Assembly: GCA_965277805.1 (NCBI GenBank)
Contig: OZ255842.1
Location: forward strand, 3,552,001-3,616,000
DNA: 64,000 bases
Direction of reading: 5' to 3'
Source: Candidatus Lustribacter sp.
GTDB lineage: Bacteria > Vulcanimicrobiota > Vulcanimicrobiia > Vulcanimicrobiales > Vulcanimicrobiaceae
Made by a program: the position numbers and the translations under genes. The notes under the pieces are model-generated. The model did no database searches. It was not told the DNA's origin and saw nothing but the letters and a program-made list of their open reading frames with translations. This document shows, one piece after another, positions 1 through 64,000 of this stretch. How positions within the stretch are numbered: the stretch's first letter is position 1; each line of letters opens with the position of its first letter.

Positions 1-99
1 GAGGTCTTTGAGCTCGGCGTTTGCGCGGCAGCCGGAGCGGCGACGCGCCAATATGAAGTGGCGCTCACGGCCCTCGACGCCGCGACCCAAGGCGCTTGA
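1..99 (+). CDS. 3' end of a hypothetical/AhpD-like partner protein (partial)
   Basis: Frame +1 reads EVFELGVCAAAGAATRQYEVALTALDAATQGA* with TGA at 97-99, immediately before the next ATG at 102. Confidence 0.55.
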   Translation, partial: EVFELGVCAAAGAATRQYEVALTALDAATQGA

Positions 100-101
100 C
101 C

Positions 102-683
102 ATGCGCTTGACGGTCCTCGAACGCGGCCACGCTTTCGGTACCAAGGCGTTCTTTGCGTTTATTCGCACGGTGTCGCGGCAACCGGTCCCCGACATCCTC
201 AAGCTGCTGGCGTATCGCCCCGAATTCTTCGGAAATAACATGAAAGCCATTACGCACGAGGCGATGCGCGGGCCGTCGGCGTGGTCAGTCGGCGACCGCG
301 AGCTGATGGCCGCGACGGTTTCTACCGTGAACGCCAGCGAATATTGCATCAAGGCCCACACCGCGACGTCGGCGCTGGCCTACCAGGATTCGGCGAAGAC
401 GCGCGCAGCACTCGAGGATATCGACAACGCAAACATCGGCGAACCGCTCCGCGCGACGCTGCGTCTGCTGCGTAAACTCACCCGAGACAACTCCGTAAGC
501 GCAGACGACGTGCGCGCGGCGCTGGCTGCCGGCGTCTCGCGCGCGCAGATCGAGGACGCGCTTGCCGTTGCCTTCGCATTCAACATCATCAATCGTTTGG
601 CCGACACGTTCGAATTCGATGTGCCGGGTGCCGAGACGTTTAAAGCCGGTGCGAAGTACCTGCTCGCGCGCGGTTACCGCTGA
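102..683 (+). CDS. AhpD/carboxymuconolactone decarboxylase family protein
   Basis: RELMAATVS..NASEYCIKAH motif and FNIINRLAD; ATG at 102. Confidence 0.8.
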   Translation: MRLTVLERGHAFGTKAFFAFIRTVSRQPVPDILKLLAYRPEFFGNNMKAITHEAMRGPSAWSVGDRELMAATVSTVNASEYCIKAHTATSALAYQDSAKTRAALEDIDNANIGEPLRATLRLLRKLTRDNSVSADDVRAALAAGVSRAQIEDALAVAFAFNIINRLADTFEFDVPGAETFKAGAKYLLARGYR

Positions 684-724
684 GTAACAAACGAAAGGCG
701 GCGGCCGGCGTCGAAGGCCTCCGG

Positions 725-1093
725 ATGCAATTCGTTCCGCACATCGACCCGGCGCTGCCGTTCTCCACCGCCGTCATCGTGGACGGCATCGCCTACATGT
801 CGGGCAACATCGGGATCTTGCCGGATGGCTCGGTACCGCCCGGACTCGAGCGGCAATCGCGGCTCGCGCTCGACAACATGATCGCAGCGCTGAAGCTCGC
901 CGGGTGCGCGCTCGAAGACGTCTTCAAGTGCACGGTGATGCTCGCCGACATGAACGACTGGCCCGCGTTCAACAAAATCTACCTCGAGTATTTTCCGGCG
1001 AGCCGTCTCCCGGCGCGCAGCGCGTTCGGAACGACCGGGCTTGCGCTCGGCGCCCTCGTCGAGATCGAGTGCCTGGCGAAAGTGCCGTCCTAG
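725..1093 (+). CDS. RidA (YjgF/YER057c/UK114) family protein
   Basis: LPFS..YMSG, FNKIYLEYF..LPARSAFG..LALGALVEIEC signature. Confidence 0.9.
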   Translation: MQFVPHIDPALPFSTAVIVDGIAYMSGNIGILPDGSVPPGLERQSRLALDNMIAALKLAGCALEDVFKCTVMLADMNDWPAFNKIYLEYFPASRLPARSAFGTTGLALGALVEIECLAKVPS

Positions 1094-1147
1094 ACGCAGC
1101 CGCGCCCGCCGGAGGCCGCCCGGCCAGTCCGTGCGAACGGGTTTGGG

Positions 1148-1912
1148 ATGCAGCTTGATAGCCGGTCCCTGTCAGAGCGCGCCGACGAGCTCGAAACCGC
1201 CATGGCGCTCGCGCTCGAGAACGTCACCCCGGTGAAGTCGGTCATCTACATGTCCGGCGAACGCGATCCGCGCGACGGTCCGCTGGTGAAGTCGCGCGAC
1301 CCCAAGTTTCAGGGCAAACTCAAGCTGATGGGACCGGATCCGCGCCTCGCGCCGATGCCGGCCAAACCGACGCTGATCGACTTCTTCAAGCTGCGCTTCG
1401 CGGGGATGCACATGCTGCAGTCGGCGCGGCTGGCGCGCGCGAACGGACTCGAAGACAAAGTCGTGCTCGCATGCCTGCTCCACGACATCGCGGTTGCCGG
1501 CTTCATTCAAGGCGACCACGGTTACTGGGGCGCGCAGATGATCGAGCCGTATGTCGATGAAGAGATCACCTGGGCCGTGCGCGCGCACCAAGCGTTGCGT
1601 TTCTATCCCGATCCCGACGTCGGCTACGAGTATCCGGAAGTGTACATCACGAACTTCGGCGCCGACTACAAACCCGACCCGCACATCCAGCGCGAGTACG
1701 AACGCGCGCGCAAACACAAGTGGTATATGACCTCGCGCATGATCACGGTTTGGGACATCTATTCGTTCGACAAAGACGTCACGGTCGACATCGACGATTT
1801 CACCGACCTCATCGCGGAACATTTCCGGACGCCCGAAGAGGGCTTGGGCTTCGACGATTCGCCGAGCGCGCACATGTGGCGCACGATGAACATGCCCACG
1901 CGGATGCTCTAA
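1148..1912 (+). CDS. HD-domain metalloprotein (PhnZ/MIOX-like)
   Basis: HMLQSA, LACLLHDI, DHG, AHQ and WD metal-ligand pattern. Confidence 0.7.
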   Translation: MQLDSRSLSERADELETAMALALENVTPVKSVIYMSGERDPRDGPLVKSRDPKFQGKLKLMGPDPRLAPMPAKPTLIDFFKLRFAGMHMLQSARLARANGLEDKVVLACLLHDIAVAGFIQGDHGYWGAQMIEPYVDEEITWAVRAHQALRFYPDPDVGYEYPEVYITNFGADYKPDPHIQREYERARKHKWYMTSRMITVWDIYSFDKDVTVDIDDFTDLIAEHFRTPEEGLGFDDSPSAHMWRTMNMPTRML

Positions 1913-1916
1913 CTCG

Positions 1917-2612
1917 ATGTCGCAGACGATCCGCATCCAAGCCGATGACGGCGGTTCGTTCGACGCCTACCTTGCGTTGCCGCAAGAACGGCCGGCGCCT
2001 GCGCTGATCGTGGTCTCGTCGATCTACGGCGTCAACCGCGGCCTCAAGCAAACGATCGAGCGCTACGCTCGACGCGGGTACATCGTCGTTGCGCCGGATA
2101 TCTTCTGGCGCACGCACCCCGGACCGATCGAGAGCAACGAGCGGGCCGAAGCGATGGCACGCCTCAACGCCTATCAGATCGGCCCGGGCATGGATGATCT
2201 ACGCGCGACGCGCGACGCGCTCCAGCAGCTTCCGGAATGGAACGGCAAGTTCGCCGTTGTCGGCTTCTGCTTCGGCGGCCAGCATGCGTTCCTCGGGCTC
2301 ACCCGGCTCGGCGCCGACGCCGGCGTGTCGTACCACGGCACGAGCATCGAGAACTATCTCGACGAAGCGCCGCGCGTGACGAAGCCGTTCAGCTTTCACT
2401 TCGGCAGCGAAGACGATCTCGTTCCGCCCGCGGCGCTCGAAGCGATCCGGACCGCCTTAGCCGGCAAGACGGGCGATATCGTGGTGCACGACGGTGCCGG
2501 TCACGGTTTCGCGCGCGAAGATTCCGCCGGGTACGTCGAGGCCGTCGCGCACGCGTCGGAAGAACAGGCGTTCATCATGCTCGACGAGCTGAAAACCGTC
2601 GCGGTCGTCTAA
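1917..2612 (+). CDS. Dienelactone hydrolase family protein
   Basis: GFCFGG nucleophile motif, GSEDDLVP, AGHGF. Confidence 0.9.
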   Translation: MSQTIRIQADDGGSFDAYLALPQERPAPALIVVSSIYGVNRGLKQTIERYARRGYIVVAPDIFWRTHPGPIESNERAEAMARLNAYQIGPGMDDLRATRDALQQLPEWNGKFAVVGFCFGGQHAFLGLTRLGADAGVSYHGTSIENYLDEAPRVTKPFSFHFGSEDDLVPPAALEAIRTALAGKTGDIVVHDGAGHGFAREDSAGYVEAVAHASEEQAFIMLDELKTVAVV

Positions 2613-3559
2613 GTCCAGAACAGGTCTTTCGCGCTGACCGGCTTGTCGAGGAGTTTGTAGGCAAACGCCTTGTCGAGCAGCGGCTGCGCGTAGCGCGCTT
2701 CGAGCGCGGTTCCAAACGGAATGCGCGTCTGGCTGAGCAACGAGCTCAGATCGCGCTTCGACATCTTCGCAAAAAGCGCGGCCGCATCGGCCTTGTGCGT
2801 GTTGGCCCACGTCGCGGTCTGATATAACGTTGCAACGAGCTTGCGCGCGAGCGGGCCGTGCGTCGCGAGATACGATCGGCGCGCGACCCACACGCCCGTA
2901 TAGAACGCCGGCGCGATCGCCGCATACGGGTAGCCGATCGCGCGCGTGTCGGCCGCGTACTGACTCGTGAACGGCTCACCGAGCAAACCGGCCGCAACGG
3001 TCCCGCGCGCGAGCGCCGGCCCGACTTGCGCGAACGGGATCTCGAAAATCTTCACCCGGCTCGGATCGGCCCCGCCGGCCTTCAGCCATTCCGAGACGGC
3101 GATGCCCTCGGTGCCTTGCAGGTTGGTGACGCTGACGGTCTTGTCTTCCAGGTCTTTTGCGTTCTGGATCGCGCTGCTCTTGGCGACGCACAGCGGAATC
3201 GTCGTTTGATCCGAGGTGAACATCCCGCCCGCGGCGATCATCGTGACGTCGACGCCGCGGTTGAACGCACTGGCCAACTGAATCAGATTGGCCGTGCCGA
3301 TGTCGAGCGCGTTGCCGACAACCGCTTGCAGCGTGATCGACGCGTTCGGGAAGATTTGGATGTTCGGGTTCAACCCGGCGCGCTTGAAATAGCCGAGGCT
3401 GTCGGCGTAGTACGGCTCCATGTACGGCTCGGCCAGCACCACGCCGATGCTGATGTCGGCCGGCGGCGTCTGCGCACGTGCCGCGGCGGGGAACCCGAGC
3501 GCGGAGGCAGCGCCGATGGCAGCGAGCGCCGCAGATCGTGACATTCCATGGGAGGCCAT
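2609..3559 (-). CDS. ABC transporter substrate-binding protein (NitT/TauT/SsuA-like)
   Basis: Signal peptide MASHGMSRSAALAA..ARA, GYFKRAGLN, AKDLEDKTV. The longer track ORF (to 4045) overlaps the GGDEF gene; start is 3559 or 3544. Confidence 0.8.
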   Translation of the reverse strand: MASHGMSRSAALAAIGAASALGFPAAARAQTPPADISIGVVLAEPYMEPYYADSLGYFKRAGLNPNIQIFPNASITLQAVVGNALDIGTANLIQLASAFNRGVDVTMIAAGGMFTSDQTTIPLCVAKSSAIQNAKDLEDKTVSVTNLQGTEGIAVSEWLKAGGADPSRVKIFEIPFAQVGPALARGTVAAGLLGEPFTSQYAADTRAIGYPYAAIAPAFYTGVWVARRSYLATHGPLARKLVATLYQTATWANTHKADAAALFAKMSKRDLSSLLSQTRIPFGTALEARYAQPLLDKAFAYKLLDKPVSAKDLFWT

Positions 3560-3634
3560 GCCGCCACATGTGTCGCTCGCCGCATCCTCTCCTGTGTTGA
3601 AAGAACGGCCGAAATTGGGCAAGAAAGCCCGGCG

Positions 3635-4675
3635 ATGCTCAAGCCGCCCATCCCGCCCGACGAAACCGCCCGGCTCGCGACACTGAAGAACTTGGGCATC
3701 TTGTACACTCCGGCCGAGGAGCGCTATGACCGCATCACGCGCCTCGCGTCGCGGCTGCTCGGCACCCCGATCGCGCTCGTATCGCTGGTCGCGGAGCGCA
3801 CCAAGTGGTTCAAGTCGGCGCAGGGGCTCGACGCCGCCGAAACCTCGCGCGAGGTCTCGTTCTGCGGTCATGCGATTCTCGGCAGCGATACGCTCGTGGT
3901 CAACGACGCCACGCACGACGAGCGTTTTGCCGACAACCCGCTCGTCACCGGATCCCCCGACATCCGCTTCTACGCCGGCCATCCGATCCACGCCGCCGAC
4001 GGCATGCCGATCGGCACGCTGTGCGTCATCGACCGTAAGCCGCATGAGTTCGAAGAGTCCGATCGCGCCACGTTGCGCGACCTCGCGGCCCTGGTCGAAG
4101 CCGAATTGCAGCGCGAAGAACTGACCGATTCACAGCGCAAGTGGCTGGTCGAACGCGACGAGTTGCTGGAGAAATCGTCGGTGGATAGTTTGACGCATGC
4201 CTGGAACCGCGGCGCGATCATGGAACTGCTGGCCGGCGAAGTGACCCGCGCCGAGCGCGGCACGCCGCTGAGCGTCGCCATGGTCGACATCGATCACTTC
4301 AAGAACGTCAACGACACGTACGGTCATCAAACGGGCGACGCTGTCCTGACCGAGGTCGCGTCCCGGCTCGCGAGCGCCGTTCGCGACTTCGATCGCATCG
4401 GCCGTTACGGCGGCGAAGAATTTCTCGTCGTGCTCAGCAATTGCGGCGACGGCGAAGCCGATACGGTCTGCGAACGCATGCGGGCGAAGATCGCCGGCGA
4501 GCCGATCCAGGCTCGCGACGGCACGGCCGTTGCGGTGACGGCCAGCATCGGCGTCACCACGTTCCGCAGCGGCATCGCGAGCGGCGACGAACTGATCGCG
4601 GCTGCCGATCAAGCCCTGTATGCAGCGAAGGATTCCGGCCGCAACCGCGTCGTGCGCGGGCCGGCTCGACCTTAG
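3635..4675 (+). CDS. GAF-sensor diguanylate cyclase
   Basis: GAF (E..RLATL..ILYT, SFCGHAI, IRFYAG) plus GGDEF domain (DIDHFK.VND.YGH, RDFD I-site, RYGGEEF). Confidence 0.93.
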   Translation: MLKPPIPPDETARLATLKNLGILYTPAEERYDRITRLASRLLGTPIALVSLVAERTKWFKSAQGLDAAETSREVSFCGHAILGSDTLVVNDATHDERFADNPLVTGSPDIRFYAGHPIHAADGMPIGTLCVIDRKPHEFEESDRATLRDLAALVEAELQREELTDSQRKWLVERDELLEKSSVDSLTHAWNRGAIMELLAGEVTRAERGTPLSVAMVDIDHFKNVNDTYGHQTGDAVLTEVASRLASAVRDFDRIGRYGGEEFLVVLSNCGDGEADTVCERMRAKIAGEPIQARDGTAVAVTASIGVTTFRSGIASGDELIAAADQALYAAKDSGRNRVVRGPARP

Positions 4676-4796
4676 CCGCCCGAGCCGGCGCGCTCTCGCC
4701 GCATGAGTTGCGTGACGAGCTGCCGTGCTTTGATTTCCTCATCGTTATACTGCATCATCTGTAGTGATGATGTCGGTCACTTCAGTGTTCATGTTA

Positions 4797-4988
4797 TTAT
4801 TTCTTCCACTTACTGCTGAGTCGTGACATTATTTGAGGCCATTTAACCCATGCTATTCCTGCTAAGAAAGCGAGCGCGGTTGGCCATATATACTTTTTGA
4901 GTTTTGCTTTCTTTGCGAAAAAGGCTCTAACTTCAGGGCCAAAGTTATCATACATGTTCGATTTGTACCCTAGAGGGATTGATGGCAA
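4797..4988 (-). CDS. Small hypothetical membrane protein or gene remnant in the AT-rich insert
   Basis: 63-aa ORF with one hydrophobic segment (IWPTALAFLAGIAWV); start uncertain. Confidence 0.3.
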   Translation of the reverse strand: MPSIPLGYKSNMYDNFGPEVRAFFAKKAKLKKYIWPTALAFLAGIAWVKWPQIMSRLSSKWKK

Positions 4989-5007
4989 CCTTTCTTGATA
5001 ACTGGTA

Positions 5008-5730
5008 ATGCGCCGTGAAGATTGGATGCCCGCGTTACCAGGCTTTGGTTATCTAACATTTGTCTTTGTCGTCGTCATCTGCGCCGTCTTTGGTCCACAT
5101 TGGTTAGCACAGTTGAACTTTCCTGAGCGCATTGACTTTTGGGTCAATCTAGGCGTTTCAATCGGTACACTCGCACTAGCTGGCGTTACGGCGTGGAACG
5201 TGCTGCAAACACGCGATGTGATTTCCAGCGAAGAACGTCGTCACCAGCGTGAGTATGCACCGTTGCTTGAAATGGGTATGAGGGTATCTACTGGGCGAGA
5301 CGAGATGTGGCACAACTACATGATTCGAAACATCGGACGGGGGATTGCACTCAACGTTCAAATCTTCATAGTCGCCTCCAGTAAAATCGGGCGTTACGTT
5401 TATGACCCTGAAGGCGAGATTGATTATGAAGAAAATCCGTTCGCTTATTCTGACCCGACGATTATTCCGCAAAAATACGTTTACGATTGGATTGAGCCAA
5501 AAATTGAACAATTCATATCTGCCATTGCTGCGGGTGTTGAGGATAGACCAATAGATAAACTTTTCTATGAAAAGGTCGATGTGTTATCGCGTGAATATCC
5601 AATATGCAAAGCAGTCTATTACGACATGTTTGGCAACAAATATGAAACTATCTACGACAAATCCATGGACCGCTACCACTGGGAACAGCCGAAAGTGCTC
5701 AAATTTCGCAATTCACTGAAAGACGATTAG
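5008..5730 (+). CDS. Hypothetical membrane-anchored protein (AT-rich, foreign)
   Basis: 240-aa ORF with two N-terminal TM segments, then EERRHQREYAPLL and IRNIGRGIALNV; codon usage unlike the flanks. Confidence 0.65.
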   Translation: MRREDWMPALPGFGYLTFVFVVVICAVFGPHWLAQLNFPERIDFWVNLGVSIGTLALAGVTAWNVLQTRDVISSEERRHQREYAPLLEMGMRVSTGRDEMWHNYMIRNIGRGIALNVQIFIVASSKIGRYVYDPEGEIDYEENPFAYSDPTIIPQKYVYDWIEPKIEQFISAIAAGVEDRPIDKLFYEKVDVLSREYPICKAVYYDMFGNKYETIYDKSMDRYHWEQPKVLKFRNSLKDD

Positions 5731-6263
5731 TACGGCGTTGGACTTGGAAGGGGATAAGTGGATGGGCAGAACTGCAGGTTCTCGTGAATGAGTTCCGACC
5801 GGCAGCGAAAGCGGATCGTGCCGCCGATCGACATGTGAAACTGCGCATTGACGAGGCCCAACTCGCTGACGTCGGGCAATAGCGCGTCATCGGCCGCAGC
5901 GTCTTCGCCCATCCAAATCCACACGGCGCCGCCACGCTCGCGCGTCGGATAACGCCGCACCGCATATGCCGGCGGAACGCGCGCTTGCGACGGGATCGCA
6001 ACGCACCGGCCGTCCGAATCGTACGTGAAGCCATGATAACCGCAGACAATCCGCTCTCCGTCTACCGCACCGAGCGAGAGCGGATAGCCGCGATGGATGC
6101 AGCGGTCGGCCAACGCCACGACTTCGCCACTGCCGGTGCGGTAAAGCACGACCGGTTCGTCAAGAAAACGATTCGCCGACGGCGTCCCCCCAACGCCGGA
6201 TGACCAGGCCGCGACGTACCACGCATTGCGGACGAAATCGACGTGATCCTTGAACGGATACAT
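5727..6263 (-). pseudogene. Truncated Rieske non-heme iron oxygenase alpha subunit (VanA-like)
   Basis: RNAWYVAAWS, CIHR and CGYHG Rieske ligands. Homology stops at LIHENL, before the D-x2-H-x4-H iron motif, and runs into AT-rich DNA. Confidence 0.8.
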
Positions 6264-6265
6264 CG

Positions 6266-7228
6266 TTAGCCGCTCGCGGCCCGGACGACGTTTGAGAGTG
6301 TGCCTACGCCTTCGACCGTGATGTCCACGACGTCGCCGGGTCGCAAGAAGACTTGCGGCGTGCGGCCGAAGCCGGTGCCGGCCGGCGAGCCGGTCGTCAA
6401 CACGTCGCCCGGCTCGAAGGGATACCAGCGCGAAAAAAACGCGATCAGCGCCGGGACGGTGAAGATCAAATCGGAGGTGTGCGCCGATTGCATCAGCTGC
6501 CCGTTCAGCGTCGACGAAACCGAGATGTTGTGCGGATCGGGGATCTCGTCTTTGGTGGCGATGACGGGGCCCATCGGGCAAAACGTGGGCAACTGCTTGC
6601 CCATGCGGTTCATGTCGCGATCGCCCGGCCATTCGGACTTGCGCGATACCAGCACCCAATCGCGCGCCGACACGTCGTTGACAATCGTGTAGCCCATGAT
6701 GTAATCCATCGCTTCGGCCTCGGTGACGTTGCAGCACGGCTTGCCGAACACGACCGAGAACTCCGCTTCGAAGTCGACCATGTCGGGACACTGCGGCGGC
6801 AAGATGATGGGGTCGTCCGTGCCGATGATCGAGCCCGTGTTCTTGATGAAGGCCACCGGCGTATCGCCGGTCGGGGCAACTTCTCCGCGCCGCATCTCGC
6901 CGCGATGGCTTGCGTATGCGCGTCCGTGCGAGAGGACCATGTTCGGCCGCGGGATGGGCGCAAGCAACCGGACAGCGGAACGCGGCCGCAACGCTTGCGA
7001 CGCGCGCAGGGCCGCGAGTTCGGATTCGCTTGCATCGCGCACGCGGTCCACGATGCTGCGCACGAGCTCGAGCGCCGGCTCGCCCGCGACGAGCAGTTCG
7101 CGCATATCGGTAGGCACCCAGTCCGCCATCGGAATACGCGCGCCGGCAGCCGCAAACTCAAGAACCTCATCTCCGATGAGCGCGCCCGTTTTTCCGGACG
7201 GCGGCGCGTATATGCTGACGAGCTTCAT
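6266..7228 (-). CDS. Fumarylacetoacetate hydrolase family protein
   Basis: VDFEAE, GYTIVNDVSARD, GKQLPTFCPMGP, PGDVLTTGSPAG. Confidence 0.92.
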   Translation of the reverse strand: MKLVSIYAPPSGKTGALIGDEVLEFAAAGARIPMADWVPTDMRELLVAGEPALELVRSIVDRVRDASESELAALRASQALRPRSAVRLLAPIPRPNMVLSHGRAYASHRGEMRRGEVAPTGDTPVAFIKNTGSIIGTDDPIILPPQCPDMVDFEAEFSVVFGKPCCNVTEAEAMDYIMGYTIVNDVSARDWVLVSRKSEWPGDRDMNRMGKQLPTFCPMGPVIATKDEIPDPHNISVSSTLNGQLMQSAHTSDLIFTVPALIAFFSRWYPFEPGDVLTTGSPAGTGFGRTPQVFLRPGDVVDITVEGVGTLSNVVRAASG

Positions 7229-7328
7229 ATCCGCGGCCGGTTTTCTGCGCAATGGTTTTCCGCCTCCAATGAAGCCCGCCGGAAGCGGATGCCAGGAAAG
7301 GGCGGCTTTCCCGACGAGTCAAGCCAAC

Positions 7329-8258
7329 ATGCGTAACGCCTTTATTGCGATTCTCAGCCTCATGTTGCTCGCGGGTAACGTTGCGCCGGCCCGGGCGCAG
7401 ATCGCCAAGGTTAGCATTCTGCTGCCGCCGGTCGACTCGGCGGGGGAGATCTACTTTGCTCAAGACCTCGGCTTCTTTGCGAAGGAAGGCCTCGACGTCG
7501 AGATGGAGCCCGGCTCGAACGGTAGCGCAATCGCTGCGGCCGTCTCGAGCGACGCGGTCGACATCGGCTACTCCGACCTCGTGACGCTTGCCAAAGGGTA
7601 TCTTAAGGGCATTCCGTTCGTCGCTATCGCGCCGGCGGCGATCTGGACATCGGCGGCACCTACGGCCGCGATCGTCGTTCCGATGAACTCGCCGGTAAAG
7701 AGCGCGAAAGACCTCGCCGGTAAAGTCATCGCGATTCCGGGCTTGGCAACGCTCGCCGAATACAGCCCGCGCGCGTGGATCGATCAGAACGGCGGCGACT
7801 CGACGACGGCCAAATTCACCGAGTTGAATTACTCGGCGATGCCCGCAGCGCTCGATGCGGGCCGCATCGATGCCGCCTATATTTCGGAACCGTACCTCGC
7901 GGTCGTCAAGAAGACGACGCGCATTATCGGCTACTCACACAACGCCGTTGCGAAACAGTTTCTACAGAGCGCTTGGTTTACCACGCCGCAGTGGGCGAAG
8001 GATCATGCCGACATCGTACGCCGCTTTGCAGCCGCGATGCGCGAGACGGCGATTTGGGCCAACCAAAAATCGAATCAAGAGAAAAGCGCTGAGATCCTCT
8101 CCAAATATACGAAGGTCGACTTAGGCACGATTCAAGCGATGGAGCGTGTGCGCTTCGGAGAAACGCTGTCGGCGGCGCTGATCCAACCGGCCATCGACGT
8201 TACCGGGAAATATGGAAACTTCCAGCCGTTTCCGGCCGACCGTCTCATCTTCCACTAG
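7329..8258 (+). CDS. ABC transporter substrate-binding protein (NitT/TauT-like)
   Basis: Signal peptide MRNAFIAILSLML..ARA, GFFAKEGLDV, AKDLAGKVIA. Confidence 0.85.
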   Translation: MRNAFIAILSLMLLAGNVAPARAQIAKVSILLPPVDSAGEIYFAQDLGFFAKEGLDVEMEPGSNGSAIAAAVSSDAVDIGYSDLVTLAKGYLKGIPFVAIAPAAIWTSAAPTAAIVVPMNSPVKSAKDLAGKVIAIPGLATLAEYSPRAWIDQNGGDSTTAKFTELNYSAMPAALDAGRIDAAYISEPYLAVVKKTTRIIGYSHNAVAKQFLQSAWFTTPQWAKDHADIVRRFAAAMRETAIWANQKSNQEKSAEILSKYTKVDLGTIQAMERVRFGETLSAALIQPAIDVTGKYGNFQPFPADRLIFH

Positions 8259-8281
8259 ATCACGCTGCGAGGGAGTTTCGC

Positions 8282-9247
8282 ATGAAGCATGTATCTCGTC
8301 GCGCCTTTACCGGCGCGCTCATCGGCACCGGCGCCGCGCTCGCGCTGCCGAAGCGAGCCGCCGCGCAAACGCTGGTGCCGGTGAAGGGCGCGATCACGTC
8401 GGTCTACTACGATGCGACTCCAATTCTTTGGGCGCAGAAAACCGGCATGTTCTCGAAAGCCGGGATCGATCTCGATCTCGGCCGCCTGCCTACCGGTGCT
8501 GCGGTGACCGCCGCGGTTGCCGGCGGCAGCCTCAACATCGGCAAGTCGACGTTCTTTGCGGTCGTCGCCGCGTTTGCGCACGGCGTGCCGATCGTCGTGA
8601 TTGCTCCGGGCGTCGTGTACGACAGCAAGTTCCCCAACGGCGCGCTCATCGTGCCCAAGGACTCACCGATCCAGAAGGCGGCCGACCTCACGGGCAAAGT
8701 CATCTCCGTCAACAACCTGAGCGAACCGACGCGCCCGGCAACCGAACTCTGGCTGCAAAAGAACAACGTCGCCAAAGATGTGGTGAAGTTCGTCGAGGTG
8801 CCGATGTCCGCGATGTCGGCGGCGCTCGACGCTAAACGGGTCGACATCGCGTTTCTCACCGTGCCGGTGATGGATGAAGTGCTGGCCACCGGCAAGTACC
8901 GGATTCTCGATCCCGTCTTGAACGAGATCGCGCCGCGCTGGTGGTTCTCCGCGATCATCGCTTCAAAAGATTGGGCCGTTGCGAACCGCGATGCGGTCAA
9001 GAAAGTCGCGAGCGTCATCGAGGCATCGGCCGCGTACACCAACGCGCATCACGGCGAACTCTCGGCGCAGATCGCCGAAATGGTGGGCGCAACGCCATCG
9101 TCCATCGCGAACATGACGTGGCCGCAAGGCGGCACCGCGATCAACCCCGCGGAGATGCAGCCGGTCATCGATCTCTCGGTCAGGGCGGGCTTTATTCCCA
9201 AGGGCTTCGATGCGCGCGACATGATCTTCGATCCGAGCAAAGGCTGA
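8282..9247 (+). CDS. ABC transporter substrate-binding protein (NitT/TauT-like) with Tat signal
   Basis: SRRAF twin-arginine signal, GMFSKAGID, AADLTGKVIS; RBS GAGGGAG. Confidence 0.85.
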   Translation: MKHVSRRAFTGALIGTGAALALPKRAAAQTLVPVKGAITSVYYDATPILWAQKTGMFSKAGIDLDLGRLPTGAAVTAAVAGGSLNIGKSTFFAVVAAFAHGVPIVVIAPGVVYDSKFPNGALIVPKDSPIQKAADLTGKVISVNNLSEPTRPATELWLQKNNVAKDVVKFVEVPMSAMSAALDAKRVDIAFLTVPVMDEVLATGKYRILDPVLNEIAPRWWFSAIIASKDWAVANRDAVKKVASVIEASAAYTNAHHGELSAQIAEMVGATPSSIANMTWPQGGTAINPAEMQPVIDLSVRAGFIPKGFDARDMIFDPSKG

Positions 9248-9250
9248 CCG

Positions 9251-10381
9251 ATGCCGCGGATGGGGATGACTACGGGGAACAAGCTCAAGCTTGGTCTGTT
9301 CGGTGCGAACTGCTCGGGCGGACGGGCGCTGACGCGCGTGCCCGAACGCTGGAAGGCTGACTGGGACGAAATCGCCGAGATGGGGCAGATGGCCGATGAC
9401 TGCGGCATCGATTTTCTCTTGCCGATCGCGCGCTGGAAAGGCTACGGCGGCGAGACGGATTGGCAAGGCACGAGCTTCGAGACGATCACGTGGGCAACGG
9501 GCCTGCTCGCGTTGACGAAACAGATCACCGTCTTCGGCACCGTGCACGTGCCGCTGTTCCATCCGATCAGCGCGGCGAAACAAATGGTGACCGCCGATCA
9601 CGTCGGTCACGGCCGGTTCGGTCTCAACATCGTCGCCGGCTGGAATACGGAAGAGTTCGACATGTTCGGCGTCGACCGCAAAGACCGGCCCGAACGCTAC
9701 GAAGAAGCGCAAGAGTGGATCGACGCGGTATCGCGGATTTGGAGCGAAGACGACTTCACCTTCAACGGCAAAGTCTTTCAGCTACGCGACGTGCGCGTGA
9801 AGCCGAAACCGTACGGCGGCACGCGTCCCGTCATCATGAACGCCGGCGCATCGGGCGACGGCCAAGCGTTTGCGATCCGCAACTGTGATGCGTACTTCAC
9901 CGGCGTGCGCATGTCGTCGTTCGACGAAGCTACCGGTGTGATGACGCCGGCGGTCGATCAAGCCCGCGCGCACGTCGATGAAGTGCGCAAAAAGGCCGCG
10001 GCGATCGGTCGCGAGATCGGCGTATTCACGCGCGCCGACATCACCTGTCTCCCGACGCAGAAAGAAGCCGCGGAGTACTACCACTACTGGGTGGAAGAGA
10101 TGGCCGACTGGGATGCCGTCGACCATCAGATGCAGATCAGCGATCGCACGCCGATCAAGGCCGGTATGCCCGGTTTCCTCGAAGCGCGCAAGCAGCACAT
10201 CCATGGTTTCCCGCTCGTCGGCGATCCCGACCGCGTCGCCTCGATGCTGGCGACGCTGAGCGAAGCCGGTTTCGACGGCGTCGGCCTTTCGTTCGTGAAC
10301 TACCTCAACGAGTTGCCCTTCTTCCGCGACGAAGTGCTCCCGCGGCTCGAACGGAAGGGCCTCCGCACTTCGGCGCGCTAG
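9251..10381 (+). CDS. LLM-class flavin-dependent monooxygenase
   Basis: LKLGLFGANCSGG, FLLPIARWKGYGG, GRFGLNIVAGW, EVLPRLE. Confidence 0.9.
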   Translation: MPRMGMTTGNKLKLGLFGANCSGGRALTRVPERWKADWDEIAEMGQMADDCGIDFLLPIARWKGYGGETDWQGTSFETITWATGLLALTKQITVFGTVHVPLFHPISAAKQMVTADHVGHGRFGLNIVAGWNTEEFDMFGVDRKDRPERYEEAQEWIDAVSRIWSEDDFTFNGKVFQLRDVRVKPKPYGGTRPVIMNAGASGDGQAFAIRNCDAYFTGVRMSSFDEATGVMTPAVDQARAHVDEVRKKAAAIGREIGVFTRADITCLPTQKEAAEYYHYWVEEMADWDAVDHQMQISDRTPIKAGMPGFLEARKQHIHGFPLVGDPDRVASMLATLSEAGFDGVGLSFVNYLNELPFFRDEVLPRLERKGLRTSAR

Positions 10382-10407
10382 GGTAGCAGCATAGCGAGGA
10401 GGTCGTC

Positions 10408-11592
10408 ATGATGATGCCCCTACCGGCCCGCGTTCGAGCGCTCGCGGCAGCGCTCTTGACCGCGACCCTTCTGTGCCCGGTGCCCGCACGCTGCGAGGAC
10501 CCGTTCACGATCAATGCGATCTACTCCATGACGGGGTACGCCGCATTTATCGGGCAGGGCAGCGCGGTGGCGCTGCGCGTCGTGGAAGACGAGGTGAACC
10601 GGACAGGCGGCATCCAAGGCCGGCCCGTTCACTTCGAGATCGTCGACGATCAGTCGAATCCGGCGACGGCGCTTACCCTCGCCAATCAAATCATTGCAAA
10701 GGGCGCTGCGGTCATTTTGGGCCCGGTGCTGACCAGCAACTGCGAAGCCGTCTTCCCGCAAATCATCCAGAACGGACCGGTGGATTATTGCGGATCGCCG
10801 TCGGTTTTCCCGAAAGCGGGCACGTACGCATTCGGCCTTGGTCCGTCATTTCGCGACTTGAGTGTCGCGATGGTGCGCTATCTGCGCGCGAAGGGCTGGA
10901 AGCGCGTGGCGATCCTCGCGACCACCGATGCCTCGGGACAGGTAGCGGAACGCGAGGGCCAGAGTGCGCTAGAATTGCCGGAAAATAAGGGTATGACGCT
11001 CGTCGCGACCGAGCACTTCGCTGTTGCCGACGTCGGCATCGGCGCGCAAGTCGCGCGCATTCGAAGCGCAAACCCCGACGCAATCCTGGCCGAAGTCACG
11101 GGAACCCCGCTTGGAACCGTGCTTCACGGCTTGCACGATGCCGGTATCGACATCCCGGTCATCACGAACGCCGGCAACATCAACCCGAACCAAATCGCGA
11201 GCTACGCTTCGTTCTTGCCGGCGACCATGCTCTTTTCAGGCTTTGGTTTCATGGCTCCCAATCTACAGGGCGATCAACGCGTCCGTGCGCTGCAGCAGCA
11301 GTTTGTTGCCGACGTAACAGCGCTCAAGGCGGAGCCGGCGGGACCAACTGCATCGACGTACGATCCGGCTCGCGTGGTCGTCGATGCGTTTCGCAAGCTC
11401 GGCACGAAGGCGACGGCTGCCCAGATCAAAGACTATATCGAACACGTCAAAGGCTATCCCTCGATCAACGGGCTGATGGATTTTACCAACGGCAATCAGC
11501 GCGGCATGGACGAACGGGGCGTGGTGATCGTGCAGTGGGATGGTTCGAAGCGCGCGTTCACGCCGGTCAGCAAATACGGCGGAGCACCGTAA
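10408..11592 (+). CDS. Branched-chain amino acid-type ABC substrate-binding protein
   Basis: Signal peptide, VNRTGGIQGRPV..DDQSNP (LivJ-like fold); RBS GAGGAGG. Confidence 0.85.
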   Translation: MMMPLPARVRALAAALLTATLLCPVPARCEDPFTINAIYSMTGYAAFIGQGSAVALRVVEDEVNRTGGIQGRPVHFEIVDDQSNPATALTLANQIIAKGAAVILGPVLTSNCEAVFPQIIQNGPVDYCGSPSVFPKAGTYAFGLGPSFRDLSVAMVRYLRAKGWKRVAILATTDASGQVAEREGQSALELPENKGMTLVATEHFAVADVGIGAQVARIRSANPDAILAEVTGTPLGTVLHGLHDAGIDIPVITNAGNINPNQIASYASFLPATMLFSGFGFMAPNLQGDQRVRALQQQFVADVTALKAEPAGPTASTYDPARVVVDAFRKLGTKATAAQIKDYIEHVKGYPSINGLMDFTNGNQRGMDERGVVIVQWDGSKRAFTPVSKYGGAP

Positions 11593-11603
11593 CGCGGTAG
11601 TGC

Positions 11604-12530
11604 CTACGGTTCGATCAGAATCTTGGCGTGATCGGGACGTTTGCTCGATTCCCACGCCTGCGTCACGTCGTTGAGAGACCGAACGTCGACCGTGGCCCGG
11701 AGCGTTCCACGCGCGATGTTCTCGAGAATCTTCCGATAGGTTTGTTTGCGGACGTCCGGCGGTGCGGAGAAATTCGCATAGCCGGCGATCGTCAGCGACT
11801 TCGGCACGAGCGTCGCGGGAACGGTAAAGCCTTCGCCGCTCGCGCGGCCGATTTGCACGAACCGCGCGCCGGGTCGCGCCGCGTTGAGTGCGCACTGGGC
11901 GATGGTTCCGGAGACCGGATCGAAGATCACGTTCGGACCGCCGTTCGTGGCATCGGCGAAGGCTTCGGTCAGGCGATCTTTTTCGTCCGCCACGTTGACG
12001 ACGGCATCGGCGCCGGCGACCCGCGCCCGCTCGAGACCGGCAGCGCTTCGTCCGGCCGCGACAACGCGTTTGGCGCCGAGAATCTTCGCGATCTGCACCG
12101 CCGTTGACCCGACGAGTCCGGTCGCACCCAGGATCAGAACGGTATCGCCAGGTTGCAGTTTAGCCGTCCACTCGAGCGCCATCCACGCCGTAATTCCGGT
12201 ACTGCCGCCGAGGCCGGCAGCTTGCCGCGCGTCGATCGCCGCGGGAATCTCGACGACGAAGTCGCTCTCGGCGAGCGCGATCCGTTCGGCACAGGCACCA
12301 CCCTTCATCGGCGTCACCTCAAAGTACGCGCGCGTCCCGCCGATCTCGGCCACGCCTTCCTTGCCGGTGACGAACGGCAGCGCGATCTTGCCCCACGCGC
12401 CGCTCGCAACAACGTGATCGACCGGCGTGATCGCCGCGACGAGCACGTTGCCGATGCGTCCGCCCGACGGTTCGGGAACGTCGGTAAGCGCGGGCGCGCG
12501 ACCCAGTTCGCTGATGACGCCGGCGCGCAT
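11604..12530 (-). CDS. MDR-family NADPH:quinone oxidoreductase-like protein
   Basis: PFVTGKEGV, PGDTVLILGATGLVGSTAVQIAKILGA; ATG at 12530 overlaps the upstream stop. Confidence 0.85.
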   Translation of the reverse strand: MRAGVISELGRAPALTDVPEPSGGRIGNVLVAAITPVDHVVASGAWGKIALPFVTGKEGVAEIGGTRAYFEVTPMKGGACAERIALAESDFVVEIPAAIDARQAAGLGGSTGITAWMALEWTAKLQPGDTVLILGATGLVGSTAVQIAKILGAKRVVAAGRSAAGLERARVAGADAVVNVADEKDRLTEAFADATNGGPNVIFDPVSGTIAQCALNAARPGARFVQIGRASGEGFTVPATLVPKSLTIAGYANFSAPPDVRKQTYRKILENIARGTLRATVDVRSLNDVTQAWESSKRPDHAKILIEP

Positions 12531-13108
12531 CAGGCGTTCCTCGCGGGCGCTTCGAATGTCTTGACCACCTCGTACATTGCCGACGACGTGCGCGGCTTGA
12601 CGCGGGCGAAGTGCGCTTGCGAACTCGGCTTCGCGGCCATCGCCGACAGCGCGGCCTGATCGCGCCACTGAATGTATTCGGCTAAGCGCGTGCCGTCCAG
12701 CGAGCGATGAATCGTGCACGAGATGAAACCGTCGTTGACGCTATGTTCCTGCGCGATGCCGATCAGGTAGCTCACGAGTTCGTCTTGCTCGTGGGGCTCG
12801 CACGTGAACACGACGATGAGCGTCAGCGGCGAACTGCCCGCGACGATGAACGGTTCGTCGCCGGCGCGTTCGACGTGAGCAACGGTGTAGATCGTGCCCG
12901 AGACATCGGCTGGGTTGCGCCACTGGGCGTAGTTCGCCACGCGCGTGCCGTCCTTACTGCGGTGCAGGTTGGCCGAAACGAAACCGGGCCGTCGCATCGC
13001 CGTCGTGGCCTCTTCACTGAGCTGTGCAAGAAGCGCGTCAGCTCCGCCCGGCTCGACCGCAAGCACGTCGATCACAACCGCACCGGCGACGTCTTTGGAG
13101 ATGATCAT
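12530..13108 (-). CDS. Tandem-domain antibiotic biosynthesis monooxygenase (ABM) family protein
   Basis: Two repeats: GFVSANLHRSKDGTRVANYAQWR and GFISCTIHRSLDGTRLAEYIQWR. Confidence 0.8.
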   Translation of the reverse strand: MIISKDVAGAVVIDVLAVEPGGADALLAQLSEEATTAMRRPGFVSANLHRSKDGTRVANYAQWRNPADVSGTIYTVAHVERAGDEPFIVAGSSPLTLIVVFTCEPHEQDELVSYLIGIAQEHSVNDGFISCTIHRSLDGTRLAEYIQWRDQAALSAMAAKPSSQAHFARVKPRTSSAMYEVVKTFEAPARNA

Positions 13109-13188
13109 CGGCCCAGCCAATGGGCGCGGGACGCTTCGTCGGGCGTTCCGAATTGTAGGGGCATGAAAAACTCCTCAGGACGGATCGC

Positions 13189-14160
13189 ATGACGCGGCGG
13201 GCGGGCGTGGTCGGGGTGCATTCCCTGGATCACTTCAGCTTGGTCGTTCCCGACCTCGATGAGGCGGCGACATTCTACCAGCGCTTTGGACTCGACATGA
13301 GGCCGGCCGGCGACACGCTCGAGATGTACACCACCGGGAATCCGCATCGCTGGGGACGTTATCATGCCGGGCCTTCGAAAGTGCTCGACTATCTTTCGTT
13401 CGGCATATATGCAGACGACGTGCCGGCGTTTCGCAAGCGGCTCGCCGAGCGCAACGTGGCCATCGCGGCCGCGCCGCCGCACGCGCTCGATGACTCCGGA
13501 ATGTGGTTTCGCGACGATGACGGAAACCTGATCGAGCTGCGCGTCGCAGAGAAGAGCTCGCCCGACAGCAAGGCGAGCGCCTCCAATCCGAGTACGCCCG
13601 AGGGCGTCGTTGCGATGCCGCTGCGTGCCGATGCGCCGTTCGTGCGGCCGCGACGGCTCTCGCACATCTTGATCTTCTCGACCGACGTGCCGCGGTCGGT
13701 GGATTTCTACTCGGCCATCGTGGGCCTGGAACTCTCGGATGCGGCCGCGGACGTCATCGCCTTCATGCACGGCGTTCATGGCAGCGATCACCACCTCGTC
13801 GCTTTCGCGAAATCCGATTATCGCGGCTTCCATCACTGCAGTTGGGACGTGGGTTCGGTCAACGACGTCGGCCTCGGCGCGATGCAGATGGCCGATGCCG
13901 GTCACGTTCGCGGCTGGGGATTCGGACGGCATGTGCTGGGCTCCAACTACTTTCACTACATTCGCGATCCGTGGGGCAGCTATTGCGAATACTCCCACGA
14001 CATCGATTACGTACCGGCGAACGGCAACTGGGAAGCGCGTCGCGTAAGTCCGGAAAACGGCTTTTATCTCTGGGGTCCGGTACCGCCCGAGGACTTTGCC
14101 TTCAACTACGAGTCGCCGGCCGCGAGCTTGACGAAGGATCTGCTCTCAAGCACCACGTGA
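13189..14160 (+). CDS. VOC-family extradiol dioxygenase-like protein (catechol 2,3-dioxygenase-like)
   Basis: HSLDHF, RLSH, SDHHLVAF, HHCSWDV, WGFGRHVLGSNYFHYIRDPWG..EY. Confidence 0.88.
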   Translation: MTRRAGVVGVHSLDHFSLVVPDLDEAATFYQRFGLDMRPAGDTLEMYTTGNPHRWGRYHAGPSKVLDYLSFGIYADDVPAFRKRLAERNVAIAAAPPHALDDSGMWFRDDDGNLIELRVAEKSSPDSKASASNPSTPEGVVAMPLRADAPFVRPRRLSHILIFSTDVPRSVDFYSAIVGLELSDAAADVIAFMHGVHGSDHHLVAFAKSDYRGFHHCSWDVGSVNDVGLGAMQMADAGHVRGWGFGRHVLGSNYFHYIRDPWGSYCEYSHDIDYVPANGNWEARRVSPENGFYLWGPVPPEDFAFNYESPAASLTKDLLSSTT

Positions 14161-14165
14161 CTCGT

Positions 14166-14642
14166 TCACACGCGAACGTACTCGACTCGCCCCGGTAGAC
14201 TTCGGCGCTGCACGCCGGCCGGCACCCCGATGCGGGCCGGCCCGGGACCGGCGAGTTCGTCCTTGCAATAGGCGACGCGCCGCTCTAAGAGCGCACGTTG
14301 TGCCATCAGCTTGCGGAGTTCGGTGTCGATGAAGGCGATGTGGCGCTCGTAGACGGTACACGCGGGAATCATCGTGCTGCGCGCTTGATCGGGATCCGGT
14401 TCGCGCTCGAGGGGCGTGACCGACGCGAAGATCTCCCCGACTTCCGAGAGCGAGAGACCGAGCGAAAGCGCCGCGCCGAAGACACGGATCGGATGCTGCA
14501 GGCTCGCGTCGTAATAGCGGTAGCCGTTCGAGCTGCGATACAGCGGCTTGATCAGCCCGCGCCGTTCGTACACGCGCAGCGTACATACGGTGACGCCGCT
14601 CAGTTCTGCGAGTTTTCCGATGAGCACGGTTTGGTCGTCCAT
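14166..14642 (-). CDS. MerR family transcriptional regulator
   Basis: IGKLAELSGVTVCTLRVYERRGLI..RSSNGYRYY; RBS GAGGAG before the ATG at 14642. Confidence 0.85.
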   Translation of the reverse strand: MDDQTVLIGKLAELSGVTVCTLRVYERRGLIKPLYRSSNGYRYYDASLQHPIRVFGAALSLGLSLSEVGEIFASVTPLEREPDPDQARSTMIPACTVYERHIAFIDTELRKLMAQRALLERRVAYCKDELAGPGPARIGVPAGVQRRSLPGRVEYVRV

Positions 14643-14670
14643 CTGAACTCCTCGATGATGTCTCGGCTGC

Positions 14671-14699
14671 ATGGTGGCAGAACGACAAGGTGCTGTCAA
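14671..14699 (-). promoter_or_regulatory. Sigma70-type promoter for the merR-like gene with an overlapping GACA-N6-TGTC inverted repeat (candidate MarR operator)
   Basis: Minus strand TTGACA-17 nt-CACCAT; palindrome GACAAGGTGCTGTC at 14684-14697. Confidence 0.55.
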
Positions 14700-14723
14700 C
14701 ATCGATTCGCAAGGAACACCCTC

Positions 14724-15173
14724 GTGGCGAACCATACCGCAGCGGCGAAAGCATTCACCCAACTCGTGCTGGCGGTATTTCGCTTGAACAGCGCGCTGGT
14801 TGCGTCGGGCGACCGGATGACCAAAGATCTGCAACTCACGAGCGCCCGTTGGCAGATCATGGGCGCACTTGCGCAGGAGCCGCTTACGGCCTCGCAGATC
14901 GCGCGCAACATGGGCCTCTATCGCCAGACGGTGCAGCCGCTCGTCGACGCGCTCGCCGCCGACAAGCTGCTCGAATTCATCCCGAATCCGAACCACCGCC
15001 GGGCGCGCCTCATTCGCATGACGCCGAGCGGCCGCGCCGCCTACGAGGAAGCCTTAGCGCGCCAGATCACGTGGTCGAACGAGATCTCGCGCCGCCTCTC
15101 CGTCGAGAGCTTTGACGCCGCGACGGAACTGGCGCGCGAGCTCACAAAGCGGCTCGACGACCGCGCTACCTGA
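14724..15173 (+). CDS. MarR family transcriptional regulator
   Basis: LTSARWQIMGAL..TASQIARNMGL.RQTVQ..NPNHRRARLIRMT; GTG start after AAGGAA. Confidence 0.88.
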   Translation: MANHTAAAKAFTQLVLAVFRLNSALVASGDRMTKDLQLTSARWQIMGALAQEPLTASQIARNMGLYRQTVQPLVDALAADKLLEFIPNPNHRRARLIRMTPSGRAAYEEALARQITWSNEISRRLSVESFDAATELARELTKRLDDRAT

Positions 15174-17187
15174 TCGCTCTTTCCACGTCCGCAAGGTTCG
15201 CGGCGGTGAACGGAACGCGCTGCGCGTAGGCGATGTTGCCGCTGCCGTCGGTCACCACGACGCCGGCGGTCTTCTTATCACCCGGCGGCACGAGCGTGAG
15301 CCAGCCCGTCCCATCGAACGTGACGAGCACGTTGGAGTTGATCTGATCCTTCGTACCGACCGCGGCGCCCTCGACCATCTGCCGGATGTGGCGGCGCGAG
15401 ATAAACGCCGTCTTCGCCGCAACGACCACGACGTACACCACGGCATCGTGCGCCAGATGATCCGCCAGCAGCCGGCGTGACCATGCCTTCAGGTCGGGTT
15501 CGGACTCCGGCGTGTAGGCGAGCAACAGCACGAGCGGTTTCCCCGCGGCATCGGTGGGCAGCACGACATGATTTCCGCCGAGCGCATCCGCTTCCAGACG
15601 CGGAAGGCTCGCGGCCGAGGCCGGTAACGCAACGGAACCGGCGAACGCGAACACGAGCACGGCGGCAATCGTGCGCGCCGCGCCGGCCGCCCGGCACAAG
15701 AACGGACACAAGAGCAGCGAGAGCGCGAGCAGCGCGCCGATCACGAACCAGGCTTCGTTGAAGGCAATGGTCGCCGCCGCGCGCGCGATGATCGGCTTGA
15801 CGAACGCGATATCGCCCGGATCCGCATGCGCGAGATTGACGCCCGCGAGCAAATCCTTCGGAATGCCGACGAACGCGGCGGTTGCAGCGCTGCCCTTCAC
15901 GAGGTCGGCCAGCAAGCGCGTGGCGATGGCCGGCGGGCGCAGGTTGACGATCGTGTCGACGACGCCGATGCCCACCGCGCCGCCCATGTTGCGCATGAAA
16001 TTCAGCAGCCCGCTCGCGTTCGAGAGCGCATCAGCCGGTAACTCGTCCAGCGCGACGTTCGTGATCGGAACGATGCAGAACAACAGCGCGGCGCCGCGCA
16101 GAATCTGCGGGACGAGGAGTCCGGCGAAGTCCGTCTTCGGCGTTTCAAATGCGTTGGCGAACGATCCCGCGGCAAAGAGGCCGAAGCCGATCGCCACGAC
16201 CCAGCGCGCAGGCAGCCGGCGGTCGGCCAGCGTCGCCAGCGGTGCGGCCAGTAACTGCGAGGCACCCATCACGGTGATGATCTCTCCGATCTCGAGCGGG
16301 GTATGAAAGCGCACGAAGCCCAAAAACAGCGGCAAGACGTAGAGCGAAGCGAACAGGGCGAAACCCAAAATGAAGTTGTAAGCGCAGGCGACGCAAAATC
16401 CCGGCACGCGCAGCGGGGCGAAGTCGACCAGCGCTTCGCCCGTGTTCGTGCAGCGGCGAATGAACAACGCGCCGGTGACCACGGTCAGTAGCAGCAAACC
16501 GATGTCGCGCGGGCTTGTCCAGCGATCCTCGGGACCGACCTTGAGCATGATCTGCAGCGCGGCCAGACACACGGTGAGCGCGGCGAACGCGACCGCATCG
16601 ATGCTGCGCCACGCCGTGCGGTCGGGGCGATCGACGTCGACGACTGCAGCGGTGATCGCCGCGATCGCGAGCCCGATCGGAATGTTGATGAAAAAGAGCC
16701 AGTTCCACGACAAGTTCTGGGCCACGTAGCCGCCGATGTACGGTCCCACCGACGGCGCCAACATCGCGAGCGCGCCGGCGACCAGGATCGCGCGGGCATG
16801 CAATGCTTTCGGGAACATCTTGTAGCCGGCGGCGAAGACCGTCGGCACCATCGTACCGGCGCACAGGCCCTGCAGCGTGCGGAAGACGATCAGCGTGACG
16901 TAGTCGTGCGCGAGGCCGCACCCGAGGCTCGTCACGACGAAGCCGAAGGCGGCGCCGGCGAAGAGCCAGCGAGTCGACATCGCGCGCGCGAGGCGGCCGC
17001 TGAGCGCGATCGCGATGACCTCGGTGATCAGATACGACGTCTGGATCCAGCTTAACTCGTCGAGCGGCGTATGCAGCGAGGTCGCGATCCGCGGCAGTGC
17101 GGCGGCGACGATTTGGATATCCAAGATGGCCATGAAGAGGCCCATGCACATCGTCGTGAAGCCGAGCCACAACCGGCGATCTTCCAT
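15166..17187 (-). CDS. DHA2 (EmrB/QacA) MFS efflux permease with a fused C-terminal thioredoxin-like extra domain
   Basis: FMAILDIQIV, WIQTSYLITE, WNWLFFINIPIG, NASGLLNFMRNMGGA, plus ~170 extra residues in frame. Confidence 0.85.
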   Translation of the reverse strand: MEDRRLWLGFTTMCMGLFMAILDIQIVAAALPRIATSLHTPLDELSWIQTSYLITEVIAIALSGRLARAMSTRWLFAGAAFGFVVTSLGCGLAHDYVTLIVFRTLQGLCAGTMVPTVFAAGYKMFPKALHARAILVAGALAMLAPSVGPYIGGYVAQNLSWNWLFFINIPIGLAIAAITAAVVDVDRPDRTAWRSIDAVAFAALTVCLAALQIMLKVGPEDRWTSPRDIGLLLLTVVTGALFIRRCTNTGEALVDFAPLRVPGFCVACAYNFILGFALFASLYVLPLFLGFVRFHTPLEIGEIITVMGASQLLAAPLATLADRRLPARWVVAIGFGLFAAGSFANAFETPKTDFAGLLVPQILRGAALLFCIVPITNVALDELPADALSNASGLLNFMRNMGGAVGIGVVDTIVNLRPPAIATRLLADLVKGSAATAAFVGIPKDLLAGVNLAHADPGDIAFVKPIIARAAATIAFNEAWFVIGALLALSLLLCPFLCRAAGAARTIAAVLVFAFAGSVALPASAASLPRLEADALGGNHVVLPTDAAGKPLVLLLAYTPESEPDLKAWSRRLLADHLAHDAVVYVVVVAAKTAFISRRHIRQMVEGAAVGTKDQINSNVLVTFDGTGWLTLVPPGDKKTAGVVVTDGSGNIAYAQRVPFTAANLADVERAIR

Positions 17188-17304
17188 GTTCGGCGTTTCA
17201 CGTACGCGGCCTCGCAAGTCCTGGGCAATGCACTTTCAGTCTTTTTTCAAGCTGTTGCCGCTTTGCGGCATGAGCGCGCGAGGCCGGCGTTCAATGGCGC
17301 AAGC

Positions 17305-18066
17305 ATGAACTCGCTCGAAATCCAGCGCGATGGCGAGATCGCGATCGTTCACCTCGCGCGCGTGGCCAAACGCAACGCCCTCGACGACGAGACCGTGCAC
17401 GGCATCGAGCAATTCTTCAGCGAGCCGGGCGAGGGTGTGCGGGCGGTCGTGATTTCGGCGCGCGGCGAGCATTTTTCGGCCGGGCTCGATCTCTCGTCGC
17501 TGACCGATACCAACCCGCTCGATTCGCTGCGCCGCTCGCAGCTCTGGTATCGCGCGTTCGAACGCATCGAATTCGGCAACGTGCCCGTGGTCGCGGCGCT
17601 GCACGGCGCCGTTATCGGCGGCGGCCTCGAGATGGCGGCCGCCGCCCATATCCGCGTCGCCGATGCGACGACGTACTATGCGCTGCCCGAAGCGCAGCGC
17701 GGCATCTTCGTCGGCGGCGGCGGCTCGGTTCGCATCTCGCGCATCATCGGGCCGCATCGCATGATGGATCTGATGTTCACCGGCCGCATCTACAGCGCGC
17801 AGGAAGGACACACGCTGGGGCTGAGCCAGTACCTCGTCGAGGCGGGCGAAGCCGAAGCGAAAGCGATCGCGCTGGCCAAGCAGATCGCGACCGTGCCGCC
17901 GCTGAGCGCTTACGGCATCATGCACGCCGTACCGCGCAACGCCGAAGCCGACCCCGCGACCGGCTACGTGCTCGAAGGCCTGATGGCGGCCATGGCGGCG
18001 GGCGATCCGGTGGCGCAAGAACGCATCGCCGCCTTTCTCGCCGGGCGCGCCGCGAAGGTCAAGTGA
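17305..18066 (+). CDS. Enoyl-CoA hydratase/crotonase
   Basis: KRNAL, HFSAGLDL, GAVIGGGLE, LPEAQRGIFVGGG. Confidence 0.92.
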   Translation: MNSLEIQRDGEIAIVHLARVAKRNALDDETVHGIEQFFSEPGEGVRAVVISARGEHFSAGLDLSSLTDTNPLDSLRRSQLWYRAFERIEFGNVPVVAALHGAVIGGGLEMAAAAHIRVADATTYYALPEAQRGIFVGGGGSVRISRIIGPHRMMDLMFTGRIYSAQEGHTLGLSQYLVEAGEAEAKAIALAKQIATVPPLSAYGIMHAVPRNAEADPATGYVLEGLMAAMAAGDPVAQERIAAFLAGRAAKVK

Positions 18067-19847
18067 GTCAGCGGCGCGTCAACCTCGGACCGCACGATCT
18101 CGCGGTGACGCCGCTGCGAGGCGGCGGCTATCACGTGGTCTCGCCGCACGCACTGCAACCGTATCCGCGCACGATGACCGACCGCCTCGAGCGCTGGGCC
18201 GCCGAGCGGCCGCAGCAGGTCTACCTAGCCGAACGCGACGGCGACGGCTGGCGCACGCTCACATACGCTGCCGCGCTCGATGCGACGCGCCGCATCGCGC
18301 AAGCGCTGCTCGATCGTGGTTGCACGGCCAGCGCCGGCGTTGCGATCCTCTCCGAAAACGGGATCGATCACGCGCTGCTCGCGCTGGCGACGCAATATGT
18401 CGGAATCCCTTACGTGCCGGTGTCGCCGCCGTACTCACTGCTCTCCACCGATTTTGCGAAGCTCCGCCACGTGCTTTCGGTGTTTGGTCCGGGCTTGATC
18501 TACGCACGTGACGAGCGCTATGCACGCGTGTTCGCAAGCGACGTCATCGCGCCCGGCCTTCCGGTGGTCGTGTCGGACGGCGCGATCGCCGGCCGCGCGA
18601 GCGAACGGTTCGCGCAGCTGCTCGAAGCGAACGTTTCGCCGGCCGTGGCCGAGGCCAACGCGCTGGTCACGAACGACACGGTCGCGAAGATTCTCTTCAC
18701 CTCGGGCTCGACCGGACTGCCGAAGGGCGTGATCAACACGCAGCGTATGCTGTGTTCGAACCAGCAGATGAACGTGCAAGCGTTTCCGTTCTTCGCCGAA
18801 GAGATGGTGATGCTCGACTGGTCCCCGTGGAATCACACGGCCGGCTCCAATCAGGTTTTCAACATGGTGCTCTTCAACGGCGGCACGCTCTACATCGACG
18901 ACGGCAAGCCGACGCCGGCCGAGTTCGGCAAGTCGCTGCGCAATTTACGCGACGTGTCACCGACCGTGTACTTCAACGTGCCGCGCGGCTACGAAGAGCT
19001 CGCCAAGGTGCTCGATGACGACGCCGAACTGCGCGCGACGTTCTTCCGCAAACTCAAGATGATGTGGTATGCGGGCGCCGCGCTCTCGGGACCGGTGTTC
19101 GAACACATGCGGCAGCTCGGAATCCGGGCCTGCGGCGAAGAGATCATGATGACCAGCGGCATCGGGTCGACGGAAACCGCGCCGTCGGCGACCTTCGCGA
19201 ACTGGTATTCGCACGTGAGCGGCAACATCGGCGTGCCGTTGCCCGGCCTCGAGATAAAGCTCGTTCCGGCGGGTGCAAAACTCGAAATGCGCTTGCGCGG
19301 CCCGAGCATCACGCCCGGCTATCTGCACCGCGACGATCTCACACGCGCGGCGTTCGATGAGGACGGTTACTACAAGATGGGCGACGGGCTCAAACCGGTC
19401 GATCCCGACGATTTCAGCGCGGGCTTTCTCTTCGATGGGCGCATCGGCGAGGACTTCAAGCTTTCCACCGGTACGTGGGTGAGCGTCGGGCCGTTGCGCA
19501 CGGCGCTGCTCGCGCAGCTTGCACCGGCGGTGAAAGATCTCGTGATCTGCGGACAGGACCAACCCTATCTCGCATTGCTCCTAATCGCCGACGCGGGGGT
19601 CGATCCGGTCGATCCGGCGGTGCGCGCGTTCGTGCTCGAGCGGCTCGCGGCGATCGCCGCAGCCAATCCCGGCAGCTCGACCCACGCCGCACGTGCCATC
19701 TTCCTCGACCAGCCGCCGTCCATCGACGCCGGCGAGATCACCGACAAAGGCTCGCTCAACGATGCTATCATTCGCGAACGGCGCCGTGAATTTGTCGAAC
19801 ACCTCTACTCTAGCTTGGAGCATCCGCTCGTGATTGCAATCGCCTGA
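18063..19847 (+). CDS. fcs: Feruloyl-CoA synthetase-like acyl-CoA ligase
   Basis: FTSGSTGLPKGVINTQRMLCSNQQM, GTLYIDDGKP, DGRIGEDFKLSTGTWVSVG, GEITDKGSLN are typical of Fcs. Confidence 0.85.
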   Translation: MSQRRVNLGPHDLAVTPLRGGGYHVVSPHALQPYPRTMTDRLERWAAERPQQVYLAERDGDGWRTLTYAAALDATRRIAQALLDRGCTASAGVAILSENGIDHALLALATQYVGIPYVPVSPPYSLLSTDFAKLRHVLSVFGPGLIYARDERYARVFASDVIAPGLPVVVSDGAIAGRASERFAQLLEANVSPAVAEANALVTNDTVAKILFTSGSTGLPKGVINTQRMLCSNQQMNVQAFPFFAEEMVMLDWSPWNHTAGSNQVFNMVLFNGGTLYIDDGKPTPAEFGKSLRNLRDVSPTVYFNVPRGYEELAKVLDDDAELRATFFRKLKMMWYAGAALSGPVFEHMRQLGIRACGEEIMMTSGIGSTETAPSATFANWYSHVSGNIGVPLPGLEIKLVPAGAKLEMRLRGPSITPGYLHRDDLTRAAFDEDGYYKMGDGLKPVDPDDFSAGFLFDGRIGEDFKLSTGTWVSVGPLRTALLAQLAPAVKDLVICGQDQPYLALLLIADAGVDPVDPAVRAFVLERLAAIAAANPGSSTHAARAIFLDQPPSIDAGEITDKGSLNDAIIRERRREFVEHLYSSLEHPLVIAIA

Positions 19848-20605
19848 TGAACGTCCACAACCACGCGGCCATCATTACCGGCGGTGCCTCCGGACTCGGT
19901 GCCGCAACGGCCCGGGCGCTCGCCGGACGCGGCGCGCGCGTTACGATCCTCGACCGCAACCTCGAGGGCGCGCGTGCGATCGCCGACGAGATCGGCGGGA
20001 TCGCAGCCAAGTGCGACGTCACGAACGAAGCGGCGGTGCTCGCCGGAATCGCGCTCTCGCGCGAGGCACATGGCCCGCTGCGCATCGTCGTGCATTGTGC
20101 CGGCGTCGCCACCGCCGCCCGCATCGTCGGCCGCGACGGCCCGATGTCACAAGACGCTTTCGAGCGCAACGTCGGCGTGAATTTGTTCGGCACGTTCAAC
20201 GTCATGCGGCTGACCGCACGCGAGATGTCGCTCACCGAACCCGTCGGCGAAGAGCGCGGCGTATTCATCGCGACCGCGTCGGTCGCAGCATTTGAAGGCC
20301 AGCTCGGTCAGGCGGCCTACGCCGCAGCGAAGGGCGGGATCGTCGCGCTCGTCTTACCGGCCGCGCGCGAGTTCGCGCAGTTCGGCATCCGCGTGATGGC
20401 GATCGCGCCGGGATTTTTCGAAACGCCGCTGATGAACGCGCTGCCGCCCGAAGCCGTGCAGAAACTCGTGCGCGAGATCCCGTTCCCCGCCCGCTTCGGC
20501 AAACCCGAAGAGTACGCGCACCTCGCGCTCGCAATCATCGAAAACCCCTCGCTCAACGGCGAAACAATCCGCCTAGACGGCGCCCTCCGCCTCCCCCCAA
20601 AATAA
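19847..20605 (+). CDS. SDR 3-hydroxyacyl-CoA dehydrogenase (HSD10-like)
   Basis: ITGGASGLG, ASVAAFEGQLGQAAYAAAKGG, LNGETIRLDGALRL. Confidence 0.92.
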   Translation: MNVHNHAAIITGGASGLGAATARALAGRGARVTILDRNLEGARAIADEIGGIAAKCDVTNEAAVLAGIALSREAHGPLRIVVHCAGVATAARIVGRDGPMSQDAFERNVGVNLFGTFNVMRLTAREMSLTEPVGEERGVFIATASVAAFEGQLGQAAYAAAKGGIVALVLPAAREFAQFGIRVMAIAPGFFETPLMNALPPEAVQKLVREIPFPARFGKPEEYAHLALAIIENPSLNGETIRLDGALRLPPK

Positions 20606-20616
20606 CCTACCCCCCC

Positions 20617-20740
20617 GTCATTCCGAGCGGAGCGCGAAGGCGCGCAGACGAGGAACCCGAGAGCATCTTTCTTATTCGCGCGGCGACCGCGAAGGCGGGA
20701 GCAGTGCGGCACGCACCTGCGGTGCTTCGCTCGGGATGAC
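20617..20740. repeat. Composite palindromic (REP/MITE-like) element between convergent genes
   Basis: Arms GTCATTCCGAGCGGAGC (20617-20633) and GCTTCGCTCGGGATGAC (20724-20740) are 15/17 complementary, flanked by C- and G-runs. Confidence 0.75.
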
Positions 20741-20749
20741 AGTGGGGGG

Positions 20750-21604
20750 TTATTCGAGGCCGAAGAGGCGGACGGCGTTTTCTTTTAGGATGAGGGGGCG
20801 GACGTCGTCTTTGATTGGGAGCTGGGCGAAGTCGCGCAGCCAGCGGTCGGGGGTGAGTACCGGATAGTCGGAGCCAAAGAGCATCTTGTGCTTGAGCTGC
20901 GTGTTTGCGTACTGCACGAGGTTGGCCGGAAAGTATTTCGGTGACCAGCCCGAGAGATCGATGTAGACCTGCGGTTTGTGCAGGCAGACCGAGAGCGCTT
21001 CATCTTGCCACGGGAACGACGGGTGCGCGATGATGATCGGCATGTCGGGGAAATCGACCGCGACATCGTCGAGCAGCATCGGGTTGCCGTATTTCAACCG
21101 AATGCCGCCGCCGCCGCGCATCCCCGTGCCCATGCCGCTATGGCCGCTGTGCACGATGATCGGTAGCTTCGCCGCCTCGATCACTTCGTAGAACGGATAG
21201 AACGCCGGGTCGTTCGCGTAGAAGGCTTGGGTTTGCGGGTGCAGCTTGAAGCCGCGCACTTGGCCGGTTTCGATCAGCCGTTCGGCCTCGCGCACGCCGG
21301 CGGTTCCACGTGTGGGATCGACGCTGACGAACGGGATCACGATGTCGTCGTTGCGTTCGGCGAAGGCCAGGACTTCGTCGTTGGTGACGTGGGCGCGCGT
21401 CTGATTCTTGCCGTCGACCGTGAACACGACGCACGCCATGCGCCGCTCGCGATAGTAGTTCGCCATCTCATCGAGCGTCGCAGGCGCCTTGACGTCGCCG
21501 AAATACTTCGTGGCTTGCACGAGCATCGGGTCTTCTTCCGCAGCACCCGGCGCCCACGCGTGCACGTGAACGTCGATCGCGTCGATCTGGGCGAGATCGA
21601 TCAC
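20750..21604 (-). CDS. Amidohydrolase-2 family protein, 4-hydroxyphenyl-beta-ketoacyl-CoA hydrolase (CouO)-like
   Basis: AIDVHVH, GFKLHP, HSGHSGMG.G..GGGGIRLKY, AHPSFPWQDEA, YIDLSGWSPKYF, LFGSDYP. Confidence 0.85.
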   Translation of the reverse strand: MIDLAQIDAIDVHVHAWAPGAAEEDPMLVQATKYFGDVKAPATLDEMANYYRERRMACVVFTVDGKNQTRAHVTNDEVLAFAERNDDIVIPFVSVDPTRGTAGVREAERLIETGQVRGFKLHPQTQAFYANDPAFYPFYEVIEAAKLPIIVHSGHSGMGTGMRGGGGIRLKYGNPMLLDDVAVDFPDMPIIIAHPSFPWQDEALSVCLHKPQVYIDLSGWSPKYFPANLVQYANTQLKHKMLFGSDYPVLTPDRWLRDFAQLPIKDDVRPLILKENAVRLFGLE

Positions 21605-22596
21605 GGCTTCGGCTCGTGCGCGAGCTTGTCGGGCGTGACCGTACTGAGGATTTGCCGCACCGGCGTGCCTCCAAGCCACCCTTCGATGTCTTCCAGCATC
21701 TGGCTGTAGAACACGGCGTAGCTCGCCTTCGAGACGTAACCGATGTGCGGCGTGAGCACCGTGTTCGGCAAGCGGCGCAACGGATGATCGGCCGGCAACG
21801 GCTCGACGTCAAACACGTCGAGTCCCGCGCCGGCGATGCGTTTCTGCTGCAGCGCGTCGATCAGCGTGGCCTCGTCGACGATCGGGCCGCGTGAGGTGTT
21901 GATCAGGTACGCCGTCGGCTTCATCAGCGCGAGTTCGCGCTTACCGAGCAGCCCGCGCGAGCGGTCGCCGAGCACGAGATGGATGCTGACGTAATCGGCT
22001 TGCGCCAGGAGCTCGTCGCGCGTGACGAGCTTCGCGCCCGCGGCCGTCGCGCGTTCGGCCGTCATATTGCTGCTCCACGCGATCACGTTCATGTCGAATG
22101 CCGCCGCGGCGCGCGCAACCTTGCCGCCGACGCGGCCGAGCCCGATGAGGCCCAATGTCTTGCCGGCGAGCTCATCGCCGACCCCGGTTTGCCAGCGGCC
22201 TTCGCGAACGTCGCGGTCGACGACCGTGATCTGCTGGGCGAGGGCAAAGATCAATGCCCACGTGACTTGCGCGGTTCCCCCGCCGCCGGTTTGCGTTCCG
22301 CAGACCACGATGCCGCGTTCTTCGCACGCCGCGAGATCGACCGACGCGTTCCACATGCCGCTGGTCGTGATGAGTTTGAGGTTCGGCAACCGTTCGAGCA
22401 CGCGGCGCGGAAACGGCGTGCGCTCGCGCATCAGCACCACGGCATCGAACGGCTCCAGCCGTTTGACCAAGACGTCTTCATCAGCAAGATGGTCGGTGAA
22501 GACCGTGACGTCGGCACGCCCCTTGAGGCGGTCCCAATCGGCGTACGTCAGGGCGACGTTTTGGTAATCATCGAGAATCGCGATGCGTGTACTCAT
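21601..22596 (-). CDS. D-2-hydroxyacid dehydrogenase family protein
   Basis: IAILDDYQ, MRERTPF, GLIGLGRVG, INTSRGPIVDE, TPHIGYV. Confidence 0.92.
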   Translation of the reverse strand: MSTRIAILDDYQNVALTYADWDRLKGRADVTVFTDHLADEDVLVKRLEPFDAVVLMRERTPFPRRVLERLPNLKLITTSGMWNASVDLAACEERGIVVCGTQTGGGGTAQVTWALIFALAQQITVVDRDVREGRWQTGVGDELAGKTLGLIGLGRVGGKVARAAAAFDMNVIAWSSNMTAERATAAGAKLVTRDELLAQADYVSIHLVLGDRSRGLLGKRELALMKPTAYLINTSRGPIVDEATLIDALQQKRIAGAGLDVFDVEPLPADHPLRRLPNTVLTPHIGYVSKASYAVFYSQMLEDIEGWLGGTPVRQILSTVTPDKLAHEPKP

Positions 22597-22627
22597 GTGG
22601 CGGTCCCTCGACAAGCTCGGGATGACA
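22597..22627 (+). repeat. Dispersed ~31-bp REP-like repeat, copy 1
   Basis: GTGGCGGTCCCTCGACAAGCTCGGGATGACA. Confidence 0.85.
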
Positions 22628-22633
22628 TTCTCA

Positions 22634-24583
22634 TCAGCGGAGGTGGGGGACGTTCGAGGGGTAGATGGGGCGGTTGATGATCGTTTGCAGCACTTCGGGT
22701 TGGGCTTTGAGCACGAGTTCACAGAATGCCTTGAAGCTCTCGCGTTCGGCTTCGCCTTCGGCGAAGCGCTCGTTTTGGGTGAGATCTACTTTCCCGTCGA
22801 CTTCGAGAAAACGCACGTAGCGGCCGTCGTCGTCTTCGCCGAGTTCGAGCAGTCCCGCATCGGCGAAGATGCGCACGGCAGACCCGATCGTCTTGTCCGC
22901 AACCTTATCGCCGAGGTCGATCGCTGAGGCGATGTCCGCGTACGTCATCCGGATCGTGCCGGCGGCCGCGATTTTCTTCATCTCGCGGTAGATGTTGCGC
23001 AGGGTGTGCAAGGTCGGCGCGTCGCGTTCGAGGATGAAGTCGTTGATGTTGCGGTCGCGCTCGCCGAAGAGCAGGTGGATGTGCGCCGCTTCGCCGTCGC
23101 GGCCGGCACGGCCCGACTGCTGGTTGAACTCGGTGTGATCGAAGTTGAGGTGATAGAGAAACACGTCGCGCACGTCGGGCAGGTCGACGCCTTCGCCGAA
23201 CGCCGACGTTGCCACGATCACGCGAATCGTACCGGCGCGAAAGAACTGCTCGACTTGCAAACGCTCGGCCGAACCGACGCCCGCGTGATAGAACGCCACG
23301 ATATCGCCGAGATTGGTACGCAGCTTCTCGGCCACTTTGGTCGCCTCGGTACGCGAGTTGCAGTACACGATCGCCTTGCCCTCGGGATCGATGTTACGGC
23401 GGATGTAGTCGACCTTGTTGGTGATGCCGCGCGCTTCGGTTACCGTAAGGTTCTCGCGGATCGTCGGATCGATCACCCACGCCTCGATCTCGAGCTCGCG
23501 CCGGATGCCCGCGAACACCTCGTCATCGGCGGTGGCCGTCAGGGCCAGCACCTTCGGCGAACCGAGTTTCCGAATGACGTCGGCCACGCGGCGGTACGCC
23601 GGCCGGTGCGTGCTCTCGATCAGATGATGCGCTTCGTCAACGACCACCAGCGACGGCCGGCTTTTCTCGTTGTCAAAGCGATCGGCGTGGAAGTGCATGA
23701 ACTCGGGCGTCGTGCAGATGATATCCCAGCCGCCCGTTTCGAGCGCGTTCATCAGCGCCGCGCGTTCGGCGGCGTCGATCGCACCGTTGGCGCGCAGGAT
23801 GCGCACCCCGAGCGGCTCGAGCCGGCGCACCAGCGCCTCATATTGATCGTTCGCCAACGCGCGCAACGGATAGAGTACGACCGTCTTCGCGCCACGCTCG
23901 AGCGCGCCGGTGGCCGCGGGCAGCTGAAAGCACAGCGACTTGCCGCGGCCCGTGCCCATCACCGCGAGCGTGTTCTTACCGGCCGTCACCCGTTCGATCA
24001 CGGCGCGCTGCGCGTCGCGCAACGGCCGATCGCCGAGCAGCGCCCGCTGTACGTCGGCGGCCTGCGCTCGCACGCCGGTCTTTTCCGGCGCAACGACGAC
24101 GCGTTCGCGCGACACCCAAATGTTCACGCCGACGCTGCGCGTGCCGCCGCCGGTAATGTGACGAACCTCGGCCCGATAGCGTTCGCCCGCATCGATGTTC
24201 GGCGCGATCCGCGCCGCAATCGGCTTGCGCACGAAGCCGAGCTGCAAGCGCCCGAAGTGCACGGCCACGGCGTTCGCATCGAACTGGTTCTCGGGCTGCC
24301 GGACGAGCTCGAGCTCCTGGCCCGGCTGCAAGCCGGCGATCAAGTCTTGCCGGCCCTCGAAGGTGACGCCGACGATCTTCGTGTTGAAACCGAACGAATC
24401 GCCGATCGACGCGTACGGATCGCGATCAAGGAACTCATCGCGCTTGGCGTAGAGCTCGTCGAGAAAGGCCGTCGCGGGCGACTCGACGCGCGGTTTACCG
24501 AACGACCCGATCAGCCGTTCGAACGCCGCCTCCGAGGGTGTCGGAGGCGGCAGCGGCGCGTCAGTTCTTGTGCGGGGTTTCAT
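22634..24583 (-). CDS. HIRAN-domain RecQ-like DEAH-box helicase
   Basis: HIRAN (TKIVGVTFEGRQ..RQPENQFDANAVAV..LGFV); helicase motifs GTGRGKS, VVDEAHH, ALTATA, ATSAFGEGVD, QQSGRAGRDG. Confidence 0.85.
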   Translation of the reverse strand: MKPRTRTDAPLPPPTPSEAAFERLIGSFGKPRVESPATAFLDELYAKRDEFLDRDPYASIGDSFGFNTKIVGVTFEGRQDLIAGLQPGQELELVRQPENQFDANAVAVHFGRLQLGFVRKPIAARIAPNIDAGERYRAEVRHITGGGTRSVGVNIWVSRERVVVAPEKTGVRAQAADVQRALLGDRPLRDAQRAVIERVTAGKNTLAVMGTGRGKSLCFQLPAATGALERGAKTVVLYPLRALANDQYEALVRRLEPLGVRILRANGAIDAAERAALMNALETGGWDIICTTPEFMHFHADRFDNEKSRPSLVVVDEAHHLIESTHRPAYRRVADVIRKLGSPKVLALTATADDEVFAGIRRELEIEAWVIDPTIRENLTVTEARGITNKVDYIRRNIDPEGKAIVYCNSRTEATKVAEKLRTNLGDIVAFYHAGVGSAERLQVEQFFRAGTIRVIVATSAFGEGVDLPDVRDVFLYHLNFDHTEFNQQSGRAGRDGEAAHIHLLFGERDRNINDFILERDAPTLHTLRNIYREMKKIAAAGTIRMTYADIASAIDLGDKVADKTIGSAVRIFADAGLLELGEDDDGRYVRFLEVDGKVDLTQNERFAEGEAERESFKAFCELVLKAQPEVLQTIINRPIYPSNVPHLR

Positions 24584-25889
24584 CGGCCGCGTCGAGATTC
24601 AGGTGAATCTCTTCGTGCCCGAGGTCGTAATCGCGCTCGTGATGGCCGAGCGCTTGCGCGTCGAGCGGATCGAGGCGGTCGGCCTCGAGCGTCTCGCGCT
24701 CGAGATCGACCTCGTCGTACTCCTCATCGGTGAAGCTATGATCACGATCGTGCTGGACCTCGCCGAAGACGGCGGTGTCGGTCGACGTTTCGATCCGGCG
24801 GCGCTTGTACTTCGGCGGGGCACCCGGCGCGCGCCGCGGCGATTGGCGTTCGCGTTCGCGACGCGCTTTGCGCGCTGCAAGGATCTCGGCGCGATCGGCG
24901 TCGGTGCGGGCTTGCGCGCGCGCTTCGGCCACCGTGCGCGGCTGCGCGTCGAGCGATGCCCGGCGCAGTGCCGCGCGCGCGCCGATCGTCTTCTGGAACG
25001 ACGCCACGAGCGGCGCGGAGTAAAAGATCGAGTGGTAGCCGCCCGAGCAAATGCCGACCAGCAGCGCGAAGGCGAAATTCTGCAGCGACGCGCCGCCGAA
25101 GGCCAAGAGCGCGACGAGCGTGATGACCACGGTCGCAAGCGTGTTGACCGAGCGCGTCATCGTTTGCAAGATCGACGTGTTCACGATCTTGTCGAACGGT
25201 TCGCCCGCCATGATCTTCGTGTTCTCGCGAATCCGGTCGAGGATCACGATCGTGTCCATGACCGAATACCCGATGACCGTCAGCACGGCGGCCAGGAACG
25301 CATCGTCGACGCGCTTGTCGGCCAGTGAGTAGATGCCGATCATCATCGCCGAGTCGCGCACGAGCGCGATGATCGTGACCAGACCGAAGATGTAGTTCCA
25401 GCCGAAGCGGAACGCGATGTAGAGGAACTGGATCGCGATCGCAATGACCAGCGCTTTGAGCGCGTTGATCAGGTACTCGGTCGCAAGCGACGGCCCCACG
25501 GTCGAGATCGATGACGACGCACGATCGACCGGAGCCACGCTGCCCAGCGCCTTCCACAGCGGATCGGTCACGTTGCCGAAGTCGGTTTGCGTTTCGATCG
25601 TATAGCGCTCGCCCGGCGTTTCGCCGGGTTTGCTCAGCGTGTTGATCTGCGCGTCGGTGACCTTGATGCCGGCCAGCGCTTTGACGATCGCATCACGATC
25701 GACGGGGCGCGTGAACTTCGCGGTGACGTCGGTACCGCCGGTGAACGAGAGGCCCAGACGCAGCGGCGTACCGGTCGTGACCCAGTGATAGATCATCGAT
25801 GCGATGCCGAGCGCGATGATCGCATACGAGATGATCGAGACGGTGCGCAGCCAGCCGACGACGTTCCAATTCAGGCGGCGAAAAAACAT
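24561..25889 (-). CDS. secF: Protein translocase subunit SecF with a long charged C-terminal tail
   Basis: LGLSFTGG, VGPS, LTVIGYSVMDTIVILDRIREN, TMTRSVNT. Confidence 0.93.
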   Translation of the reverse strand: MFFRRLNWNVVGWLRTVSIISYAIIALGIASMIYHWVTTGTPLRLGLSFTGGTDVTAKFTRPVDRDAIVKALAGIKVTDAQINTLSKPGETPGERYTIETQTDFGNVTDPLWKALGSVAPVDRASSSISTVGPSLATEYLINALKALVIAIAIQFLYIAFRFGWNYIFGLVTIIALVRDSAMMIGIYSLADKRVDDAFLAAVLTVIGYSVMDTIVILDRIRENTKIMAGEPFDKIVNTSILQTMTRSVNTLATVVITLVALLAFGGASLQNFAFALLVGICSGGYHSIFYSAPLVASFQKTIGARAALRRASLDAQPRTVAEARAQARTDADRAEILAARKARRERERQSPRRAPGAPPKYKRRRIETSTDTAVFGEVQHDRDHSFTDEEYDEVDLERETLEADRLDPLDAQALGHHERDYDLGHEEIHLNLDAADETPHKN

Positions 25890-25890
25890 C

Positions 25891-27165
25891 TTATGCGCCG
25901 TACGCCTTCTGATCGTTTACGAGGTTGTTCTCCACGACGAGGTCGACGAAGAACCGCGTAACGAACACGGCGGTGAAGAGCGAGAAGGCGGTACCCCAGA
26001 ACAGCGTATAGGCGAAGCCCTTCACCGTACCGGTACCGAGCAAGAACAGGACGCCCGCGCCGACGATCGTCGTGACGTGGCTATCGAACACCGACGTGAA
26101 CGCGCGGCGGAAGCCGATCTTCACGGCCGAGCGCAGCGACTTGCCGGCCCACAGTTCTTCTTTGAGACGCTCGAAGATCAGGACGTTCGCGTCGACCGCC
26201 ATGCCGATCGAGAGCACGAAGCCGGCGATGCCGGGCAGCGTGAGCACGGCGTGCGCGGCCGAGAGCAGCGCCAACAGCGCCAGCACGTACACGACCAGCG
26301 CGACGTCGGCGAGCAAGCCCGGCAGACGGTACATCACGGCCATGAAGATCAGCACGAGGCCGAGACCGACCATCGATGCGTACAGCGATTTCGTCAGATC
26401 TTCGGCGCCGAGCACCGGTCCGACGTCGTCCTTCGAAATAATGACGGTCGGGACGGGCAATGCGCCGGCGTTGAGTTCGTTTGCGAGCAGCGCGACTTGC
26501 TCTTCGGTGAACTGTCCCGTGATCTGACCCGAATCGGTGATGATGCCCTGGATCGTCGCGTCTTGGACGAACTTCTTGTCGAGGAACGTGCCGAGCTGTT
26601 TACCGAGATTGTTCTTGGTCAGCTGGCCGAATTTGTTAGAGTCCTTCAACTGGAAGTTGATCTGCGGCGCGCCGGACTGGCCGAAGGCGGCTTGCGCGCC
26701 CTTCAGCTCGGAGCCGCTATAGACGACCGGCCCCGAATCCTTGTATGCGCCGTTGGGATCGTTGGCGTACTTCGTATCGGAATTCGCCTTCGCGCTGACC
26801 TGCGGCGGCACGATCTTGAATTCGAGCACGGCCTCTTGCTTGAGGAGTTGCTCGGCTTCGTCGGCGTTCTTGACCGCGGGCAGCTCGACCAGCAAACGGT
26901 TCGTGCCTTCCTTGGAAATCACGGGTTCCGAGACGCCCAGGCCGTTGACGCGATTTTGCACGACGGTTTCGACCTGGTTTTGCACGTCGGAGGTGATCAC
27001 CGGGACTTCTTTGGTCGGCTGTAACTCGAGGAGCACGCGTGCTCCGCCTTGCAGGTCGAGACCGAGGTGGATCTTCTGCTGGATCGGGAGGATCGCCCAG
27101 ATGCACAGCCCTACCACGGCCAGGAGGAGGACCGCTTGAAGCGGCCTCTTGAGCTTATTCCACAT
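25891..27165 (-). CDS. secD: Protein translocase subunit SecD
   Basis: LGLDLQGG, RVNGLGVSEP, LNAGALP, LTLPGIAGFVLSIGMAVDANVLIFER. Confidence 0.95.
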   Translation of the reverse strand: MWNKLKRPLQAVLLLAVVGLCIWAILPIQQKIHLGLDLQGGARVLLELQPTKEVPVITSDVQNQVETVVQNRVNGLGVSEPVISKEGTNRLLVELPAVKNADEAEQLLKQEAVLEFKIVPPQVSAKANSDTKYANDPNGAYKDSGPVVYSGSELKGAQAAFGQSGAPQINFQLKDSNKFGQLTKNNLGKQLGTFLDKKFVQDATIQGIITDSGQITGQFTEEQVALLANELNAGALPVPTVIISKDDVGPVLGAEDLTKSLYASMVGLGLVLIFMAVMYRLPGLLADVALVVYVLALLALLSAAHAVLTLPGIAGFVLSIGMAVDANVLIFERLKEELWAGKSLRSAVKIGFRRAFTSVFDSHVTTIVGAGVLFLLGTGTVKGFAYTLFWGTAFSLFTAVFVTRFFVDLVVENNLVNDQKAYGA

Positions 27166-27256
27166 ACCGTTGTTTCGGGGAAGGGGAGAACCCCGGAATC
27201 GTAGCAGGTCCGGGAAAGAGCGTCAAACCACCAATGCCTTCGTTTGAAGGAGGGCC

Positions 27257-27691
27257 GTGCAGGATACCAAGGGCGTCGATGCAGGACTCCTGCAGTCGCG
27301 GTACCGGCTGACCAAGCAGCGCGCGGCAATTTTGCGTGCCCTGGAAGACGGGCGGCACCTCAGCGCCGAGGAGATCCTCGAGCGCGTACGGGCGCAATTG
27401 TCCGGCGTCAGTCTGGGAACGATCTACCGCACGCTCGATATTCTCCGCAGCATCGGACTCGTGCAGATCTTCTCCCACGCCGGCGCCGCCGCCAAATACG
27501 AAGCGGCGCTCGAGAAGCATCACCACCTGGTGTGCACGCAGTGCGGCGAGGTGATCAACGTGAGCGTCAACGAGGCGCTCGCGCTCTCACAAACGATCGC
27601 GCAAGAACACGGCTTCAACAACGTCGATTGCGCGCTGGTGGTGACCGGACGCTGCGCGCGCTGTTCCGACACTCCCCCCGGCGCGAACTAG
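27257..27691 (+). CDS. Fur family transcriptional repressor (Fur/PerR/Zur)
   Basis: RLTKQRAAIL, HLSAEEI, SLGTIYRTL, HHHLVCTQCG, GRCARC. Confidence 0.9.
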   Translation: MQDTKGVDAGLLQSRYRLTKQRAAILRALEDGRHLSAEEILERVRAQLSGVSLGTIYRTLDILRSIGLVQIFSHAGAAAKYEAALEKHHHLVCTQCGEVINVSVNEALALSQTIAQEHGFNNVDCALVVTGRCARCSDTPPGAN

Positions 27692-27693
27692 AT

Positions 27694-28239
27694 ATGCAAC
27701 GACTCCCGAATCTCGACCCGGCCAAGCTGACGCCAGAACAAAAACGCGCCTACGACGAAGTCGCCGCCGCCCATACGGGCAACGTGCGCGGACCGTGGGC
27801 CATCGCATTGCGCGATCCCGAACTTCTGTATCACGCGCACAAACTCTACGACCGGTTGTGCGTTGGAACGAAACTCGGCGAACGATTGTTCGAGCTGATG
27901 GTGCTGACCGTCGCGCGCCACTGGACCTCGCAGTTCGAATGGGCGACGCACGAACGCAAGGCGCGCGAGGTCGGCGTTCCGCCCGCCGTGATCGAGGCGA
28001 TTCGCCACAACCGCGTGCCGCACTTCGAGCGTGAAGACGAACAGATCGTGTACGACACCGTGATCGAGCTCGAGCAAACGACCCAGCTGGGCACGCAATC
28101 CTACGAGCGGGCGCGCGCGTTCTTCGGCGAGGATCTGCTGGTCGAGCTGATCTCCGCCGCCGGTCTGTACACGATGATCGCGATGCTGCTCAACGCCTTC
28201 AATGCACCAATCCCCGCGACCGCGGAGCCGCTGCAGTGA
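27694..28239 (+). CDS. Carboxymuconolactone decarboxylase family protein
   Basis: LTPEQKRAYD..RGPW, ELMVLTVARHWTSQFEW..H, AGLYTMIAM.LNAF. Confidence 0.85.
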   Translation: MQRLPNLDPAKLTPEQKRAYDEVAAAHTGNVRGPWAIALRDPELLYHAHKLYDRLCVGTKLGERLFELMVLTVARHWTSQFEWATHERKAREVGVPPAVIEAIRHNRVPHFEREDEQIVYDTVIELEQTTQLGTQSYERARAFFGEDLLVELISAAGLYTMIAMLLNAFNAPIPATAEPLQ

Positions 28240-28712
28240 ACCCCGTACGGCGCGTTGTAACGGGCCACGCCGTGGACGGCGAAGCGAAAGTGCTCTTCGA
28301 TAACGCGATCACCGAAGTGAAGCGCGGCAAGTCGGGCTTGCTCACGCATCTCTGGAACACCAAAGCGACGCCGGCGGACATTGCGATCGGCGAAACCATC
28401 GACGATCCGGGCAAAGAGCCGCACATCACGGCACCGCCGGCCGGCGGTTCGCGCTTCGTCATCATCGACTACCCGCCGGGCAACAGCGGCACGATGCACC
28501 GTACCGAAACGATCGACTACATCGTGGTGCTCGCCGGCGAGATCGATATGGACATGGACGACTCGAGCGTGCACTTGAAAGCCGGCGACGTGATGGTGCA
28601 GCGCGGCACGAACCACGCTTGGTTCAACCGCGGTATCGAAAACGCGCGCGTCGCCTTCGTCCTGATCGACGCCGAACCGCTCGGCATCGGACACCCCCGC
28701 CTCCACGAATAA
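28236..28712 (+). CDS. Cupin domain protein
   Basis: RRVVTGH, MHRTETIDY, GDVMVQRGTNHAW. Confidence 0.9.
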   Translation: MNPVRRVVTGHAVDGEAKVLFDNAITEVKRGKSGLLTHLWNTKATPADIAIGETIDDPGKEPHITAPPAGGSRFVIIDYPPGNSGTMHRTETIDYIVVLAGEIDMDMDDSSVHLKAGDVMVQRGTNHAWFNRGIENARVAFVLIDAEPLGIGHPRLHE

Positions 28713-28763
28713 CCACCCTGGTCGGTGCATCCGGATCGACGAGCAGCGGGTCTTAGATAAGCT

Positions 28764-29768
28764 ATGCCTGCGCTTTCATTCCTCGACCTGGTCCGTATCC
28801 GTAAGGATGATGCATCCCCGCGCGAAGCGCTAAATCGTGCGGCTGACCTCGCCAAGTACGCGGAGCAGCTCGGGTTCGAGCGCTATTGGGTGGCCGAGCA
28901 CCACAATATGCGCGGGATCGGCAGTGCCGCGACCTCGATCGTGATCGCGCACATCGCGGAAGCCACGTCGACGATCCGCATCGGCTCGGGCGGGATCATG
29001 CTGCCCAATCACTCGCCGCTGGTGATCGCCGAACAATTCGGTACGCTGGCCGCCCTCTACGGCGATCGCATCGACCTGGGCCTCGGCCGCGCGCCCGGAA
29101 CCGACGGCTACGCATCGCGCGCGCTGCGCCGCGGTGGCGAAGCGGCGGAGCGCTTCCCGCAAGACGTTTTGGAACTGCAGCAACTGCTCGACGATCCGAT
29201 ACCGAACCAGGCGGTCATTGCGACACCCGGCGCCGGCACGCACGTGCCGATCTGGATCCTCGGATCGAGCCTCTTCGGTGCGCGGCTCGCAGCCGAACTC
29301 GGCCTGCCGTTCGGTTTCGCATCGCACTTCGCGCCGCAGGGCCTCGACGCCGCGCTCAACGTCTACCGCAGCAACTTCAAACCGTCGGAACAACTCGCCG
29401 CGCCGTACGCGCTGATCGGCGTCATCGCCGTCGCCGCCGACACGGACGCCGAAGCGAAGCGCCTCGCGACGACCGCGCAGATGGCATCGACCAACATTCT
29501 GCGTGACGCGCGCAACTTGAGTCTGCCGCCGATCGACGACATCGACGACTACTGGACGCCGCAAGAGAAGCCGCACGTGCTCGAGCGCATGACGTGCAGC
29601 GCAATCGGCAGCCCCGAGACCGTACGCGATCGCCTCGCAGCGATCGCGGAACGTACGCAGGCCGACGAGTTCATGATCGTCTCCGACATCTACGATCACG
29701 ATGCCCGCAAACATTCCCTCGAACTAACCCTCGCCGCGACGAAAGGCTTGATCGCCGCGAAGGTGTAG
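28764..29768 (+). CDS. LLM-class flavin-dependent oxidoreductase (YhbW-like)
   Basis: [50 protein letters not shown]. Confidence 0.92.
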
Positions 29769-29769
29769 C

Positions 29770-31788
29770 CTATGCGAGGACCGCGGCCGGCTCGAGTTCG
29801 ACGCCGGGCGGGATTTCGCTGAAGGCGTAGACTTCGACGCGTGGGCCCACGCGGTCGAAGAACTCCGCAAGCAGCGGGCGCAGCGACGCGGTGACGACCA
29901 CGGCATGCGGCGCGAACGATGGATCGGCGAGAAACTGCTCGACGCCTTCGCGGACGCGACGGGCGGTGTGCGGGTCGGGGGCAAGGCCGGTTTCGCAGTT
30001 CCACATCCGCGCGAGCTCCGCGTCGAACTCCGGCGCTAGGATCAATGGGCGTATGCGGGTGACGGAATCGCGGCGGAATTGCTGCGGCACGATGATGCGG
30101 CGTACGGCTTCGGCCAGATCGCGTGGTTCACGTGCGTGCGGTGCGGCATCGAGCATCGCCTCGAAGACCGCGATCGGATCGCGCGGCCAGGCGCGCTCTC
30201 GAAGCAGCAACGCGACGGCGCGATGCGCGGTGACGATCGGCAACGCGTCCGAGCCGACGTCTTTTACGATCGACGGCACCTGCGCGCGCAAGTGCTCGAG
30301 CAGCGTCTGGAATTCTTGGCGGCCGAAAAGCTCCGCCGCGTTCGCACGGACGATTTCGGAGAGATGCGAGCCGATGATCGAGATCGCATCGAACGCCAGT
30401 GCTCCCGCCGCTTGCGCGAGGTCGCGCGCTTCAGGCAGAATCGATTTCGCCGTGAGCCCGTAGACGGGTTCGAGACACGGTTCGCCTTCGATGTGCGCGA
30501 GCACGGGTTCCGGTGCGACGGCGAGGAGGCGGTCGAGCCGGAGTCGTCCTTCGCCGGCGATGCGATCGCGCACGCGGATCGCGTAGGTGTCGGGTGCGCG
30601 CAAGCCGTCGTCGCGCAAACGCACACCCGGGATGACGATGCCCGTCTCCGCGGCAAGCGCGCGGCGCACGTCGCCGATGCGGTCGAGCAGCGCGTCGGCG
30701 TTCGGCGGCGCGAGCAATCCGTAGAGGTCGGTGCCGACGTCGATCGAGAGCGCGTCGACGCCGACCAGCGCAAACGCCGACTCAGGCCGGCGCACCGCGT
30801 CTTTGCGGCGCCGCTCGGCGGCCGCCCGGAGCGCGTCGTCGGCCCGCTTGCGGCGGGCGCCCGAGACCGATGCCCCGCCGAACGCGGCGAGTGCGAGCGC
30901 GCCGAACACCGGCGCCGGCAATGCCGGCACGAACGCCAGCACCGCCATCAGCACACCGGCCGTGCGCAGCGCGTCGGGGCGCGCGATCAGTTGCGCCGCG
31001 AGGTCGACCGCCAGCGCGCCTTCGCCCGCGACGCGCGTCACCATCAGCCCCATCGACGTGGAGATGAGGAACGCGGGCAGCGTGGTGACGAGCGCGTTGC
31101 CGATCGAAAGAATGGCGAACGTCTGCAGCGCGTCGAGCGGTCCCATGCCGTGGTAGAACACGCCGACCACCAGGCCACCGGCGAGGTTGAGCGCGACGAT
31201 CACCAGCGCCGCGATTGCATCGCCCTTGACGAACTTACCCGCGCCGTCCATCGCCGCGTAAAAGTCGGCCTCCCGCTGCACGCGCGCGCGTTTGCGGCGC
31301 GCGCCGTCGGCGTCGACCACGCCCGCGTGCACGTCGGCATCAATCGCCATTTGTTTTCCGGGCATCGCATCGAGCGTGAACCGCGCGGAGACTTCGGCGA
31401 CGCGCTGCGCGCCGCTCGCGATCACGATGAACTGGATCGTGATCAGAATAGCGAACACGATCAGACCGACGACGATGTTTCCGCGCACGACGAACGCGCC
31501 GAACGCCGGAATGATCGCGCCCACGCCGTCCGCCAGGTGGCCTTGCGTAAGGATGAGGCGCGTCGCGCTCACGTCGAGCGACAAGCGGAACAGCGTCGCA
31601 AGCAGCAACGCCGGCGGGAACGACGAGAATTCCAAGGGCTCTTCGACGCGCAAGCTCAGCAGCAGGATCAGCGCCGACCCGAAGATGTTCAGCGCCAGCA
31701 GCGCATCGAGCACGGCCGGCGGCAGCGGAACGATGAGGATTGCGACGATCGAGAGCACCGCCGCCGCGAACACGGCGTTCGGCTTCAT
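29770..31788 (-). CDS. flhA: Flagellar-type export gate protein FlhA
   Basis: FHIPEP motifs RVAEVSARFTLDAMPGKQMAIDAD and FYAAMDGAGKFVKGDAIA; full cytoplasmic domain. Confidence 0.92.
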   Translation of the reverse strand: MKPNAVFAAAVLSIVAILIVPLPPAVLDALLALNIFGSALILLLSLRVEEPLEFSSFPPALLLATLFRLSLDVSATRLILTQGHLADGVGAIIPAFGAFVVRGNIVVGLIVFAILITIQFIVIASGAQRVAEVSARFTLDAMPGKQMAIDADVHAGVVDADGARRKRARVQREADFYAAMDGAGKFVKGDAIAALVIVALNLAGGLVVGVFYHGMGPLDALQTFAILSIGNALVTTLPAFLISTSMGLMVTRVAGEGALAVDLAAQLIARPDALRTAGVLMAVLAFVPALPAPVFGALALAAFGGASVSGARRKRADDALRAAAERRRKDAVRRPESAFALVGVDALSIDVGTDLYGLLAPPNADALLDRIGDVRRALAAETGIVIPGVRLRDDGLRAPDTYAIRVRDRIAGEGRLRLDRLLAVAPEPVLAHIEGEPCLEPVYGLTAKSILPEARDLAQAAGALAFDAISIIGSHLSEIVRANAAELFGRQEFQTLLEHLRAQVPSIVKDVGSDALPIVTAHRAVALLLRERAWPRDPIAVFEAMLDAAPHAREPRDLAEAVRRIIVPQQFRRDSVTRIRPLILAPEFDAELARMWNCETGLAPDPHTARRVREGVEQFLADPSFAPHAVVVTASLRPLLAEFFDRVGPRVEVYAFSEIPPGVELEPAAVLA

Positions 31789-32807
31789 GCGGCGAGCACG
31801 CCGGCGCGGATGAGCGCCGAGATGGCCGTGGCGACCGCGACGAACGATTCGGCCGGAATCGGACGTCCCGCCTCGCCGCAGCGCCACAAGAGCCGCGCGA
31901 GTGCGATGTCCTCGACAACCGGAATGCGCGCGCGGTCGGCGATGGCGCGCACGTCGAGCGCAACCGCATCGGCCGCGCGCACGAGGATCTCGGGCACCGG
32001 GACCGCCGGCGGCGCATAGCGCAGCGCGATCGCGATGTGGGTCGGATTCACGACGACGAACGACGCCTCACGCGTGCGCGCGATCCCGCCGCGCACGAGC
32101 GTGCGGTGCAGTTGCTTGCGGCGCGACTTCGCTTGCGGGTCGCCGTCTTGCTCCTTCGCGTCGCGCTTGAACTCTTCGAACGTCATCTTCAATGACTGCA
32201 GCCAGCGCCGGCGCACGACCGCATAGTCGGCCAGCGCGAACAGCCCGCCGACCCCGGCCGCGACGAAGCAGGCCTGCAGCATGCCGTCCAGCGCCACGCC
32301 GGCCGCGGCCGGCACCGACGTCGTCGCCGTAACGGCGGCAACGGTCCGAACGCCCAGCGGTGCAACGATCGCAATGACCGCAACGAACGCAACGCCCGCG
32401 CGCGCTGCCGCCACGGCGGCCTCTGTGCCGAACATCCGTTTGATGCCCGGCAGCGGCGCGAGCTTCGCGAATGCGAACGTTACCGGCGCAACGCGCAGGC
32501 CGCCGGTTTGCGCGAAAGTGGTCAGCAAGCCGGCTGCGGCTGCGCACGCTGCCGGCACCAGCGCGAGCTCCGTCAACACGAGCAGCGGCAACGGATCGAT
32601 GGGTCCGGCGACGTTCGTGCTCGCGCGCACCGCGTTCGCCGCCGCCGCCGTAACGAGCGGTAAGCACGCCGTGAGCCCGAGCACCGCCGCGGCAAATCCG
32701 GCGATGCTCGCGAGTTCGTGCGAGCGCGCGGCATTGCCCTCGCGCTTCGCCCGTTCGCGCCGTGACGGCGTCGCGTCGAACCGTTTCTCCGCACCGTCAT
32801 CGCTCAC
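31785..32807 (-). CDS. flhB: Export switch protein FlhB
   Basis: EKRFDATPSRRERAKREGN..RSHEL, LKMT..E.K...KEQDGDP, NPTH autocleavage site; GTG start at 32807. Confidence 0.9.
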   Translation of the reverse strand: MSDDGAEKRFDATPSRRERAKREGNAARSHELASIAGFAAAVLGLTACLPLVTAAAANAVRASTNVAGPIDPLPLLVLTELALVPAACAAAAGLLTTFAQTGGLRVAPVTFAFAKLAPLPGIKRMFGTEAAVAAARAGVAFVAVIAIVAPLGVRTVAAVTATTSVPAAAGVALDGMLQACFVAAGVGGLFALADYAVVRRRWLQSLKMTFEEFKRDAKEQDGDPQAKSRRKQLHRTLVRGGIARTREASFVVVNPTHIAIALRYAPPAVPVPEILVRAADAVALDVRAIADRARIPVVEDIALARLLWRCGEAGRPIPAESFVAVATAISALIRAGVLAA

Positions 32808-33520
32808 GGGCGCAACTCGAACGGCAACACGAGCCACGGCTGCGCGGCCAGCGGCGCAAACAGTGGGATGCCGCTCAGCGCAACGACGATCGCGACCGCG
32901 AACACTACCGGAAACGCAAGCGAGAAGCTCGCCAGCCGCGGCACGACACGCGCCACCGCAGCCAGCGCGACCTGCACGGTCAACGCAACGGCCAGCGCCG
33001 GTGCCGCAATGAGCAGCGCGGCGCGAACGATCGTCGCGGGCAGTGCAATAGCGAACTGCGTCCACGCTGCCGGCGCGATGATCCCGCCGGGTGCAACGGC
33101 GTCGAAACTGCCCGCGAACGCGCGTACGACCGGCACGTAGCCGTCGAGGAGAAAAAAGCCGGCCAGAAAGACGGACGACCATAGACGGCCGAACGCCTGC
33201 GCCGAAGTGACGTTGGCGTTCGGCACCGCGCCGCGCACGCCGACGTAATCGTCGATCGTGCGCCCGGCGTAATATGCACCGTCGTAGAGCAGCGAGGCGC
33301 CGGTGCCGATGGCCGCACCGAGCAGCGTCTCGCCGGCAACCGCGAGCGTGAACCGGACGCCGTCGAAGGACGCAGCGCGCACGTGCGGCGCGATGACGAA
33401 AGCCAGCGCGAGCGCCAGTGCCGCGCGCACCGGCGGCGGCACGCTTGGGTGCGAGAAGCCCGGTGCCCGGAAGATCATGCCTGCGCTGCGCGCGAAGACG
33501 AGCAGCATCGTCTGCGTCAT
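32804..33520 (-). CDS. fliR: Export gate protein FliR
   Basis: LLVFARSAGMIFRAPGFS..VPPPVR, AGETLLG, AGRTID, IAAP; located between fliQ and flhB. Confidence 0.85.
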   Translation of the reverse strand: MTQTMLLVFARSAGMIFRAPGFSHPSVPPPVRAALALALAFVIAPHVRAASFDGVRFTLAVAGETLLGAAIGTGASLLYDGAYYAGRTIDDYVGVRGAVPNANVTSAQAFGRLWSSVFLAGFFLLDGYVPVVRAFAGSFDAVAPGGIIAPAAWTQFAIALPATIVRAALLIAAPALAVALTVQVALAAVARVVPRLASFSLAFPVVFAVAIVVALSGIPLFAPLAAQPWLVLPFELRP

Positions 33521-33783
33521 CCACGCACGAGCTGCGGGATGCGCGCCACCGCCTCGAGCAGCAATTGCTCGCAAAGCGTGAGGCCGAAACGGCCGAACAG
33601 CGCGCAGGCGAGGCCGACGACGATGACTTTCGGTAACAGCGTGAGCGTCTGTTCCTGGATCTGCGTCGCTGCCTGAAGGATTGCCACGAGCGCGCCGACG
33701 AGCGTCGCAATCGTCAGAATCGGGATCGTCAACAGCGCCGTTACCAGCAGCGCGTCACGTAAGAGGCTCTCAAACTCGGCCAC
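33517..33783 (-). CDS. fliQ: Export gate protein FliQ
   Basis: VGALVAILQAATQIQEQTLTLLPK. Confidence 0.92.
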   Translation of the reverse strand: MAEFESLLRDALLVTALLTIPILTIATLVGALVAILQAATQIQEQTLTLLPKVIVVGLACALFGRFGLTLCEQLLLEAVARIPQLVRG

Positions 33784-33832
33784 ACCGCATACTCGCCGTT
33801 ACGCGATGACCGCGCGATGACCGGGATGTTGC
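33784..33832 (-). promoter_or_regulatory. 11-bp-period direct repeats upstream of fliQ
   Basis: Minus strand GCAAC-N6-GTCAT-N6-GTCAT-N22-GTG. Confidence 0.55.
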
Positions 33833-33850
33833 GAAACCTCGACGATTTTC

Positions 33851-33878
33851 GCGGTCCCTCGACAAGCTTGGGATGACA
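33851..33878 (+). repeat. Dispersed REP-like repeat, copy 2
   Basis: GCGGTCCCTCGACAAGCTTGGGATGACA. Confidence 0.85.
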
Positions 33879-33926
33879 AACTGCGCGCAGGAGATCAGGC
33901 CTGTGCCACGTACGGCAAAAATTACC

Positions 33927-35345
33927 ATGCCGGCCAAGACGATGTTCGACAAGATCTGGGAGCGCCACGCCATCCTCGAAGAGGCAGACGAGACCCTCCT
34001 CTACGTCGACCGCTGTCTATTACATGAGGGCTCGAGTCACACGTTCGAAAACTTGCGCGAAACCTCGACGCCGGTAGCGCGTCACAAGCAAGTGTTTGCT
34101 TTCGCCGATCACTACGTGCCGAGCGATCCCGAGCAGCGCAAGCGGGGAACGACCGCAATTGCCGATCCGGAGATTCGTCACATGGTCGAGCTGCTCGAGA
34201 GCAACACGACCGAACACGGCATCACGCAGTTCGGCATCGCTGACGAGCGTCAGGGCATCCATCACGTTGCCGGTCCCGAGCTCGGCATCACGCTGCCCGG
34301 TCTCGTGATCACCGGCGGCGACTCACACACGTCCACGCACGGTGCGTTCGGAAATTTTTCGTTCGGCATCGGCGCTTCGGAAGTCACGCACGTGCTCGCA
34401 ACGCAAACGATTTGGCAGCGCCGGCCCGGCAACAAGCGGATCGTGGTCGACGGCACGCTCGGCTTCGGCGTCGCACCGAAAGACCTGATCCTCGCGATCA
34501 TCGCGCGCATCGGCATCGGCGGCGGTCTCGGCCACGTGCTCGAATACGCCGGCTCGACGTTCCGCAAGATGTCGATGGACGAGCGCATGACCATCTGCAA
34601 CATGTCGATCGAAGCGGGCGCGCGCGCCGGCATGATCGCCCCTGACGACGTCACGTACGCTTATATTGAAGGCCGCCCATATGCGCCGCAGGGCGCAGAC
34701 TTCGAGCGTGCGGTCGCATACTGGAAGACCCTGCCATCGGATGACGACGCCAAATTCGATCAAATCGTCACGCTCGATGCGGCCGCAATCGCGCCGCACG
34801 TCACCTGGGGGACGAATCCCGAACAGGGCCGGCCGATCTCCGAACGCGTCCCCGATCCGGCCGCCGAAGCCGATCCGGAACGCCGCGCCGAAATCGCCAA
34901 GTCGCTGCAGTACATGGACCTCAGGCCCGGCATGCCGCTAACCGAGATCGGCGTCGATCGCGTCTTCATCGGCTCGTGCACGAACAGCCGCATCGAAGAT
35001 CTGCGCTCCGCCGCCGCCGTTGCGCGTCGCGGTCACGCCGTGGTGCCGACGTGGGTTGTGCCCGGCTCGGTTGCGGTGAAACGGCAAGCCGAAGCGGAGG
35101 GCCTCGATCGCGTGTTCATTACGGCGGGCTTCGAATGGCGCGAACCGGGCTGCTCGCTGTGCACGGCGCTCAACGGCGACATGATTCAGCCGGGCGAACG
35201 CTGCGCGTCAACCTCAAACCGCAATTTCCCCGGCCGGCAAGGACCGCTCGGACGCACGCACCTGATGAGCCCGGCGATGGCCGCAGCCGCGGCGATCACG
35301 GGTCACCTCACCGACGTTCGCCAACTCTCCGCCGGCAACAACTAA
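33927..35345 (+). CDS. leuC: Isopropylmalate isomerase large subunit family protein (divergent LeuC paralog)
   Basis: KTMFDKIW..H, GDSHTSTHGAFG, CNMSIEAGARAG, FIGSCTNSRIEDL, PGCSLC, STSNRNF.GRQG. Confidence 0.85.
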   Translation: MPAKTMFDKIWERHAILEEADETLLYVDRCLLHEGSSHTFENLRETSTPVARHKQVFAFADHYVPSDPEQRKRGTTAIADPEIRHMVELLESNTTEHGITQFGIADERQGIHHVAGPELGITLPGLVITGGDSHTSTHGAFGNFSFGIGASEVTHVLATQTIWQRRPGNKRIVVDGTLGFGVAPKDLILAIIARIGIGGGLGHVLEYAGSTFRKMSMDERMTICNMSIEAGARAGMIAPDDVTYAYIEGRPYAPQGADFERAVAYWKTLPSDDDAKFDQIVTLDAAAIAPHVTWGTNPEQGRPISERVPDPAAEADPERRAEIAKSLQYMDLRPGMPLTEIGVDRVFIGSCTNSRIEDLRSAAAVARRGHAVVPTWVVPGSVAVKRQAEAEGLDRVFITAGFEWREPGCSLCTALNGDMIQPGERCASTSNRNFPGRQGPLGRTHLMSPAMAAAAAITGHLTDVRQLSAGNN

Positions 35346-35962
35346 TGGAACCATTCACCCGCGTCACGGCGATCGCCGTGCCGTTCGACGAAGCCAACGT
35401 CGATACGAACCAGCTCTGCCCGACTCGCTTCAACAAGGTTCCGCGCGGCGAACGCTTCTGGAGCGTGATGCTGCACGACCGGCGCTTCAATCCGGATGAG
35501 TCGGAGAAGCCCGAGTTCATCTTCAATCAAGAACCATACCGGAAGGCCGGCATCATCGTGGCCGGCCGCAACTTCGGCGTCGGGTCGTCGCGCGAGACGG
35601 CGGTCTTCGGGCTCGTCTACTTTGGCATCCGGTGCGTCATCGCGCCGAGCCTGGGCGACATCTTCACCAACAACGCATACAAGAACGGGTTGCTCCCGAT
35701 CGTCCTGCCGGCCGAAGCGGTGACCGATCTCATGCAGCAACTGCAAGCCGAACGCGGCGCGGAGATCACCGTCGATCTGCCGAGTCAAGCCGTGATCGCG
35801 CCCAATGGCACGACCTACACGTTCGACATCAAGCCGCTGCGCAAGCGCTGCTTGAGTCTCGGTCTGGATGAGATCGCGCTAACCAAAACGTTCGGCGACA
35901 AGATCGATTCGTTCGAGGCGAACTACAAACGCACGTATGACTGGCTCGACACCGGAGCCTGA
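35345..35962 (+). CDS. leuD: Isopropylmalate isomerase small subunit family protein (LeuD paralog)
   Basis: MEPFT, NVDTNQLCP, NFGVGSSRE, DIF.NN.YKNGLLPI, GLDEIALT. Confidence 0.85.
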   Translation: MEPFTRVTAIAVPFDEANVDTNQLCPTRFNKVPRGERFWSVMLHDRRFNPDESEKPEFIFNQEPYRKAGIIVAGRNFGVGSSRETAVFGLVYFGIRCVIAPSLGDIFTNNAYKNGLLPIVLPAEAVTDLMQQLQAERGAEITVDLPSQAVIAPNGTTYTFDIKPLRKRCLSLGLDEIALTKTFGDKIDSFEANYKRTYDWLDTGA

Positions 35963-36443
35963 TCGCCCCTCGACGCTCGAGCACCTCGGCTTCGTCTTGG
36001 TGCTCGGTGTATTCATGGGCTGGTATCTCTGGAACAGCGCTGCCGCATCGGCGACCTTTGAGAACTTGTTCTTGGTCGGCCCGGTCAGCGTGCTCGGGCT
36101 CGCGCTGGTCGCGATCGTCATCGGGTTGACCATCGCGCAGAAAAACGCGCCGGCCGCAGCCGCGGGAGCGATCCCGGATCGCTTGCCGGTTGGCCGCACG
36201 CGCGATGCGATCGCCGTCATTATCGCGTTTCTCGTTTTCGTCGCTGCAGCACCGGTCATCGGTTTCGATCTCTCGACCTTCTTCTTCATGGCCGCCGTGA
36301 TGTGGTACCTCGGCGAGCGGCGCATCGTGTGGATCGCGGGCATCTCGCTCGCGCTCGCGGTGCTGCTCACCATCGGCGCGCTCGCGACGCTGACCTATCC
36401 CCTGCCGACCGCGATTCTCGGCCGGCTCTGGGCGCTGCTGTGA
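35937..36443 (+). CDS. Tripartite tricarboxylate transporter small membrane subunit (TctB-like)
   Basis: Four to five TM segments, IGF..STFFF..MWYLGER, LP motif; lies upstream of TctA. Confidence 0.7.
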   Translation: MTGSTPEPDRPSTLEHLGFVLVLGVFMGWYLWNSAAASATFENLFLVGPVSVLGLALVAIVIGLTIAQKNAPAAAAGAIPDRLPVGRTRDAIAVIIAFLVFVAAAPVIGFDLSTFFFMAAVMWYLGERRIVWIAGISLALAVLLTIGALATLTYPLPTAILGRLWALL

Positions 36444-37963
36444 TCGATCTCCACGCGCTGCAATCGGCGTTCACGATTCTCTCATCGTCAAACTTGGCGT
36501 GGCTGCTCGTCGTTCCGGGCGTCATCCTCGGCATGCTCGGCGGTGCCTTGCCCGGCGTCTCCGGCGCGCTGATTTTGGCGCTCGTGCTGCCGGTGACGCT
36601 GCGTATGGATTTTCTGCCGGCGCTCGTGTTTCTCACCGCAATCCACACCGGCTCGCTGTTCGGCGTTGCAGTGCCCGCGATTCTCATGAACGTGCCGGGC
36701 TCGGCGGCCGCAGTCGCCACGTCTTTCGACGGCTATCCGATGTCGCGGCGCGGCGAACACAACGTCGCGCTCGGCCTCGCGCTTTCGGCCTCCGTGCTTG
36801 GCCATCTCGGCGCCTACATTCTGCTGTTCTTGTGGATCGAACCGATTTCGCACGCGGTGTTGAAGCTTGGTCCGCCGGAGATGCTGTTGATCATGCTGTG
36901 GGGCCTGACGCTCATCGCGGCCTTACGCGGCAAACACATGTCGCGCAGCCTGCTCGCCGGCGTGCTCGGCATTTTGATCGGCACGATCGGGCTCAGTCCG
37001 GGCGGCGCGATTCGCGGCACGTTCGGCATACCGGATCTGCTCGACGGCGTCCCCGTCATCTCGGCGCTGATCGGGCTTTTCGCAGCCGGCGAACTCTTCA
37101 ATCTGGCGGGCACGAAGTTTCTCGTCGATGCGGCCGAACATCGCCGCGTTCGCATCAACGAGATCATCCGCGGTATGCTCGCGGCGCTGCGGTACCCGGT
37201 CGTCATCCTGCGCGGGCTCGCGATCGGCTCGACCATCGGCGGCCTGCCCGGCGTCGGCGCATCTGTCTGCAATCTCATCTCCTACGTCGAGACGCGCCGC
37301 ACCGACAAACACCCGGAAACGTTCGGCACGGGCAATCCCAAAGGCGTCGTCGCCGCCGAAGCGGGCAACGCGAGCTCCGAAGGCGGCTCGATGGCGACGC
37401 TGCTCGCGCTCGGCATCCCGGGTGGCGCCTCGTCGGCCGTGATGCTGGCCGCCTTTGCGCTGCACAATATCACCGGCGGCCCGCAATTCATCACGAAGTC
37501 CAAAGATGTCGTCTACGCAATCATCATGACGAACTTCGCCAACGGCGTCGTGCTGCTGCTGCTCGGCATCGTGCTGACCGGTCTGATGGCAAACATCGTG
37601 CGCATTCCCGTACGCATCCTCATCCCGGCGATCTTGGCGCTCGCGACGTTCGGTGCGTACAGCTTCGACGGCAGCATGATCGGGCCGTTCACCATGGCGG
37701 TGTTTGCCGTGCTCGGCTGGTTCATGCGCCGTCACGATTATTCGATCCCCGCCTGCGCCGTCGGCTTGATCCTCGGCAAGAACATCGAACAGCAACTGCT
37801 CAACTCGATTCAGGTGAGCGGCGGCGGACTCAGCTACTTCTTAGGCCGGCCGATCGCGCTGACACTTTTCGTGCTTCTCGTCGGTTCGATGGTCTATCGC
37901 CCGGTCATGGACCGGGTACGCACGTTCGGCCGGCGCGCCGAGAAAGATCCCGCTGCATGTTGA
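36440..37963 (+). CDS. tctA: Tripartite tricarboxylate transporter permease TctA
   Basis: GALPGVSG, AILMNVPG..A.ATSFDGYPM, GVVAAEAGNAS, LALGIPG. Confidence 0.9.
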   Translation: MIDLHALQSAFTILSSSNLAWLLVVPGVILGMLGGALPGVSGALILALVLPVTLRMDFLPALVFLTAIHTGSLFGVAVPAILMNVPGSAAAVATSFDGYPMSRRGEHNVALGLALSASVLGHLGAYILLFLWIEPISHAVLKLGPPEMLLIMLWGLTLIAALRGKHMSRSLLAGVLGILIGTIGLSPGGAIRGTFGIPDLLDGVPVISALIGLFAAGELFNLAGTKFLVDAAEHRRVRINEIIRGMLAALRYPVVILRGLAIGSTIGGLPGVGASVCNLISYVETRRTDKHPETFGTGNPKGVVAAEAGNASSEGGSMATLLALGIPGGASSAVMLAAFALHNITGGPQFITKSKDVVYAIIMTNFANGVVLLLLGIVLTGLMANIVRIPVRILIPAILALATFGAYSFDGSMIGPFTMAVFAVLGWFMRRHDYSIPACAVGLILGKNIEQQLLNSIQVSGGGLSYFLGRPIALTLFVLLVGSMVYRPVMDRVRTFGRRAEKDPAAC

Positions 37964-38949
37964 TTCGCTGGTTGTTGCCCGTTCTCGGACTCGTGCTCGC
38001 GCTCACGGCGGGCCGCACGATGGCTGCCGACGACGCGTGGCCAACCAAACCGCTCACGATCGTGGTTGCGACGGCGGCCGGCGGCGGCTTCGACCTCATG
38101 GCGCGCATGACGGCCCCGCTGCTCGGCCAGCAACTCGGCGTTCCGGTGGCGGTCATCAACAAGGAGGGCGGCTCCGAGCTGATCGGCTCCGCGTATCTGC
38201 TAAGCCAGCCGCACGACGGCAACACGATCCTGGTCGTGGGTTCGGTGCCGTATTGGTATGCCGACATCAACGAATTGCACGCACCGTTCAAACTCGCCGA
38301 TTTCGACGTGCTCAACATTCAGTCGGAAGACCGCTCGTCGGTGATGGTTCCGAAAGACAGCCGGTTCAAGTCGCTCAAAGATCTGCTGACCGAAGTGAAG
38401 GCGCATCCGGGGACGCTCAGCGTCGCGGTCGTTCGCGACTCGGGGGAGTTCTATAACTTCGGCATCATGCGCGAGAGCCTCGGTTTGCCGCCCTCGGCGA
38501 TTCGCGTCGTCACGTATGAATCGAGCGCACCGCTGCGCACGGCGCTCGCGGGCGGCCAAGTCGATTTCGCCGTCATCTCGCTCGATGCGAGCGCATCGAT
38601 CATTCAGCTGCTGAAACCGCTGGCGATCTTCGGACCGCCCGATAAAGCATTCCCCGGGCTGCCGTCGGTCGAGAGCGTGATCAAACCGATGGGCGCGAAG
38701 TCGCCCGAATTCGTGCCGAGTTCTTACCGCGCATTCGTCGTGCCGGCCGACTTCAAGACGCTCTATCCCGACCGCTACAAAAAGCTACTGCACGCCTACC
38801 AAACGGTCGTGCAGAGCCCCGAGCTGATCCAGAAAGCTGCCGCAGCAAGTCTGCCGGCGCTTTGGCTCGGCCCCGACAAGTCGAAGCAAGAGATCGACCA
38901 TGCCTTCACGCTGTTTCAAAAACATGGAAACTTGCTAACGGAAAAGTGA
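37957..38949 (+). CDS. Tripartite tricarboxylate transporter binding protein (TctC/Bug)
   Basis: Signal peptide, WPTKPLTIVV..AAGGGFDLMAR, V.N..GG, DGNTIL. Confidence 0.88.
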   Translation: MLIRWLLPVLGLVLALTAGRTMAADDAWPTKPLTIVVATAAGGGFDLMARMTAPLLGQQLGVPVAVINKEGGSELIGSAYLLSQPHDGNTILVVGSVPYWYADINELHAPFKLADFDVLNIQSEDRSSVMVPKDSRFKSLKDLLTEVKAHPGTLSVAVVRDSGEFYNFGIMRESLGLPPSAIRVVTYESSAPLRTALAGGQVDFAVISLDASASIIQLLKPLAIFGPPDKAFPGLPSVESVIKPMGAKSPEFVPSSYRAFVVPADFKTLYPDRYKKLLHAYQTVVQSPELIQKAAAASLPALWLGPDKSKQEIDHAFTLFQKHGNLLTEK

Positions 38950-38980
38950 GTGGCGGTCCCTCGACAAGCTCGGGATGACA
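38950..38980 (+). repeat. Dispersed REP-like repeat, copy 3
   Basis: GTGGCGGTCCCTCGACAAGCTCGGGATGACA directly after the tctC stop. Confidence 0.85.
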
Positions 38981-39157
38981 GTGGGCATGGTTGGCTACCG
39001 TACATAATACCGTGCAGTAGGTCGAACGACCCATTGCCGAGCGTATTCTCGACTTAGTAGCATTACAGAGCCGTAGTTAGGCCGTCTGAACGAGGGAGCG
39101 ATACGTGTTTGCTCCGGCTCGCAAATATGCCCCGATTGCCGTTTTGAGCTGGGGACC

Positions 39158-40357
39158 GTGATACGTCACCGCTGGCTGAGTTCGTTTGCCTTCTACTTGC
39201 TGGCGACGAACTGTGCCCAGCGGCAAGCCCGCGCGGCTGACGCTCCTGCGCCGGCGGCATTCCAAGAATGGAGTACCGCATTCGCGGCGTGGATCACCGA
39301 GAACCAAGTGAGTAAGAGCGGCTTGGCGCGCTATTATCGCTTCGGCCCCCTTTCGGATCTCGAATCGACCGTCGCGACCGCATATGCGATCATTTACTTT
39401 TGTGCGAACGATCCGCGAGCGGCAATTGCGTTCGGTGATGCACTGCTTGCGCTTCAGCGGCGATTCCAGCACGACAAACTGGTCGGTGGCGGCATTCCGA
39501 GCGATCCGGAAAAGAAGAACGCCGGCTTTTATTCAGGGGATGCCTTGATCGCCCTGGACGCGATGATGGCGCTATATTCCGTGACGCACGATGCGAAGTA
39601 CGCCGAATCAGCACGCCTACTTGCCGGCTTCATCGTACGGTTGTCCGATGGCGAGCGCCTCGGCGCCTTGGCGAAGAACTTGTCGTTTCCGATTGCCTAC
39701 GTCGTCCCGGACGGTACGTTCGAAAACTCCATTCGAACCGACGTTCCGTTGATGTGCTTCAAAGCGCTCGGGAATTATGCCGCGCTCAGCAAGGACCGTG
39801 ATGCGCAGATCCTCTATGAAGGCGGGCGGCAATTCGTCTTGGCAGAAGCGCAGAGCGCGAGCGGCGTGTTCTACGATCATTACGATCCGGGCTACCCTCC
39901 GAAGCACTACAGTCGCGACCGCTGGCGCTTTTATTCGAGCCAGCATGGTCGCGACGCCGTCCTCGCAGACAACGTCCTCATGGCGGCGTTGGGCATCAAG
40001 CGGCTCGGCGGACAGCCGCAGGTCGATCGCTTTCTCGACTGGCTCAAACCCCACGACGGAGCGTTTTACGGATACACGGACGCGCACACGTCGGATTCGG
40101 CGTTTTTGCCCCTCAGCGTACCCTATTTCGACATCGTCGCGTCCGGCATGTACCTCACGCTTGTCGCAGGGACTCCCAAAGCCGACGGGGCGGACGCTCG
40201 GGCCGCGCGCCGGCTGTTAGAGCGCCAGCGTGCCCCGGACGGAGGCTGGTACTGGGGGCTTCAGACCGACGGTCTCCATACCGACAGCAACGCCGAAGCA
40301 CTCATCACCGGTTTTTGGGCGGTTCGAACGTTGAGCGATGCGGCGTGGCTCGGATGA
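39158..40357 (+). CDS. Secreted hypothetical protein, possible (alpha/alpha)6 glycoside hydrolase-like fold
   Basis: Signal peptide; helical repeats with FYSGD..IALDAM..LY..THDAKY..SA..LA.F and QRAPDGGW. Confidence 0.55.
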   Translation: MIRHRWLSSFAFYLLATNCAQRQARAADAPAPAAFQEWSTAFAAWITENQVSKSGLARYYRFGPLSDLESTVATAYAIIYFCANDPRAAIAFGDALLALQRRFQHDKLVGGGIPSDPEKKNAGFYSGDALIALDAMMALYSVTHDAKYAESARLLAGFIVRLSDGERLGALAKNLSFPIAYVVPDGTFENSIRTDVPLMCFKALGNYAALSKDRDAQILYEGGRQFVLAEAQSASGVFYDHYDPGYPPKHYSRDRWRFYSSQHGRDAVLADNVLMAALGIKRLGGQPQVDRFLDWLKPHDGAFYGYTDAHTSDSAFLPLSVPYFDIVASGMYLTLVAGTPKADGADARAARRLLERQRAPDGGWYWGLQTDGLHTDSNAEALITGFWAVRTLSDAAWLG

Positions 40358-41172
40358 GAGCGGCTGCGTTGGCCTGTGCTTGTGCGTTGGCGACCATGAA
40401 CGCCCTCGCACCGGCGTCGGCTGCGCCAACGACCGAAGTGGAACTGAGCCAGAGCGCCATCTACTTCACGAGCCCCGGGGACACGTACGGTCCCTGGCAC
40501 TTCACCTCGCTGACGGTCGAAAGCAATGCCAACGGGTCGACCTACGGCGGCGAAGTGGACTATGGCACCACCGAGCAGTCGTTGTCGGACATTTCACGCG
40601 GGACGTTCGTCTCGCTCAATAACACGCAAAACTGGACGAATACGTTCTACACGTTTGCCGCGATCGGCGCAGGCACGGCGAACCCATACCCGACGCTTTC
40701 AGCATATCTCGAAGCCGACTTCAAGACATTGCCTTCCCGCCGGCTCGTTCTTTCGGTTGGTCTCGGCACCGACCACTATGCGTCCGGCTTCGGCGGCAAC
40801 CTGCTTTCGATCGGCGGCGAGTACTACTGGCCGAAATTCGTCGCCGGTGTGCGGGCGCTCATCGACCACAACACGTCGAGTCCGACGGTACTGGGCGCCC
40901 TTACGACGTTTGAATACGACCCTGCCGCGGGCCGCAGCATCATCGGCACCCTGCAAGTCGGACAACAGGATTATCTTTCAGCGGCACCGTCGCTGCCGCC
41001 ATCTCGCGCGAACTATCAAGGCTACGCCGCGACGTTGACCTTCAAGCAGAACATCACCCGGTCGGTAGGTGTCGCCTTGGGCGGCGTGCTGCAGCAACAG
41101 CACGACGCGGTTAGCGGTCTACCCGTCTTTACCTCACGCGGCTTTACTTTCGGCTTCTATTTCGAGCAGTGA
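40354..41172 (+). CDS. Outer-membrane beta-barrel protein (YaiO-like)
   Basis: Signal peptide, alternating aromatic/Gly beta-strands, YGPW, C-terminal RGFTFGFYFEQ beta-signal. Confidence 0.6.
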   Translation: MRAAALACACALATMNALAPASAAPTTEVELSQSAIYFTSPGDTYGPWHFTSLTVESNANGSTYGGEVDYGTTEQSLSDISRGTFVSLNNTQNWTNTFYTFAAIGAGTANPYPTLSAYLEADFKTLPSRRLVLSVGLGTDHYASGFGGNLLSIGGEYYWPKFVAGVRALIDHNTSSPTVLGALTTFEYDPAAGRSIIGTLQVGQQDYLSAAPSLPPSRANYQGYAATLTFKQNITRSVGVALGGVLQQQHDAVSGLPVFTSRGFTFGFYFEQ

Positions 41173-41173
41173 G

Positions 41174-41914
41174 ATGCTTCCACACCGTGCCCATCGTCGC
41201 CTGAAGCGGACGCACCGGCCGTTTATCGCACTGCTTGCGTTCGCTGCTGCAGTCGAAGGTGTACTGTTCGCATTTTTGCCCTCCGTATTGCGCGCCGGCG
41301 TGATGCTTGACGCAAGCCTTCTCCAAGCACTCGGACAAAGCGCACCGGTCATATACGACAATTTCTTGCACCTCGGCGCTACCGTGATCGGATTGGCGCT
41401 GCCGCCCATCGACTACCGCACGCTGACGGTTCTGTCGGCAAGCGGAGTCGCGCTGATCGCGATCGTGTCGGCAATCCGTCTGCCGTTGCCGATCCGCTAC
41501 GGCGTCAATCTGCATCTCATCCTCGTGATCGCCGCCGCGATGTACCTACTCGCCGGAACGGCGCCGGGTTACGATGGAACGGAATTCTCCGCGCTGATCG
41601 TTCATACCGCGCTCCTCACCATTCCGGTGCTCGCGCTGTTTGCGGCCGCCATGGGGGTTCTCTTCCCGTTGACTCTGCCGGAAACCATCGGTTTCGTGCT
41701 GGCGGTGGTTGCGTATGATTTCGTACTGACCGTCCTGCGGTACGCCGCGTTTCTCATCATCGCAGCTCACCTGGGTGCTATCGTGTTGCCGCTGCTTTAT
41801 ATGCTTTACGGCCCCTTACTCGACATCTTGCCGATCGGAATGATGCTCATGGTGCTCCTTACCCGCGTTTCAGCGCGCCTGCAACGTACTCCCGAGGCGT
41901 GGCAATGGATGTAG
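41174..41914 (+). CDS. Multi-pass membrane hypothetical protein
   Basis: About six hydrophobic segments; tightly coupled within the operon. Confidence 0.7.
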   Translation: MLPHRAHRRLKRTHRPFIALLAFAAAVEGVLFAFLPSVLRAGVMLDASLLQALGQSAPVIYDNFLHLGATVIGLALPPIDYRTLTVLSASGVALIAIVSAIRLPLPIRYGVNLHLILVIAAAMYLLAGTAPGYDGTEFSALIVHTALLTIPVLALFAAAMGVLFPLTLPETIGFVLAVVAYDFVLTVLRYAAFLIIAAHLGAIVLPLLYMLYGPLLDILPIGMMLMVLLTRVSARLQRTPEAWQWM

Positions 41915-43176
41915 CGCTGCGTGTCTGGATCGTTTTCGTAGCCGTTATCGGGAGCCTTTACGCCGTGCGCCACCTGCTGTTTTCGTGGAACCGGCTATGG
42001 ATGTGCCAGCGCACCGCCCTACACGAACTGCAGGATCGAACTCCACCTCCGGTCACGGTTCTGGTTCCGATGCACAACGAAGAGAAAGTCGCCGCCCGTA
42101 TCCTCGAACTCTTGGCCGGAAGCGACTATCCGAAAGAACTGCTGCAAGTGATTGCGATCAACGATCATTCGGAAGACGGAACCGCCGAAATCGTCGACGC
42201 GTACACGCGCCGCTTTCCGTTCATCGAAGCACTTCATATAAAGCAGGGCGCGCGCGGAAAGGCAGCGGGGCTCAATCGCGCGCTGATCCTCGCAAAGTAC
42301 GAAATCGTCCTCGTGTTCGATGCCGACTATGAGCCGGCTCCCGGATTGCTTCGAACACTGGGGGCCGTCTTTCTCGATCCGACCGTCGGTGCTTGCATGG
42401 GACGCGTGGTGCCCGTGAACACCGGCCGGAATCTCTTGACGCGATTACTCTCGCTCGAGCGCACCGGCGGCTACCAAGTCGATCAGCAAGCACGCTTCAA
42501 TCTCGGACTGCTGCCGCAGTACGGGGGCACGGTGGGCGGCTTCAGACGGTCGGTCGTCATGGAACTGGGCGGATTTGACCCGTCGGCCGTTTCGGAAGAC
42601 ACCGATCTAACCATTCGGATGTACATCGCCGGCTGGGGCGTCGCCTACGTGAATCGCGCTGAGTGCTACGAGGAAGTCCCCGAAACCTGGAGCGTGCGAT
42701 TCCGGCAGTTGCGCCGCTGGTCGCGCGGACACAATACCGCGTTGATCAAGACGTGCGTCGCGTTACTGCGCTGCAGACGCAGCTGGCGGGAAAAATACGA
42801 TGCCTTCCTGCTCATGGGTGAGTTCACGATGCCGCCGCTCATCCTTTCGGCTGCAGCGGCGAACGTCGTGTTGTTCTTGCAAGGATCCGCTCTTGCTTGG
42901 GAAGAGCTGGCGCTTTCGCTTTTGATCGTTCTGTACAACGCCTTCGGAAGCTTTGCACCGTTTTATCAAATCGCCGCCGGCGAACTGCTCGACGGAGCAA
43001 ACCGCCGTCTGATGCTCATTCCGTTCATGGCTCTCGCGTTTCCATTCAATTGCTGGTGCGTCACGACGGGAGCGTTTGATGCCTGGGGCGACGTTCTCAA
43101 ACAGCGGATACCGATCTGGGAAAAGACCGAACGCTTCGCCACGGCGGTGACGGTGGAAAATGCAGGCGTTGGTTAG
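41905..43176 (+). CDS. Processive GT2 glycosyltransferase (polysaccharide synthase-like)
   Basis: VPMHNEE, NDHSED, GKAAGLN, VFDAD, SEDTD, QLRRW and flanking TM helices. Confidence 0.9.
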   Translation: MDVALRVWIVFVAVIGSLYAVRHLLFSWNRLWMCQRTALHELQDRTPPPVTVLVPMHNEEKVAARILELLAGSDYPKELLQVIAINDHSEDGTAEIVDAYTRRFPFIEALHIKQGARGKAAGLNRALILAKYEIVLVFDADYEPAPGLLRTLGAVFLDPTVGACMGRVVPVNTGRNLLTRLLSLERTGGYQVDQQARFNLGLLPQYGGTVGGFRRSVVMELGGFDPSAVSEDTDLTIRMYIAGWGVAYVNRAECYEEVPETWSVRFRQLRRWSRGHNTALIKTCVALLRCRRSWREKYDAFLLMGEFTMPPLILSAAAANVVLFLQGSALAWEELALSLLIVLYNAFGSFAPFYQIAAGELLDGANRRLMLIPFMALAFPFNCWCVTTGAFDAWGDVLKQRIPIWEKTERFATAVTVENAGVG

Positions 43177-44107
43177 CATTCTGATCTTGGCGACGCTCTT
43201 GGCGGTCGTCACGATCCCTTTCATGCCGGGCCTCTTCGAAATACTGCGGCCCAGCGACGACCGGCCGTTGGCCTTGGATCGTTCGTACGCGCGAGATCCG
43301 TTTGTTCTTGCGCGGGAATTTCGCGCCGAGTTTCAGTCCTTACTCGCGATTCCAAGCTGGCGGCATACGAGCTCCCCTTCAAAGGACGTCCGGCTGGCGT
43401 CGGTGCTCCGCATCGCAAACGGTGGTCACGAGCGGCGCGCGGTTTTTGCTACGACGTCGATCGAGACGGGCACGGAAGCGCGGCTCGGCAACTGCTATGC
43501 GCGCCAATCGGTCACGCTCGGTCCGAATTCGCGCGCTCGCGCGGTGCTTACTGAGGGCAGCCTCCGGCTGATGTACGGATCGAGCATCGAGCGTTGGTGC
43601 CATTCGGCAGTAGACACATATGCGGAGGCCGCCTGCGACTTGGGCCGATCGGCAACCAGCGAGGGCACGCTCAACGCGGAGCGCGGCGTTCGCTTTCAAC
43701 GTGTGCATGGGAATCCGGTATGCACCTATGCGGACGTTTTGACGTCCGGCACGGCGATGGAGCAATTGGTTTTAGCGGGCGAGGAGGGCCCGCTCGTGAC
43801 GAACGGTGACTGCGACATTCCGGCCGGGACGGTCATACACGGGTCGATCCGGTCGCGTGCGGCCGTTCGGGTCGGAAGCGCGGCGCAAGTACATGGCAAC
43901 GTAATCGCTTCCGGAGAAATCGTGCTCGAGCCCCACGCGATCGTCTTGGGACACGTATCATCGCCGGCCGACATAAGGCTCGGCGCAAACTCCCGCGTCG
44001 GAAGCAGTCTCAACGCGAAGACGGTCTACGGTAGCCGCGTCGTGCTAGCCGCCGGAGTGCGCGTCTTTGGATCGATCGTGACGAACCGCGGGGGATTGAT
44101 CGAATGA
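43160..44107 (+). CDS. Membrane-anchored beta-helix (bactofilin/polymer-forming-like) protein
   Basis: N-terminal TM, then repeats such as VIHGSIRS..VRVG..VHGNVIA..VLGHV..VFGSI. Confidence 0.6.
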   Translation: MQALVSILILATLLAVVTIPFMPGLFEILRPSDDRPLALDRSYARDPFVLAREFRAEFQSLLAIPSWRHTSSPSKDVRLASVLRIANGGHERRAVFATTSIETGTEARLGNCYARQSVTLGPNSRARAVLTEGSLRLMYGSSIERWCHSAVDTYAEAACDLGRSATSEGTLNAERGVRFQRVHGNPVCTYADVLTSGTAMEQLVLAGEEGPLVTNGDCDIPAGTVIHGSIRSRAAVRVGSAAQVHGNVIASGEIVLEPHAIVLGHVSSPADIRLGANSRVGSSLNAKTVYGSRVVLAAGVRVFGSIVTNRGGLIE

Positions 44108-45942
44108 ATCGGCAGGTCGTCCTCGCGGCCGGCGTCCTGCTGCTCTGCATCGCGACGTTTCATCGCGCGTACACGCTTGCGACGTTTGCGCCGGCCAACC
44201 GCATCGTCGTCGGAATGGTGTATGACTCCAGACCTCTGGCGTCGGAGTCGGAGCTGCTCGCGGCGTACCAGTCGTTTTTTGAGGAAAACGGCATCCCGTT
44301 CACCATGGTCGCCTCAAGCGATCTCGTGCTGAAGACGCCTGACGAACTGATCGCAACGTTTCCTGCCCTCGTCTTCGGGGACGGGGTCGACGCCTGGGTC
44401 CCCGCCGCCACGCCGCAATTGATGCGTCGATATGCGGCCCTGGGCGGTAACGTGGCGCTGATCGGAGACGTTGGAACCCGGGATCGATTTGGGCAATTTC
44501 TCGGGCGCGCGGCGACCGCCGACCTGATCGGGGTCGACTACGTGCGATATTCAATCAGCCCGCAAACGTCGCTTTTTCACGGATCGTTTCAATTCGCCGA
44601 CGACGCCACGGTGGCCCGATGGGGCGTCCCGCTCGGAAAATTGACGCCGAAATTGGAGATCGCGTCCTATCAGTACGGCCCGTTGATCTATCCGTTCGCA
44701 AAGGCTGTCGTCATTGCACCGGACGTTCGGATCGATGCATCGAGTGGCAATAGCCCGGTGCTGGCGACGCGCCGCATCCGTCGCGGGAACGTCCTTTGGA
44801 CCGGACTGCCGCTGGGCTACCTGAAGGGTCACAGCGATGCCTTTCCCATGCAACTCATCTTACAGCAGTTTCTGGACCATACGGCCGGCGTGCCGCATCT
44901 CGTGCCCGCGCCGGGCGGCATCGGCCGTCTTATCATCAACGTCCACCTCGATTCGAATGCGGAGTGGCAGTCGATCCCGCACCTATTTGCCGCACGGCTC
45001 GTTCGCAAAACGGTACCGATGGAGTTCGACGCGACGGCCGGCCCGGATCGCGACCGCCCGGGTGATCACGAAGGCCTCGACGCGTGCGGACTCGGTGAAC
45101 CGCTGATTCGAGAACTCGAGGGATACGGCACGATTGGATCTCACGGCGGCTGGGCGCACAACTATTTCGCCTGGGGTGTCGAGGACGGCACGCTCGCGAA
45201 AAACCGCATCACCGATCTCATCAAGCGCAACAACGAGTGCCTCACGAGCATTACCGGCAAGCCGATCCGCAGCTTCGCGGCTCCCGATGGCGCTCAACCG
45301 CAACCATTGATGACAAACATCTTGGCGCGGTTGGGCATGAATTCGTATTACTATACGGGCGATACCGGAATGTCGGCGACGCGCGCCTTCTACGACGGAA
45401 GAATGGTGAGCTCGTCCGTTTGGGCGTTCCCGATCATGCCGTACGATCGCGCCGCATCCCTACATGAGATGGCCGTCGCGAAGGACAAGCCACAAGCCGT
45501 TCTGCATTGGCTCGACACCTCGGCAGCGTACGCGGCGCGCACGCGTTCGATCATGTTGGTGTACAGCCATGGCTACGACCTCTTCGTAAACGATCAGTTC
45601 GACTCGTCGTTCAGGAGCTTCTTGGACTCCGTCCAACGTCTAGAGAAATCGGGCCGGCTCTTGACGGCCGGCATGGCGCAATCCGCAACCTTTCTGCAAC
45701 GGTTCGTCACGACGAACGATACGTTCGAACGGACGACGCACGGCATGATCGTTCATTTAGCGAACGGCAAGGGGCTCCGGGATATCGCGTTTGCGGTGCC
45801 GTTCGGCTACGTCCCGCAAGTTCGTACGCCGTGGTTGGCGTACCGCGGCGCGGAGCAGGCGTCCGGAGTATTCGCGATTACCGACAATCGCAAGACAGCC
45901 GACATATCATTTTCCACGACGTCTATGACGCTGCGTCGATGA
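44104..45942 (+). CDS. Secreted polysaccharide deacetylase family protein
   Basis: NVHLDS, IGSHGGWAH, FAAPDG, YYYTGD and VYSH NodB-like motifs. Confidence 0.75.
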   Translation: MNRQVVLAAGVLLLCIATFHRAYTLATFAPANRIVVGMVYDSRPLASESELLAAYQSFFEENGIPFTMVASSDLVLKTPDELIATFPALVFGDGVDAWVPAATPQLMRRYAALGGNVALIGDVGTRDRFGQFLGRAATADLIGVDYVRYSISPQTSLFHGSFQFADDATVARWGVPLGKLTPKLEIASYQYGPLIYPFAKAVVIAPDVRIDASSGNSPVLATRRIRRGNVLWTGLPLGYLKGHSDAFPMQLILQQFLDHTAGVPHLVPAPGGIGRLIINVHLDSNAEWQSIPHLFAARLVRKTVPMEFDATAGPDRDRPGDHEGLDACGLGEPLIRELEGYGTIGSHGGWAHNYFAWGVEDGTLAKNRITDLIKRNNECLTSITGKPIRSFAAPDGAQPQPLMTNILARLGMNSYYYTGDTGMSATRAFYDGRMVSSSVWAFPIMPYDRAASLHEMAVAKDKPQAVLHWLDTSAAYAARTRSIMLVYSHGYDLFVNDQFDSSFRSFLDSVQRLEKSGRLLTAGMAQSATFLQRFVTTNDTFERTTHGMIVHLANGKGLRDIAFAVPFGYVPQVRTPWLAYRGAEQASGVFAITDNRKTADISFSTTSMTLRR

Positions 45943-46469
45943 TCGGCAGCGCACGTGCGGCAGGCTACGTTCCAAGATTCAGCATTGCTCTTCTCGTGCT
46001 GGCTGCGGTGCTGATTTGGCCGGCGACCGCGATTTCGAGCCTCCCCCGGCTCGCGCGCGTGTCGTATGAGGATCCGCTGCTCTCGCGTGTGACGATCCTT
46101 TGGCGATGCGACCCGGTATCCGGCGGAAACGTCGTCTACCGCGGTTACATGGATGCGGCTCCGCATGGAACCGCCGAGACGGTCGTGGGGGGTCTCATCT
46201 GGCTCGCCGATAGCGGCTTGATCGGCAAGGGCAAGACCGTGACGTCTCGCCAAACGGACGGCCGTTTTTCGGCAGCGGTCGACGTCCCTCGCGGTCCCGA
46301 GGGAACCTTCAACCTGATGCCGTTTCGGATTCTGTTCAACGGTTCGAAGTGCGGATCGCCGGTCAGCATCTACTGGTTGCCCATCGACGAGGCCGACCTG
46401 CCGTCCATCGCACGCTCGAACGATCGGCGTTTCTCCATCGACCGCGCACACGAATTCGCGTTGCGCTGA
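45939..46469 (+). CDS. Secreted hypothetical protein
   Basis: ATGA overlap with the deacetylase; signal peptide FSIALLVLAAVLIWPATA. Confidence 0.55.
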   Translation: MIGSARAAGYVPRFSIALLVLAAVLIWPATAISSLPRLARVSYEDPLLSRVTILWRCDPVSGGNVVYRGYMDAAPHGTAETVVGGLIWLADSGLIGKGKTVTSRQTDGRFSAAVDVPRGPEGTFNLMPFRILFNGSKCGSPVSIYWLPIDEADLPSIARSNDRRFSIDRAHEFALR

Positions 46470-46484
46470 CGGGCCACGTTCATT

Positions 46485-47144
46485 TCACCGGAACGAGGCG
46501 ACGACGCCGTTGCAGACGAGTGCCCAGCCGTCGACGAGTACGAATAGGAGCAGTTTGCAGGGGAGTGAGATGATGGGCGGGCTTAGCATGAACATCCCCA
46601 GGCCCATCAGCACGGCGGCGACGGCAAGGTCGATGGCGACGAACGGGAGATAAAGCGCGACGCCGATCGCGAACGCGCTACGCAGTTCACCGACGACGAA
46701 CGCGGGGATCAGAACCGTAAGCGGCGTGCGTTCGGGCGCTTCGTCGGACGGGCGGTGCGCGACGTGCGCGAAAACGTCGATGTCGCGCCGTTTCGTCTGC
46801 CGCAGCATGAACGCGCGCAGCGGTTCGACGGCACGATTGAGAAACTGCCGCTGCGACATCGTACCGGCGGCGTACGGGCGCAATGCGTCGTGCTCGATGC
46901 GCTCGATCGTCGGCGTCATGATGACGAACGTCAACACGAGCGCGAGGCCGGTCAACACGGGATTCGGCGGCAGCGATGCCGCGCCGATCGCGGAGCGCAC
47001 CAGCGAGAGCACGACGACGATGCGAACGAACGACGTCGAAAGCACCAGCACGAACGGTGCGATCGAGAGGAGCGTCAGCCCGGCCAGAATATCGAGCGGC
47101 AGCGCCGCGTGATTGCGGCCCGCGATCGAAAGCAACTCGTCCAT
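46485..47144 (-). CDS. fliP: Export gate protein FliP (no N-terminal signal extension)
   Basis: LTLLSIAP..TSFVRIVVVLS, PPNPVL, PLRAFMLRQT, LIPAFVVGEL, LYLPF..IDL, KLLLFVLVDGW. Confidence 0.95.
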   Translation of the reverse strand: MDELLSIAGRNHAALPLDILAGLTLLSIAPFVLVLSTSFVRIVVVLSLVRSAIGAASLPPNPVLTGLALVLTFVIMTPTIERIEHDALRPYAAGTMSQRQFLNRAVEPLRAFMLRQTKRRDIDVFAHVAHRPSDEAPERTPLTVLIPAFVVGELRSAFAIGVALYLPFVAIDLAVAAVLMGLGMFMLSPPIISLPCKLLLFVLVDGWALVCNGVVASFR

Positions 47145-47182
47145 GCGTCCACCGTAGACGGTGCGCATGGCCGCGATGTTAC
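47145..47182 (-). promoter_or_regulatory. Direct-repeat motif plus -10 box, probable leaderless promoter of fliP
   Basis: Minus strand GTAAC-N6-GCCAT-N10-TACGGT-N6-ATG. Confidence 0.55.
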
Positions 47183-47186
47183 CGCG

Positions 47187-47444
47187 TTACGGTTTTTCGA
47201 TGAGCTCCGTGACGCGGACGCCGAAGTTTTCATCGATGGCGACGACTTCGCCGCGCGCGACGAGGCGATCGTTGACGAGCAAGTCCACCGGACCACCGGC
47301 GAGACGATCGAGTTCGACCACCGAACCCGTCCCGAGCTTCAGGATGTCGCGCACCAACATTTTGGCCGTGCCAAGTTCAGCCGTTACCGTGAGCGGCACG
47401 TTCATCAACAGATCGAGATTATTGCCGTCCGGCGCGATCACCAC
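47187..47444 (-). CDS. fliN: C-ring protein FliN
   Basis: NLDLLMNVPLTVTAELG..ILKLGTGSVVELDRLAGGPVDLLVN..ARGEVVAIDENFGVRVTE. Confidence 0.95.
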   Translation of the reverse strand: MVIAPDGNNLDLLMNVPLTVTAELGTAKMLVRDILKLGTGSVVELDRLAGGPVDLLVNDRLVARGEVVAIDENFGVRVTELIEKP

Positions 47445-48235
47445 GGATCTCCCCTCGGGGTAATGGACCGTACTTCGAATGCGGGCCGGCCATGTTGCAG
47501 GCCGCAGGTCCCGAAGCCAATCCTCTGGCCGCCGACGTTCAATTCGCCCTCGCCGTCGACCTTGGTACTCAGCAGGACAACGGTGCCGACTCGGAGCTCG
47601 AGCAGGCGTGGAACGGCCAGTTCCCCGCGTCCCAGGAGCACCCGGACATCCACCGCGGCGCCGCCGAGCGTGGCGGGGGTCACGGTTGCCGACGGCGGCG
47701 CCTCAGGCAGGTCGCGCACGATCCCGACACCCAGCGTCAGCGCCACCGGCGCCGTGACCCGAACGTCGAAATAGGCCACCGACCGTGGGACCTGTGCCGC
47801 TTCGACCGCGCGCGTCGGCCCACGCCGCTCCACGCACAGCGCCTCGCAGGCGTTCGCGCAGCGGGCTACGATGCGTTCGATCGCCCCGGCCTCGAGCGCA
47901 CTCCAGGAACCTTGATCCGCGGATGAATCTTCGCCGAACGCCGCCGCCACCAGCCGGCGCGCGTCGCGGGCCGCGAGTACGAACACGACATCGGTCGCGC
48001 GGCCGGGGGTCGCGAAGAGCAGCGCGTCCTGCGTGAGGCTGCGCCAGGCCGCCGCATCGAGGGCAACCGGCTCGCCGATCGTCACGCTGCACGCCTCGCC
48101 CAAGAGTGTCCGCAAGCCCTCGCGCACGCCGTTGGCAAGAACGCAGGCCGCATCGACCGGGAGGCTTGGACGGGGCACGAAACGGGTGTGCCGCACGCGT
48201 CCGCGGCGCGGCCCGAACGCAAGCGTCGCGATCAC
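47438..48235 (-). CDS. fliM: Divergent FliM-like C-ring protein
   Basis: C-terminal SpoA domain (VRVLLGR..LLELRVGTVV.L..LNVGG..GTCG), SALE.GAIERI CheC-like helix; located before fliN; lacks the N-terminal LSQxEIDALL CheY-binding peptide. Confidence 0.65.
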   Translation of the reverse strand: MIATLAFGPRRGRVRHTRFVPRPSLPVDAACVLANGVREGLRTLLGEACSVTIGEPVALDAAAWRSLTQDALLFATPGRATDVVFVLAARDARRLVAAAFGEDSSADQGSWSALEAGAIERIVARCANACEALCVERRGPTRAVEAAQVPRSVAYFDVRVTAPVALTLGVGIVRDLPEAPPSATVTPATLGGAAVDVRVLLGRGELAVPRLLELRVGTVVLLSTKVDGEGELNVGGQRIGFGTCGLQHGRPAFEVRSITPRGDPW

Positions 48236-48954
48236 TTGAGCAAATCCATCACGACTTTGGAGCCCGCGCCCTGCGCTTTGTTCGCGGCCTGCAGCGCGGA
48301 GAACGCAACGTAGGCTTCGGTGAGCCGTTGCAAGCCGGTATCGATGTCGACGTTGCCGATGTCGCGAGCGTGCGTCGCGAGCGCGGGGAATGCGCCGTCG
48401 GCCGGCGCACCGACGTGCGGCACGATGCCGGCCACCGCACCGAAGTGCGTCGCATCGAGCCGCTGCGGATTGCTCCCGGCCGGAAATCGCGCCAGCGCAA
48501 TGCGCCCGACGACCGCGCGTTCGGCTGACCGTTCGCGCGTGCGCGGATCGATCGACGTGCGTGTGTACGCCAGCACGCCGTCGTCTTCGAGGTGCACGTC
48601 GGTGCCACGGCCGAGCGTGCGATCCGGCTCGGGCAAGCGCAACGGCGCGAGCGCGCCGCCGCCGGGCGGCGTGCCGAGCACGCGCGCGCCGTCGGCCGTT
48701 TGCAGCGTGCCGTCGCTGCCGATATGGAAGCTGCCGGCGCGCGTGAACGTGCGCGCACCGCGCTCGTCCGCCGCGACGAACCACGCGCCGGGCGGTGCCG
48801 CGACGCTGAGCGGATCGTCCGACGGTAACGGCGGCAGATTGCCGCCCACGTCGCCGAATTGCGGCATCGCGCCCGGTGTATAGGCGGCGAGCACGTCGTT
48901 CGCGCGATCGGCGATACGTTTGAGCGCATCGAGCGAGGCGGCCGGCAGCATCAT
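48232..48954 (-). CDS. Divergent FlgE/F/G-family rod/hook protein
   Basis: WFV..FTRAGSFHIGSDGTLQTADGARVLG, VGRIALARF, NVDI..L.RL.EA (GNVDI replaces SNVD). Confidence 0.75.
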   Translation of the reverse strand: MMLPAASLDALKRIADRANDVLAAYTPGAMPQFGDVGGNLPPLPSDDPLSVAAPPGAWFVAADERGARTFTRAGSFHIGSDGTLQTADGARVLGTPPGGGALAPLRLPEPDRTLGRGTDVHLEDDGVLAYTRTSIDPRTRERSAERAVVGRIALARFPAGSNPQRLDATHFGAVAGIVPHVGAPADGAFPALATHARDIGNVDIDTGLQRLTEAYVAFSALQAANKAQGAGSKVVMDLLK

Positions 48955-49475
48955 GGCGCGCCGACCCGCACGCCGCTGCCGGCCAATGCGAAGCGCGCGC
49001 TCGCGAGCGCACGTTCCACGACATCACGCAGCGGATTGCTGCAGAGCGCAACGATGCGCAGCGCCGTGCCGTCGTGATGAACGAGCAGACGCACGCGCCC
49101 GCCCGCGACGTCGAGGGTGTGCGTGGCCGGCACCGGACGGCGCGCGCTGAGCCGTTCCACCGCCCGCTCGATGCGCCGTGTCGTCTCGCTCGGCGGGCGC
49201 CGCCGTTCGGGTACCGCCGACGCGCGTGCGTCTGCAGCGTGCCGCACGCGCGTGGGCGGCGGCGCGATGACGCGTTCGCGGTGAGGCGGAACCGCAGCAA
49301 CGCGCGCGAGCACCGCCGGACGCGCATCCTCTGCGCTGCGCTGCGCGGCCGGCATTCGCGCCGGCCCCGCATCGTGCGCCAAATGCAGCGCGGAATACCA
49401 GGCTTCGCTGAGCGCGCGCCGGTCGGTCTGCGCGATCTGGGTGGCGATCACCGCCACGCCGTCGGATGCATTCAT
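48951..49475 (-). CDS. Hypothetical protein, possibly FliK-like (hook-length control C-terminal domain)
   Basis: Pro/Ala/Arg-rich linker, then GRVRLLV..LRIVALC..LRDVVERAL..LA..GVRV; occupies the fliK position; RBS GGAGG. Confidence 0.45.
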   Translation of the reverse strand: MNASDGVAVIATQIAQTDRRALSEAWYSALHLAHDAGPARMPAAQRSAEDARPAVLARVAAVPPHRERVIAPPPTRVRHAADARASAVPERRRPPSETTRRIERAVERLSARRPVPATHTLDVAGGRVRLLVHHDGTALRIVALCSNPLRDVVERALASARFALAGSGVRVGAP

Positions 49476-49534
49476 CTCGTTTTCCCTCCGGCGTCAGCGT
49501 AGCGTGCCGGAATCATCGCAAAACTGCGGCGTTG

Positions 49535-49963
49535 TTACCGGCTTGCGATCAGCTGGTCGATCGCAAGCGTGGCGTCGGCAACGCGGCGGTACAGTCCACG
49601 CGCCACGTTGACGCCGAGCGCCGGTAACGCCGTCAGCGCCGCGAGCAGCACGTCGCCGTCTGCCACCGCCACGTGCGTCTCCTCGCGGCAGACCGCCGAC
49701 CACGGATGGCGCGGCAACGGCTCGAGTAAGGCGCCTTCACCCGTGAACTCCCCTGGACCGAGCACCGCCACCGTGGTGCGCTCGCGTCCCGTGCGCTGCA
49801 CGATCGCAACGCTGCCGTTGAGGATCAGGAACACCTCGTGCGCCGCGCCGCCGCGTTCGTAGAGCGTCGCGCCCGCTGGAAACGTCGCGAGGCGAAAGGC
49901 CGGCAACACGCGCATCAACGACGCCGCATCCACGCCGCTGAAGAACGCGTTGTCGGTGAGCAT
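49535..49963 (-). CDS. Stand-alone cyclic nucleotide-binding domain protein
   Basis: FFSGV, FPAGATLYERG..VFLILNGSV, LGPGEFTGE.ALL; no HTH. Confidence 0.8.
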   Translation of the reverse strand: MLTDNAFFSGVDAASLMRVLPAFRLATFPAGATLYERGGAAHEVFLILNGSVAIVQRTGRERTTVAVLGPGEFTGEGALLEPLPRHPWSAVCREETHVAVADGDVLLAALTALPALGVNVARGLYRRVADATLAIDQLIASR

Positions 49964-50484
49964 CAGTGCTCGGCGAGCAATTTCTGCACGATCCGGTTGA
50001 CCGCATCGTCTTGCGAATCGCCGACCACCGTCGCTCGCAGCTTTCCGCTGCGATCGAAAAACAGCTGCGTCGGCCAGGCGTCCACGCCGTAGGCGTTCCA
50101 GATCGCATACGAGTTGTCGATCGCAACGGGCCAGGTGATGCCCTGCTTCTTCAGGTTCTCGATCACGTTCGCACGGTTCTTCTCGAACGGCGTCTCGGGA
50201 CTGTGAATCCCGACGATCAGCAGATCGCCGGCTTTCTTCGCATTGAGCGCACGCAGATTCGGCACGACGTTCTGGCAGTTGTAGCAGTCGAACGTGAACA
50301 CGTCGACGACCACGACCTTGCCCGCGGTTTCGGCCGGCGTCAGTTGACCGTTGAGCCAGCCTTGCGAGGCGGCGTACACCGGTGCGAGCGTCGCGGCGCG
50401 CACCGGCGCGGCAGCGGCCGAATGCGTTGCCGATCCGGCGACGAGCGTGGCAACGATGCCGGCGAGCAGTGTGGTGCGGAACAT
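49963..50484 (-). CDS. Secreted thioredoxin/redoxin (DipZ C-terminal-like)
   Basis: WLN..LT, GKVVVVDVFTFDCYNC, IVGIHSPE, AWPT. Confidence 0.88.
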   Translation of the reverse strand: MFRTTLLAGIVATLVAGSATHSAAAAPVRAATLAPVYAASQGWLNGQLTPAETAGKVVVVDVFTFDCYNCQNVVPNLRALNAKKAGDLLIVGIHSPETPFEKNRANVIENLKKQGITWPVAIDNSYAIWNAYGVDAWPTQLFFDRSGKLRATVVGDSQDDAVNRIVQKLLAEH

Positions 50485-50487
50485 CGG

Positions 50488-51168
50488 TCAATCCTTCCGG
50501 TGCAGAACGGTGATATAACCGCCCTCTTGTTTGATTTGGCCCGCGCGCACGAGCTGGTTCATCTCGAGGCTCACCGTTTCGCGCGTGCTGCCGATGATCG
50601 AGGCGATGTCTTGATGCGTCAGCCGCAGGTCGAGTAGCGTGCCGTCACCGGTGGTTCGGCCGTGCTCGGCCGCAAGACGCTCGAAGAGATTCACCAGCCG
50701 GTCGCTGATCTTCGCATAGGCGAGATCTTCGATCGTCGCCGACGCATCGCTCAAACGGTCGTTGAGCATCTGCGCGACGTTGAGCGCGAGTGCCGAGTTG
50801 CCGGCGAGCAGCGCGAACAGATCGTCCGCGTGCGCTTTGCAAATCAGCGTTTCTTCCATGCACGTCGCGACCGTCGTGCGTTCACCGCCGCCGAAGAGCG
50901 CGTCTTCACCGAACATGTCGCCCGGGCCGAGAATCGCAACCGTGACTTCCTTGCCGTCGGCGGTGTTGCGCGCGATGCGTACGCGACCGGTCTTGATGAG
51001 AAACACGACCTTCTTCGCATCGCCCTGATCGAAGAACGTGGAGCGCTTGGGCAGCAGCTCCATCGTGAAGATGCCCTCGCTGCCCGCGATCGCCTCGACC
51101 GGCACGTTCGCGAAAAGCCGGTTCTTCTTCAGATACCAGATCTTGTTTTCGGTGTCTTCGGCTTCCAT
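50488..51168 (-). CDS. Crp/Fnr family transcriptional regulator
   Basis: KIWYLKKNRLF, LGPGDMFGE, LTHQDIASIIGSTRETVS. Confidence 0.93.
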   Translation of the reverse strand: MEAEDTENKIWYLKKNRLFANVPVEAIAGSEGIFTMELLPKRSTFFDQGDAKKVVFLIKTGRVRIARNTADGKEVTVAILGPGDMFGEDALFGGGERTTVATCMEETLICKAHADDLFALLAGNSALALNVAQMLNDRLSDASATIEDLAYAKISDRLVNLFERLAAEHGRTTGDGTLLDLRLTHQDIASIIGSTRETVSLEMNQLVRAGQIKQEGGYITVLHRKD

Positions 51169-51474
51169 CTAGAGCACCGCCCCGACGACGTGCGGCCGCC
51201 TCAGCGCGCCGGCATGGCTGTCCGCGCGCACGTACGAGAGTTGGATCGCGGCAGTGCCGGAGCGCACGGGCAGCGTCACGTGAAACGGCGAGCACACGTG
51301 CGGCGTGCAGAACGAGGCGATCCAGCCACGCGGCACGTCCACGGCGCGCAACCGCACGACCGATCCCGCCGGGGCGCCGACGCGCACGGCAAACGAGGTC
51401 ACGCCCGGATCGGCCGAGGGGTGGCACGTTCCGGCCGCGAGGGCGCACGAGAGAATCGCCAGTGCCAGACTCAT
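51169..51474 (-). CDS. Small secreted Cys-containing hypothetical protein
   Basis: Signal-like N-terminus; VPRGWIASFCTPHVCSPF. Confidence 0.6.
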   Translation of the reverse strand: MSLALAILSCALAAGTCHPSADPGVTSFAVRVGAPAGSVVRLRAVDVPRGWIASFCTPHVCSPFHVTLPVRSGTAAIQLSYVRADSHAGALRRPHVVGAVL

Positions 51475-51480
51475 AGCGCG

Positions 51481-51509
51481 ATGCTACGCTTCCAGCCCCG
51501 GGGCGGCAA
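51481..51509 (-). promoter_or_regulatory. Sigma70 promoter, leaderless, for the 51474-49535 operon
   Basis: Minus strand TTGCCG-17 nt-TAGCAT-6 nt-ATG. Confidence 0.6.
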
Positions 51510-51518
51510 TAAGCCCGC

Positions 51519-53099
51519 TTACATCCCCGGCCGTTCGAGATACAGCGCGTGGCCGGCGAAGTCGAAGGTGACCGTGAACTTGCGCAGGAGGGCGAGGCCC
51601 ACGTTGCCTGCGTCGATGCGGTCGGCGAAGGCGCCGCTCTTGGCTTGGATCACGTCGGCGTCTTGGTTCGAGACGGTCGTCGAGCCGAGCCGCAGCGAGC
51701 TTATCCGCGTGGCATAGCTCTTGTCGCTGCCGCCCACGCCGATGAAGCTGCCCGTCCCGGTGCCCACCGCCGGCGCCAGCGCCGGGTGCGCGTCGGCGAA
51801 GGGACCGTAGATCAAGAGCGGGCTGCTGTCGCCCGTGTCGATGATGAAGGGCGCGTCGATGTCGTTGATGCGCAACACCGCCTCGGGAATGTCGCGGTCG
51901 GTATCGATTGCGATGCGGTCGCCGGCCGGTGTAATCGAACCGGGCGGGCCGAAGCGCATCACGTGGTGCGCGAAGTCGAGCTGCACGATGCTCGCGGCGA
52001 AGAACGGATAGCCCAAAATGCCGTCGATGCGCATGTGGCCGGCCGACGAACCCAACTCGATCGTCGAGATGACCAAGTTGTCGAGATATGCGTTGCCGAT
52101 CGTCAAGCGCGGCAATCGCGCGACGTGCAGGCCGCCCGCGCGCACCGCGCCGCGCACTTCCATCGAGCCTTCTTGCCCGATACCGGCCGCTTGCGCGACC
52201 TGCGAATCGAGCAGCACGTCGGCGGATCCGCTGTCGATGAGAAATGCGTACGGTTTGCCGCCGATCTGCACGACGCACGCGATGCGCGTGCCGTCATCGA
52301 GCAGCGGTACCGTTTGCGCGCCCGCAGCGATCAACCGCCGCGGCACAAGTGGCGCAAACAGGGCGCCGTCGATCGCGCCGCCGACTTTCACCGACGTCGT
52401 TTGCACGATCGTATCGAAGTCGTGTTCGCCGTCGGTCGTGACGGCGTGAAACGCCATCGCCATGCCGCTGACGTCGTGCCAGTCCGACAGGTCCACGTAC
52501 GTCGGCCCGTCGCCGTCGAGATATTCCGTGCGCAGCGGCAAGCCGCTCTCGGTATCGATCCAGATCGTTTCGGGTTCGCCGCCCTCGGCGTTGACCTCGA
52601 TGTTCCACGTGCGCCGGTCGCCGACCATGCCGAAGGCCAGAAAGCGCGCGCGTTCGGGCGCGGTGAGAAATTTTCCCGAATCGATGAAGTTCGCGGTCAG
52701 CGCGCGCCGGCGCAGCACGCCGGTGAGTTCTTGCACGTTGCCGTCGCTCGACGCCCAGATGCGATCGCCGATGCGCAGCGTCGTTTCCATCCGTGGACCG
52801 AGGCTCTCATCGTCGCGTTCGCGGTCCCCGTCGCGCCAGCTGTGAAAGACGCCGCTGAGTCCTTCGCCCGTAATCGTGCCGGTGGTTTCCATCGTCGCAA
52901 CGTCGCGGCCGTGCGTGGCTTTCTGATACGCCGCGAGAATGCCGGTGATCGGCGGCGGATCGCCGATATCGCGTGCTTCGGCAACGGGCATGCACGCAAG
53001 CGCAATCAGCGCCGCGGCAAAGAGAACGCCCTTACGGTTGCGAGCGGTACTGGTCGAGCGAACCGAGGACGTTTTTGACGTAGTTTTGCGTCTCGGCAT
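51519..53099 (-). CDS. Secreted aspartyl protease with two retropepsin-like domains (start uncertain)
   Basis: FLIDSGS..DGILG and FIIDTGD..GNVG; hydrophobic signal [12 protein letters not shown]; 5' end overlaps the slt gene. Confidence 0.8.
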
Positions 53100-53610
53100 A
53101 CGGGGGCACATCACCGTATTTTTCAACGGCATTCGGACCGGCATTGTAGGCGGCGACCGCAAGGCGCGTGTCGCCTTTGAAACGATCGAGCAGGCCGCGC
53201 AGATAGCGCGTTCCGCCCGCAACGTTCTGGGCGGGATCGTAGGGGTTCTTCACACCGAGCGACGCGGCCGTCTCGGGCATGAGCTGCATCAGCCCCTGCG
53301 CGCCGACCGGCGACGTTGCGTTGGCGTTGAACGACGACTCGTTCGCGATGACGGATTTGATCAGCGCGGGATCGACTTGCCAGATGTCGGCGTTCTGCTG
53401 CACGAGCGAGTTGATCTGCTCGGGCGGAACGGGTGCGGGCGCGTCGGGATTCTCCGTGCTCGCCGGGGCGAGTTCGGGCATCAGCGCCTGTGCGAGGACC
53501 GCGTTGAAATCGCTGCCGGGCGGCGTCGTGACGACGGCGCCGGCCGGGGGTGCTCCGCTAATCTGGGCAATCCGGTTCTGGATCGCCGAGATGTCACTGA
53601 GGATATCCAT
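53032..53610 (-). CDS. Lytic transglycosylase (SLT domain)
   Basis: [41 protein letters not shown]. Confidence 0.95.
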
Positions 53611-54640
53611 CGTCCAAGCTATCGGCGATTGCGGTCATCTGCATGAGGGTTTCGGCCGGATCCGCTCCCCCCTCCGCTTGCTTGAGAAAGCCCGCGATGC
53701 GGGCCTCGGCGGCGATCGCGCGGGCCAGGACGGGATCGCCGGCACCCGGATCGAGGCCGAGTGAGCGGGCATCGCGAGCGCTATCGAGCGCAGCCAGAGC
53801 TGCCCGCAGGCGCGCCGCAGCGCGACGATGCTCGGGCGTTGCGACTTCGCCCAGGGTGCGGCTCGCGCTGGCCGGGAGATCGATCGCCGGAAACCAGCCC
53901 GCGGCCGCGAGACGCGCGCTGAGGACGATGTGGCCGTCCAGCGCGGCCCGCGCGGCCTCGGCGACCGGATCGTGCTCCAGCGGGCCCTCGGAGAGCACGG
54001 TGGCCACCAGCGTGATGCTGCCGGCCGCCGTCGCCCCGGCGCACTCGAGGAGCCGTGCCTGTGTAGCCGTGACCGATGGTGGAAAACCCGCGCGCCCGAC
54101 CGGCTCGCCCCGCGCGATGGCGAGGTCGCGCGCGGCCGCTGCGACCCGCGCTAGGCTGTCGACGACCAGCAGCACGTGCAGTCCGCGCGAACGCAACGCG
54201 TCGGCCTGGGCAAACGCCATTTCCGCCACGCCCAGCCGTTCCGCCGCGGGACGGTCGCTCGTGGCGCACAGGACGGTCGTGCGCGGCGGGATCCGGCGCA
54301 GCCAGCGCTCGGCCTCGCGGCCCCGCTCGCCGGCCAGCGCCACCACCGTGGCGTCGGCGCAGCTGCCGGCGACGATCGCTTCGAGCAGCGTCGACTTGCC
54401 GGCCCCGGGGCTGCCGAAGATCCCGATCCGCGCGCCGCGCCCGAACGCGAGCGGGCCGTCGAGGGCGCGGATCCCGGTGTGGAACGGCGTCGTCACGGCG
54501 ACGCGCCGGCGCAGTTCCGGAACGCGCGGTGCGGCCGCCCGGCGCCGTCCGATCGGAGCCGGACCGCCGTCCAGCACGCAGCCGCCGGCACCGACGGCGC
54601 GGCCGAGCAGCGCCGTTCCGAGCACGACGCGCGCACTCAT
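53594..54640 (-). CDS. fliI: FliI/SctN export ATPase, N-terminally shortened (348 aa)
   Basis: [53 protein letters not shown]. Confidence 0.9.
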
Positions 54641-54921
54641 GACACGCGCTCGAGCAACGCCGCGAGTACCGCGTCGATCTCGCGGCCCAATGCTGCACGC
54701 GCGGCCTTCCCGAGCGCGGGATCGCACGATGCATCGAACGCGTCGGCGAGCCGCGCGCGAAACACGCGCACGTCGCGCGCGAAATCCGCACCATCTGCAC
54801 GCGCCGGCGGTTGCGGTTCGGCCGGCGCATCATCTGCCGGCGGCTCCTCCGCGACGGTCGCTTCGGGTGCGGCGCGCAACAACTGCGCGAACGAGACGAA
54901 CGCATCGTCAGCCGCGGGCAC
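54637..54921 (-). CDS. Small protein at the fliH position (miniature FliH-like)
   Basis: ~94-aa ORF overlapping both fliF/G and fliI; acidic/Pro linker, then helices (ARDVRVFRARLADAFD..AARAALGRE); GTG start uncertain. Confidence 0.45.
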   Translation of the reverse strand: MPAADDAFVSFAQLLRAAPEATVAEEPPADDAPAEPQPPARADGADFARDVRVFRARLADAFDASCDPALGKAARAALGREIDAVLAALLERVS

Positions 54922-56377
54922 GCAACAACTCCTCAGGATGCGGCACGAGGTCGCTCGCGGCGCGCGCCAGTCGCCGCACGATTTGCGCGCGCTCCTCAGG
55001 CGGATAGAGTTCGAGCACGGCGGCGGCCGTCGCGGCCGGCAGCGCGGAGATGACGGCGGCGGCAACGTGCGGCGGTTCGCCGGCGAGCGCGCCGCGCACG
55101 CGCGCCGGTGGAAGTCCCGCTGATTCGCGCGATGACTTGCGCACGCCGGCCGCTTCCACCGCGCGCACCAGCAAGGCATAGACCGGGCGCGCGCTGCGCA
55201 ACGTCAACACGACGGCACCCGCGACGAGGGCGAGTTGCGGCAGCATGCCGGTGAACAATCCCGCAATGCCCCACGCATCAATCCCGCGTACCGCGGCCGG
55301 CGCCGTCGAGGCGAAGCGCACGGCCTCGACGCGCAACGTATCCCCGCGATGCGCGTCGATGCCGGCCGCGGCCGCCGCGAGCGCGCGAATCGCATCGAGA
55401 TCGATGCCGCGCGCGCCGTCGACGAAGATCGCGACCGATAGGCGCGCGGTCGCATCGGGCGCAGCGGAATGATGCACGTCGCGCGTTTCGCTGCCGCGCT
55501 CTTCGGTGGTCGTGGTTTTCTGGTACTTCTTCTGCGGGCTCGCGTAGCGTTCGTCGCCGTTCGTGCGGGTGAGATCGCCGGCCAGCGGGAGACGTTTGAC
55601 GTCGTGCTCGTCGCGCGCTTCGCCCAGCGGTTCGCGATGCACGCGGACGATCGTCGCGCCCGCGCCGAGCGCCGCATCGAGCGCCGACTGCAGCGAGGCT
55701 TGCAGCGACGTGTCGTCGGGTTCGCTCGTGCCGCCGTCGAGCGCACCGCGATCGTCGAGCACGGTCACGCGCGCGGCATCCAAACCCGGCACACCGCCGG
55801 CGACGAACGCGCGAATACCCGCCACCGCCGCCGGCGAAAGATGCGCGCCCGGCGCGAGCGTGATGCGGACGCTGGCCGATGCGTCGCGCGTCGTTTCGTC
55901 GGCATAGGCGCCGGAACTCGCCGGCGCCACGATCACGCGCGCATCGGCGACGCCGTCCAATCCTCGCAGGCCTTGCGCGAGATCGGCAGCCAGCGCATCG
56001 CGCGTCTGCGCTTCGAGAATGCTCTGCGGCGTGAGCGCGTTGACGTGCGCGAACGTTTCGTCCGACGTGGCGAGATGCCGGTGCGGAACGCCGGCCAGCG
56101 AAAGCCGCAACAGCAACTCCGCGCGTTTGCGCGGATCGACGCGCACGTTGTCGGCCAACGGCGCGTAAGGAACGCCCCAGCCGGCGAGGCGCGTCTGCAC
56201 TTCGGTCAACTGATCCGCGTAGAGCGGCGTGGCGAACAGCGGGATGCGCACGTCGCGCGTCGCGGTGACGCCCCAGCCGAGCGCGACGATCGCCGCGACG
56301 AAACCCGCGAACAGCGCGGCCTTGAGACGCAGCGGCAACGCGCCCAGACGCGCAAGCTCGCGCCGGAACACCTCCAT
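54908..56377 (-). CDS. fliF: MS-ring protein FliF fused to a FliG middle-domain segment
   Basis: TM1, ASASV..L.PG..LS..V.GI..FVAGGVPGLDAARVTVLD, RLSVAIFVDG, GID..RGD.L.V, TM2, then EPPHVAAAVISALP..AAAVL..YPPEERAQIVRRLA. Confidence 0.85.
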   Translation of the reverse strand: MEVFRRELARLGALPLRLKAALFAGFVAAIVALGWGVTATRDVRIPLFATPLYADQLTEVQTRLAGWGVPYAPLADNVRVDPRKRAELLLRLSLAGVPHRHLATSDETFAHVNALTPQSILEAQTRDALAADLAQGLRGLDGVADARVIVAPASSGAYADETTRDASASVRITLAPGAHLSPAAVAGIRAFVAGGVPGLDAARVTVLDDRGALDGGTSEPDDTSLQASLQSALDAALGAGATIVRVHREPLGEARDEHDVKRLPLAGDLTRTNGDERYASPQKKYQKTTTTEERGSETRDVHHSAAPDATARLSVAIFVDGARGIDLDAIRALAAAAAGIDAHRGDTLRVEAVRFASTAPAAVRGIDAWGIAGLFTGMLPQLALVAGAVVLTLRSARPVYALLVRAVEAAGVRKSSRESAGLPPARVRGALAGEPPHVAAAVISALPAATAAAVLELYPPEERAQIVRRLARAASDLVPHPEELLRARG

Positions 56378-56380
56378 CGG

Positions 56381-56656
56381 CTAGATCTGCAGGCCCAGCA
56401 GCGTTTGCAGTCCCTGCGTGACGCGTTGCGCGCTTGCGGCAGCGAGCTGCAGCGCGATGTCGGCCCGCGCGCGCTCGACGACCATCTCTTGCAGTCCGCC
56501 GCGATGCGCCGCAAACGCGCGCTCGGCATTATCGGCTCCGGCGAGCGCGCCGCTCGCGGCATCGACCAAATCGCCGAACGCGCTTCCAGCTTGCGGCAGC
56601 GGGGTGACCGACGGCGCGTCGGGCGCAACGTCGGGAACGAGCGGTGCGACCTGCAT
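56381..56656 (-). CDS. fliE: Hook-basal body protein FliE
   Basis: FGDLV..A, LQEMVVERARADIALQL..RVTQGLQTLLGLQI, matching the FliE C-terminus. Confidence 0.8.
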   Translation of the reverse strand: MQVAPLVPDVAPDAPSVTPLPQAGSAFGDLVDAASGALAGADNAERAFAAHRGGLQEMVVERARADIALQLAAASAQRVTQGLQTLLGLQI

Positions 56657-56988
56657 CAGCGTTCGATGTCCAACGTGCGTTCCGCCAGCCGTTTCCCGAT
56701 GTCGAAGATCGATGCGTCGGCTTCATACGCGCGCTGCGCATCGAGCGTCGCGATCAGCTCCGTCAACGCATCGCCCGTGCCGGGTTCCGACGACACCGTG
56801 AAGGCTTCGGTCGTGTCGTCCTCGGCGCCGTCACCCGGAGTTTCCACGAGATGCGCAACCAAACGCTGATACGGATGTCCGGGCGTCGCGGCTTGCGCAG
56901 CCGCTACGTTGCGCGCGTCGAGGTCGAGCATCGTCCGCTGCGCGCTCATCCCGCGCGCCGCAACGTCGAGCAACGCAAAATCCGTCAC
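56656..56988 (-). CDS. flgC: Rod protein FlgC (short, divergent)
   Basis: DVAARGMSAQR..LD..ARNVA, PYQR, ELIATLDAQRAYEA..TLDI. Confidence 0.8.
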   Translation of the reverse strand: MTDFALLDVAARGMSAQRTMLDLDARNVAAAQAATPGHPYQRLVAHLVETPGDGAEDDTTEAFTVSSEPGTGDALTELIATLDAQRAYEADASIFDIGKRLAERTLDIER

Positions 56989-57170
56989 TTCGCCACCAGC
57001 TTGAGCTCGTTCACGCGCGCCTTCACCGCGCCGAGCAGCGCTTCGGTAAACAGCGCCTGCCGCGCCACCGCGCCCATCGACCGCTCATTCGCAGCCCGGC
57101 TCGCCGCAGTAAGTGCATCCCGCGCCCCGGCAGCCGCCGCCGCAGTGGCGTCCCCAATATCAAGACTCAT
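56985..57170 (-). CDS. Miniature FlgB-like protein (61 aa)
   Basis: First gene of the operon, before flgC; C-terminal SMGAVARQALFTEALLGAVKARVNELKLVAK resembles the FlgB C-terminal helix. Confidence 0.5.
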   Translation of the reverse strand: MSLDIGDATAAAAAGARDALTAASRAANERSMGAVARQALFTEALLGAVKARVNELKLVAK

Positions 57171-57219
57171 GCCGCAACTCTAGCCCCGCACCATGAACGA
57201 ATTGTTGCGCAACCATGAG
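57171..57219 (-). promoter_or_regulatory. Direct-repeat motif plus -10 box, probable leaderless promoter of the flgB operon
   Basis: Minus strand CTCAT-N6-GCAAC-N6-TTCAT-N10-TAGAGT-N6-ATG. Confidence 0.55.
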
Positions 57220-57227
57220 CGCGGATT

Positions 57228-57249
57228 GTGGCGGTCGAGGGACCGCCAC
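57228..57249. repeat. Hairpin derived from the dispersed repeat
   Basis: GTGGCGGTC-GAGG-GACCGCCAC perfect 9-bp stem; GTCGAGGGACCGCCAC is the reverse complement of the repeat's 5' half. Confidence 0.65.
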
Positions 57250-57305
57250 GAATCTTTGGGGAAGCGCGGGTGATTGAAGAAATCTTTCTCACTGGGAGAT
57301 TCAAC

Positions 57306-58400
57306 TTGAAACGTTTGCTTACCGGCGTCTTGATGCTCGCGCTTATGAACGTTCCGGCGTTCGCGCAGCAGTCGTCGCCGCCCATCATTCCGTTCGACTC
57401 GGTGCCGAATCCGATTCAGCTCCCCTACGGGATGTATCTCGGCGAAGCGGCCGCGGTGGCCGTGAATTCCAAGGGTCACATCTTCGTGTTCTCGCGTGGA
57501 AATTCAACCGGCCCGGCCTATGCGGCCACCGCCGCGCAGTTGCTCGAATTCGATCAGAACGGTAAGTATCTGCGCGAGATCGGCCACAATCTCTACGCAT
57601 GGTCGTTCGCGCACGGCGTGGCGATCGACCCCGACGACAACATCTGGGCTGCCGACAAGGGCTCGGATATGGTGGTCAAGTTTACACCGAACGGCCGCGT
57701 CGCGATGGTGCTCGGCCGCAAACAAGAAGCGTCCGACGAAGGCACGGGCCCGCTCAAGCACCCGAAGCCGCCGCTACCGCCGGTGAACGGCCTCTTCCGC
57801 CAAGTCACCGACATCGCGTTCGACAAGGCACGCAACGGCTACATCAGCGACGGCTACATCAACTCGCGCGTCGTCAAGATCGCCAAAGACGGTCGCTGGC
57901 TGACGACATGGGGCACGCCCGGGACCGGACCGGGGCAATTCAATACGCCGCACAGCATCGCGGTGGATGCTGCCGGACTCGTGTATGTCGCCGACCGCGG
58001 CAATCGCCGCATCCAAGTCTTCGACGGCAACGGCACGTTCATTCGGCAGATCACAATCGATTTGCCGGTGCCGCCCAACACGCAAATGGTACTCGGTGAT
58101 TATCCCAAAGCCGACGATCCGGACGGCGACAACTTGCCGGCGCTGCTCAAGCCGGGCGCGCCGTGGGTCGTCTGCATCACGCCGCCCCCGCATCAGTTTC
58201 TCTACACCGCCGACGCCTATCCGGGCCGCGTCTACAAACTCACCCTCGACGGGAAGCTCGTCGGAATGCTCGGCACGGCCGGCAAAGCGCCCAAACAGTT
58301 CGGCTGGATCCACGGCATGGCGTGCCCCTCGGAAAACACGATCTACGTCGCCGAAATCCTCAACTGGCGCATCCAAAAACTCATCCTGCACCCAAGATAG
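57306..58400 (+). CDS. Secreted NHL-repeat beta-propeller (peptidyl-alpha-hydroxyglycine lyase-like)
   Basis: Signal peptide, VAVNSKGHIFVF, AHGVAID, YISDGYINSRV, QFNTPHSIAVD..VYVADRGNRRIQVFD; TTG start after GGGAG. Confidence 0.85.
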   Translation: MKRLLTGVLMLALMNVPAFAQQSSPPIIPFDSVPNPIQLPYGMYLGEAAAVAVNSKGHIFVFSRGNSTGPAYAATAAQLLEFDQNGKYLREIGHNLYAWSFAHGVAIDPDDNIWAADKGSDMVVKFTPNGRVAMVLGRKQEASDEGTGPLKHPKPPLPPVNGLFRQVTDIAFDKARNGYISDGYINSRVVKIAKDGRWLTTWGTPGTGPGQFNTPHSIAVDAAGLVYVADRGNRRIQVFDGNGTFIRQITIDLPVPPNTQMVLGDYPKADDPDGDNLPALLKPGAPWVVCITPPPHQFLYTADAYPGRVYKLTLDGKLVGMLGTAGKAPKQFGWIHGMACPSENTIYVAEILNWRIQKLILHPR

Positions 58401-58431
58401 CCCGATATGTCGGGGCGACGTCACGACATAC

Positions 58432-58467
58432 AAAAAAAGCCCGCGTCTTGCGCGGGCTTTCCTTTTT
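58432..58467. terminator. Bidirectional intrinsic terminator
   Basis: AAAGCCCGCG-TCTTG-CGCGGGCTTT hairpin with A- and T-tracts, between convergent NHL and rpsI genes. Confidence 0.85.
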
Positions 58468-58499
58468 CGGCGCCTCGAGAGATCAAGGCGTTCGCGTGA

Positions 58500-58895
58500 T
58501 TAGCGCTTCGAGAACTGGAAGCGTTTGCGGGCGCGTTTGCGGCCGTACTTCTTCGATTCTTTTTCGCGCGGGTCGCGCGTGAGGAGGCCGTTGCGGCGCA
58601 GCGGTTCGCGCAGCGCTTCGTCCATCTCGAGCAACGCACGAGCGATGCCGTGGCGCACGGCGCCGGCTTGTCCGGCCGGTCCGCCGCCGGCGCACTTCAC
58701 GTCGACGTTGAAGCGCGAGCCGGCTTCGGTGACAACGAGCGGCTGCCGCACGATTTGCTGCAGGACCGCGCGGGGGAAGTAATCGTCGATCGGCTTTTTG
58801 TTGACCGTGATGACGCCCTGACCGAGGGTCATCCGGACGCGCGCGACGGCGCGCTTACGACGGCCGGTTCCGAGAAAAAGTTCTGCTGGTTGCAT
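58500..58895 (-). CDS. rpsI: 30S ribosomal protein S9
   Basis: [47 protein letters not shown]. Confidence 0.98.
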
Positions 58896-58898
58896 GCC

Positions 58899-59324
58899 CT
58901 ACGCCAACGCCGCGGGCTTTTGGGCCGCGTGCGGATGAGAGTCGCCGACGTAGACGCTGAGACGTCCGAGCTGGACGTTGCGCATCCGGTTGGTCGCCAG
59001 CATGCCGCGAACGGCGCGCTCGATCAAACGTTCCGGGTACTTCGCACGAACCTGTGACGCCGTCTCGGTGTGGAGGCCGCCGGGAAAACCGGAGTGACGG
59101 TGATAGACCTTCTGGTTCCACTTGTCGCCGCCGAGCTCGATCTTGTCGGCGTTGATCACGACGACGAAGTCACCGGCATCGATGTGCGGGGTCCAGGTGG
59201 GCTTCTTGCGGCCCGAGAGCGTGCGAGCGATCTTCACCGCGAGCGTGCCGAGGCGTTGCCCCGCCGCGTCGACGATGTACCAATCGTGCGTGGCCTCTGC
59301 CGTGGTCTGTTGGTAGGTGCGCAT
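58899..59324 (-). CDS. rplM: 50S ribosomal protein L13
   Basis: WYIVDA..LG, KP.WTPHID.GDFVVVINA, YHRHSGFPGGL, AVRGML, HPHAAQKP. Confidence 0.98.
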   Translation of the reverse strand: MRTYQQTTAEATHDWYIVDAAGQRLGTLAVKIARTLSGRKKPTWTPHIDAGDFVVVINADKIELGGDKWNQKVYHRHSGFPGGLHTETASQVRAKYPERLIERAVRGMLATNRMRNVQLGRLSVYVGDSHPHAAQKPAALA

Positions 59325-59420
59325 GTCTTCTAATCTGTCAGCAAGAGAATAAGACCGCTCCGGCTCGGAACGGCAACCTAAGGAGTATACCGGGAGAGCC
59401 GGGGGATGTCCAGGCCTTGG

Positions 59421-59451
59421 GTGGCGGCCCCTCGACAAGCTCGGGGTGACA
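59421..59451 (+). repeat. Dispersed REP-like repeat, copy 4
   Basis: GTGGCGGCCCCTCGACAAGCTCGGGGTGACA. Confidence 0.8.
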
Positions 59452-59456
59452 GCTGC

Positions 59457-60218
59457 TTAGCTTGCTTGCTCTGAGTCGAAGTTGGGATAGCGGACGCCGA
59501 CGAGGCAGAGGCCTTCGGGCGGGGCGGTATAGCCGGCGCGTTTGCGGTCGCCGGAGCCCAGGATCGCGGGGATGTCGTCCGGGGGGCGGCGGCCGGTGGC
59601 GATCTCTACCAGGGTGCCGGTGATCCGCCGGACCATGCGGTGGAGGAAGCCCTGCCCGGCGATCCGCAGGACGATCCGGTCGCGGCTGCGGTCGATGTCG
59701 ATCGAGTGGATCGTCCGGACCGTCCCGCCGCGCTCGGGCGCCAGGCCGCAGAACGCCACGAAGTCGTGGGTGCCGATCAGGCCGGCCGCGGCCACCCGGG
59801 CCAGTTCGACGTCGGCGGCGCGATGGACGTGATGGGCGAACCGGCGCTCGAAGGCCGAGGGCATCGGCCGGTTGATGATCCGGTACTCATACGTGCGCGC
59901 CTCCGCGTCGAAGCGCGCGGAGAAGCCGTCGGGCGCGAGGCCGGCGTAGCGCACGGTGACGTCGCGCGGGAGGTTGCCGTTCATCGCCAGCGCGAGCCGT
60001 TCGACCGGAAATTCACGCTCGCTCGTAAACGAGATGACTTGGCCCGAGGCATGCACGCCGGCGTCGGTGCGGCCGGCGGCGCTGATCTTCACCGTTCCGG
60101 CGAACAGTAGGCCGAGCACGCGCTCGAGTTCGCCGGCAACGGTTCGCACTTCAGGCTGAAATTGCAATCCGCAAAAGTTCGTGCCGTCGTACTCGACGAC
60201 GGCGCGATAGGTCGGCAA
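59457..60218 (-). CDS. truA: tRNA pseudouridine(38-40) synthase TruA
   Basis: EYDGT.F.G.Q.Q, AGRTDAGVHA.GQ, FSARF, GTHDF, FLHRMVR, APPEGL.L. Confidence 0.96.
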   Translation of the reverse strand: MPTYRAVVEYDGTNFCGLQFQPEVRTVAGELERVLGLLFAGTVKISAAGRTDAGVHASGQVISFTSEREFPVERLALAMNGNLPRDVTVRYAGLAPDGFSARFDAEARTYEYRIINRPMPSAFERRFAHHVHRAADVELARVAAAGLIGTHDFVAFCGLAPERGGTVRTIHSIDIDRSRDRIVLRIAGQGFLHRMVRRITGTLVEIATGRRPPDDIPAILGSGDRKRAGYTAPPEGLCLVGVRYPNFDSEQAS

Positions 60219-60221
60219 ACG

Positions 60222-60662
60222 TTATGCGGCTACGCGGTGCGGGACCGAGCGCTTTTCGTCGAGATCGAGCAGATCGGCCCACGACGTGACGTCGGTGCGA
60301 TCCGGCGCGACTTCGCTGCGCAGTTTGAGGAAGTACTCCTCGCCCTTCGAACCCGGCTCCGGCGCATGCTTCAGCCAATCGCGATTGAACGTTTCGATTT
60401 CGCTGTCTTCCTTCGCATGCACGTACGGCGCGACGAACTCGCTGATCTCGCCGTCGTTGCTCGCGCTCTTGATCACATCGAGCAGCGTGTCGCCGTCGAG
60501 ATCGAGAAATTCGAACAAGTGCTTGTCCATCGGACAATCGTACACGTACTCGCCGATCGTTCCCGCGGCCTGAGCCTTGCCTTTGTCGATCGTGCGCTTG
60601 AGTTGCACGATGCCGTGCATCTGTTCACGAACGCTGGCGGGATAAGACTTGGTGAGATCCAT
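60222..60662 (-). CDS. DUF5069-like protein
   Basis: DLTK.YP.S.RE..G..L.R.IDK..A..GTIGEY.YDCPMD, W.DLLDLDE.R. Confidence 0.7.
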   Translation of the reverse strand: MDLTKSYPASVREQMHGIVQLKRTIDKGKAQAAGTIGEYVYDCPMDKHLFEFLDLDGDTLLDVIKSASNDGEISEFVAPYVHAKEDSEIETFNRDWLKHAPEPGSKGEEYFLKLRSEVAPDRTDVTSWADLLDLDEKRSVPHRVAA

Positions 60663-60745
60663 GCGTGACTTTCCGTTCGGCGAAGGTGGTATGGAACTGA
60701 ATCGTACGATTGGACTGTTCGCTGTGCTGCCGGTACGCGACCTGG

Positions 60746-60776
60746 GTGGCTGCCCCCCGACAAGCTCGGGGTGGCA
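60746..60776 (+). repeat. Dispersed REP-like repeat, degenerate copy 5
   Basis: GTGGCTGCCCCCCGACAAGCTCGGGGTGGCA. Confidence 0.7.
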
Positions 60777-60779
60777 ATC

Positions 60780-62222
60780 TTACGACAGGGGACGCTGGAG
60801 CGGGAAGAGGACGACGTCGCGGATCGATGCGTTGTTCGTGAGGAGCATGACCAGCCGGTCGACGCCGATGCCGATCCCGGCCGTCGGGGGCATGCCGTAT
60901 TCCAAGGCGTTCACGAAGTCCCAGTCGGGCGGCGGAACTTCGTCGTCGCCCGCCGCGCGTTCGGCGACTTGCAGCTCGAAGCGCCGCCGCTGATCGTCGG
61001 GATCGTTCAGCTCGGTGAAGGCGTTGGCGACCTCCATCGACGCGCAGAAGAGCTCGTAGCGGTCCGTGAGCTCGGGGTCGCCGGCCTTGCGCTTCGCCAG
61101 CGGCGAGAGCACGACCGGATAGTCGTGCACGAACGTCGGGTGCAATAACTCGGGCTCGACGACGCGCTCGAAAATCTTGTCGAGCGCGTGGGCGTGCGAG
61201 GGCGACGTCGGCAAACCGAACTCTTGCAAAATCTGCTGCGCGCCGCCGAACGAGAGCAGTTTCTCGCGTTCGAGGCCGCCGAATTCTTTCATCGCGTCGA
61301 GATACGCAATGCGCGCAAACGGACGCTTGAACGAGATCGCGTCTTCTTTGTACATTAGCGTGTCGCTGCCGTGTACGTCGTTCACCAGATGCGACATCAG
61401 CGCTTCGTTGAATTCCATCATCTCGTGCACGGACCAATAGGCCGCGTAAAGTTCGAGCATGGTGAACTCGGGGTTGTGCGTGGTGTCGATTCCCTCGTTG
61501 CGGAAGATCCGGCCGATCTCATAGACGCGTTCGAGGCCGCCGACGATCAGGCGCTTGAGGTTGAGCTCGGTCGCGATGCGCAGCGTCATCTCGATGTCGA
61601 GCGCGTTGACGTGCGTGATGAACGGGCGCGCGGCCGCGCCGCCGGCGATGTTGAGCAGCGTCGGCGTTTCGCACTCATAGAAACCTTGCGCGTCGATGAA
61701 GCGGCGCATCGCGGCGATGATCTTGCTGCGCTGCATGAACACGTCGCGCACGTGCGGGTTGACGATCAGATCGACGTACCGCTGGCGGTAGCGCTTTTCG
61801 ATGTCGACCAGGCCATGCCACTTGTCGGGCAGCGGCGCGAGGCCTTTGCTCAGCACCTCGAAGGACTGCACGTGCAGCGCGAGGTCGCCCATCTTCGTGC
61901 GAAACACGAAGCCGCGCGCGCCGATGAAGTCACCGCGGTCGAGCGATTTGAGCAGCGTGAAGGCTTCGCCCAGTTCTTTTTTTGCGAAGTAGAGCTGAAA
62001 GCGTCCGGTGCGGTCGGAGACGTCGGCGAACGGGCCGCGCAGGGACATCACGCGACCGGCGATTTGCCACACGTCGGATTCGGCGTGCTCTTCAGGCCCG
62101 AGCTTCCCGTACTTTTCCGCTAAGTCGCCGGCGTGCGCGGTGACGTCATAACGCGTTGCGGCAAACGGGTCGACGCCATGTGAACGAAGGGCGGCCAGGT
62201 TTGCACGCCTGGCCGCTATCAG
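60780..62222 (-). CDS. lysS: Lysine--tRNA ligase (class II); true start unclear, tentatively CTG at 62222
   Basis: PLPDKWHGL.D.E.RYRQRYVDL, GGAAARPF.TH, EIGRIFRNEG..HNPEFT, YGMPPTAG.GIGVDRL. N-terminal homology (RRANLAAL..GVDPF) extends upstream of the track's start at 62072. Confidence 0.95.
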   Translation of the reverse strand: MIAARRANLAALRSHGVDPFAATRYDVTAHAGDLAEKYGKLGPEEHAESDVWQIAGRVMSLRGPFADVSDRTGRFQLYFAKKELGEAFTLLKSLDRGDFIGARGFVFRTKMGDLALHVQSFEVLSKGLAPLPDKWHGLVDIEKRYRQRYVDLIVNPHVRDVFMQRSKIIAAMRRFIDAQGFYECETPTLLNIAGGAAARPFITHVNALDIEMTLRIATELNLKRLIVGGLERVYEIGRIFRNEGIDTTHNPEFTMLELYAAYWSVHEMMEFNEALMSHLVNDVHGSDTLMYKEDAISFKRPFARIAYLDAMKEFGGLEREKLLSFGGAQQILQEFGLPTSPSHAHALDKIFERVVEPELLHPTFVHDYPVVLSPLAKRKAGDPELTDRYELFCASMEVANAFTELNDPDDQRRRFELQVAERAAGDDEVPPPDWDFVNALEYGMPPTAGIGIGVDRLVMLLTNNASIRDVVLFPLQRPLS

Positions 62223-62266
62223 CTCTGCTTCGCGTTTCCCGTGCTCGCCGGGATCGGTCGAATCGT

Positions 62267-62773
62267 CTACGATGCTTTTTTCGCCACTTTCTTCGTTGCT
62301 TTGTTGATCGCTTCGATCTTGTATTTCATCGAGCCGCGCGGCGTCGTGACGTCGACGGTCTCGCCGTTCTTGTGACCCATCAGCGCTGCGCCGACCGGCG
62401 ATTCGTTCGAGAGGCGCGCGTTCTTCGGATCGGCTTCGGCCGAACCGACGATCGTGAACTCGTGCGAGCGGCCGGAGACCAGCTCTTTCACTTTCACCGT
62501 CGCACCGAGGTGGACGGCATCGGCGACGAAGTCGCTCTGATCGATGATGCGCGCGTTGCGGATCATCGACTCGAGTTTGAGGACGCGTCCTTCCACGAAG
62601 GCCTGTTCTTGCTTCGCGTCTTCGTACTCGGCGTTTTCCGAGATGTCGCCGAACTCTTTGGCTTGGCGAATGCGTTCGTTGACTTCCCGGCGGTGGACGG
62701 TCTTCAACTCGTCGAGCTCGTCCTCGAGCTTTTTGAGTCCGTCGCGCGTCAGAATGATCTCTTTGTCGTTCAA
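62267..62773 (-). CDS. greA: Transcription elongation factor GreA
   Basis: LTRDG..KLE.EL..L, GDISENAEYE.AK, IVGSAEADP..LSNESPVG.AL; TTG start after AGGAG. Confidence 0.97.
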   Translation of the reverse strand: MNDKEIILTRDGLKKLEDELDELKTVHRREVNERIRQAKEFGDISENAEYEDAKQEQAFVEGRVLKLESMIRNARIIDQSDFVADAVHLGATVKVKELVSGRSHEFTIVGSAEADPKNARLSNESPVGAALMGHKNGETVDVTTPRGSMKYKIEAINKATKKVAKKAS

Positions 62774-62847
62774 AACCGACTCCTGGGACTATGCGCCCGA
62801 GCGCAACAAAACGCTGCGACTCTTAAGGAAATATCGACCGCCGCAGT

Positions 62848-64000
62848 TCAAAGCTGAGGGGCGGAGGACCTGCCCCGGGCGCGCCAGACGGCGAACGGCA
62901 CCCCCAGAATTGCCGTCACCAGCAAGAAAAGCTGGGTCGGCCGGTCGCTCTCCGCTACCGATACGGTAAGCACGCCGGCCAGCGCCAGCGTGGCGAGCGC
63001 GGGCAGGATCACGCCGTCGATCCAGGCCGTGCGTGCCAGCACGAAGATCCGCACCGCCGCCGCGGCGCTCAGCAAGAAGAGCACGCCCAGAAACAGTGCC
63101 GTGCCGCTAAGAATGAAGTCGAACGCCGCGCGCACGCTCGGAAAGAACGCACAAGCAACCAGTCCGGCGACACCCAATGCGGTGAGCAAGCCGACCGCGA
63201 ACGCCGGCTGCGCGCGCAGGTCGAGCGTGCCGAAGCGTTCCGGCAGCACGCCGTCGCGCCCCATCGCGTAGAAGCTGCGGCTGAGATAGACCAGCGTCGT
63301 TTGCAGCGATGCCGCCAGCGACACGAGCACAGTCACCGTGATCGCGATGCGCCATGCGCCGCCGCCGATCGCGTCGCCGACGTACGCCAGCGCATCGCCC
63401 TCGTGCGCGGCGAAGCCGTCGAGCGTGCCGACGCGCAGAAACGCCGTCATGCAGATCCACAGCACGGCGGCGGTCAGCAAGAGCCCGGCAAGCCCGCCCG
63501 CGCCCGGCGCAGTGCTCCCATCGTACGCCTCCTCGGCGGTCGATGCGGAAACTTCCCAACCATCGATCATCCAGATGCCGATCGCGACCGCGGCGATCAA
63601 TTCCCCCACCGAGGGCGGTGGAGCGAAGCTGGCGGCGTGCGCGGCCGGTGCGTGCAGTGCCGCTACCGTCGCCGCAACGGCAAGGAGCACCAGCTCCGCG
63701 ATCGCGAGCGCGTTCGCCGTACGCGAGGTCGGCCGCAAGCCGCCGTAGAGCAGCAGGCCCGACGCCAGCACCCAGGCCGCGCCGGCGAGCCCGTCGGCCA
63801 CCGGCGTGCTTTGCAGACCGGGCACGGCCAGCGCGAGCAGCGAGAGCGTGTACGCGCCGGCGGGCAGCGCGGTCGCGACGATCGCGAACAGGTTCGCCGC
63901 GATCAGCACCCAGGCCGCATACGCGCCGACGTACCGGCCGAACGCTAGCCGCACCCACGTGTACGCGGACCCGGCGTCGGGATAGCGCGAACCCAGCCGG
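62848..64000 (-). CDS. APC family amino acid permease (5' end outside the window)
   Basis: YPDAGSAYTW, GWEVSA..AEE, SRSFYAMGRDGVLP; many TM helices. Confidence 0.88.
   Translation of the reverse strand, partial: RLGSRYPDAGSAYTWVRLAFGRYVGAYAAWVLIAANLFAIVATALPAGAYTLSLLALAVPGLQSTPVADGLAGAAWVLASGLLLYGGLRPTSRTANALAIAELVLLAVAATVAALHAPAAHAASFAPPPSVGELIAAVAIGIWMIDGWEVSASTAEEAYDGSTAPGAGGLAGLLLTAAVLWICMTAFLRVGTLDGFAAHEGDALAYVGDAIGGGAWRIAITVTVLVSLAASLQTTLVYLSRSFYAMGRDGVLPERFGTLDLRAQPAFAVGLLTALGVAGLVACAFFPSVRAAFDFILSGTALFLGVLFLLSAAAAVRIFVLARTAWIDGVILPALATLALAGVLTVSVAESDRPTQLFLLVTAILGVPFAVWRARGRSSAPQL

Follow-up and report, generated by a model that had tools for sequence, protein, structure and literature searches.

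The minus-strand genes at positions 29770-57170 of the window, the whole 64,000-nucleotide stretch of DNA analysed, probably form the principal operon of a second type III export machine derived from the flagellum, one that is independent of the ordinary flagellum and acts as a non-rotating export device. We assign a probability of about 0.6 to this explanation as a whole, which includes vertical inheritance of the reduced gene set within one class of Eremiobacterota, the group to which the host genome (genus Candidatus Lustribacter) belongs. Because the set has neither motor nor propeller, it would provide a natural example of a flagellum derivative that does not swim, and an independent case of conversion to a non-swimming use that has been kept by a class of soil bacteria.

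Genes were called by codon-usage scoring of open reading frames (ORFs), followed by Pfam and NCBIfam profile matches, with the following results:

29770..31887, minus strand: FlhA-type export gate subunit (Pfam FHIPEP, 638 bits; the start may be 31788)
31785..32807, minus strand: FlhB-type switch protein (Pfam Bac_export_2, 234 bits; NPTH read)
32804..33574, minus strand: FliR (Pfam Bac_export_1; TIGR01400 96 bits, below cut-off)
33517..33783, minus strand: FliQ (Pfam Bac_export_3)
33873..46469, plus strand: 12.5-kb insert between fliP and fliQ, strain-specific and not a machine part (Pfam)
46485..47168, minus strand: FliP (Pfam FliP, 244 bits; TIGR01103 237 bits, above the cut-off of 217)
47187..47444, minus strand: FliN, SpoA domain only (Pfam FliMN_C; TIGR02480 105 bits, above cut-off)
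47438..48235, minus strand: FliM without its N-terminal segment, with CheC-like middle and SpoA domains (AF2 and Foldseek)
48232..48954, minus strand: FlgE/F/G-family axial protein without D2, in the hook-gene position (Pfam LlgE_F_G_D1)
48951..49475, minus strand: short FliK/SctP-like ruler candidate, 174 aa (predicted fold)
49535..51474, minus strand: module of cNMP-binding protein, redoxin, Crp-family regulator and 101-aa ORF (Pfam)
51519..about 53111, minus strand: predicted Sec-exported aspartic protease, accessory (Pfam Asp_protease_2, two stretches; true start upstream of the call at 52991)
53032..53610, minus strand: lytic transglycosylase (Pfam SLT, 104 bits)
53594..54640, minus strand: FliI ATPase without its N-terminal domain (Pfam ATP-synt_ab and T3SS_ATPase_C)
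54637..54921, minus strand: FliH remnant, 94 aa, N-terminal part only (position; alignment by eye)
54908..56377, minus strand: FliF MS-ring protein with a fused FliG-middle-domain stub of ~55 residues (Pfam YscJ_FliF, YscJ_FliF_C and FliG_M 426-472)
56381..56656, minus strand: FliE-like protein (weak match, TIGR00205 E 7.8e-4, 19.6 bits, below cut-off)
56656..56988, minus strand: short FlgC (TIGR01395 E 1.4e-11, below cut-off)
56985..57170, minus strand: 61-aa ORF in the flgB position (position only)

The arrangement is that of fla/che-type operons such as the one in Bacillus. The order flgB-flgC-fliE-fliF-(fliG)-fliH-fliI ... fliK-flgE ... fliM-fliN-fliP-fliQ-fliR-flhB-flhA is common to the cluster and ordinary flagella, including the genome's own canonical operon, and is as the initial annotation described it. 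Its observations that the frames are open and tightly coupled, and that FlhA, FlhB, FliP, FliQ, FliR and FliN keep their signatures, are borne out by the ORF coordinates (most adjacent genes share 1-17 nt or are spaced by 0-59 nt), by Pfam matches and by the NPTH motif of FlhB. The export gate (FliPQR, FlhB and FlhA) is encoded in full. Among the cluster's parts, only FliP and FliN score above the NCBIfam equivalog cut-offs. FlhA reaches 627 bits with the NCBIfam FlhA model (cut-off 772) versus 468 with SctV, and for FlhB and FliI the SctU and SctN models give slightly higher scores than their flagellar counterparts (for FlhB, SctU 200 versus FlhB 185 bits, both below cut-off). The FlhB motif reads NPEH, NPQH or NPNH in 4 of 13 orthologues, and 2 of the 13 have no such motif.

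A complete canonical flagellar system is encoded elsewhere in the host genome, including its own FlhA, FlhB, FliPQR, FliI, FliN and FliF, with its operon at C1:934100-958285, and the cluster in the window is therefore a second, divergent set. Thus two full sets of core genes reside in one 5.53-Mb contig, and the reduced-set proteins share 25-51% identity with the genome's own paralogues. Full-length FliG, stators, hook, P ring and four flagellin-type genes likewise lie outside the cluster. The reported absence of FliJ, FliO, FliL, FlgD, CheY, MotA/B, FlgH/I, FlgK/L and flagellin holds for the Pfam-scanned ORFs of the region but not beyond it, where the host genome has all such classes searched. 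The FliG, stator, hook and flagellin genes that the initial annotation thought might complete the cluster from elsewhere do exist, but they do not complete it because they are part of their own complete set.

Among 41 related genomes, flagellin, the MotB plug and FlgI are each found in 20 and FliG_C in 19, in the same genera; 21 are without flagellin, the MotB plug and the P ring, 22 are without FliG_C, and none of these four families occurs in any of 11 genomes of one family (f3). Most of the 21 flagellin-less genomes retain the reduced set, the exception being G019. This distribution contradicts the view that the cluster encodes a second flagellum borrowing the hook, filament and stators of the primary system, which we judge to be highly improbable. 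Such parts are indeed available elsewhere in the host genome, but about half of the 41 genomes have none to lend, and the reduced set has no FliG C-terminal domain through which to contact a stator.

The same comparison bears on motility. FliG_C was found solely in genomes with flagellin, and the MotB plug, by which the stator was scored, in no flagellin-less genome among the 41. Five closed genomes (92-99% complete) yielded no flagellin above cut-off, no FlgD and no FlgH in any of the five. In each there are exactly two Flg_bb_rod genes, side by side, and therefore no FlgK-type protein. The full main cluster was confirmed in all four closed genomes examined for it (G051, G011, G013 and G022). 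Throughout the genomes without an ordinary flagellum, the torque domain of FliG, stator, hook cap, junction proteins, filament and L and P rings were found nowhere. The missing hook cap FlgD speaks against the proposed device, as flagellar hooks require one.

A rotary organ that borrows its torque and filament parts from another system, or has them in unrecognisable form, is therefore a reading that we regard as quite improbable. A complete rod set, a hook-position protein and a ruler are kept, as for a drive shaft, and surface movement is described for Vulcanimicrobium alpinum, the only cultured member (PMC9758169). However, the describers attribute this movement to type IV pili, and the cited sections of their report present a diderm cell with no flagella seen and no flagellin gene (PMC9758169). 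FliM is missing its N-terminal segment, flagellin-less genomes show neither the FliG C-terminal domain nor the MotB plug, and no filament or junction family is present.

The reduced set differs from an ordinary flagellum in that its FliG is a stub fused to FliF, and in lacking the FliG N- and C-terminal domains, MotAB, FliJ, FliO, FlgD, FlgK/L, FliD, flagellin and the L and P rings. By Pfam, FliG is represented only by the FliG_M stub at residues 426-472 of the fusion, and the C-terminal torque domain is absent. This tail is the best-conserved segment of the protein, with its motif present in 75 of 78 orthologues. The initial view that torque, switching and axial parts are reduced was correct for the FliG stub and the lost N-terminal segment of FliM, but the FliM middle domain is kept: in an AF2 model (pLDDT 87.3), Foldseek ranks the FliM of the Salmonella C ring highest (E 1e-10), and crystals of the FliM middle domain give a TM of 0.65. 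A predicted complex of FliM with the FliF tail scores 0.56, compared with 0.00 for the best of 3 controls, weakly supporting contact between them; among solved complexes 58 of 80 come up to this mark, against 2 of 110 mismatched pairs. Three runs share at least 94% of contacts with partner pLDDT of at least 84, although the pass may mirror likeness only, because a FliG-FliM complex has already been solved. In a non-rotating basal body, the FliG stub would dock the FliM/FliN ring onto the MS ring.

In FliI, the Walker motif and GERGRE can be read and the NCBIfam match begins at about profile position 68-76; Walker A is found in 65 of 67 orthologues. The FliH remnant has no family match in Pfam or NCBIfam. 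The shortening of FliH and FliI is real in this genome but not general, and most lineages have FliH. Relatives carry a 423-aa FliI, and their protein at the FliH position matches Pfam FliH in 5 of 5 cases tested, 3 of them above cut-off. In 36 of 75 loci the FliI alignment begins late, and the shortening is specific to part of the genus Candidatus Lustribacter and some other lineages. The FliE position is kept in 73 of 73 loci.

Stripping of the axial structure is less severe than first claimed. Genes for FlgF-like and FlgG-like proteins with ordinary signatures are located ~150 kb from the cluster in this genome, as are a small rod-binding-like ORF and a FliA/WhiG-like sigma factor (108 bits, below cut-off). 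All co-occur with the reduced system across genomes, and the FlgF-FlgG pair and the sigma factor complete it from elsewhere in the genome. The FlgC orthologue in family f3 is 157 aa long with both Flg_bb_rod and Flg_bbr_C. In relatives, flgC is preceded upstream by a conserved ORF of 61-72 aa; the 61-aa ORF, which matches no Pfam or NCBIfam family, we infer from its position to be FlgB. A profile of 59 orthologues of the FlgE-like protein, searched against the PDB, matched FlgE at 7e-12, FlgF at 3e-6 and FlgG at 2.5e-5, and among the matches listed most of 120 homologues are ~238-242 aa long.

The 174-aa protein has no sequence match in Pfam, NCBIfam or the PDB. It comprises an N-terminal helix, a disordered middle and a C-terminal alpha/beta domain (AF2 pLDDT ~90). 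Among PDB folds, this domain is best matched by the FliK C-domain (2rrl, E 0.13), with the PscP switch domain next (5cuk, E 0.35; rmsd 2.7 A over 75 columns). Encoded in 58 of 59 loci, it is a candidate for a FliK/SctP-like ruler. The transglycosylase, present in 56 of 59 loci, best matches the NCBIfam flagellar-assembly lytic transglycosylase NF047373 (85 bits, below cut-off), and its N-termini read as a conserved non-Sec helix. With its help, a complete rod would pass through peptidoglycan, to be followed by a short, length-measured FlgE-like tube, after which FlhB and the ruler would switch export to a later substrate class. Most likely the device would serve protein export from the cytoplasm to the periplasm or beyond, and not swimming.

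The proposal of a non-rotating secretion device in the initial annotation thus stands as regards a reduced set that is not decaying, but secretion itself is what we infer. No substrate was identified beyond the machine's own axial parts, and neither within the cluster nor close to it was a secretin, L or P ring or other outer-membrane conduit found; the host genome has three secretin-domain genes, at 1.35, 1.99 and 2.46 Mb, all > 1 Mb away. This lack of cargo, together with the sharing of one operon by the sigma factor and the FlgF-FlgG pair in three closed flagellin-less genomes, is also what would be expected of a checkpoint, in which the finished rod and tube release or export a regulator and so free the FliA-like sigma factor. 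The output would then be regulation or an envelope-spanning structure rather than bulk secretion, and the NPTH motif of FlhB together with the ruler-like protein implies the switch such a device would use. We consider this unlikely, given that just 1 of the 5 closed genomes without flagellin has matches to the FlgM family, distant from the cluster, and that no regulon was found, the motif upstream of flgB and fliQ being unspecific genome-wide (38 matches versus ~13 expected).

A tree of FlhA (one protein, with 5 flagellar and 6 SctV references, chlamydial and myxobacterial sequences being left out) unites the sequences of three families, f1, f2 and f3, in a single clade (100/100), within which the branching matches family order. 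The clade falls on the flagellar side, and its 100/100 split from the six SctV references upholds the claimed separation from the injectisome lineage and marks the gate as flagellar in type. A weak branch (65/88) places it outside all sampled flagellar FlhA. Like injectisomes, the reduced set joins an export core related to that of flagella to a ruler and a switch, and motility parts are missing. Unlike them, it has FliF rather than SctJ/SctD, flagellar rod proteins and free-living soil hosts, and no secretin is recognised; Pfam scans of the cluster ORFs also found no needle (SctF), tip or translocon families.

Another comparison is offered by the secretin-less type III systems of Myxococcales, which the cited sections of Abby and Rocha (2012; PMC3459982) place at the base of the injectisome tree, with loci lacking FlgBCDEK, FliE and FliG, and propose as descendants of the first step in the exaptation of the flagellum. 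Both are conserved, non-motile, secretin-less loci in free-living bacteria. Going by that description (PMC3459982), the reduced set is set apart by keeping FliE, FlgC, FlgF, FlgG, an FlgE-like protein, FliM and the FliG stub, and it branches with flagella, in a tree without a myxobacterial sequence.

The FliF-FliG_M fusion serves as the signature protein of the reduced set. It has a strong match (E <= 3.5e-41) in 39 of the 41 related genomes; G019 has no match and G018 only a canonical FliF. Within a phylum sample of 401 genomes, 306 have a match at E <= 1e-20. By family these amount to 266/296 (f1), 5/5 (f2) and 29/30 (f3), or 300/331 for the three together, whereas 18 other families contribute weak matches in 5 of 70 genomes. 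A species-level genome collection has 192 stretches encoding a relative; of the best 80, almost all carry the label Eremiobacterota/Vulcanimicrobiota. V. alpinum encodes the fusion as WPS_28630.

The claim of selective, frame-preserving reduction without decay is supported by synteny (FliI, the FlgE-like gene, FliM and FliN in 59 of 59 loci spanning FliF..FliP), by retention in flagellin-less genomes and by dN/dS. Relative to G004, the latter is 0.012-0.262 for 17 of 17 genes (dS 0.27-0.90), with FliN at 0.012, FliI at 0.124 and the flgB-position ORF at 0.06, and a flanking gene at 0.119.

A flagellar remnant heading for loss, as in insect endosymbionts or Lysobacter, would account for several shortened parts, the deletion of FliH and the FliI N-domain in the host lineage, and the foreign genes inside the cluster. 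It is nevertheless very hard to credit when all frames are open at dN/dS of 0.01-0.26, an intact canonical set stands alongside in 20 of 41 genomes and is outlived by the reduced one in most others, and three families carry the set in an FlhA tree that follows their order. The Lysobacter-type remnant similarly consists of flagellar export genes in a flagellin-less cell, for which expression and an effect on the secretion of non-flagellar proteins, including a protease, are reported. However, those are leftovers of the only flagellar set of the species, whereas the reduced set is a distinct paralogous one with an architecture of its own, found beside the canonical set in many genomes. Flagellar basal parts without a filament are also kept by Buchnera, as basal bodies, and by Chlamydiaceae, as orphan flagellar genes, both of them host-restricted bacteria with reduced genomes; the reduced set, by description, differs in residing in soil bacteria.

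The protease, a frequent accessory gene, has a LolA-like N-terminal part and two retropepsin-like domains, with a signal-peptide-like stretch here and in orthologues; it is present in 48 of 59 loci, and 44 of 50 orthologues have at least two D[TS]G motifs. The Crp module, listed initially as part of the order, is present here but lineage-specific: the Crp and cNMP-binding genes occur in 4 of 59 loci and the redoxin and 101-aa ORF in 3 of 59, and the module is missing from G005 of the same genus. The 12.5-kb insert, with Pfam matches to Aconitase, Aconitase_C, TctB/A/C, YaiO, GT2, a bactofilin-like protein and polysaccharide deacetylase, is lineage-specific as well, and the fliP/fliQ junction of relatives holds a metF-like gene or other inserts.

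The window has a G+C content of about 65%, and as a result long spurious ORFs occur on both strands. ORFs were scored with a codon model trained on the long ORFs of the genome, and the best ones were searched against Pfam and NCBIfam. The minus-strand gene order that had been proposed for positions 29770-57170 was borne out by this analysis. The genes are as follows.

Genes of the reduced flagellar cluster, from the first gene in transcription order (window coordinates)
Minus strand, flgB position: 61-aa ORF, first gene of the cluster
Minus strand: short FlgC, then a FliE-like protein
54908-56377, minus strand: FliF, 489 aa, with ~55 C-terminal residues that align to the beginning of the FliG middle domain (the fusion protein)
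Minus strand: 94-aa ORF between the FliF fusion and FliI
Minus strand: FliI, 348 aa, beginning near position 70 of FliI/SctN profiles
Minus strand: SLT transglycosylase, then an aspartic protease
49535-51474, minus strand: four-gene module (101-aa ORF, Crp regulator, redoxin, cNMP-binding protein)
48951-49475, minus strand: 174-aa protein with no family match
Minus strand: FlgE/F/G-family protein, 240 aa
Minus strand: 265-aa protein with a C-terminal FliN-type domain, then FliN and FliP
33873-46469, plus strand: 12.5-kb block of unrelated genes between FliP and FliQ
Minus strand, beyond the block: FliQ, FliR, FlhB (NPTH present) and FlhA

All parts except FliP and FliN fall below the NCBIfam equivalog cut-offs of both the flagellar and the injectisome models. 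Sct models are slightly favored by FlhB and FliI, and flagellar models by FlhA, FliP, FliQ and FliR.

The initial annotation held that its interpretation would fail if full-length fliG, stators, hook and flagellin elsewhere were found to complete this cluster. Such genes do exist in the genome, but they form a complete separate system. A search of the whole genome (5.53 Mb, a single contig, C1) revealed a second FHIPEP gene at C1:956327, scoring 876 bits versus 638 bits for the window copy, and a full FliG C-terminal domain at C1:936421. The genome totals four flagellin-N genes, two MotB-plug genes and one P-ring FlgI gene, and all eight of its rod/hook-type N-terminal motifs lie outside the window. 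When the window proteins were used as tblastn queries, paralogues of FliF, FliI, FliN, FliP, FliQ, FliR, FlhB and FlhA were found in the same order at C1:934100-958285, with 25-51% identity.

Named homologues of the fusion protein belong to Candidatus Eremiobacterota, among them Ca. Lustribacter, Ca. Velthaea and Vulcanimicrobium alpinum (WPS_28630). Among 41 genomes, comprising our own and 40 relatives from three families of the class (unpublished G015 and G036 included), 39 encode a strong match (E <= 3.5e-41, mostly full length, ~470-500 aa). No strong match was found in G019, which is 96% complete, or in G018, which is 72% complete and carries a canonical FliF only. A phylum sample of 401 genomes, twelve of them unpublished, yielded matches at E <= 1e-20 in 306, with 266/296, 5/5 and 29/30 in the three families. 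The other 18 families gave 5/70, at E values of 1e-21 to 1e-26, and these are probably ordinary FliF proteins. Relatives are encoded by 192 stretches in a scan of one genome per species, and the best 80 of these are nearly all labelled Eremiobacterota/Vulcanimicrobiota, a few bearing other phylum labels. In a search of 1.84 billion representatives, full-length relatives of ~480-505 aa extend to E ~1e-41, beyond which ordinary FliF proteins of 510-580 aa appear. Ten distant representatives included two with a FliG_M match, one of them under the Pfam cut-off, and the only organism name given among the ten is Eremiobacteraeota, for an ordinary FliF.

Genes for an ordinary flagellum are distributed differently. 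Flagellin (20/41 genomes), FliG_C (19/41), MotB plug (20/41) and FlgI (20/41) are carried by the same nine genera every time and by none of the 11 genomes of the family we call f3. Flagellated genomes have one FHIPEP copy of ~740-880 bits and usually a second of ~590-690 bits; non-flagellated genomes have the lower type only, at ~690-720 bits in f3. Five closed genomes (92-99% complete) lack flagellin above cut-off as well as FlgD and FlgH, and FliJ and FlgM families occur in a single one of them. Four of the five (G011, G013, G022 and G051) were checked for the main cluster, and all four have it in the same order. V. alpinum, the sole cultured member, is described as Gram-negative with an outer membrane and as having neither flagella nor a flagellin gene; the authors attribute its surface motility to type IV pili (PMC9758169). 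The reduced system is independent of the ordinary flagellum. The idea that it shares parts with the main flagellum would suit genomes that carry both sets, and it has almost nothing to offer for those that have the cluster and no flagellin; we regard it as very improbable.

In the closed, flagellin-less genome G051, isolated FliJ- and FlgM-family genes lie at C1:1307529-1307870 and C1:1511191-1511328, far from the reduced cluster. They may be what remains of a canonical flagellum that was lost.

The same five closed genomes each carry exactly two Flg_bb_rod genes, which are adjacent. In our own genome the corresponding pair, at C1:3763817-3765129, is separated from the cluster by about 150 kb and belongs to a second locus of the reduced system that lies outside the window.

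G000:C1:3760201-3765129 (L134 4202-9130), both strands: flgF-like and flgG-like genes, with a small ORF and a sigma factor gene on the other strand

The pair encodes an FlgF-like protein of 195 aa and an FlgG-like protein of 242 aa with ordinary N-terminal, D1 and C-terminal signatures. With this pair, the rod set of the machine is complete and is joined by a hook-position protein, and the initial description of its axial parts as stripped was an overstatement. A sigma factor gene follows the pair in G051, G011 and G013; its best family is FliA/WhiG (108 bits, under the cut-off). Between the pair and the sigma factor, a small ORF with a rod-binding-like motif, recognized by eye and matching no family, was detected only in G051. 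In our own genome, a 64-aa rod-binding-like ORF and the sigma factor are on the opposite strand ~3 kb from the pair. Across the 41 genomes, Flg_bb_rod counts are 2 in flagellin-less genomes of family f1, 2-3 in f3 and mostly 6-9 in flagellated genomes. The count is 0 in G019, where both Flg_bb_rod genes and the main cluster are missing.

Gene content is well conserved across the 59 loci that span FliF to FliP. All 59 contain FliI, FliM, FliN and the FlgE-like gene; the 174-aa gene occurs in 58/59, SLT in 56/59, the protease in 48/59 and FliH, by tblastn, in 47/59. The Crp and cNMP genes occur in 4/59 and the redoxin in 3/59. Upstream, FliE is found at 73/73 loci and FlgC at 72/73, and an ORF of 61-72 aa lies ahead of FlgC at all loci inspected. 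Relative to the related genome G004, dN/dS is 0.012-0.262 for all 17 genes (Nei-Gojobori; dS 0.27-0.90), including the FliH stump (0.215), the truncated FliI (0.124) and the 61-aa ORF (0.06); a flanking luciferase-like gene has a value of 0.119. Comparisons with G007 and G005 gave 0.02-0.50, at higher and partly saturated dS. Decay of a former flagellum, which the truncations would fit and these dN/dS values would not, has only a marginal probability.

The truncations are confined to particular parts and lineages. Relatives encode a protein of 130-167 aa between the fusion gene and fliI, which matched Pfam FliH in 5/5 cases tested (three above cut-off), and their FliI has 423 aa. A deletion of ~420 nt common to G000, G003 and G004 has taken out the C-terminal half of FliH and the N-terminal domain of FliI; the same region carries a larger deletion in G007 and is intact in G005. 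FliI is also 348 aa long in the distant lineage L096, and FliI alignments begin past residue 50 in 36/75 loci, which may reflect loss or divergence. Walker A and GERxRE are kept in 65/67 FliI orthologues. A Sec-type signal precedes the first start call of the protease, and 44/50 of its orthologues contain two D[TS]G motifs. In the transglycosylase, the N-terminal helix is conserved and a Sec signal is missing; the enzyme would thus have to exit the cytoplasm by another route, possibly the reduced machine itself.

In one clade (L103, L110, L113, L118, L122 and L128, mostly labelled Ca. Cybelea), FlhB has NPEH, NPQH, NPNH or no such motif in place of NPTH, and the protease gene is missing too. 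An altered switch mechanism is possible on the basis of these variants.

Structural modeling corrects the earlier picture of FliM. An AF2 model of the FliM-like protein, built from 53 orthologues (pLDDT 87.3), has full-length Salmonella FliM from C-ring structures as its best PDB match (E 1e-10) and aligns with crystals of the FliM middle domain at TM 0.65 and rmsd 3.2 A. The middle and C-terminal domains are kept, and only the N-terminal segment is gone. In flagella, this segment binds CheY-P.

The FliG_M stub is the best-conserved segment of the fusion protein, and its tail motif is found in 75/78 orthologues. Complex prediction for the FliF tail and the FliM middle domain passed a mark that is also passed by 58/80 solved complexes and 2/110 mismatched pairs. 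The score of 0.56 (best of three controls, 0.00) may reflect likeness only, because FliG-FliM complexes have already been solved. At least 94% of contacts agree between runs, with partner pLDDT of at least 84. Overall, the predicted pairing has weak support.

In the model of the 174-aa protein, a conserved helix at the N terminus is followed by ~60 disordered residues and by a C-terminal alpha-beta3-alpha domain predicted with confidence. The two closest folds in the PDB, the FliK C-terminal domain (E 0.13) and the PscP switch domain (E 0.35), are both non-significant, and a sequence search against the PDB gave no meaningful match. With moderate confidence, the modeled fold would make this protein a short ruler of the FliK/SctP type. 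The 240-aa axial protein occupies the flgE position of fla/che operons. A profile of 59 sequences matched FlgE best (7e-12, over two stretches), followed by FlgF and FlgG, and its length is almost invariant among homologues.

The FlgE-like and ruler-like genes had appeared to be a hypervariable pair, with 64% and 61% identity in G003 versus 97-99% for the flanks. This was rejected on finding that the G003 assembly is frameshifted, as is evident from out-of-frame translations and an FlgI split in three. In this closest relative (L019/L056), frameshifts affect the FlgE-like, ruler-like, Crp, protease, NHL and FlgI genes; they mimic divergence in tblastn identities, and its per-gene values need care.

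An FlhA tree was used to examine origin (31 sequences, 694 columns, LG+C20 PMSF, careful search). It included 13 reduced-type, five canonical Eremiobacterota, five named flagellar and six named SctV sequences, together with a Sinorhizobium plasmid FlhA and a third copy from G028; it represents one marker with few references and excludes chlamydial and myxobacterial sequences. Reduced-type FlhA forms a single clade (support 100/100, stem 0.70), whose inner order of f3, then f2, then f1 is as expected under vertical descent. The clade groups with flagellar FlhA, and the branch to SctV has 100/100 support; the system is therefore not an injectisome relative. Support is weak (65/88) for placing it outside every flagellar FlhA sampled, and forcing reduced and canonical Eremiobacterota FlhA into one clade was not rejected (AU test, p 0.144). 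The set thus arose long ago, either by duplication of flagellar genes of the phylum or by acquisition.

Two tree members are unusual in themselves. The third FHIPEP gene of the family f2 MAG G028 (C346:132105-134054, L052) groups at 100/100 with SctV of Mycetohabitans; it may mark a true injectisome, or its contig may be a contaminant (the MAG has 360 contigs and 3% contamination). L038, on Sinorhizobium meliloti pRmeGR4b, is annotated FlhA among hypothetical genes and transposases. This orphan, highly divergent FHIPEP gene falls beside the SctV clade with a branch length of 2.0.

We favor a non-rotating export device as the function of the reduced set, with a probability of roughly 60%. None of the known torque, switching, cap, junction, filament or ring genes is in the set, and with the FliG C-terminal domain and stators missing, rotation is impossible by any known mechanism. 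In such a device, the FliF ring with its own FliG stub would dock a FliM/FliN ring as a sorting platform. Export of FliE, FlgB/C/F/G and the FlgE-like protein would run through the gate together with FliI and, usually, FliH, and the transglycosylase would open the peptidoglycan. Once a given tube length is reached, the ruler and FlhB would switch specificity, and later substrates would pass afterwards, perhaps under the FliA-like sigma factor.

The initial proposal of a non-rotating secretion device is thus partly supported. The secretion role has points against it: no cargo was found, no outer-membrane pore (secretins lie far away) and no hook cap, and FlhB motif variants in one clade and trimmed FliH and FliI in our own lineage also count against it. 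A mainly regulatory or structural role would fit a machine for which no cargo was found; we consider it unlikely. That the set is an unrecognized motility organ, as its complete rod, hook-position protein and ruler might suggest, is less probable still. On the favored reading of an export device, a more specific scenario is only tentative: an independent, ancient second exaptation at the proposed first step toward the injectisome, with motility parts lost, rod, ruler and switch kept, and no secretin yet. In this scenario the machine would be a secretion system in the true sense, its short FlgE-like tube carrying a dedicated set of proteins across the diderm envelope under the control of its own FliA-like sigma factor.

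Like the injectisome, the reduced system would use a basal body as a type III exporter; it differs in having no Sct-clade placement, secretin or SctD/J, and it differs from a motile flagellum in lacking FliG_C, stators and filament. Secretin-less loci of Myxococcales were proposed by Abby and Rocha (PMC3459982) to descend from the first exaptation step and are described there as missing FlgBCDEK, FliE and FliG. The reduced system keeps most of these, branches with flagella and is a separate, less reduced case. The residual flagellar T3SS of Lysobacter enzymogenes (PMC7688988) is the leftover of a single set, whereas the reduced system is a paralogous second set. Our literature search found no description of such a system in Eremiobacterota; the word "secretion" does not occur in the available text of the V. 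alpinum paper (PMC9758169), whose supplementary tables may list the genes.

The route from rotary flagellum to secretion machine has been pieced together chiefly from phylogenies and from the odd loci of myxobacteria. In the present case, a motorless flagellar derivative, distinct and well conserved, is found throughout an entire class of common soil bacteria, and it retains more flagellar parts than any injectisome does, including a rod, FliM/FliN and the FliF-fused FliG stub. Its occurrence both with and without a normal flagellum offers a natural comparison of which parts are dispensable without rotation: the FliG N and C domains, the FliM N-terminal segment, FliJ, FliO and FlgD, to which certain lineages add the FliH-FliI docking module. 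Phylum-scale conservation, coexistence with a normal flagellum, the unusual FliF-FliG_M fusion and a cultured host are the notable features. Because a non-flagellated, diderm member is in pure culture (PMC9758169), tomography, knock-outs and secretome work are possible.

The fliP-fliQ junction is a recurrent insertion site. The block in our genome encodes large and small subunits of an aconitase-family enzyme, TctB/A/C, a YaiO-like barrel, a GT2, a bactofilin-like protein and a polysaccharide deacetylase. At this site a metF-like gene of ~295 aa, on either strand, is found in most relatives, and the G051 insert is ~8.7 kb; the metF-like gene is not in the window, and our own homologue is at C1:5224230. 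The gap is at least 818 nt in 34/34 loci with both genes, and in the f2 genome G025 fliQ begins ~18 nt past fliP. The cluster therefore comprises two transcription units in most, not all, genomes.

A motif of two hexamers 11 nt apart (CGCAAC-N5-GNTCAT) at 57171-57260 and 33784-33860 precedes flgB and fliQ, and continues with a TAnnnT-like hexamer ~7 nt ahead of the start codon. It is also present in many relatives (L053-L132, GGCAAC-N5-GCTCAY), with looser forms before flgF2. Such sharing would point to co-regulation and to leaders that are very short. In its strict form the motif lacks specificity, with 38 hits genome-wide versus ~13 expected from shuffles; the two further hits that are similar downstream are not followed by an ORF of at least 60 aa, and no regulon was derived. 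A scan for sigma-70 promoters and terminators around the fliQ start found nothing.

The Crp module lies between the protease and ruler-like genes. Its redoxin has a signal peptide and its 101-aa ORF is lipoprotein-like. It is restricted to part of the Lustribacter genus and is under purifying selection (dN/dS 0.12-0.24), and may place the operon under cyclic-nucleotide or redox control. Upstream of the cluster, an NHL-repeat beta-propeller gene (57270-58400, plus strand) between rpsI and the flgB-position ORF occurs only in our genome and G003; in G004, the cluster directly follows rpsI.

Follow-up and report, generated by a model that had tools for sequence, protein, structure and literature searches.

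A direct-repeat promoter motif shared by a compact, class-wide regulon of flagellum-type export genes in Candidatus Eremiobacterota

The export gene cluster and its motif sites

The window, a 64,000-nt stretch of the genome of Candidatus Lustribacter sp., an uncultured bacterium of soil (GCA_965277805.1 OZ255842.1:3552001-3616000), carries on its minus strand a cluster of flagellum-type export genes, arranged as three operons and fliP (Table 1). The gene order of Operon 1 is kept in eight other genomes. The module that is inserted next to it has a TAGCAT-N6-ATG of its own without repeats, and none of its four genes occurs in the clusters of these eight genomes, one of which belongs to the same genus. 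In the genome studied here, a plus-strand block of 12.7 kb splits the cluster between fliP and fliQ. The two genes are separated by about 0.8 kb in the closest relative (G003), and the space between them holds a metF-like gene in other genera.

Table 1. Features of the export gene cluster, its promoters and further members of the regulon (positions in the window unless given in Mb or with a genome handle; positions of promoter elements in brackets).
Feature	Position	Strand	Content	Basis
Operon 1	51519..57170	minus	61-aa ORF, FlgC-like (110 aa), FliE-like (91 aa), FliF-FliG-middle-domain fusion (489 aa), unassigned stretch, FliI ATPase, SLT transglycosylase, 567-aa protein with aspartyl-protease-like domain	Pfam and NCBIfam scans
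Inserted module	49535..51474	minus	101-aa ORF, Crp-family regulator (50488-51168), redoxin, cNMP-binding protein	Pfam
Operon 2	47187..49475	minus	174-aa ORF, 240-aa protein with FlgE/F/G D1 domain, FliM/N-like protein, FliN	frame plot, Pfam, synteny
fliP	46485..47144	minus	219 aa from ATG 47144	Pfam FliP 1.8e-72
Unrelated genes	33873..46469	plus	12.7 kb: aconitase, Tct transporter, glycosyltransferase, others	Pfam
Operon 3	29770..33783	minus	fliQ, fliR-flhB fusion, flhA	Pfam, synteny
flgB* promoter (first operon, 61-aa ORF)	57168..57219	minus	CTCAT (57219-57215)-N6-GCAAC (57208-57204)-N6-TTCAT (57197-57193)-N10-TAGAGT (57182-57177)-N6-ATG (57170-57168)	motif
fliK* promoter (174-aa ORF)	49473..49538	minus	GTAAC (49538-49534)-N6-GCAGT (49527-49523)-N6-ATGAT (49516-49512)-N10-TACGCT (49501-49496), 20 nt with GGAGGG, ATG (49475-49473)	motif
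fliP internal promoter, in the 42-nt fliN-fliP spacer	47142..47182	minus	GTAAC (47182-47178)-N6-GCCAT (47171-47167)-N10-TACGGT (47156-47151)-N6-ATG (47144-47142)	motif
fliQ-fliR/flhB-flhA promoter	33781..33832	minus	GCAAC (33832-33828)-N6-GTCAT (33821-33817)-N6-GTCAT (33810-33806), 22 nt, GTG (33783-33781)	motif
flgF-flgG rod-gene pair	3.7638 Mb		outside the window	motif
Small ORF and FliA-like sigma factor operon	3.7610 Mb		outside the window	motif
FliA/WhiG-like sigma factor	G000 3760201-3760860		219 aa	
179-aa HExxH protein gene	0.4469 Mb		outside the window	motif

Four promoters of the cluster, those of the flgB* operon, the fliK* operon, fliP and the fliQ operon, share a motif of tandem pentamers. 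The motif strings that a sequence-only reading had listed for them were all found exactly on the minus strand, including the copy before fliK* which it had called weaker, and the distance of 22 nt that it had given from the last pentamer to the start codon is correct for flgB*, fliP and fliQ. Ten nucleotides separate the last pentamer from TAnnnT at the window sites; at fliQ, where the -10 box is poor in this genome (GAGTAT, 33794-33789, inside the 22-nt stretch before GTG), the distance is N11. The start of fliP had also been called properly, as its orthologues align from MDELL, that is from ATG 47144 and not from ATG 47168 of a longer ORF. In the fliP spacer of six relatives of the same genus the motif letters are kept, while the spacer letters vary.

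Conservation of the motif

The motif comprises two or three direct repeats of the form cGG-Y-M-A-Y with a period of 11 bp, followed by N10, TAnnnT, N6/7 and the start codon. GTAAC or GCAAC forms the core of the repeats, to which NYCAT is added in this genus. An alignment which was anchored solely on TAnnnT-N6/7 and the in-frame start of orthologous genes comprised 104 sites, 97 of them distinct. Three blocks with an 11-bp period emerged, at -17 to -11, -26 to -22 and -37 to -33 from the T of TAnnnT. Conservation is 94% for A(-12), 79% for G(-16) and A(-23), and 78% for G(-15) and A(-34); there is also an enrichment of C(-4), C(-3) and G(-2) to 55-59%.

The sequence-only reading had proposed that the split cluster forms a regulon under a single promoter type with identical spacing, and had named conservation upstream of orthologues and enrichment over background as checks. 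Both checks turned out in its favour: the motif is kept upstream of orthologous genes between genera, between families and throughout a whole class of Candidatus Eremiobacterota, and with a matrix made from fliQ, fliP and flgB* sites, 46 of the 56 windows upstream of two further gene families scored at least 12, versus 4 of 1620 controls. The architecture is present at 20 of 24 loci of flgB* orthologues. In whole clusters from eight other genomes, a site precedes the first gene, orf174 (fliK*) and fliQ in 8/8 cases each and fliP in 3/8, and 27 of the 31 matches scoring at least 12 fall at these four operon starts; about 1.1 matches would be expected at the background rate of the present genome. 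Upstream of fliQ, the orthologues in other genera have the canonical form of the motif.

For fliP, the presence of the motif varies with the size of the gap in front of the gene. Among 102 relatives, it was found in 36 of 42 junctions of 15-60 nt, in 20 of 27 longer ones and in 2 of 33 that are shorter than 15 nt. As a side observation, the proximal repeat and the -10 box upstream of fliP form a perfect 8-bp inverted repeat in five to six genera (GGTAACGC-N4-GCGTTACC is the hairpin in some of them), which in some cases is followed by a T run right before the fliP start.

Genome-wide specificity and members of the regulon

The pattern GYAAC-N6-NYCAT-N10-TANNNT has two matches in the window versus 0.01 expected from shuffles, although it was composed after the sites were known. 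A count over the whole genome covered 881 TAnnnT-N6/7-start candidates (ORFs of at least 60 codons), of which 817 leave every pentamer slot empty, 61 fill one, two fill two and a single one fills three; flgB* and fliP account for two of the three candidates with at least two filled slots.

Weight matrices were built from the sites of other genomes only and run over the 5.53-Mb genome (about 11 million positions). The sites for the first matrix were preselected by the pentamer pattern and those for the second were not; both derive from related genomes and hence are not independent. With the second matrix, the five best positions of the genome are, in this order, the flgF-like gene (28.6), fliP (26.4), the HExxH gene (25.5), flgB* (23.9) and fliK* (21.7), followed by a sixth at 20.1 and a drop to 17.9. 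The first matrix ranked fliP first (27.0), flgB* second (25.1) and fliK* sixth (20.3). The fliQ site scored low with both (13.8 and 11.6) because its -10 box is atypical.

In this genome the regulon comprises seven promoters, four inside the window and three outside. The flgF/flgG pair and the gene for the 179-aa HExxH protein were added by the genome-wide scan that the sequence-only reading had suggested. The motif is tied to this export system. No match of at least 10 occurs in the 60 kb surrounding the second, conventional flagellar gene set of the genome. In the genome G019 (96% complete), FliP alone was found, broken by four stop codons, and searches for FliQ, the FlgC-like gene, the sigma factor, flgF and the HExxH gene gave no result. 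The compact regulon is conserved across the class; its kind of promoter is known, and the motif and the regulon are new.

Promoter type and leaderless geometry

A TTGACA-like hexamer (at least 4/6, spacer 16-18) was found at 1 of the 104 motif sites versus 15 of 170 random TAnnnT, the aligned-site frequencies show no TG ahead of the -10 box, and a consensus scan of the minus strand from 45000 to 58500 gave no sigma-70-type promoter. The sites thus combine tandem 11-bp repeats, a proximal unit about 10 bp from the -10 box and the lack of a -35 hexamer, as is typical of pho-box-like promoters. The OmpR/PhoB-like geometry that had been proposed for the cluster is therefore borne out, and the arrangement matches a PhoB/PhoP-type promoter that would depend on an activator in place of a -35 box.

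The spacer from the -10 box to the start codon is N6 at 72 and N7 at 32 of the 104 orthologous sites, and the start codon is ATG at 95 and GTG at 9. A -10 box so close to the start codon implies leaderless mRNAs. In the present genome this geometry, without a Shine-Dalgarno box, is seen at flgB*, fliP, the flgF-like gene and the HExxH gene, and it fits leaderless transcripts of these four, whose start we infer from the position of the -10 box. The earlier proposal of leaderless transcripts agrees with this geometry but does not hold for fliK*, which is leadered: its ATG lies 20 nt beyond TACGCT behind a Shine-Dalgarno box, and the leader would be about 14 nt long. Genome-wide, TAnnnT-N6-start shows a modest excess (335 versus about 260 for in-frame neighbours), so that leaderless geometry is a minority feature.

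Comparison with known systems

Leaderless genes of Actinobacteria and Deinococcus have a -10 box 6-7 nt ahead of the start codon. The promoters described here are similar, with TAnnnT-N6/7-ATG, no room for a Shine-Dalgarno box and a preference for ATG. They differ in that leaderless geometry is in the minority in this genome, where orf174 (GGAGGG) and fliN (GAGGGGAG) have Shine-Dalgarno-like boxes. In the promoters of actinomycete antibiotic clusters that are controlled by SARPs, regulators with an OmpR-like DNA-binding domain, heptamer direct repeats with an 11-bp period lie near the -10 box. Here, too, repeats with this period replace the -35 box, in a small regulon that serves a single pathway. 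However, SARP genes are located inside their clusters, and no Trans_reg_C gene was found in or beside the export cluster.

In Alphaproteobacteria, early flagellar genes are controlled by the OmpR-family regulator CtrA (TTAA-N7-TTAAC) and likewise by FtcR and Rem. CtrA-type control relies on half-sites 11 bp apart at the -35 region and turns on genes for the basal body and export, among them fliQ, fliF and flgB. The motif has the same period, and its TAAC core resembles the half-site TTAAC, but the phylum is different, up to three units occur, and the CtrA box TTAA-N7-TTAA is present at none of the four window sites.

The closest counterparts are PhoB and PhoP. A pho box ends 10 bp ahead of the -10 box, which is the spacing observed here. 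PhoB of E. coli is described as binding two 11-bp repeats with a 7-bp core each (PMC2648988), and the sites of PhoP in Streptomyces coelicolor as consisting of between two and six units of 11 nt, trios among them, close to the -35 position (PMC2275107). On the same sources, our motif agrees with these promoters in its 11-bp tandem repeats with a core of 6-7 bp, in having at least two units and also trios, and in the position of the units at or near -35 without a good -35 box (PMC2648988, PMC2275107). It differs in the core, which is cGG-Y-A-A-C and not CTGTCAT or GTTCA, and in the regulon, which consists of a flagellum-type export apparatus and not of phosphate genes. Furthermore, the -10 box abuts the start codon, and no linked gene for a cognate regulator was found.

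Proposed mechanism and alternative explanations

We consider it probable that the motif acts as the common promoter for a compact regulon which builds a filament-less, flagellum-derived type III export and rod apparatus. The two or three tandem units occupy the -35 position of each TAnnnT promoter. In the proposed mechanism, an activator would bind them in head-to-tail orientation along one side of the helix, recruiting RNA polymerase via region 4 of the sigma factor, as PhoB and PhoP do. Transcription would then start 6-7 nt past the -10 box, on the first base (A or G) of the start codon. The best candidate for the activator, still tentatively, is a winged-helix protein of the OmpR/PhoB type; a response regulator is plausible. 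The Trans_reg_C domain has 16 matches in the genome, none of them inside the window and none with the motif upstream of its own gene, and in five complete relatives no such gene lies beside the cluster. Loss patterns leave four candidate Trans_reg_C regulators. An atypical Trans_reg_C protein of 835 aa adjoins the HExxH gene in this genome; no match to the domain was detected near the HExxH gene of G005, from the same genus.

An unlikely alternative is that the motif chiefly reflects what is recognised by the FliA/WhiG-like sigma factor that belongs to the system. The middle repeat would be the -35 element and CCGnTAnnnT an extended -10 element, and the structural operons would all be driven by this sigma factor, as would the operon that encodes it, whether or not a helper sits on the proximal repeat. 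The sigma gene is conserved with the system, in 23 of 24 genomes of the family and in the two other families searched, lies together with flgF-flgG in most genera, and its operon is preceded by the motif at 12 of 22 loci of the family. The nearest NCBIfam model is FliA/WhiG with 108 bits, under the cut-off of 189.6, so that the specificity may differ from the canonical one. The sigma-28 consensus is TAAA-N15-GCCGATAA, and TAAC-N16-(G)CCGnTA is one base off, with the enriched C, C and G at -4 to -2 adding to the likeness. Since the middle repeat is near the -35 position of sigma-28 promoters and CCGnTA is like GCCGATAA, albeit weakly, part of the signal could be due to the specificity of this sigma factor. 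However, the best-conserved block is the proximal one with A(-12), which would fall into the spacer and not be read base by base, and two or three equivalent units one helical turn apart fit tandem protomers rather than a single -35 element. A scan of the genome for the canonical consensus (spacer 14-16, at most one mismatch) gave 18 sites, with 0 of the 7 promoters of the regulon among them, in line with the sequence-only reading, which had seen no sigma-28 consensus. In classical flagellar hierarchies, moreover, fliA is a middle-class gene with a master regulator above it.

The remaining alternatives are weaker. Operators for a repressor at otherwise constitutive promoters appear improbable. 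The repeats span -23 to -51 from the presumed start and could occlude the polymerase, and PhoP of Streptomyces both activates and represses via the same repeat units (PMC2275107, Table 1). A self-sufficient promoter would however need a -35 or an extended -10 element, and the TTGACA-like hexamers are rarer than at random sites and TG is absent; the fixed N10 to the -10 box is typical of activation through contact with the polymerase. We infer activation rather than repression. It is still more improbable that transcription starts upstream and that the repeats and TAnnnT-N6-ATG act within an RNA leader, in translation or attenuation. The inverted repeat before fliP, an operon-internal gene, and its occasional T run would suit this explanation, but it is restricted to a few fliP sites, and all other sites, among them those at true operon starts near divergent or unrelated genes, are unpaired. 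The direct repeats are conserved as sequence rather than as pairs, and the invariant T, A and T of TAnnnT are the signature of a -10 box and not of a ribosome-binding site.

We give the least credence to control of the motif promoters by the cluster's own Crp-family regulator, even though this Crp/Fnr-type protein and a cNMP-binding protein are encoded within the cluster of this genome. Dimers of the Crp family bind inverted repeats, whereas the repeats here are direct and the site is not palindromic. The TAGCAT-N6-ATG of the inserted module lacks them, and a role as conserved regulator is contradicted by the absence of the gene, together with the rest of the module, from all eight other motif-bearing clusters.

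Beyond the activator-driven promoter proposed above, a bolder reading, which we regard as speculative and on the doubtful side, is that an undescribed, filament-less machine of flagellar descent is run as a self-contained, class-wide developmental programme. A master activator, possibly not of the OmpR type, would turn on the genes for the export gate and the rod, together with those for a FliA-like sigma factor private to the system and for a small HExxH metallopeptidase of the ATLF/M90-like kind, the latter being either secreted cargo or a maturation factor. If so, the cluster would not be a flagellum in decay but an independent device for secretion or for spanning the envelope.

Relevance for Eremiobacterota

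Candidatus Eremiobacterota is an abundant phylum of soil and peat with one cultured species. Our results show that throughout the class this lineage retains its flagellar-type export genes as a single, tightly co-regulated set. The set is separate from the conventional flagellar genes, which are also present in this genome, and reaches beyond the cluster to genes for the distal rod, for a sigma factor of its own and for a small protein resembling a metallopeptidase. In the literature searched, we found no description of the system or its regulation. Since the motif marks a co-regulated gene set, it offers a handle on the role of the export machine: with a 33-bp operator, seven promoters and one candidate cargo, both function and control of the cluster become approachable. 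The motif matrix also allows the regulon to be annotated across hundreds of metagenome-assembled genomes. The sole cultured species is reported to have neither flagella nor a flagellin gene (PMC9758169), yet its gene table lists fliN (Table S8).

Conservation of the promoter motif

The minus strand of the window contains all four strings exactly as quoted in the sequence-only reading, upstream of flgB* (a 61-aa ORF), fliP, fliQ and fliK* (a 174-aa ORF). For an alignment anchored without the repeats, only TAnnnT-N6/7 with the in-frame start codon of an orthologous gene was used, which yielded 104 sites (97 distinct) from 15 of 22 fliQ loci, 41 of 108 fliP loci, all 14 loci of the 61-aa ORF, 22 of 30 flgF loci and 12 of 29 loci of a gene for a 179-aa HExxH protein. 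Upstream of this anchor, the 97 distinct sites revealed three blocks with an exact 11-bp period and the common consensus cGG-Y-M-A-Y, the proximal block being the strongest. Counted from the T of TAnnnT, the column frequencies are 94% for A(-12), 79% for G(-16), 78% for G(-15) and 71% for C(-17), followed by 76% for G(-26), 79% for A(-23) and 78% for A(-34). Of the 104 sites, 72 have an N6 spacer before the start codon and 32 an N7 spacer; 95 use ATG as start codon and nine GTG.

A comparison covering orthologous loci of as many as 60 related genomes and 80 further fliP loci confirmed that the motif is conserved across genera upstream of fliQ, the 61-aa ORF, the 174-aa ORF and fliP. Genus after genus, down to a protein identity of about 45%, shows the same architecture ahead of fliQ and of the 61-aa ORF, as well as ahead of fliP if it is uncoupled from fliN; within a genus the spacer letters vary and the motif letters are kept. 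Of 31 matrix matches scoring at least 12 in the whole clusters of eight other genera, 27 fall at four operon places (first gene 8/8, 174-aa ORF 8/8, fliQ 8/8, fliP 3/8) and about 1.1 matches are expected by the background rate of G000, the genome of the window, with the restriction that related genomes are non-independent samples and such counts therefore overstate the statistical weight. The remaining four comprise the mirror image of a palindromic fliP site and three matches at other positions. Among 102 fliN-fliP junctions, the motif was seen in 2 of the 33 whose gap is below 15 nt, in 36 of the 42 with 15-60 nt and in 20 of the 27 with longer gaps. The motif also occurs in a more distantly related family of the class, at a divergent cluster and a flgF-sigma locus (scores 21-22). 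The strict pattern GYAAY-N6-GYAAY-N10-TANNNT is too narrow for defining regulons; in five complete relatives it matched only twice, both times at cluster promoters of genome G016.

Loci flagged as unpublished are contained in the conservation, alignment and control-window counts (L009 of G036, L014 of G035, L016 of G028, and L030, L042, L215 and L254 of G015) and in the test of flgF and HExxH upstream windows (L230 of G048), and the comparison of regulators is based partly on the flagged genome G026. Among our conclusions, only the absence of two regulator orthologues in G026 depends on unpublished genomes alone.

At the fliN-fliP junctions of loci L015, L022, L023, L025, L014 and L028, the proximal repeat and the putative -10 box form a perfect inverted repeat (GGTAACGC-N4-GCGTTACC). 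Such an inverted repeat is found at the fliP promoter of several genera, in some of them followed by a T run, and may also act as a hairpin or partial terminator at the fliN-fliP boundary.

Genome-wide scan and members beyond the window

A genome-wide scan, as had been proposed from the sequence, was run over both strands of G000 using a matrix of 93 sites, all taken from other genomes, and it detected members beyond the window, namely a flgF-like gene and the 179-aa HExxH protein (Table). The same picture was obtained with a first matrix of pattern-selected sites. After the six best sites, the best remaining position in G000 scores 17.9. Pfam confirms both rod proteins, the flgF-like and the flgG-like one. 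A site scoring 15.3-17.1 precedes a 64-aa ORF, which is followed by the gene of a 219-aa FliA/WhiG-like sigma factor; in the family, 12 of 22 loci have the motif before this operon, and in most genera the sigma gene and the small ORF adjoin flgF and flgG. Outside G000, regulon membership was assessed gene by gene. As an independent test, a matrix trained on fliQ, fliP and flgB* was applied to flgF and HExxH orthologues elsewhere and reached at least 12 in 46 of 56 target windows, compared to 4 of 1620 control windows. No match of at least 10 was detected in 60 kb around the conventional flagellar genes of G000. In genome G019 (96% complete) the searches recovered only a FliP broken by four stop codons; they returned neither FliQ nor the FlgC-like gene, and no sigma factor, flgF or HExxH gene, a co-loss which fits one functional unit.

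Within the window, a composite pattern gave two matches with 0.01 expected and a second tailored pattern two with 0.00 expected, both being post hoc and the composite one drawn up after the sites were seen. Less circular are two counts over G000. TAnnnT-N6/7-start followed by an ORF of at least 60 codons occurs at 881 places, with none of the three pentamer slots filled at 817, one at 61, two at two places and three at one; of the three candidates with at least two filled slots, two are flgB* and fliP. Pentamer pairs alone showed no genome-wide enrichment at N6 spacing, and specificity rests only on the composite of pentamers with the -10 box.

The 179-aa HExxH protein, with motif and leaderless-type start, is kept across the class (39 of 41 genomes) and is a candidate for a cargo or accessory factor. 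It has no significant Pfam match; its Atlas features point with high confidence to small ATLF/M90/Mx1-like metallopeptidases, a kinship which we regard as a lead only. The site before the S-layer-homology protein is AT-rich and separated from the gene by a 59-nt leader; it is listed as a possible member. The sigma gene is followed by a 97-aa ORF and a DUF922-like protein, both found within the genus only. In genome G022, where the cluster motif sites are good, the sigma gene is split, which may reflect a pseudogene or a sequencing error.

Features and motif sites, with scores of the matrix derived from other genomes
Feature	Position	Locus	Score (rank)
flgF-like gene, flgG-like gene next	G000 3763817		28.6 (1)
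fliP, start ATG	window 47144		26.4 (2)
179-aa HExxH protein	G000 446413-446952	L088:4413-4952, minus strand	25.5 (3)
flgB*			23.9 (4)
fliK*, start ATG	window 49475		21.7 (5)
Site before 637-aa S-layer-homology (SLH) protein	G000 92165	L270:1192-3105, minus strand	20.1 (6)
97-aa ORF and 196-aa DUF922-like protein with HEIGH	G000 3758935-3759837	L087	
FliA-like sigma gene in two pieces, in-frame TGA	G022:C1:669373-670015	L110	
FliR joined to FlhB	window 31785-33710		
Plus-strand metabolic, transport and glycosyltransferase genes (12.7 kb)	window 33873-46469		
Module of 101-aa ORF, Crp-family regulator, redoxin and cNMP-binding protein	window 49535-51474		
567-aa protein, retropepsin-like aspartyl-protease domain, weak LolA-like match	window 51519-53222		
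FliF with FliG middle domain at C-terminus	window 54908-56377		
Near-consensus sigma-28-type promoters	G000 354552, 1840251, 933904		
Second FliA-like sigma gene	G000 923102		
Regulators without orthologues in G019 and G026	G000 1183472, 2575179 (starts)		
Regulators without orthologue in G019 only	G000 1723721, 5469370 (starts)		

Activator or sigma factor

The promoters have no -35 box: a TTGACA-like hexamer was found at 1 of 104 sites versus 15 of 170 random TAnnnT, and a consensus scan detected no sigma-70-type promoter on the minus strand of window 45000-58500. If the start codon is taken as +1, 7-bp cores lie at about -29 to -23, -40 to -34 and -51 to -45, on one helix face. The core layout is alike in promoters of the OmpR/PhoB family. 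PhoB binds two 11-bp repeats with a 7-bp core in each (PMC2648988), and PhoP of Streptomyces occupies two to six 11-nt units near the -35 position, with frequent trios and cooperative spreading from core units (PMC2275107). Because of this layout and the absent -35 box, we read the repeats as tandem activator sites which would replace the -35 box, and TAnnnT as the probable -10 box of leaderless transcripts. The ATG assigned to fliP proved to be correct, since orthologues align from MDELL and the two closest relatives have no start codon further upstream. The earlier proposal of leaderless transcripts would hold for a part of the cluster only: it fails for fliK* in G000, where GGAGGG precedes the ATG, and fliQ has a GTG start behind a weak -10 box (GAGTAT).

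Recognition of the motif by the FliA-like sigma factor, as rival or partner of an activator, has to be considered a serious alternative, as the middle repeat and CCGnTA come within one base of the sigma-28 geometry. However, the proximal block, which is the best conserved one, would then fall into the spacer, and canonical sigma-28 sites do exist elsewhere in G000, none of them at the motif promoters. An ECF-type reading with GTAAC as -35 and CGT as -10 element was rejected by inspection, as the spacing differs between orthologous sites. Tandem activator sites in front of a -10 box remain the reading that we prefer.

The search for the activator itself considered proteins with a Trans_reg_C domain, the winged-helix DNA-binding domain of OmpR/PhoB-type regulators. 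None of the 16 matches in G000 falls inside the window, and in five complete related genomes (G005, G011, G013, G016 and G022) none was detected next to the cluster, the HExxH gene or the sigma locus. A Trans_reg_C protein of 835 aa, whose gene converges on the HExxH gene in G000, was dismissed, as in G005, of the same genus, no match occurs near the HExxH gene. Autoregulation was rejected as a guide as well, since upstream of 15 Trans_reg_C genes the matrix scored 5.7 at most. The Crp-family regulator of the cluster is missing from all eight other clusters and was therefore dismissed as the conserved regulator. Loss patterns obtained by tblastn, comparing two genomes without a FliP orthologue (G026 having been checked for FliP only), leave four candidate regulators (Table) and are too weak to name one. 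One of them, the orphan regulator starting at 5469370, looked promising: most genomes in two families have an orthologue, at 61-100% identity. In a third family its best matches (36-44% identity) lie about 4 kb from the second FliA-like sigma gene of that family; a functional tie is not given by this, ftsY, recA and recX being located between regulator and sigma gene at one annotated locus.

Gene content of the cluster

According to Pfam and NCBIfam scans of the window, the genes following the motif sites constitute a flagellum-type export and rod set. The first group comprises flgB*, a FlgC-like and a FliE-like protein, a fusion of FliF with the FliG middle domain, FliI, an SLT transglycosylase and the 567-aa aspartyl-protease-like protein, and the second group fliK*, a FlgE/F/G D1-domain protein, a FliM/N-like protein and FliN. 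Then follow FliP and, 12.7 kb off, FliQ, a FliR-FlhB fusion and FlhA. In the literature searched we found no account of this system or its regulation. For the only cultured member of the phylum, flagella and the flagellin gene are reported to be absent (PMC9758169), and by term search fliN is the sole flagellar gene listed in its Table S8.

Besides the cluster, G000 (5.53 Mb, one contig) carries conventional flagellar genes as a second set near 0.92-0.96 Mb. The second FliA-like sigma factor, which belongs to the conventional set, presumably acts on the near-consensus sigma-28-type promoters of this genome (TAAA-N15/16-GCCGATAA), each followed by a Shine-Dalgarno box and an ATG.

In G000 plus-strand genes split the cluster; in the closest relative about 0.8 kb separates fliP from fliQ, and in other genera a metF-like gene (299-311 aa), methylenetetrahydrofolate reductase-like as judged by eye from the translation, is located between the two. 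The four-gene module, flanked by the aspartyl-protease-like gene and the 174-aa ORF, was found in none of eight clusters of other genomes; its first gene is preceded by TAGCAT-N6-ATG with the repeats missing, which looks like a separate leaderless-type promoter. The retropepsin-like protein, an unusual component for a flagellar-type system, is a cluster member in all eight other genera.

What the first reader, a model, noticed from the sequence alone, without database searches (positions are those of the whole stretch)
54908..56377. Natural FliF-FliG fusion keeping only the FliG middle domain
Seen: after FliF TM2 the frame continues, and the last ~68 aa (54908-55114) read LAGEPPHVAAAVISALPAATAAAVLELYPPEERAQIVRRLA. 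No separate fliG follows. Known: the FliG middle domain carries the EHPQxxAxILSxL..AAxxL..LP pattern that binds FliM, while the stator-contacting torque helix is in FliG-C. Inference: the MS ring can dock a FliM/FliN ring but cannot be driven by stators. This is the strongest single sign of a non-motile role.
Basis: partly seen in the sequence, partly recalled or inferred. Interest (0 to 1): 0.78.

Follow-up and report, generated by a model that had tools for sequence, protein, structure and literature searches.

The report
FliF ring fused to FliG middle domain
This gene really does encode a flagellar membrane-ring protein that ends in only the middle domain of the rotor protein FliG; it belongs to a second, cut-down flagellar-type export machine, kept in one family of soil bacteria, that has no torque-receiving part, and Chlamydia offers a published precedent.

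Summary
Observation confirmed. ORF 54908-56377 (-), 489 aa, is a FliF paralogue. Its last ~65 residues match Pfam FliG_M (36.2 bits, cut-off 25) and fold like solved FliG middle domains. It has no FliG_N, no FliG_C and no FliF C-terminal peptide.

It is not an assembly error. The frame is intact in 7 of 9 related loci. The tail profile is found in 66 of 72 genomes of the same family, and the tail is the most conserved part of the protein.

The gene sits in a conserved set of about 17 genes: FlgB?/FlgC/FliE, FliF-G_M, FliH, FliI, SLT, an SctP-like ORF, a rod-like protein, FliM-like, FliN, FliPQR and FlhBA.

This genome also has a canonical flagellar cluster with full-length FliF and FliG at about 0.93 Mb. 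However, 39 of the 66 fusion-bearing genomes have no FliG_C anywhere. Four complete fusion-only genomes also lack FliG_N and MotB.

Best reading: this is the MS ring of a non-rotary, flagellum-derived type III export apparatus, with a built-in FliM docking domain. Docking has only weak predicted support.

A Chlamydiaceae FliF-FliG_M fusion is already published (Bergeron 2016), so this is a new variant of a known kind. Interest is moderate.

The parts
54908..56377 (-). FliF-FliG_M fusion ORF, 489 aa (stop codon included)
   Evidence: ORF list; Pfam; conserved in frame in 7 of 9 related loci and in 66 of 72 genomes of the family
55739..56230 (-). YscJ_FliF domain (RBM1-2), residues 50-213
   Evidence: Pfam PF01514, 82.9 bits
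55313..55564 (-). YscJ_FliF_C match, residues 272-355
   Evidence: Pfam PF08345, 40.1 bits, profile positions 58-147 of 147
55199..55273 (-). Second hydrophobic segment (TM2), about residues 369-393
   Evidence: Read from the translation; no TM predictor was run
54911..55102 (-). FliG middle-domain (ARM_M-like) tail, residues 426-489; the Pfam match itself is 426-472
   Evidence: Pfam FliG_M 36.2 bits. In a PDB profile search, 12 of 15 hits are FliG, all on FliG_M. AF2 model plus Foldseek: the top 12 hits are FliG, with rmsd 0.8-0.9 A over 48-52 columns to 3usy_B, 4fq0_C and 4qrm_D
54637..54906 (-). Shortened FliH-like ORF (about 90 aa; start uncertain, probably a GTG overlapping the end of the fusion gene)
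   Evidence: Frame reading. Orthologue hits in L009, L012, L013, L016 and L025. Full-length FliH-like ORFs of about 165-190 aa sit at the same place in L014, L015, L020 and L022. No Pfam or NCBIfam match
53594..54640 (-). FliI-type ATPase lacking the N-terminal domain; likely ATG at 54640 overlaps the FliH-like stop (ATGA)
   Evidence: Pfam ATP-synt_ab 181.5 bits and T3SS_ATPase_C. NCBIfam SctN 293.5 and FliI_clade1 281.5 bits, starting at profile position about 68-76. Comparison with relatives
53032..53610 (-). SLT lytic transglycosylase
   Evidence: Pfam SLT 103.8 bits; NCBIfam flagellar assembly lytic transglycosylase 85.3 bits, below its cut-off
56381..56656 (-). FliE-like protein
   Evidence: NCBIfam fliE 19.6 bits (cut-off 30) and Pfam FliE 15.2 bits, both below cut-off; conserved position in all relatives
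56656..56988 (-). FlgC-like rod protein
   Evidence: NCBIfam FlgC 44.8 bits, below cut-off 102.1
56985..57170 (-). 61-aa ORF at the FlgB position (identity unverified)
   Evidence: No family match; conserved in relatives
48951..49475 (-). orf174, possible SctP/HpaP/FliK-type switch protein (lead only)
   Evidence: No Pfam or NCBIfam match. ESM Atlas look-alike clusters carry HpaP in 45% of members (score 0.93) and 93% (score 0.91). Conserved in the cluster
48232..48954 (-). 240-aa FlgE/F/G-family rod- or hook-like protein
   Evidence: Pfam LlgE_F_G_D1 32.3 bits; NCBIfam FlgEFG subfamily 40.5 and flgF 35.4 bits, both below cut-offs
47438..48235 (-). FliM-like protein, 265 aa; its GTG start overlaps the rod-like gene's stop (GTGA)
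   Evidence: Pfam FliMN_C 41 bits at the C-terminus. AF2 model with pLDDT 78. Foldseek: full-length Salmonella FliM 8umx_C at E 3.5e-10, and FliM middle domains 4fq0_A, 4gc8_A and 2hp7
47187..47444 (-). FliN, 85 aa
   Evidence: Pfam FliMN_C 91.9 bits; NCBIfam fliN 105.2 bits, over cut-off 84.05
46485..47168 (-). FliP
   Evidence: Pfam FliP 243.8 bits; NCBIfam fliP 236.8 bits, over cut-off
33517..33783 (-). FliQ
   Evidence: Pfam Bac_export_3 71.3 bits
32804..33574 (-). FliR
   Evidence: Pfam Bac_export_1 120.3 bits
31785..32807 (-). FlhB with an NPTH site
   Evidence: Pfam Bac_export_2 213 bits; translation; NCBIfam SctU 199.7 and flhB 185 bits
29770..31887 (-). FlhA (start uncertain)
   Evidence: Pfam FHIPEP 638.1 bits; NCBIfam FlhA 626.6 against SctV 467.8 bits

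Best explanation
The ORF encodes the membrane (MS) ring protein of a second, reduced, flagellum-derived type III export apparatus. In an ordinary flagellum, the C-terminal peptide of FliF grips FliG_N, and FliG_M and FliG_C hang below it. Here that non-covalent link is replaced by a covalent one: after TM2, a linker of about 30 residues leads straight into a nearly complete FliG middle domain, and the protein ends there. Each ring subunit therefore carries one FliM-docking domain and no torque helix. The ring most likely holds the neighbouring FliM-like and FliN proteins as a static C-ring or sorting platform. That platform would feed the FliH/FliI ATPase and the FlhAB-FliPQR gate, which export the FliE/FlgB?/FlgC/rod-like proteins and possibly later substrates. 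The apparatus does not rotate.

Shown: the fusion exists; its tail is FliG_M-like; it is conserved; FliG_N and FliG_C are absent from it; FliG_C is absent from most genomes that carry it; MotB is absent from the four complete fusion-only genomes searched.

Inferred: FliM docking, assembly of the apparatus, export activity and the substrates.
For: (1) Domains. Pfam finds YscJ_FliF, YscJ_FliF_C and FliG_M above their cut-offs, and no FliG_N or FliG_C.

(2) FliG_M identity. A PDB profile search with the tail alignment gave 15 hits at E<=10. Twelve are FliG, all on the middle domain, and the fusion's EPPH lies on FliG's EHPQ. The AF2 model has pLDDT 85-92 over the core. The top 12 Foldseek hits are FliG, with rmsd 0.8-0.9 A over 48-52 columns to FliG_M chains, including two from FliG-FliM complexes. 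BLASTP to this genome's own FliG aligns the tail to FliG residues 144-208.

(3) Not an artefact. The frame is intact in 7 of 9 related loci. All 120 listed database relatives carry PF14841, and 116 of them carry all three domains. Logan contigs are identical through the junction.

(4) Selection. Among 26 cluster representatives, identity to the window protein is 0.62 for residues 424-475, 0.40 for residues 1-395 and 0.19 for the linker.

(5) Distribution. The tail profile (E<1e-15) is in 66 of 72 genomes of the window's own family and 1 of 1 of a sister family. It is absent from the 78 other genomes of the phylum sample, except for three weak hits to ordinary FliG.

(6) Independence from a canonical FliG. 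FliG_C is in 27 of the 72 family genomes, and all 27 also carry the fusion. Thirty-nine fusion-bearing genomes have none. The 12 of these that were also in the flagellin sample have no Flagellin_N, 12 of 12. Four single-contig fusion-only genomes (97-99% complete) have 0 of 4 MotB_plug and 0 of 4 FliG_N, while G000 is positive for both.

(7) Conserved operon. The gene order is the same in 4 fusion-only genomes and in loci L009-L017.

(8) The partner exists. The 265-aa neighbour has the FliM fold: 8umx_C at E 3.5e-10, and FliM middle domains at rmsd 3.1-4.2 A.

(9) Predicted complex of the FliM-like protein with the tail: weak support. The score is 0.37 and the best of 3 controls is 0.00. The mark was reached by 58 of 80 solved complexes and 2 of 110 mismatched pairs, but at 0.60 or under by only 7 of those 80 and by both mismatches that passed. 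The runs agree in 100% of contacts and the partner's pLDDT is 85. Because FliG_M-FliM_M complexes are solved, this may reflect likeness only.
Against: Nothing shows that the apparatus assembles, exports or is expressed. The one RNA run gave only short contigs: a 284-nt piece with 0 differences over 56242-56400, and DNA carry-over is possible.

The docking motifs differ from the canonical ones. The fusion has EPPH where FliG has EHPQ. By eye, the FliM-like protein has AFGE where this genome's canonical FliM has the GGPG loop. hhalign aligns only the C-terminal SpoA domain of the two FliMs (probability 25%).

The sequence and fold E-values for the tail against PDB are marginal (0.007 and 0.011). 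MgtE N-domains come next in the fold list.

In the window's own lineage the operon is split into three patches. FliH is cut to about 90 aa and FliI lacks its N-terminal domain. That could mean the system is decaying here.

This genome does hold a full-length FliG, two MotB-type genes and flagellins. A mixed assembly cannot be excluded for this one strain.
Confidence: 0.68

Rival explanations
1. Decaying relic. The second gene set is a dying duplicate of the flagellar genes, and the FliG_M tail is what is left of a degraded fliG with no present function.
For: In the window's lineage, unrelated genes split the cluster into three patches. FliH is truncated and FliI lacks its N-terminal domain. 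L010 and L011 have only about 180 nt between the fusion gene and FliI. Most components score below the NCBIfam equivalog cut-offs.
Against: The fusion is kept in frame in 66 of 72 family genomes from more than 30 genera. The tail is the most conserved part of the protein. The whole gene order is conserved in four complete fusion-only genomes, where it is the only flagellar-type system. Overlapping start and stop codons (GTGA, ATGA) are retained.
Confidence: 0.12
2. Different partner. The tail is a generic ARM/MgtE_N-like helical domain that binds something other than FliM, for example FlhA_C, FliH, or a small ligand such as Mg2+. It would regulate the export gate rather than hold a C-ring.
For: The EHPQ motif is changed to EPPH. 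MgtE N-domains are the next fold hits, and Pfam MgtE_N scores 13.7 bits. The predicted FliM complex is only weak.
Against: Every top sequence and fold hit is FliG_M, not MgtE. A protein with the FliM fold and a FliN are encoded in the same operon in all relatives examined. Without FliG_M they would have no known attachment point; this last step rests on established knowledge of the C-ring.
Confidence: 0.1
3. Shared rotor. In genomes with both systems, such as this one, the fused ring recruits the canonical FliG, FliM and stators and contributes to a rotating flagellum.
For: This genome has a full-length FliG, a FliM and two MotB_plug genes.
Against: The fusion lacks the FliF C-terminal peptide that binds FliG_N. 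Canonical FliF ends in a separate helical tail, whereas the fusion goes from TM2 into FliG_M. The canonical FliG lies next to its own FliF. Thirty-nine of 66 fusion-bearing genomes have no FliG_C.
Confidence: 0.05
4. Assembly or frameshift artefact joining fliF to a fragment of fliG.
For: Two of the 9 related loci (L013, L016) have frame breaks in this gene.
Against: L016 has frame breaks in many other genes too, and L013 holds an ambiguous base. Seven of 9 loci, 120 listed database proteins and 66 genomes keep the same frame and the same end. Logan contigs are identical with no gaps. No FliG_N or FliG_C coding remnant lies downstream in any frame.
Confidence: 0.01

Closest known systems
Chlamydiaceae FliF-FliG fusion (Bergeron 2016, PeerJ, PMC4768692; passages read)
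   Same: It is a natural single polypeptide: a FliF-type ring protein whose cytosolic end after TM2 is homologous to the M region of FliG, with no FliG_N or FliG_C. It occurs in organisms not thought to be flagellated. Its proposed role is docking the FliM/FliN homologue.
   Different: [quoted passage not shown] It sits among only a few flagellar genes, beside a full injectisome. The protein here is 489 aa with both FliF Pfam domains, in a set of about 17 genes with rod, FliM-like, FliN and all gate proteins. It scores 19.2 bits (cut-off 297) against NCBIfam NF004606, a 341-position model that I take, from recall, to be the chlamydial FliF, and only over residues 132-235. Common descent was not tested.
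Canonical FliF + FliG pair (for example Salmonella; solved C-ring structures 8umd, 8umx, 8wiw, 9n49)
   Same: It has the same FliF ring domains and the same FliG_M fold. There is a neighbouring FliM-fold protein and a FliN, and the operon order is flagellar (fliE-fliF-[fliG]-fliH-fliI).
   Different: The FliF C-peptide/FliG_N handshake is replaced by a covalent link. FliG_C with the torque helix is missing. No stator is found in the fusion-only genomes.
Engineered or mutant FliF-FliG fusions of Salmonella and Vibrio (seen only in the search listing: PMC6079021, PMC11481574; the Salmonella deletion-fusion of 1992 is recalled)
   Same: FliF and FliG are on one chain at 1:1 stoichiometry. The recalled deletion-fusion also removes the FliF C-terminus and FliG_N.
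   Different: Those fusions keep FliG_C and support rotation. This natural one ends after FliG_M.
Natural FliF-FliG(M+C) fusions in Planctomycetota (ESM Atlas clusters) and mini-FliF-FliG rotor modules with MotAB noted earlier in this scan
   Same: A FliF-type ring domain and FliG_M are on one polypeptide.
   Different: Those keep FliG_C (31-94% of cluster members) and, according to the earlier notes, sit with stators and without export genes. This is the opposite selection of parts from the case here. They are leads only and were not tested.
Injectisome inner ring and adaptor (SctJ/SctD with SctK linking to SctQ); recalled
   Same: A static, non-rotating ring tethers a FliM/FliN-family sorting platform for type III export.
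   Different: Neither SctD, SctK, a secretin nor needle genes were looked for or seen in the cluster. Four of five gate proteins score higher on flagellar models than on injectisome models.

Membership tests
FliF (flagellar MS-ring protein) | YscJ_FliF ring-building domain (RBM1-2) | tested here: met
   PF01514, 82.9 bits against cut-off 24.4, residues 50-213
FliF (flagellar MS-ring protein) | FliF-specific C-terminal periplasmic domain (YscJ_FliF_C) | tested here: met
   PF08345, 40.1 bits against cut-off 23.8, but only profile positions 58-147 of 147
FliF (flagellar MS-ring protein) | Equivalog score of NCBIfam TIGR00206 | tested here: not met
   44 bits against cut-off 129.75; a divergent paralogue, 28% identical to this genome's canonical FliF
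FliF (flagellar MS-ring protein) | Cytoplasmic C-terminal peptide that binds FliG_N | tested here: not met
   After TM2 the chain runs into FliG_M and ends. Canonical FliF of the same genome has a separate C-terminal tail. This is a comparison by reading, with no binding test.
FliG (rotor/switch protein) | FliG_N domain | tested here: not met
   No PF14842 match in the protein. In the genome it matches only the canonical FliG frame.
FliG (rotor/switch protein) | FliG_M domain with the EHPQ...R motif | tested here: met
   PF14841, 36.2 bits against cut-off 25; fold match to FliG_M. The motif reads EPPH, with the Arg of RRLA retained, and is invariant in 7 of 7 aligned tails. The role of the motif is recalled.
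FliG (rotor/switch protein) | FliG_C domain with the torque helix | tested here: not met
   No PF01706 match in the protein or anywhere in the window. The only strong match in the genome is at C1:936421-936741.
Chlamydiaceae-type FliF-FliG_M fusion | FliF ring part, TM2, then a FliG_M-like cytosolic end on one chain | tested here: met
   definition taken from PMC4768692
Chlamydiaceae-type FliF-FliG_M fusion | [quoted passage not shown] | tested here: not met
   489 aa with both FliF Pfam domains
Chlamydiaceae-type FliF-FliG_M fusion | Common descent with the chlamydial gene | not tested
NF004606 gives 19.2 bits against cut-off 297.
Non-flagellar T3SS (injectisome) | Gate proteins of the Sct type | tested here: not met
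   FlhA 626.6 against SctV 467.8; FliP 236.8 against SctR 181.7; FliQ 62 against SctS 48.5; FliR 95.9 against SctT 70.1. Only FlhB favours SctU, 199.7 against 185.
Non-flagellar T3SS (injectisome) | Secretin SctC, SctD, needle SctF | not tested
   None was seen among the cluster genes scanned, but no dedicated genome-wide search was run.

The most novel reading that the evidence does not exclude
One family of Eremiobacterota has kept, since its common ancestor, a non-rotating machine derived from the flagellum. It consists of MS ring, static C-ring, export gate and rod, with a substrate-specificity switch (FlhB NPTH plus an SctP/FliK-like ORF). It would secrete non-flagellar cargo in free-living soil bacteria. 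That would be a parallel to the first step of injectisome evolution, independent of the PVC and proteobacterial examples, with the FliF-FliG_M fusion playing the part of the SctD/SctK adaptor.
Probability: 0.3. Interest if true: 0.8.

Novelty: new variant of a known kind. Interest (0 to 1): 0.55.

Why it matters
FliG has two jobs: it holds the FliM/FliN ring that helps export, and it receives torque. Here nature has kept only the first job and welded it to the membrane ring. It did so in a machine that still has rod, gate, ATPase and C-ring genes, and that is the only flagellar-type system in many of its hosts. This offers a natural test of whether a C-ring can be built and can serve export without FliG_N, FliG_C or stators. 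It also gives a living example of a flagellum reduced to a secretion or basal-body device, in a poorly known soil phylum. Apart from the chlamydial precedent, I found no description of it.

Tried and rejected
(a) Frameshift or assembly error was rejected.

(b) A hidden fliG remainder downstream in another frame was rejected. The three frames of 54600-55210 show only the FliH-like ORF and the start of FliI.

(c) FliG_N rather than FliG_M was rejected. There is no FliG_N match, and all PDB alignments fall on the EHPQ region of FliG_M.

(d) Profile comparison of the FliM-like alignment with this genome's canonical FliM aligned only the C-terminal SpoA domain (probability 25%, E 7.8e-4). Homology of the middle domain therefore rests on the fold search. 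My by-eye pairing of AFGE with the GGPG loop is only a lead.

(e) The RNA run X8 covers only short parts of the stretch (14 of 30 bins, mostly pieces of about 30 nt at 90-95% likeness). It says nothing firm about expression. X5 covers 8 of 30 bins.

(f) The Pfam FliM model finds only the canonical FliM in the genome.

(g) The earlier-findings look-ups by place and by sequence returned nothing.

(h) Literature searches for an Eremiobacterota flagellar or type III description gave no relevant paper. A search for planctomycete FliF-FliG fusions gave none.

(i) The origin of the second system (ancient duplication or transfer) and its relation to the PVC fusions were not resolved.
Full report
**The observation**

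The ORF at 54908-56377 on the minus strand exists as described and encodes 489 residues. Pfam finds three domains:
- YscJ_FliF, residues 50-213, 82.9 bits;
- YscJ_FliF_C, residues 272-355, 40.1 bits;
- FliG_M, residues 426-472, profile positions 3-49 of 76, 36.2 bits against a curated cut-off of 25, E 7.4e-9.

Pfam finds no FliG_N and no FliG_C. NCBIfam places the protein far below the equivalog cut-offs of both fliF (44 against 129.75 bits) and fliG (12.7 against 226.7 bits), so it is a divergent paralogue. By eye, a hydrophobic segment at about residues 369-393 (TM2) precedes the tail. The three reading frames downstream show only a short FliH-like ORF and the start of a FliI ATPase, with no fliG remnant.

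**Is the tail really FliG_M?**

- A profile built from seven orthologous tails (alignment A1, mean column identity 83%) was searched against all PDB sequences. It gave 15 hits at E<=10. Twelve are FliG, every one on the middle domain. The fusion's EPPH lies on FliG's EHPQ, and RRLA lies on the Arg-bearing helix (best hit 3usw_A, E 0.0072). The tail aligns to 4qrm_B positions 9-67 of 75, so nearly the whole domain is present.
- An AlphaFold2 model of the last 94 residues has pLDDT 85-92 over the core. It shows a long linker helix followed by five short helices.
- The 12 best Foldseek PDB hits are FliG chains. The rmsd is 0.8-0.9 A over 48-52 columns to 3usy_B, 4fq0_C and 4qrm_D. MgtE N-domains follow.
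- BLASTP against this genome's own FliG aligns the tail to FliG residues 144-208 (25% identity, E 0.009).

The E-values are individually marginal, but they all point to the same domain.

**Not an artefact, and under selection**

- Nine related loci from named metagenome-assembled genomes were found. Their titles are Candidatus Lustribacter sp., Vulcanimicrobiota bacterium and Candidatus Eremiobacteraeota bacterium.
- In 7 of the 9, the gene is open in one frame to the same end. L013 holds an ambiguous base and a frame change. L016 has frame breaks in this gene and in many others.
- A search of the 5.8-billion-protein collection with residues 395-489 gave 414 proteins at E<=0.001. All 120 listed carry PF14841, and 116 of them carry all three domains.
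- A scan of 1.84 billion cluster representatives with the tail gave only 60 hits at E<=0.001. Twenty-four of them are proteins of 426-505 aa with the match at their C-terminal end. Two (P0177, P0180) are of FliG length with the match in the middle.
- Among 26 representatives of 420-520 aa, identity to the window protein is 0.62 over residues 424-475, 0.40 over residues 1-395 and 0.19 over the linker.
- Logan contigs of two runs of one sample (possibly the source) span 54500-56400 with no difference and no gap.

**Context in the window**

All flagellar-type genes lie on the minus strand, in three patches.
- Patch 1: FlhA, FlhB (with NPTH), FliR and FliQ, at 29770-33783.
- Patch 2: FliP, FliN, a 265-aa FliM-like protein, a 240-aa FlgE/F/G-family protein and orf174, at 46485-49475.
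- Patch 3: an SLT transglycosylase, FliI, the FliH-like ORF, the fusion, FliE, FlgC and a 61-aa ORF at the FlgB position, at 53032-57170.

Unrelated genes lie between the patches: aconitase, TctAB, polysaccharide genes, Crp, a redoxin and an aspartyl protease.

In four single-contig relatives the same genes form one compact cluster of about 14.5 kb in the same order. The loci L009-L017 show the same order as well. Four of the five gate proteins score higher on flagellar than on injectisome NCBIfam models.

The FliM-like protein matches by sequence only with its SpoA end. Its AF2 model (pLDDT 78), however, matches full-length Salmonella FliM (8umx_C, E 3.5e-10) and FliM middle domains (4fq0_A, rmsd 3.1 A over 160 columns).

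**The rest of the genome**

The window lies in a single 5.53-Mb contig. A canonical flagellar cluster lies at about 0.93-0.96 Mb. It holds:
- a full-length FliF;
- a 362-aa FliG frame with FliG_N, FliG_M (93 bits) and FliG_C (142.5 bits);
- FliI, FliM, FliN, FliP, FliQ, FliR and FlhA.

The window's copies are 25-50% identical to these. The genome also has flagellins and two MotB_plug genes.

**Does that FliG serve this ring?**

- In a sample of 151 genomes of the phylum, the tail profile (E<1e-15) is in 66 of 72 genomes of the window's family and 1 of 1 of a sister family. It is in none of the others, apart from three weak hits to ordinary FliG of 324-327 aa.
- FliG_C is in 27 of those 72 family genomes, and all 27 also have the fusion. 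Thirty-nine fusion-bearing genomes have no FliG_C, and six genomes have neither.
- In a second sample of 81 family genomes, 38 have Flagellin_N (one of these, G165, is unpublished, and nothing rests on it). The 12 fusion-bearing, FliG_C-lacking genomes present in both samples have none. Of the 20 FliG_C-bearing genomes present in both samples, 19 have it.
- Four single-contig fusion-only genomes, 97-99% complete, have no MotB_plug and no FliG_N match. G000 is positive for both.

The reduced system is thus often the only flagellar-type system in its host. There it has neither a torque-receiving domain nor, in the four complete genomes searched, a stator.

**Mechanism**

In the canonical motor, the FliF C-terminal peptide binds FliG_N, FliG_M binds FliM, and FliG_C meets the stator. 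This is established knowledge, and the solved complexes are named. Here the first link is made covalent and the third part is gone.

I therefore read the protein as an MS ring with a built-in FliM dock at 1:1 stoichiometry. It would hold a static FliM-like/FliN platform for the FliH/FliI ATPase and the export gate.

A prediction of the complex of the FliM-like protein with the tail gave weak support:
- the score is 0.37 and the best of 3 controls is 0.00;
- the mark was reached by 58 of 80 solved complexes and 2 of 110 mismatched pairs;
- at 0.60 or under it was reached by only 7 of those 80, and by both mismatches that passed;
- the runs agree in 100% of contacts, and the partner's pLDDT is 85.

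Because FliG_M-FliM_M complexes are solved, this may show likeness only. Docking, assembly and export remain inferences.

**Points against, and open points**

- The docking motifs have drifted (EPPH for EHPQ).
- In the window's own lineage FliH is cut to about 90 aa and FliI lacks its N-terminal domain. More distant relatives keep a FliH of about 165-190 aa and a FliI with that domain. L010 and L011 have an even smaller gap.
- Together with the split operon, this leaves room for decay in this particular lineage.
- Expression is not shown.

**Comparison with what is known**

Bergeron (2016, PMC4768692; abstract and the section on the chlamydial fusion read as passages) reported the following. 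Chlamydiaceae FliF is about 330 aa, lacks part of its periplasmic region, and has a cytosolic end homologous to the M region of FliG. He proposed that it docks the FliM/FliN homologue SctQ. That is the same kind of fusion.

The present protein differs in keeping the full FliF periplasmic domains, and in sitting in a complete rod-gate-ATPase-C-ring operon of a free-living soil lineage.

ESM Atlas look-alike clusters show further natural FliF-FliG fusions in Planctomycetota, which mostly keep FliG_C. Earlier notes of this scan describe mini-FliF-FliG(M+C) modules with MotAB and no export genes. These are leads and were not tested. They make the opposite selection of parts.

I found no paper describing the Eremiobacterota system.

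**Verdict**

The structural interpretation is right. The functional interpretation is plausible, and for the lack of torque it is well supported. Novelty is limited by the chlamydial precedent, so this is a new variant of a known kind. Interest: 0.55.

Noticed in passing
window 53594-54906 (-); L014:7440-8300, L015:7320-8150, L020:395-1260, L022:490-1330: There is a lineage-specific deletion. In the window and its closest relatives (L009, L012) FliH is cut to about 90 aa and FliI starts just before its ATPase core, so its N-terminal domain of about 85 aa is missing. More distant relatives keep a FliH of about 165-190 aa and a FliI with that domain. L010 and L011 have only about 180 nt between the fusion gene and FliI.
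   Followed up: partly
window 48951-49475 (-): orf174 has no Pfam or NCBIfam match and is conserved in every cluster. Its ESM Atlas look-alikes include HpaP/SctP clusters (scores 0.93 and 0.91). Together with the NPTH site of FlhB, this hints at a substrate-specificity switch.
   Followed up: partly
window 51519-53222 (-) and orthologues in L009-L017, L020, L022, L025: A protein with two aspartyl-protease matches and a weak LolA-like match sits inside the flagellar-type cluster in most relatives, but not in G097. By eye it has a Sec-type signal peptide.
   Followed up: no
L020:7314-8213, L022:9127-10062, L023:13768-14667: In three fusion-only genomes a gene of about 300 aa lies between fliP and fliQ in the operon's orientation. 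By eye it looks like methylenetetrahydrofolate reductase; this was not checked with a family search.
   Followed up: no
window 22634-27165 and 58500-60218; L019:14665-17000, L020:12965-17654: The cluster keeps the same chromosomal neighbours across the family: truA-rplM-rpsI on one side, and secD-secF and a RecQ-like helicase on the other. This argues for vertical inheritance from the family's ancestor.
   Followed up: partly
window 39158-45942 (+): A block of polysaccharide genes separates two patches of the flagellar-type cluster in this genome. It holds a YaiO-like barrel, a family-2 glycosyltransferase, a bactofilin-like protein and a polysaccharide deacetylase.
   Followed up: no
G000:C1:3199728-3199889: A second MotB_plug match (79 bits, 418-aa frame) lies far from both flagellar clusters.
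   Followed up: no
G077:C18:22038-22241: One 1.9-Mb genome has a second, weaker match to the tail profile (E 8.3e-15, 509-aa frame), besides its main copy.
   Followed up: no
protein P0141: A 2142-aa protein carries nine stretches that match the FliG_M-like tail.
   Followed up: no
window 48232-48235 and 54637-54640: Overlapping stop and start codons link two gene pairs: GTGA between the rod-like gene and the FliM-like gene, and ATGA between the FliH-like gene and FliI. This suggests translational coupling.
   Followed up: no
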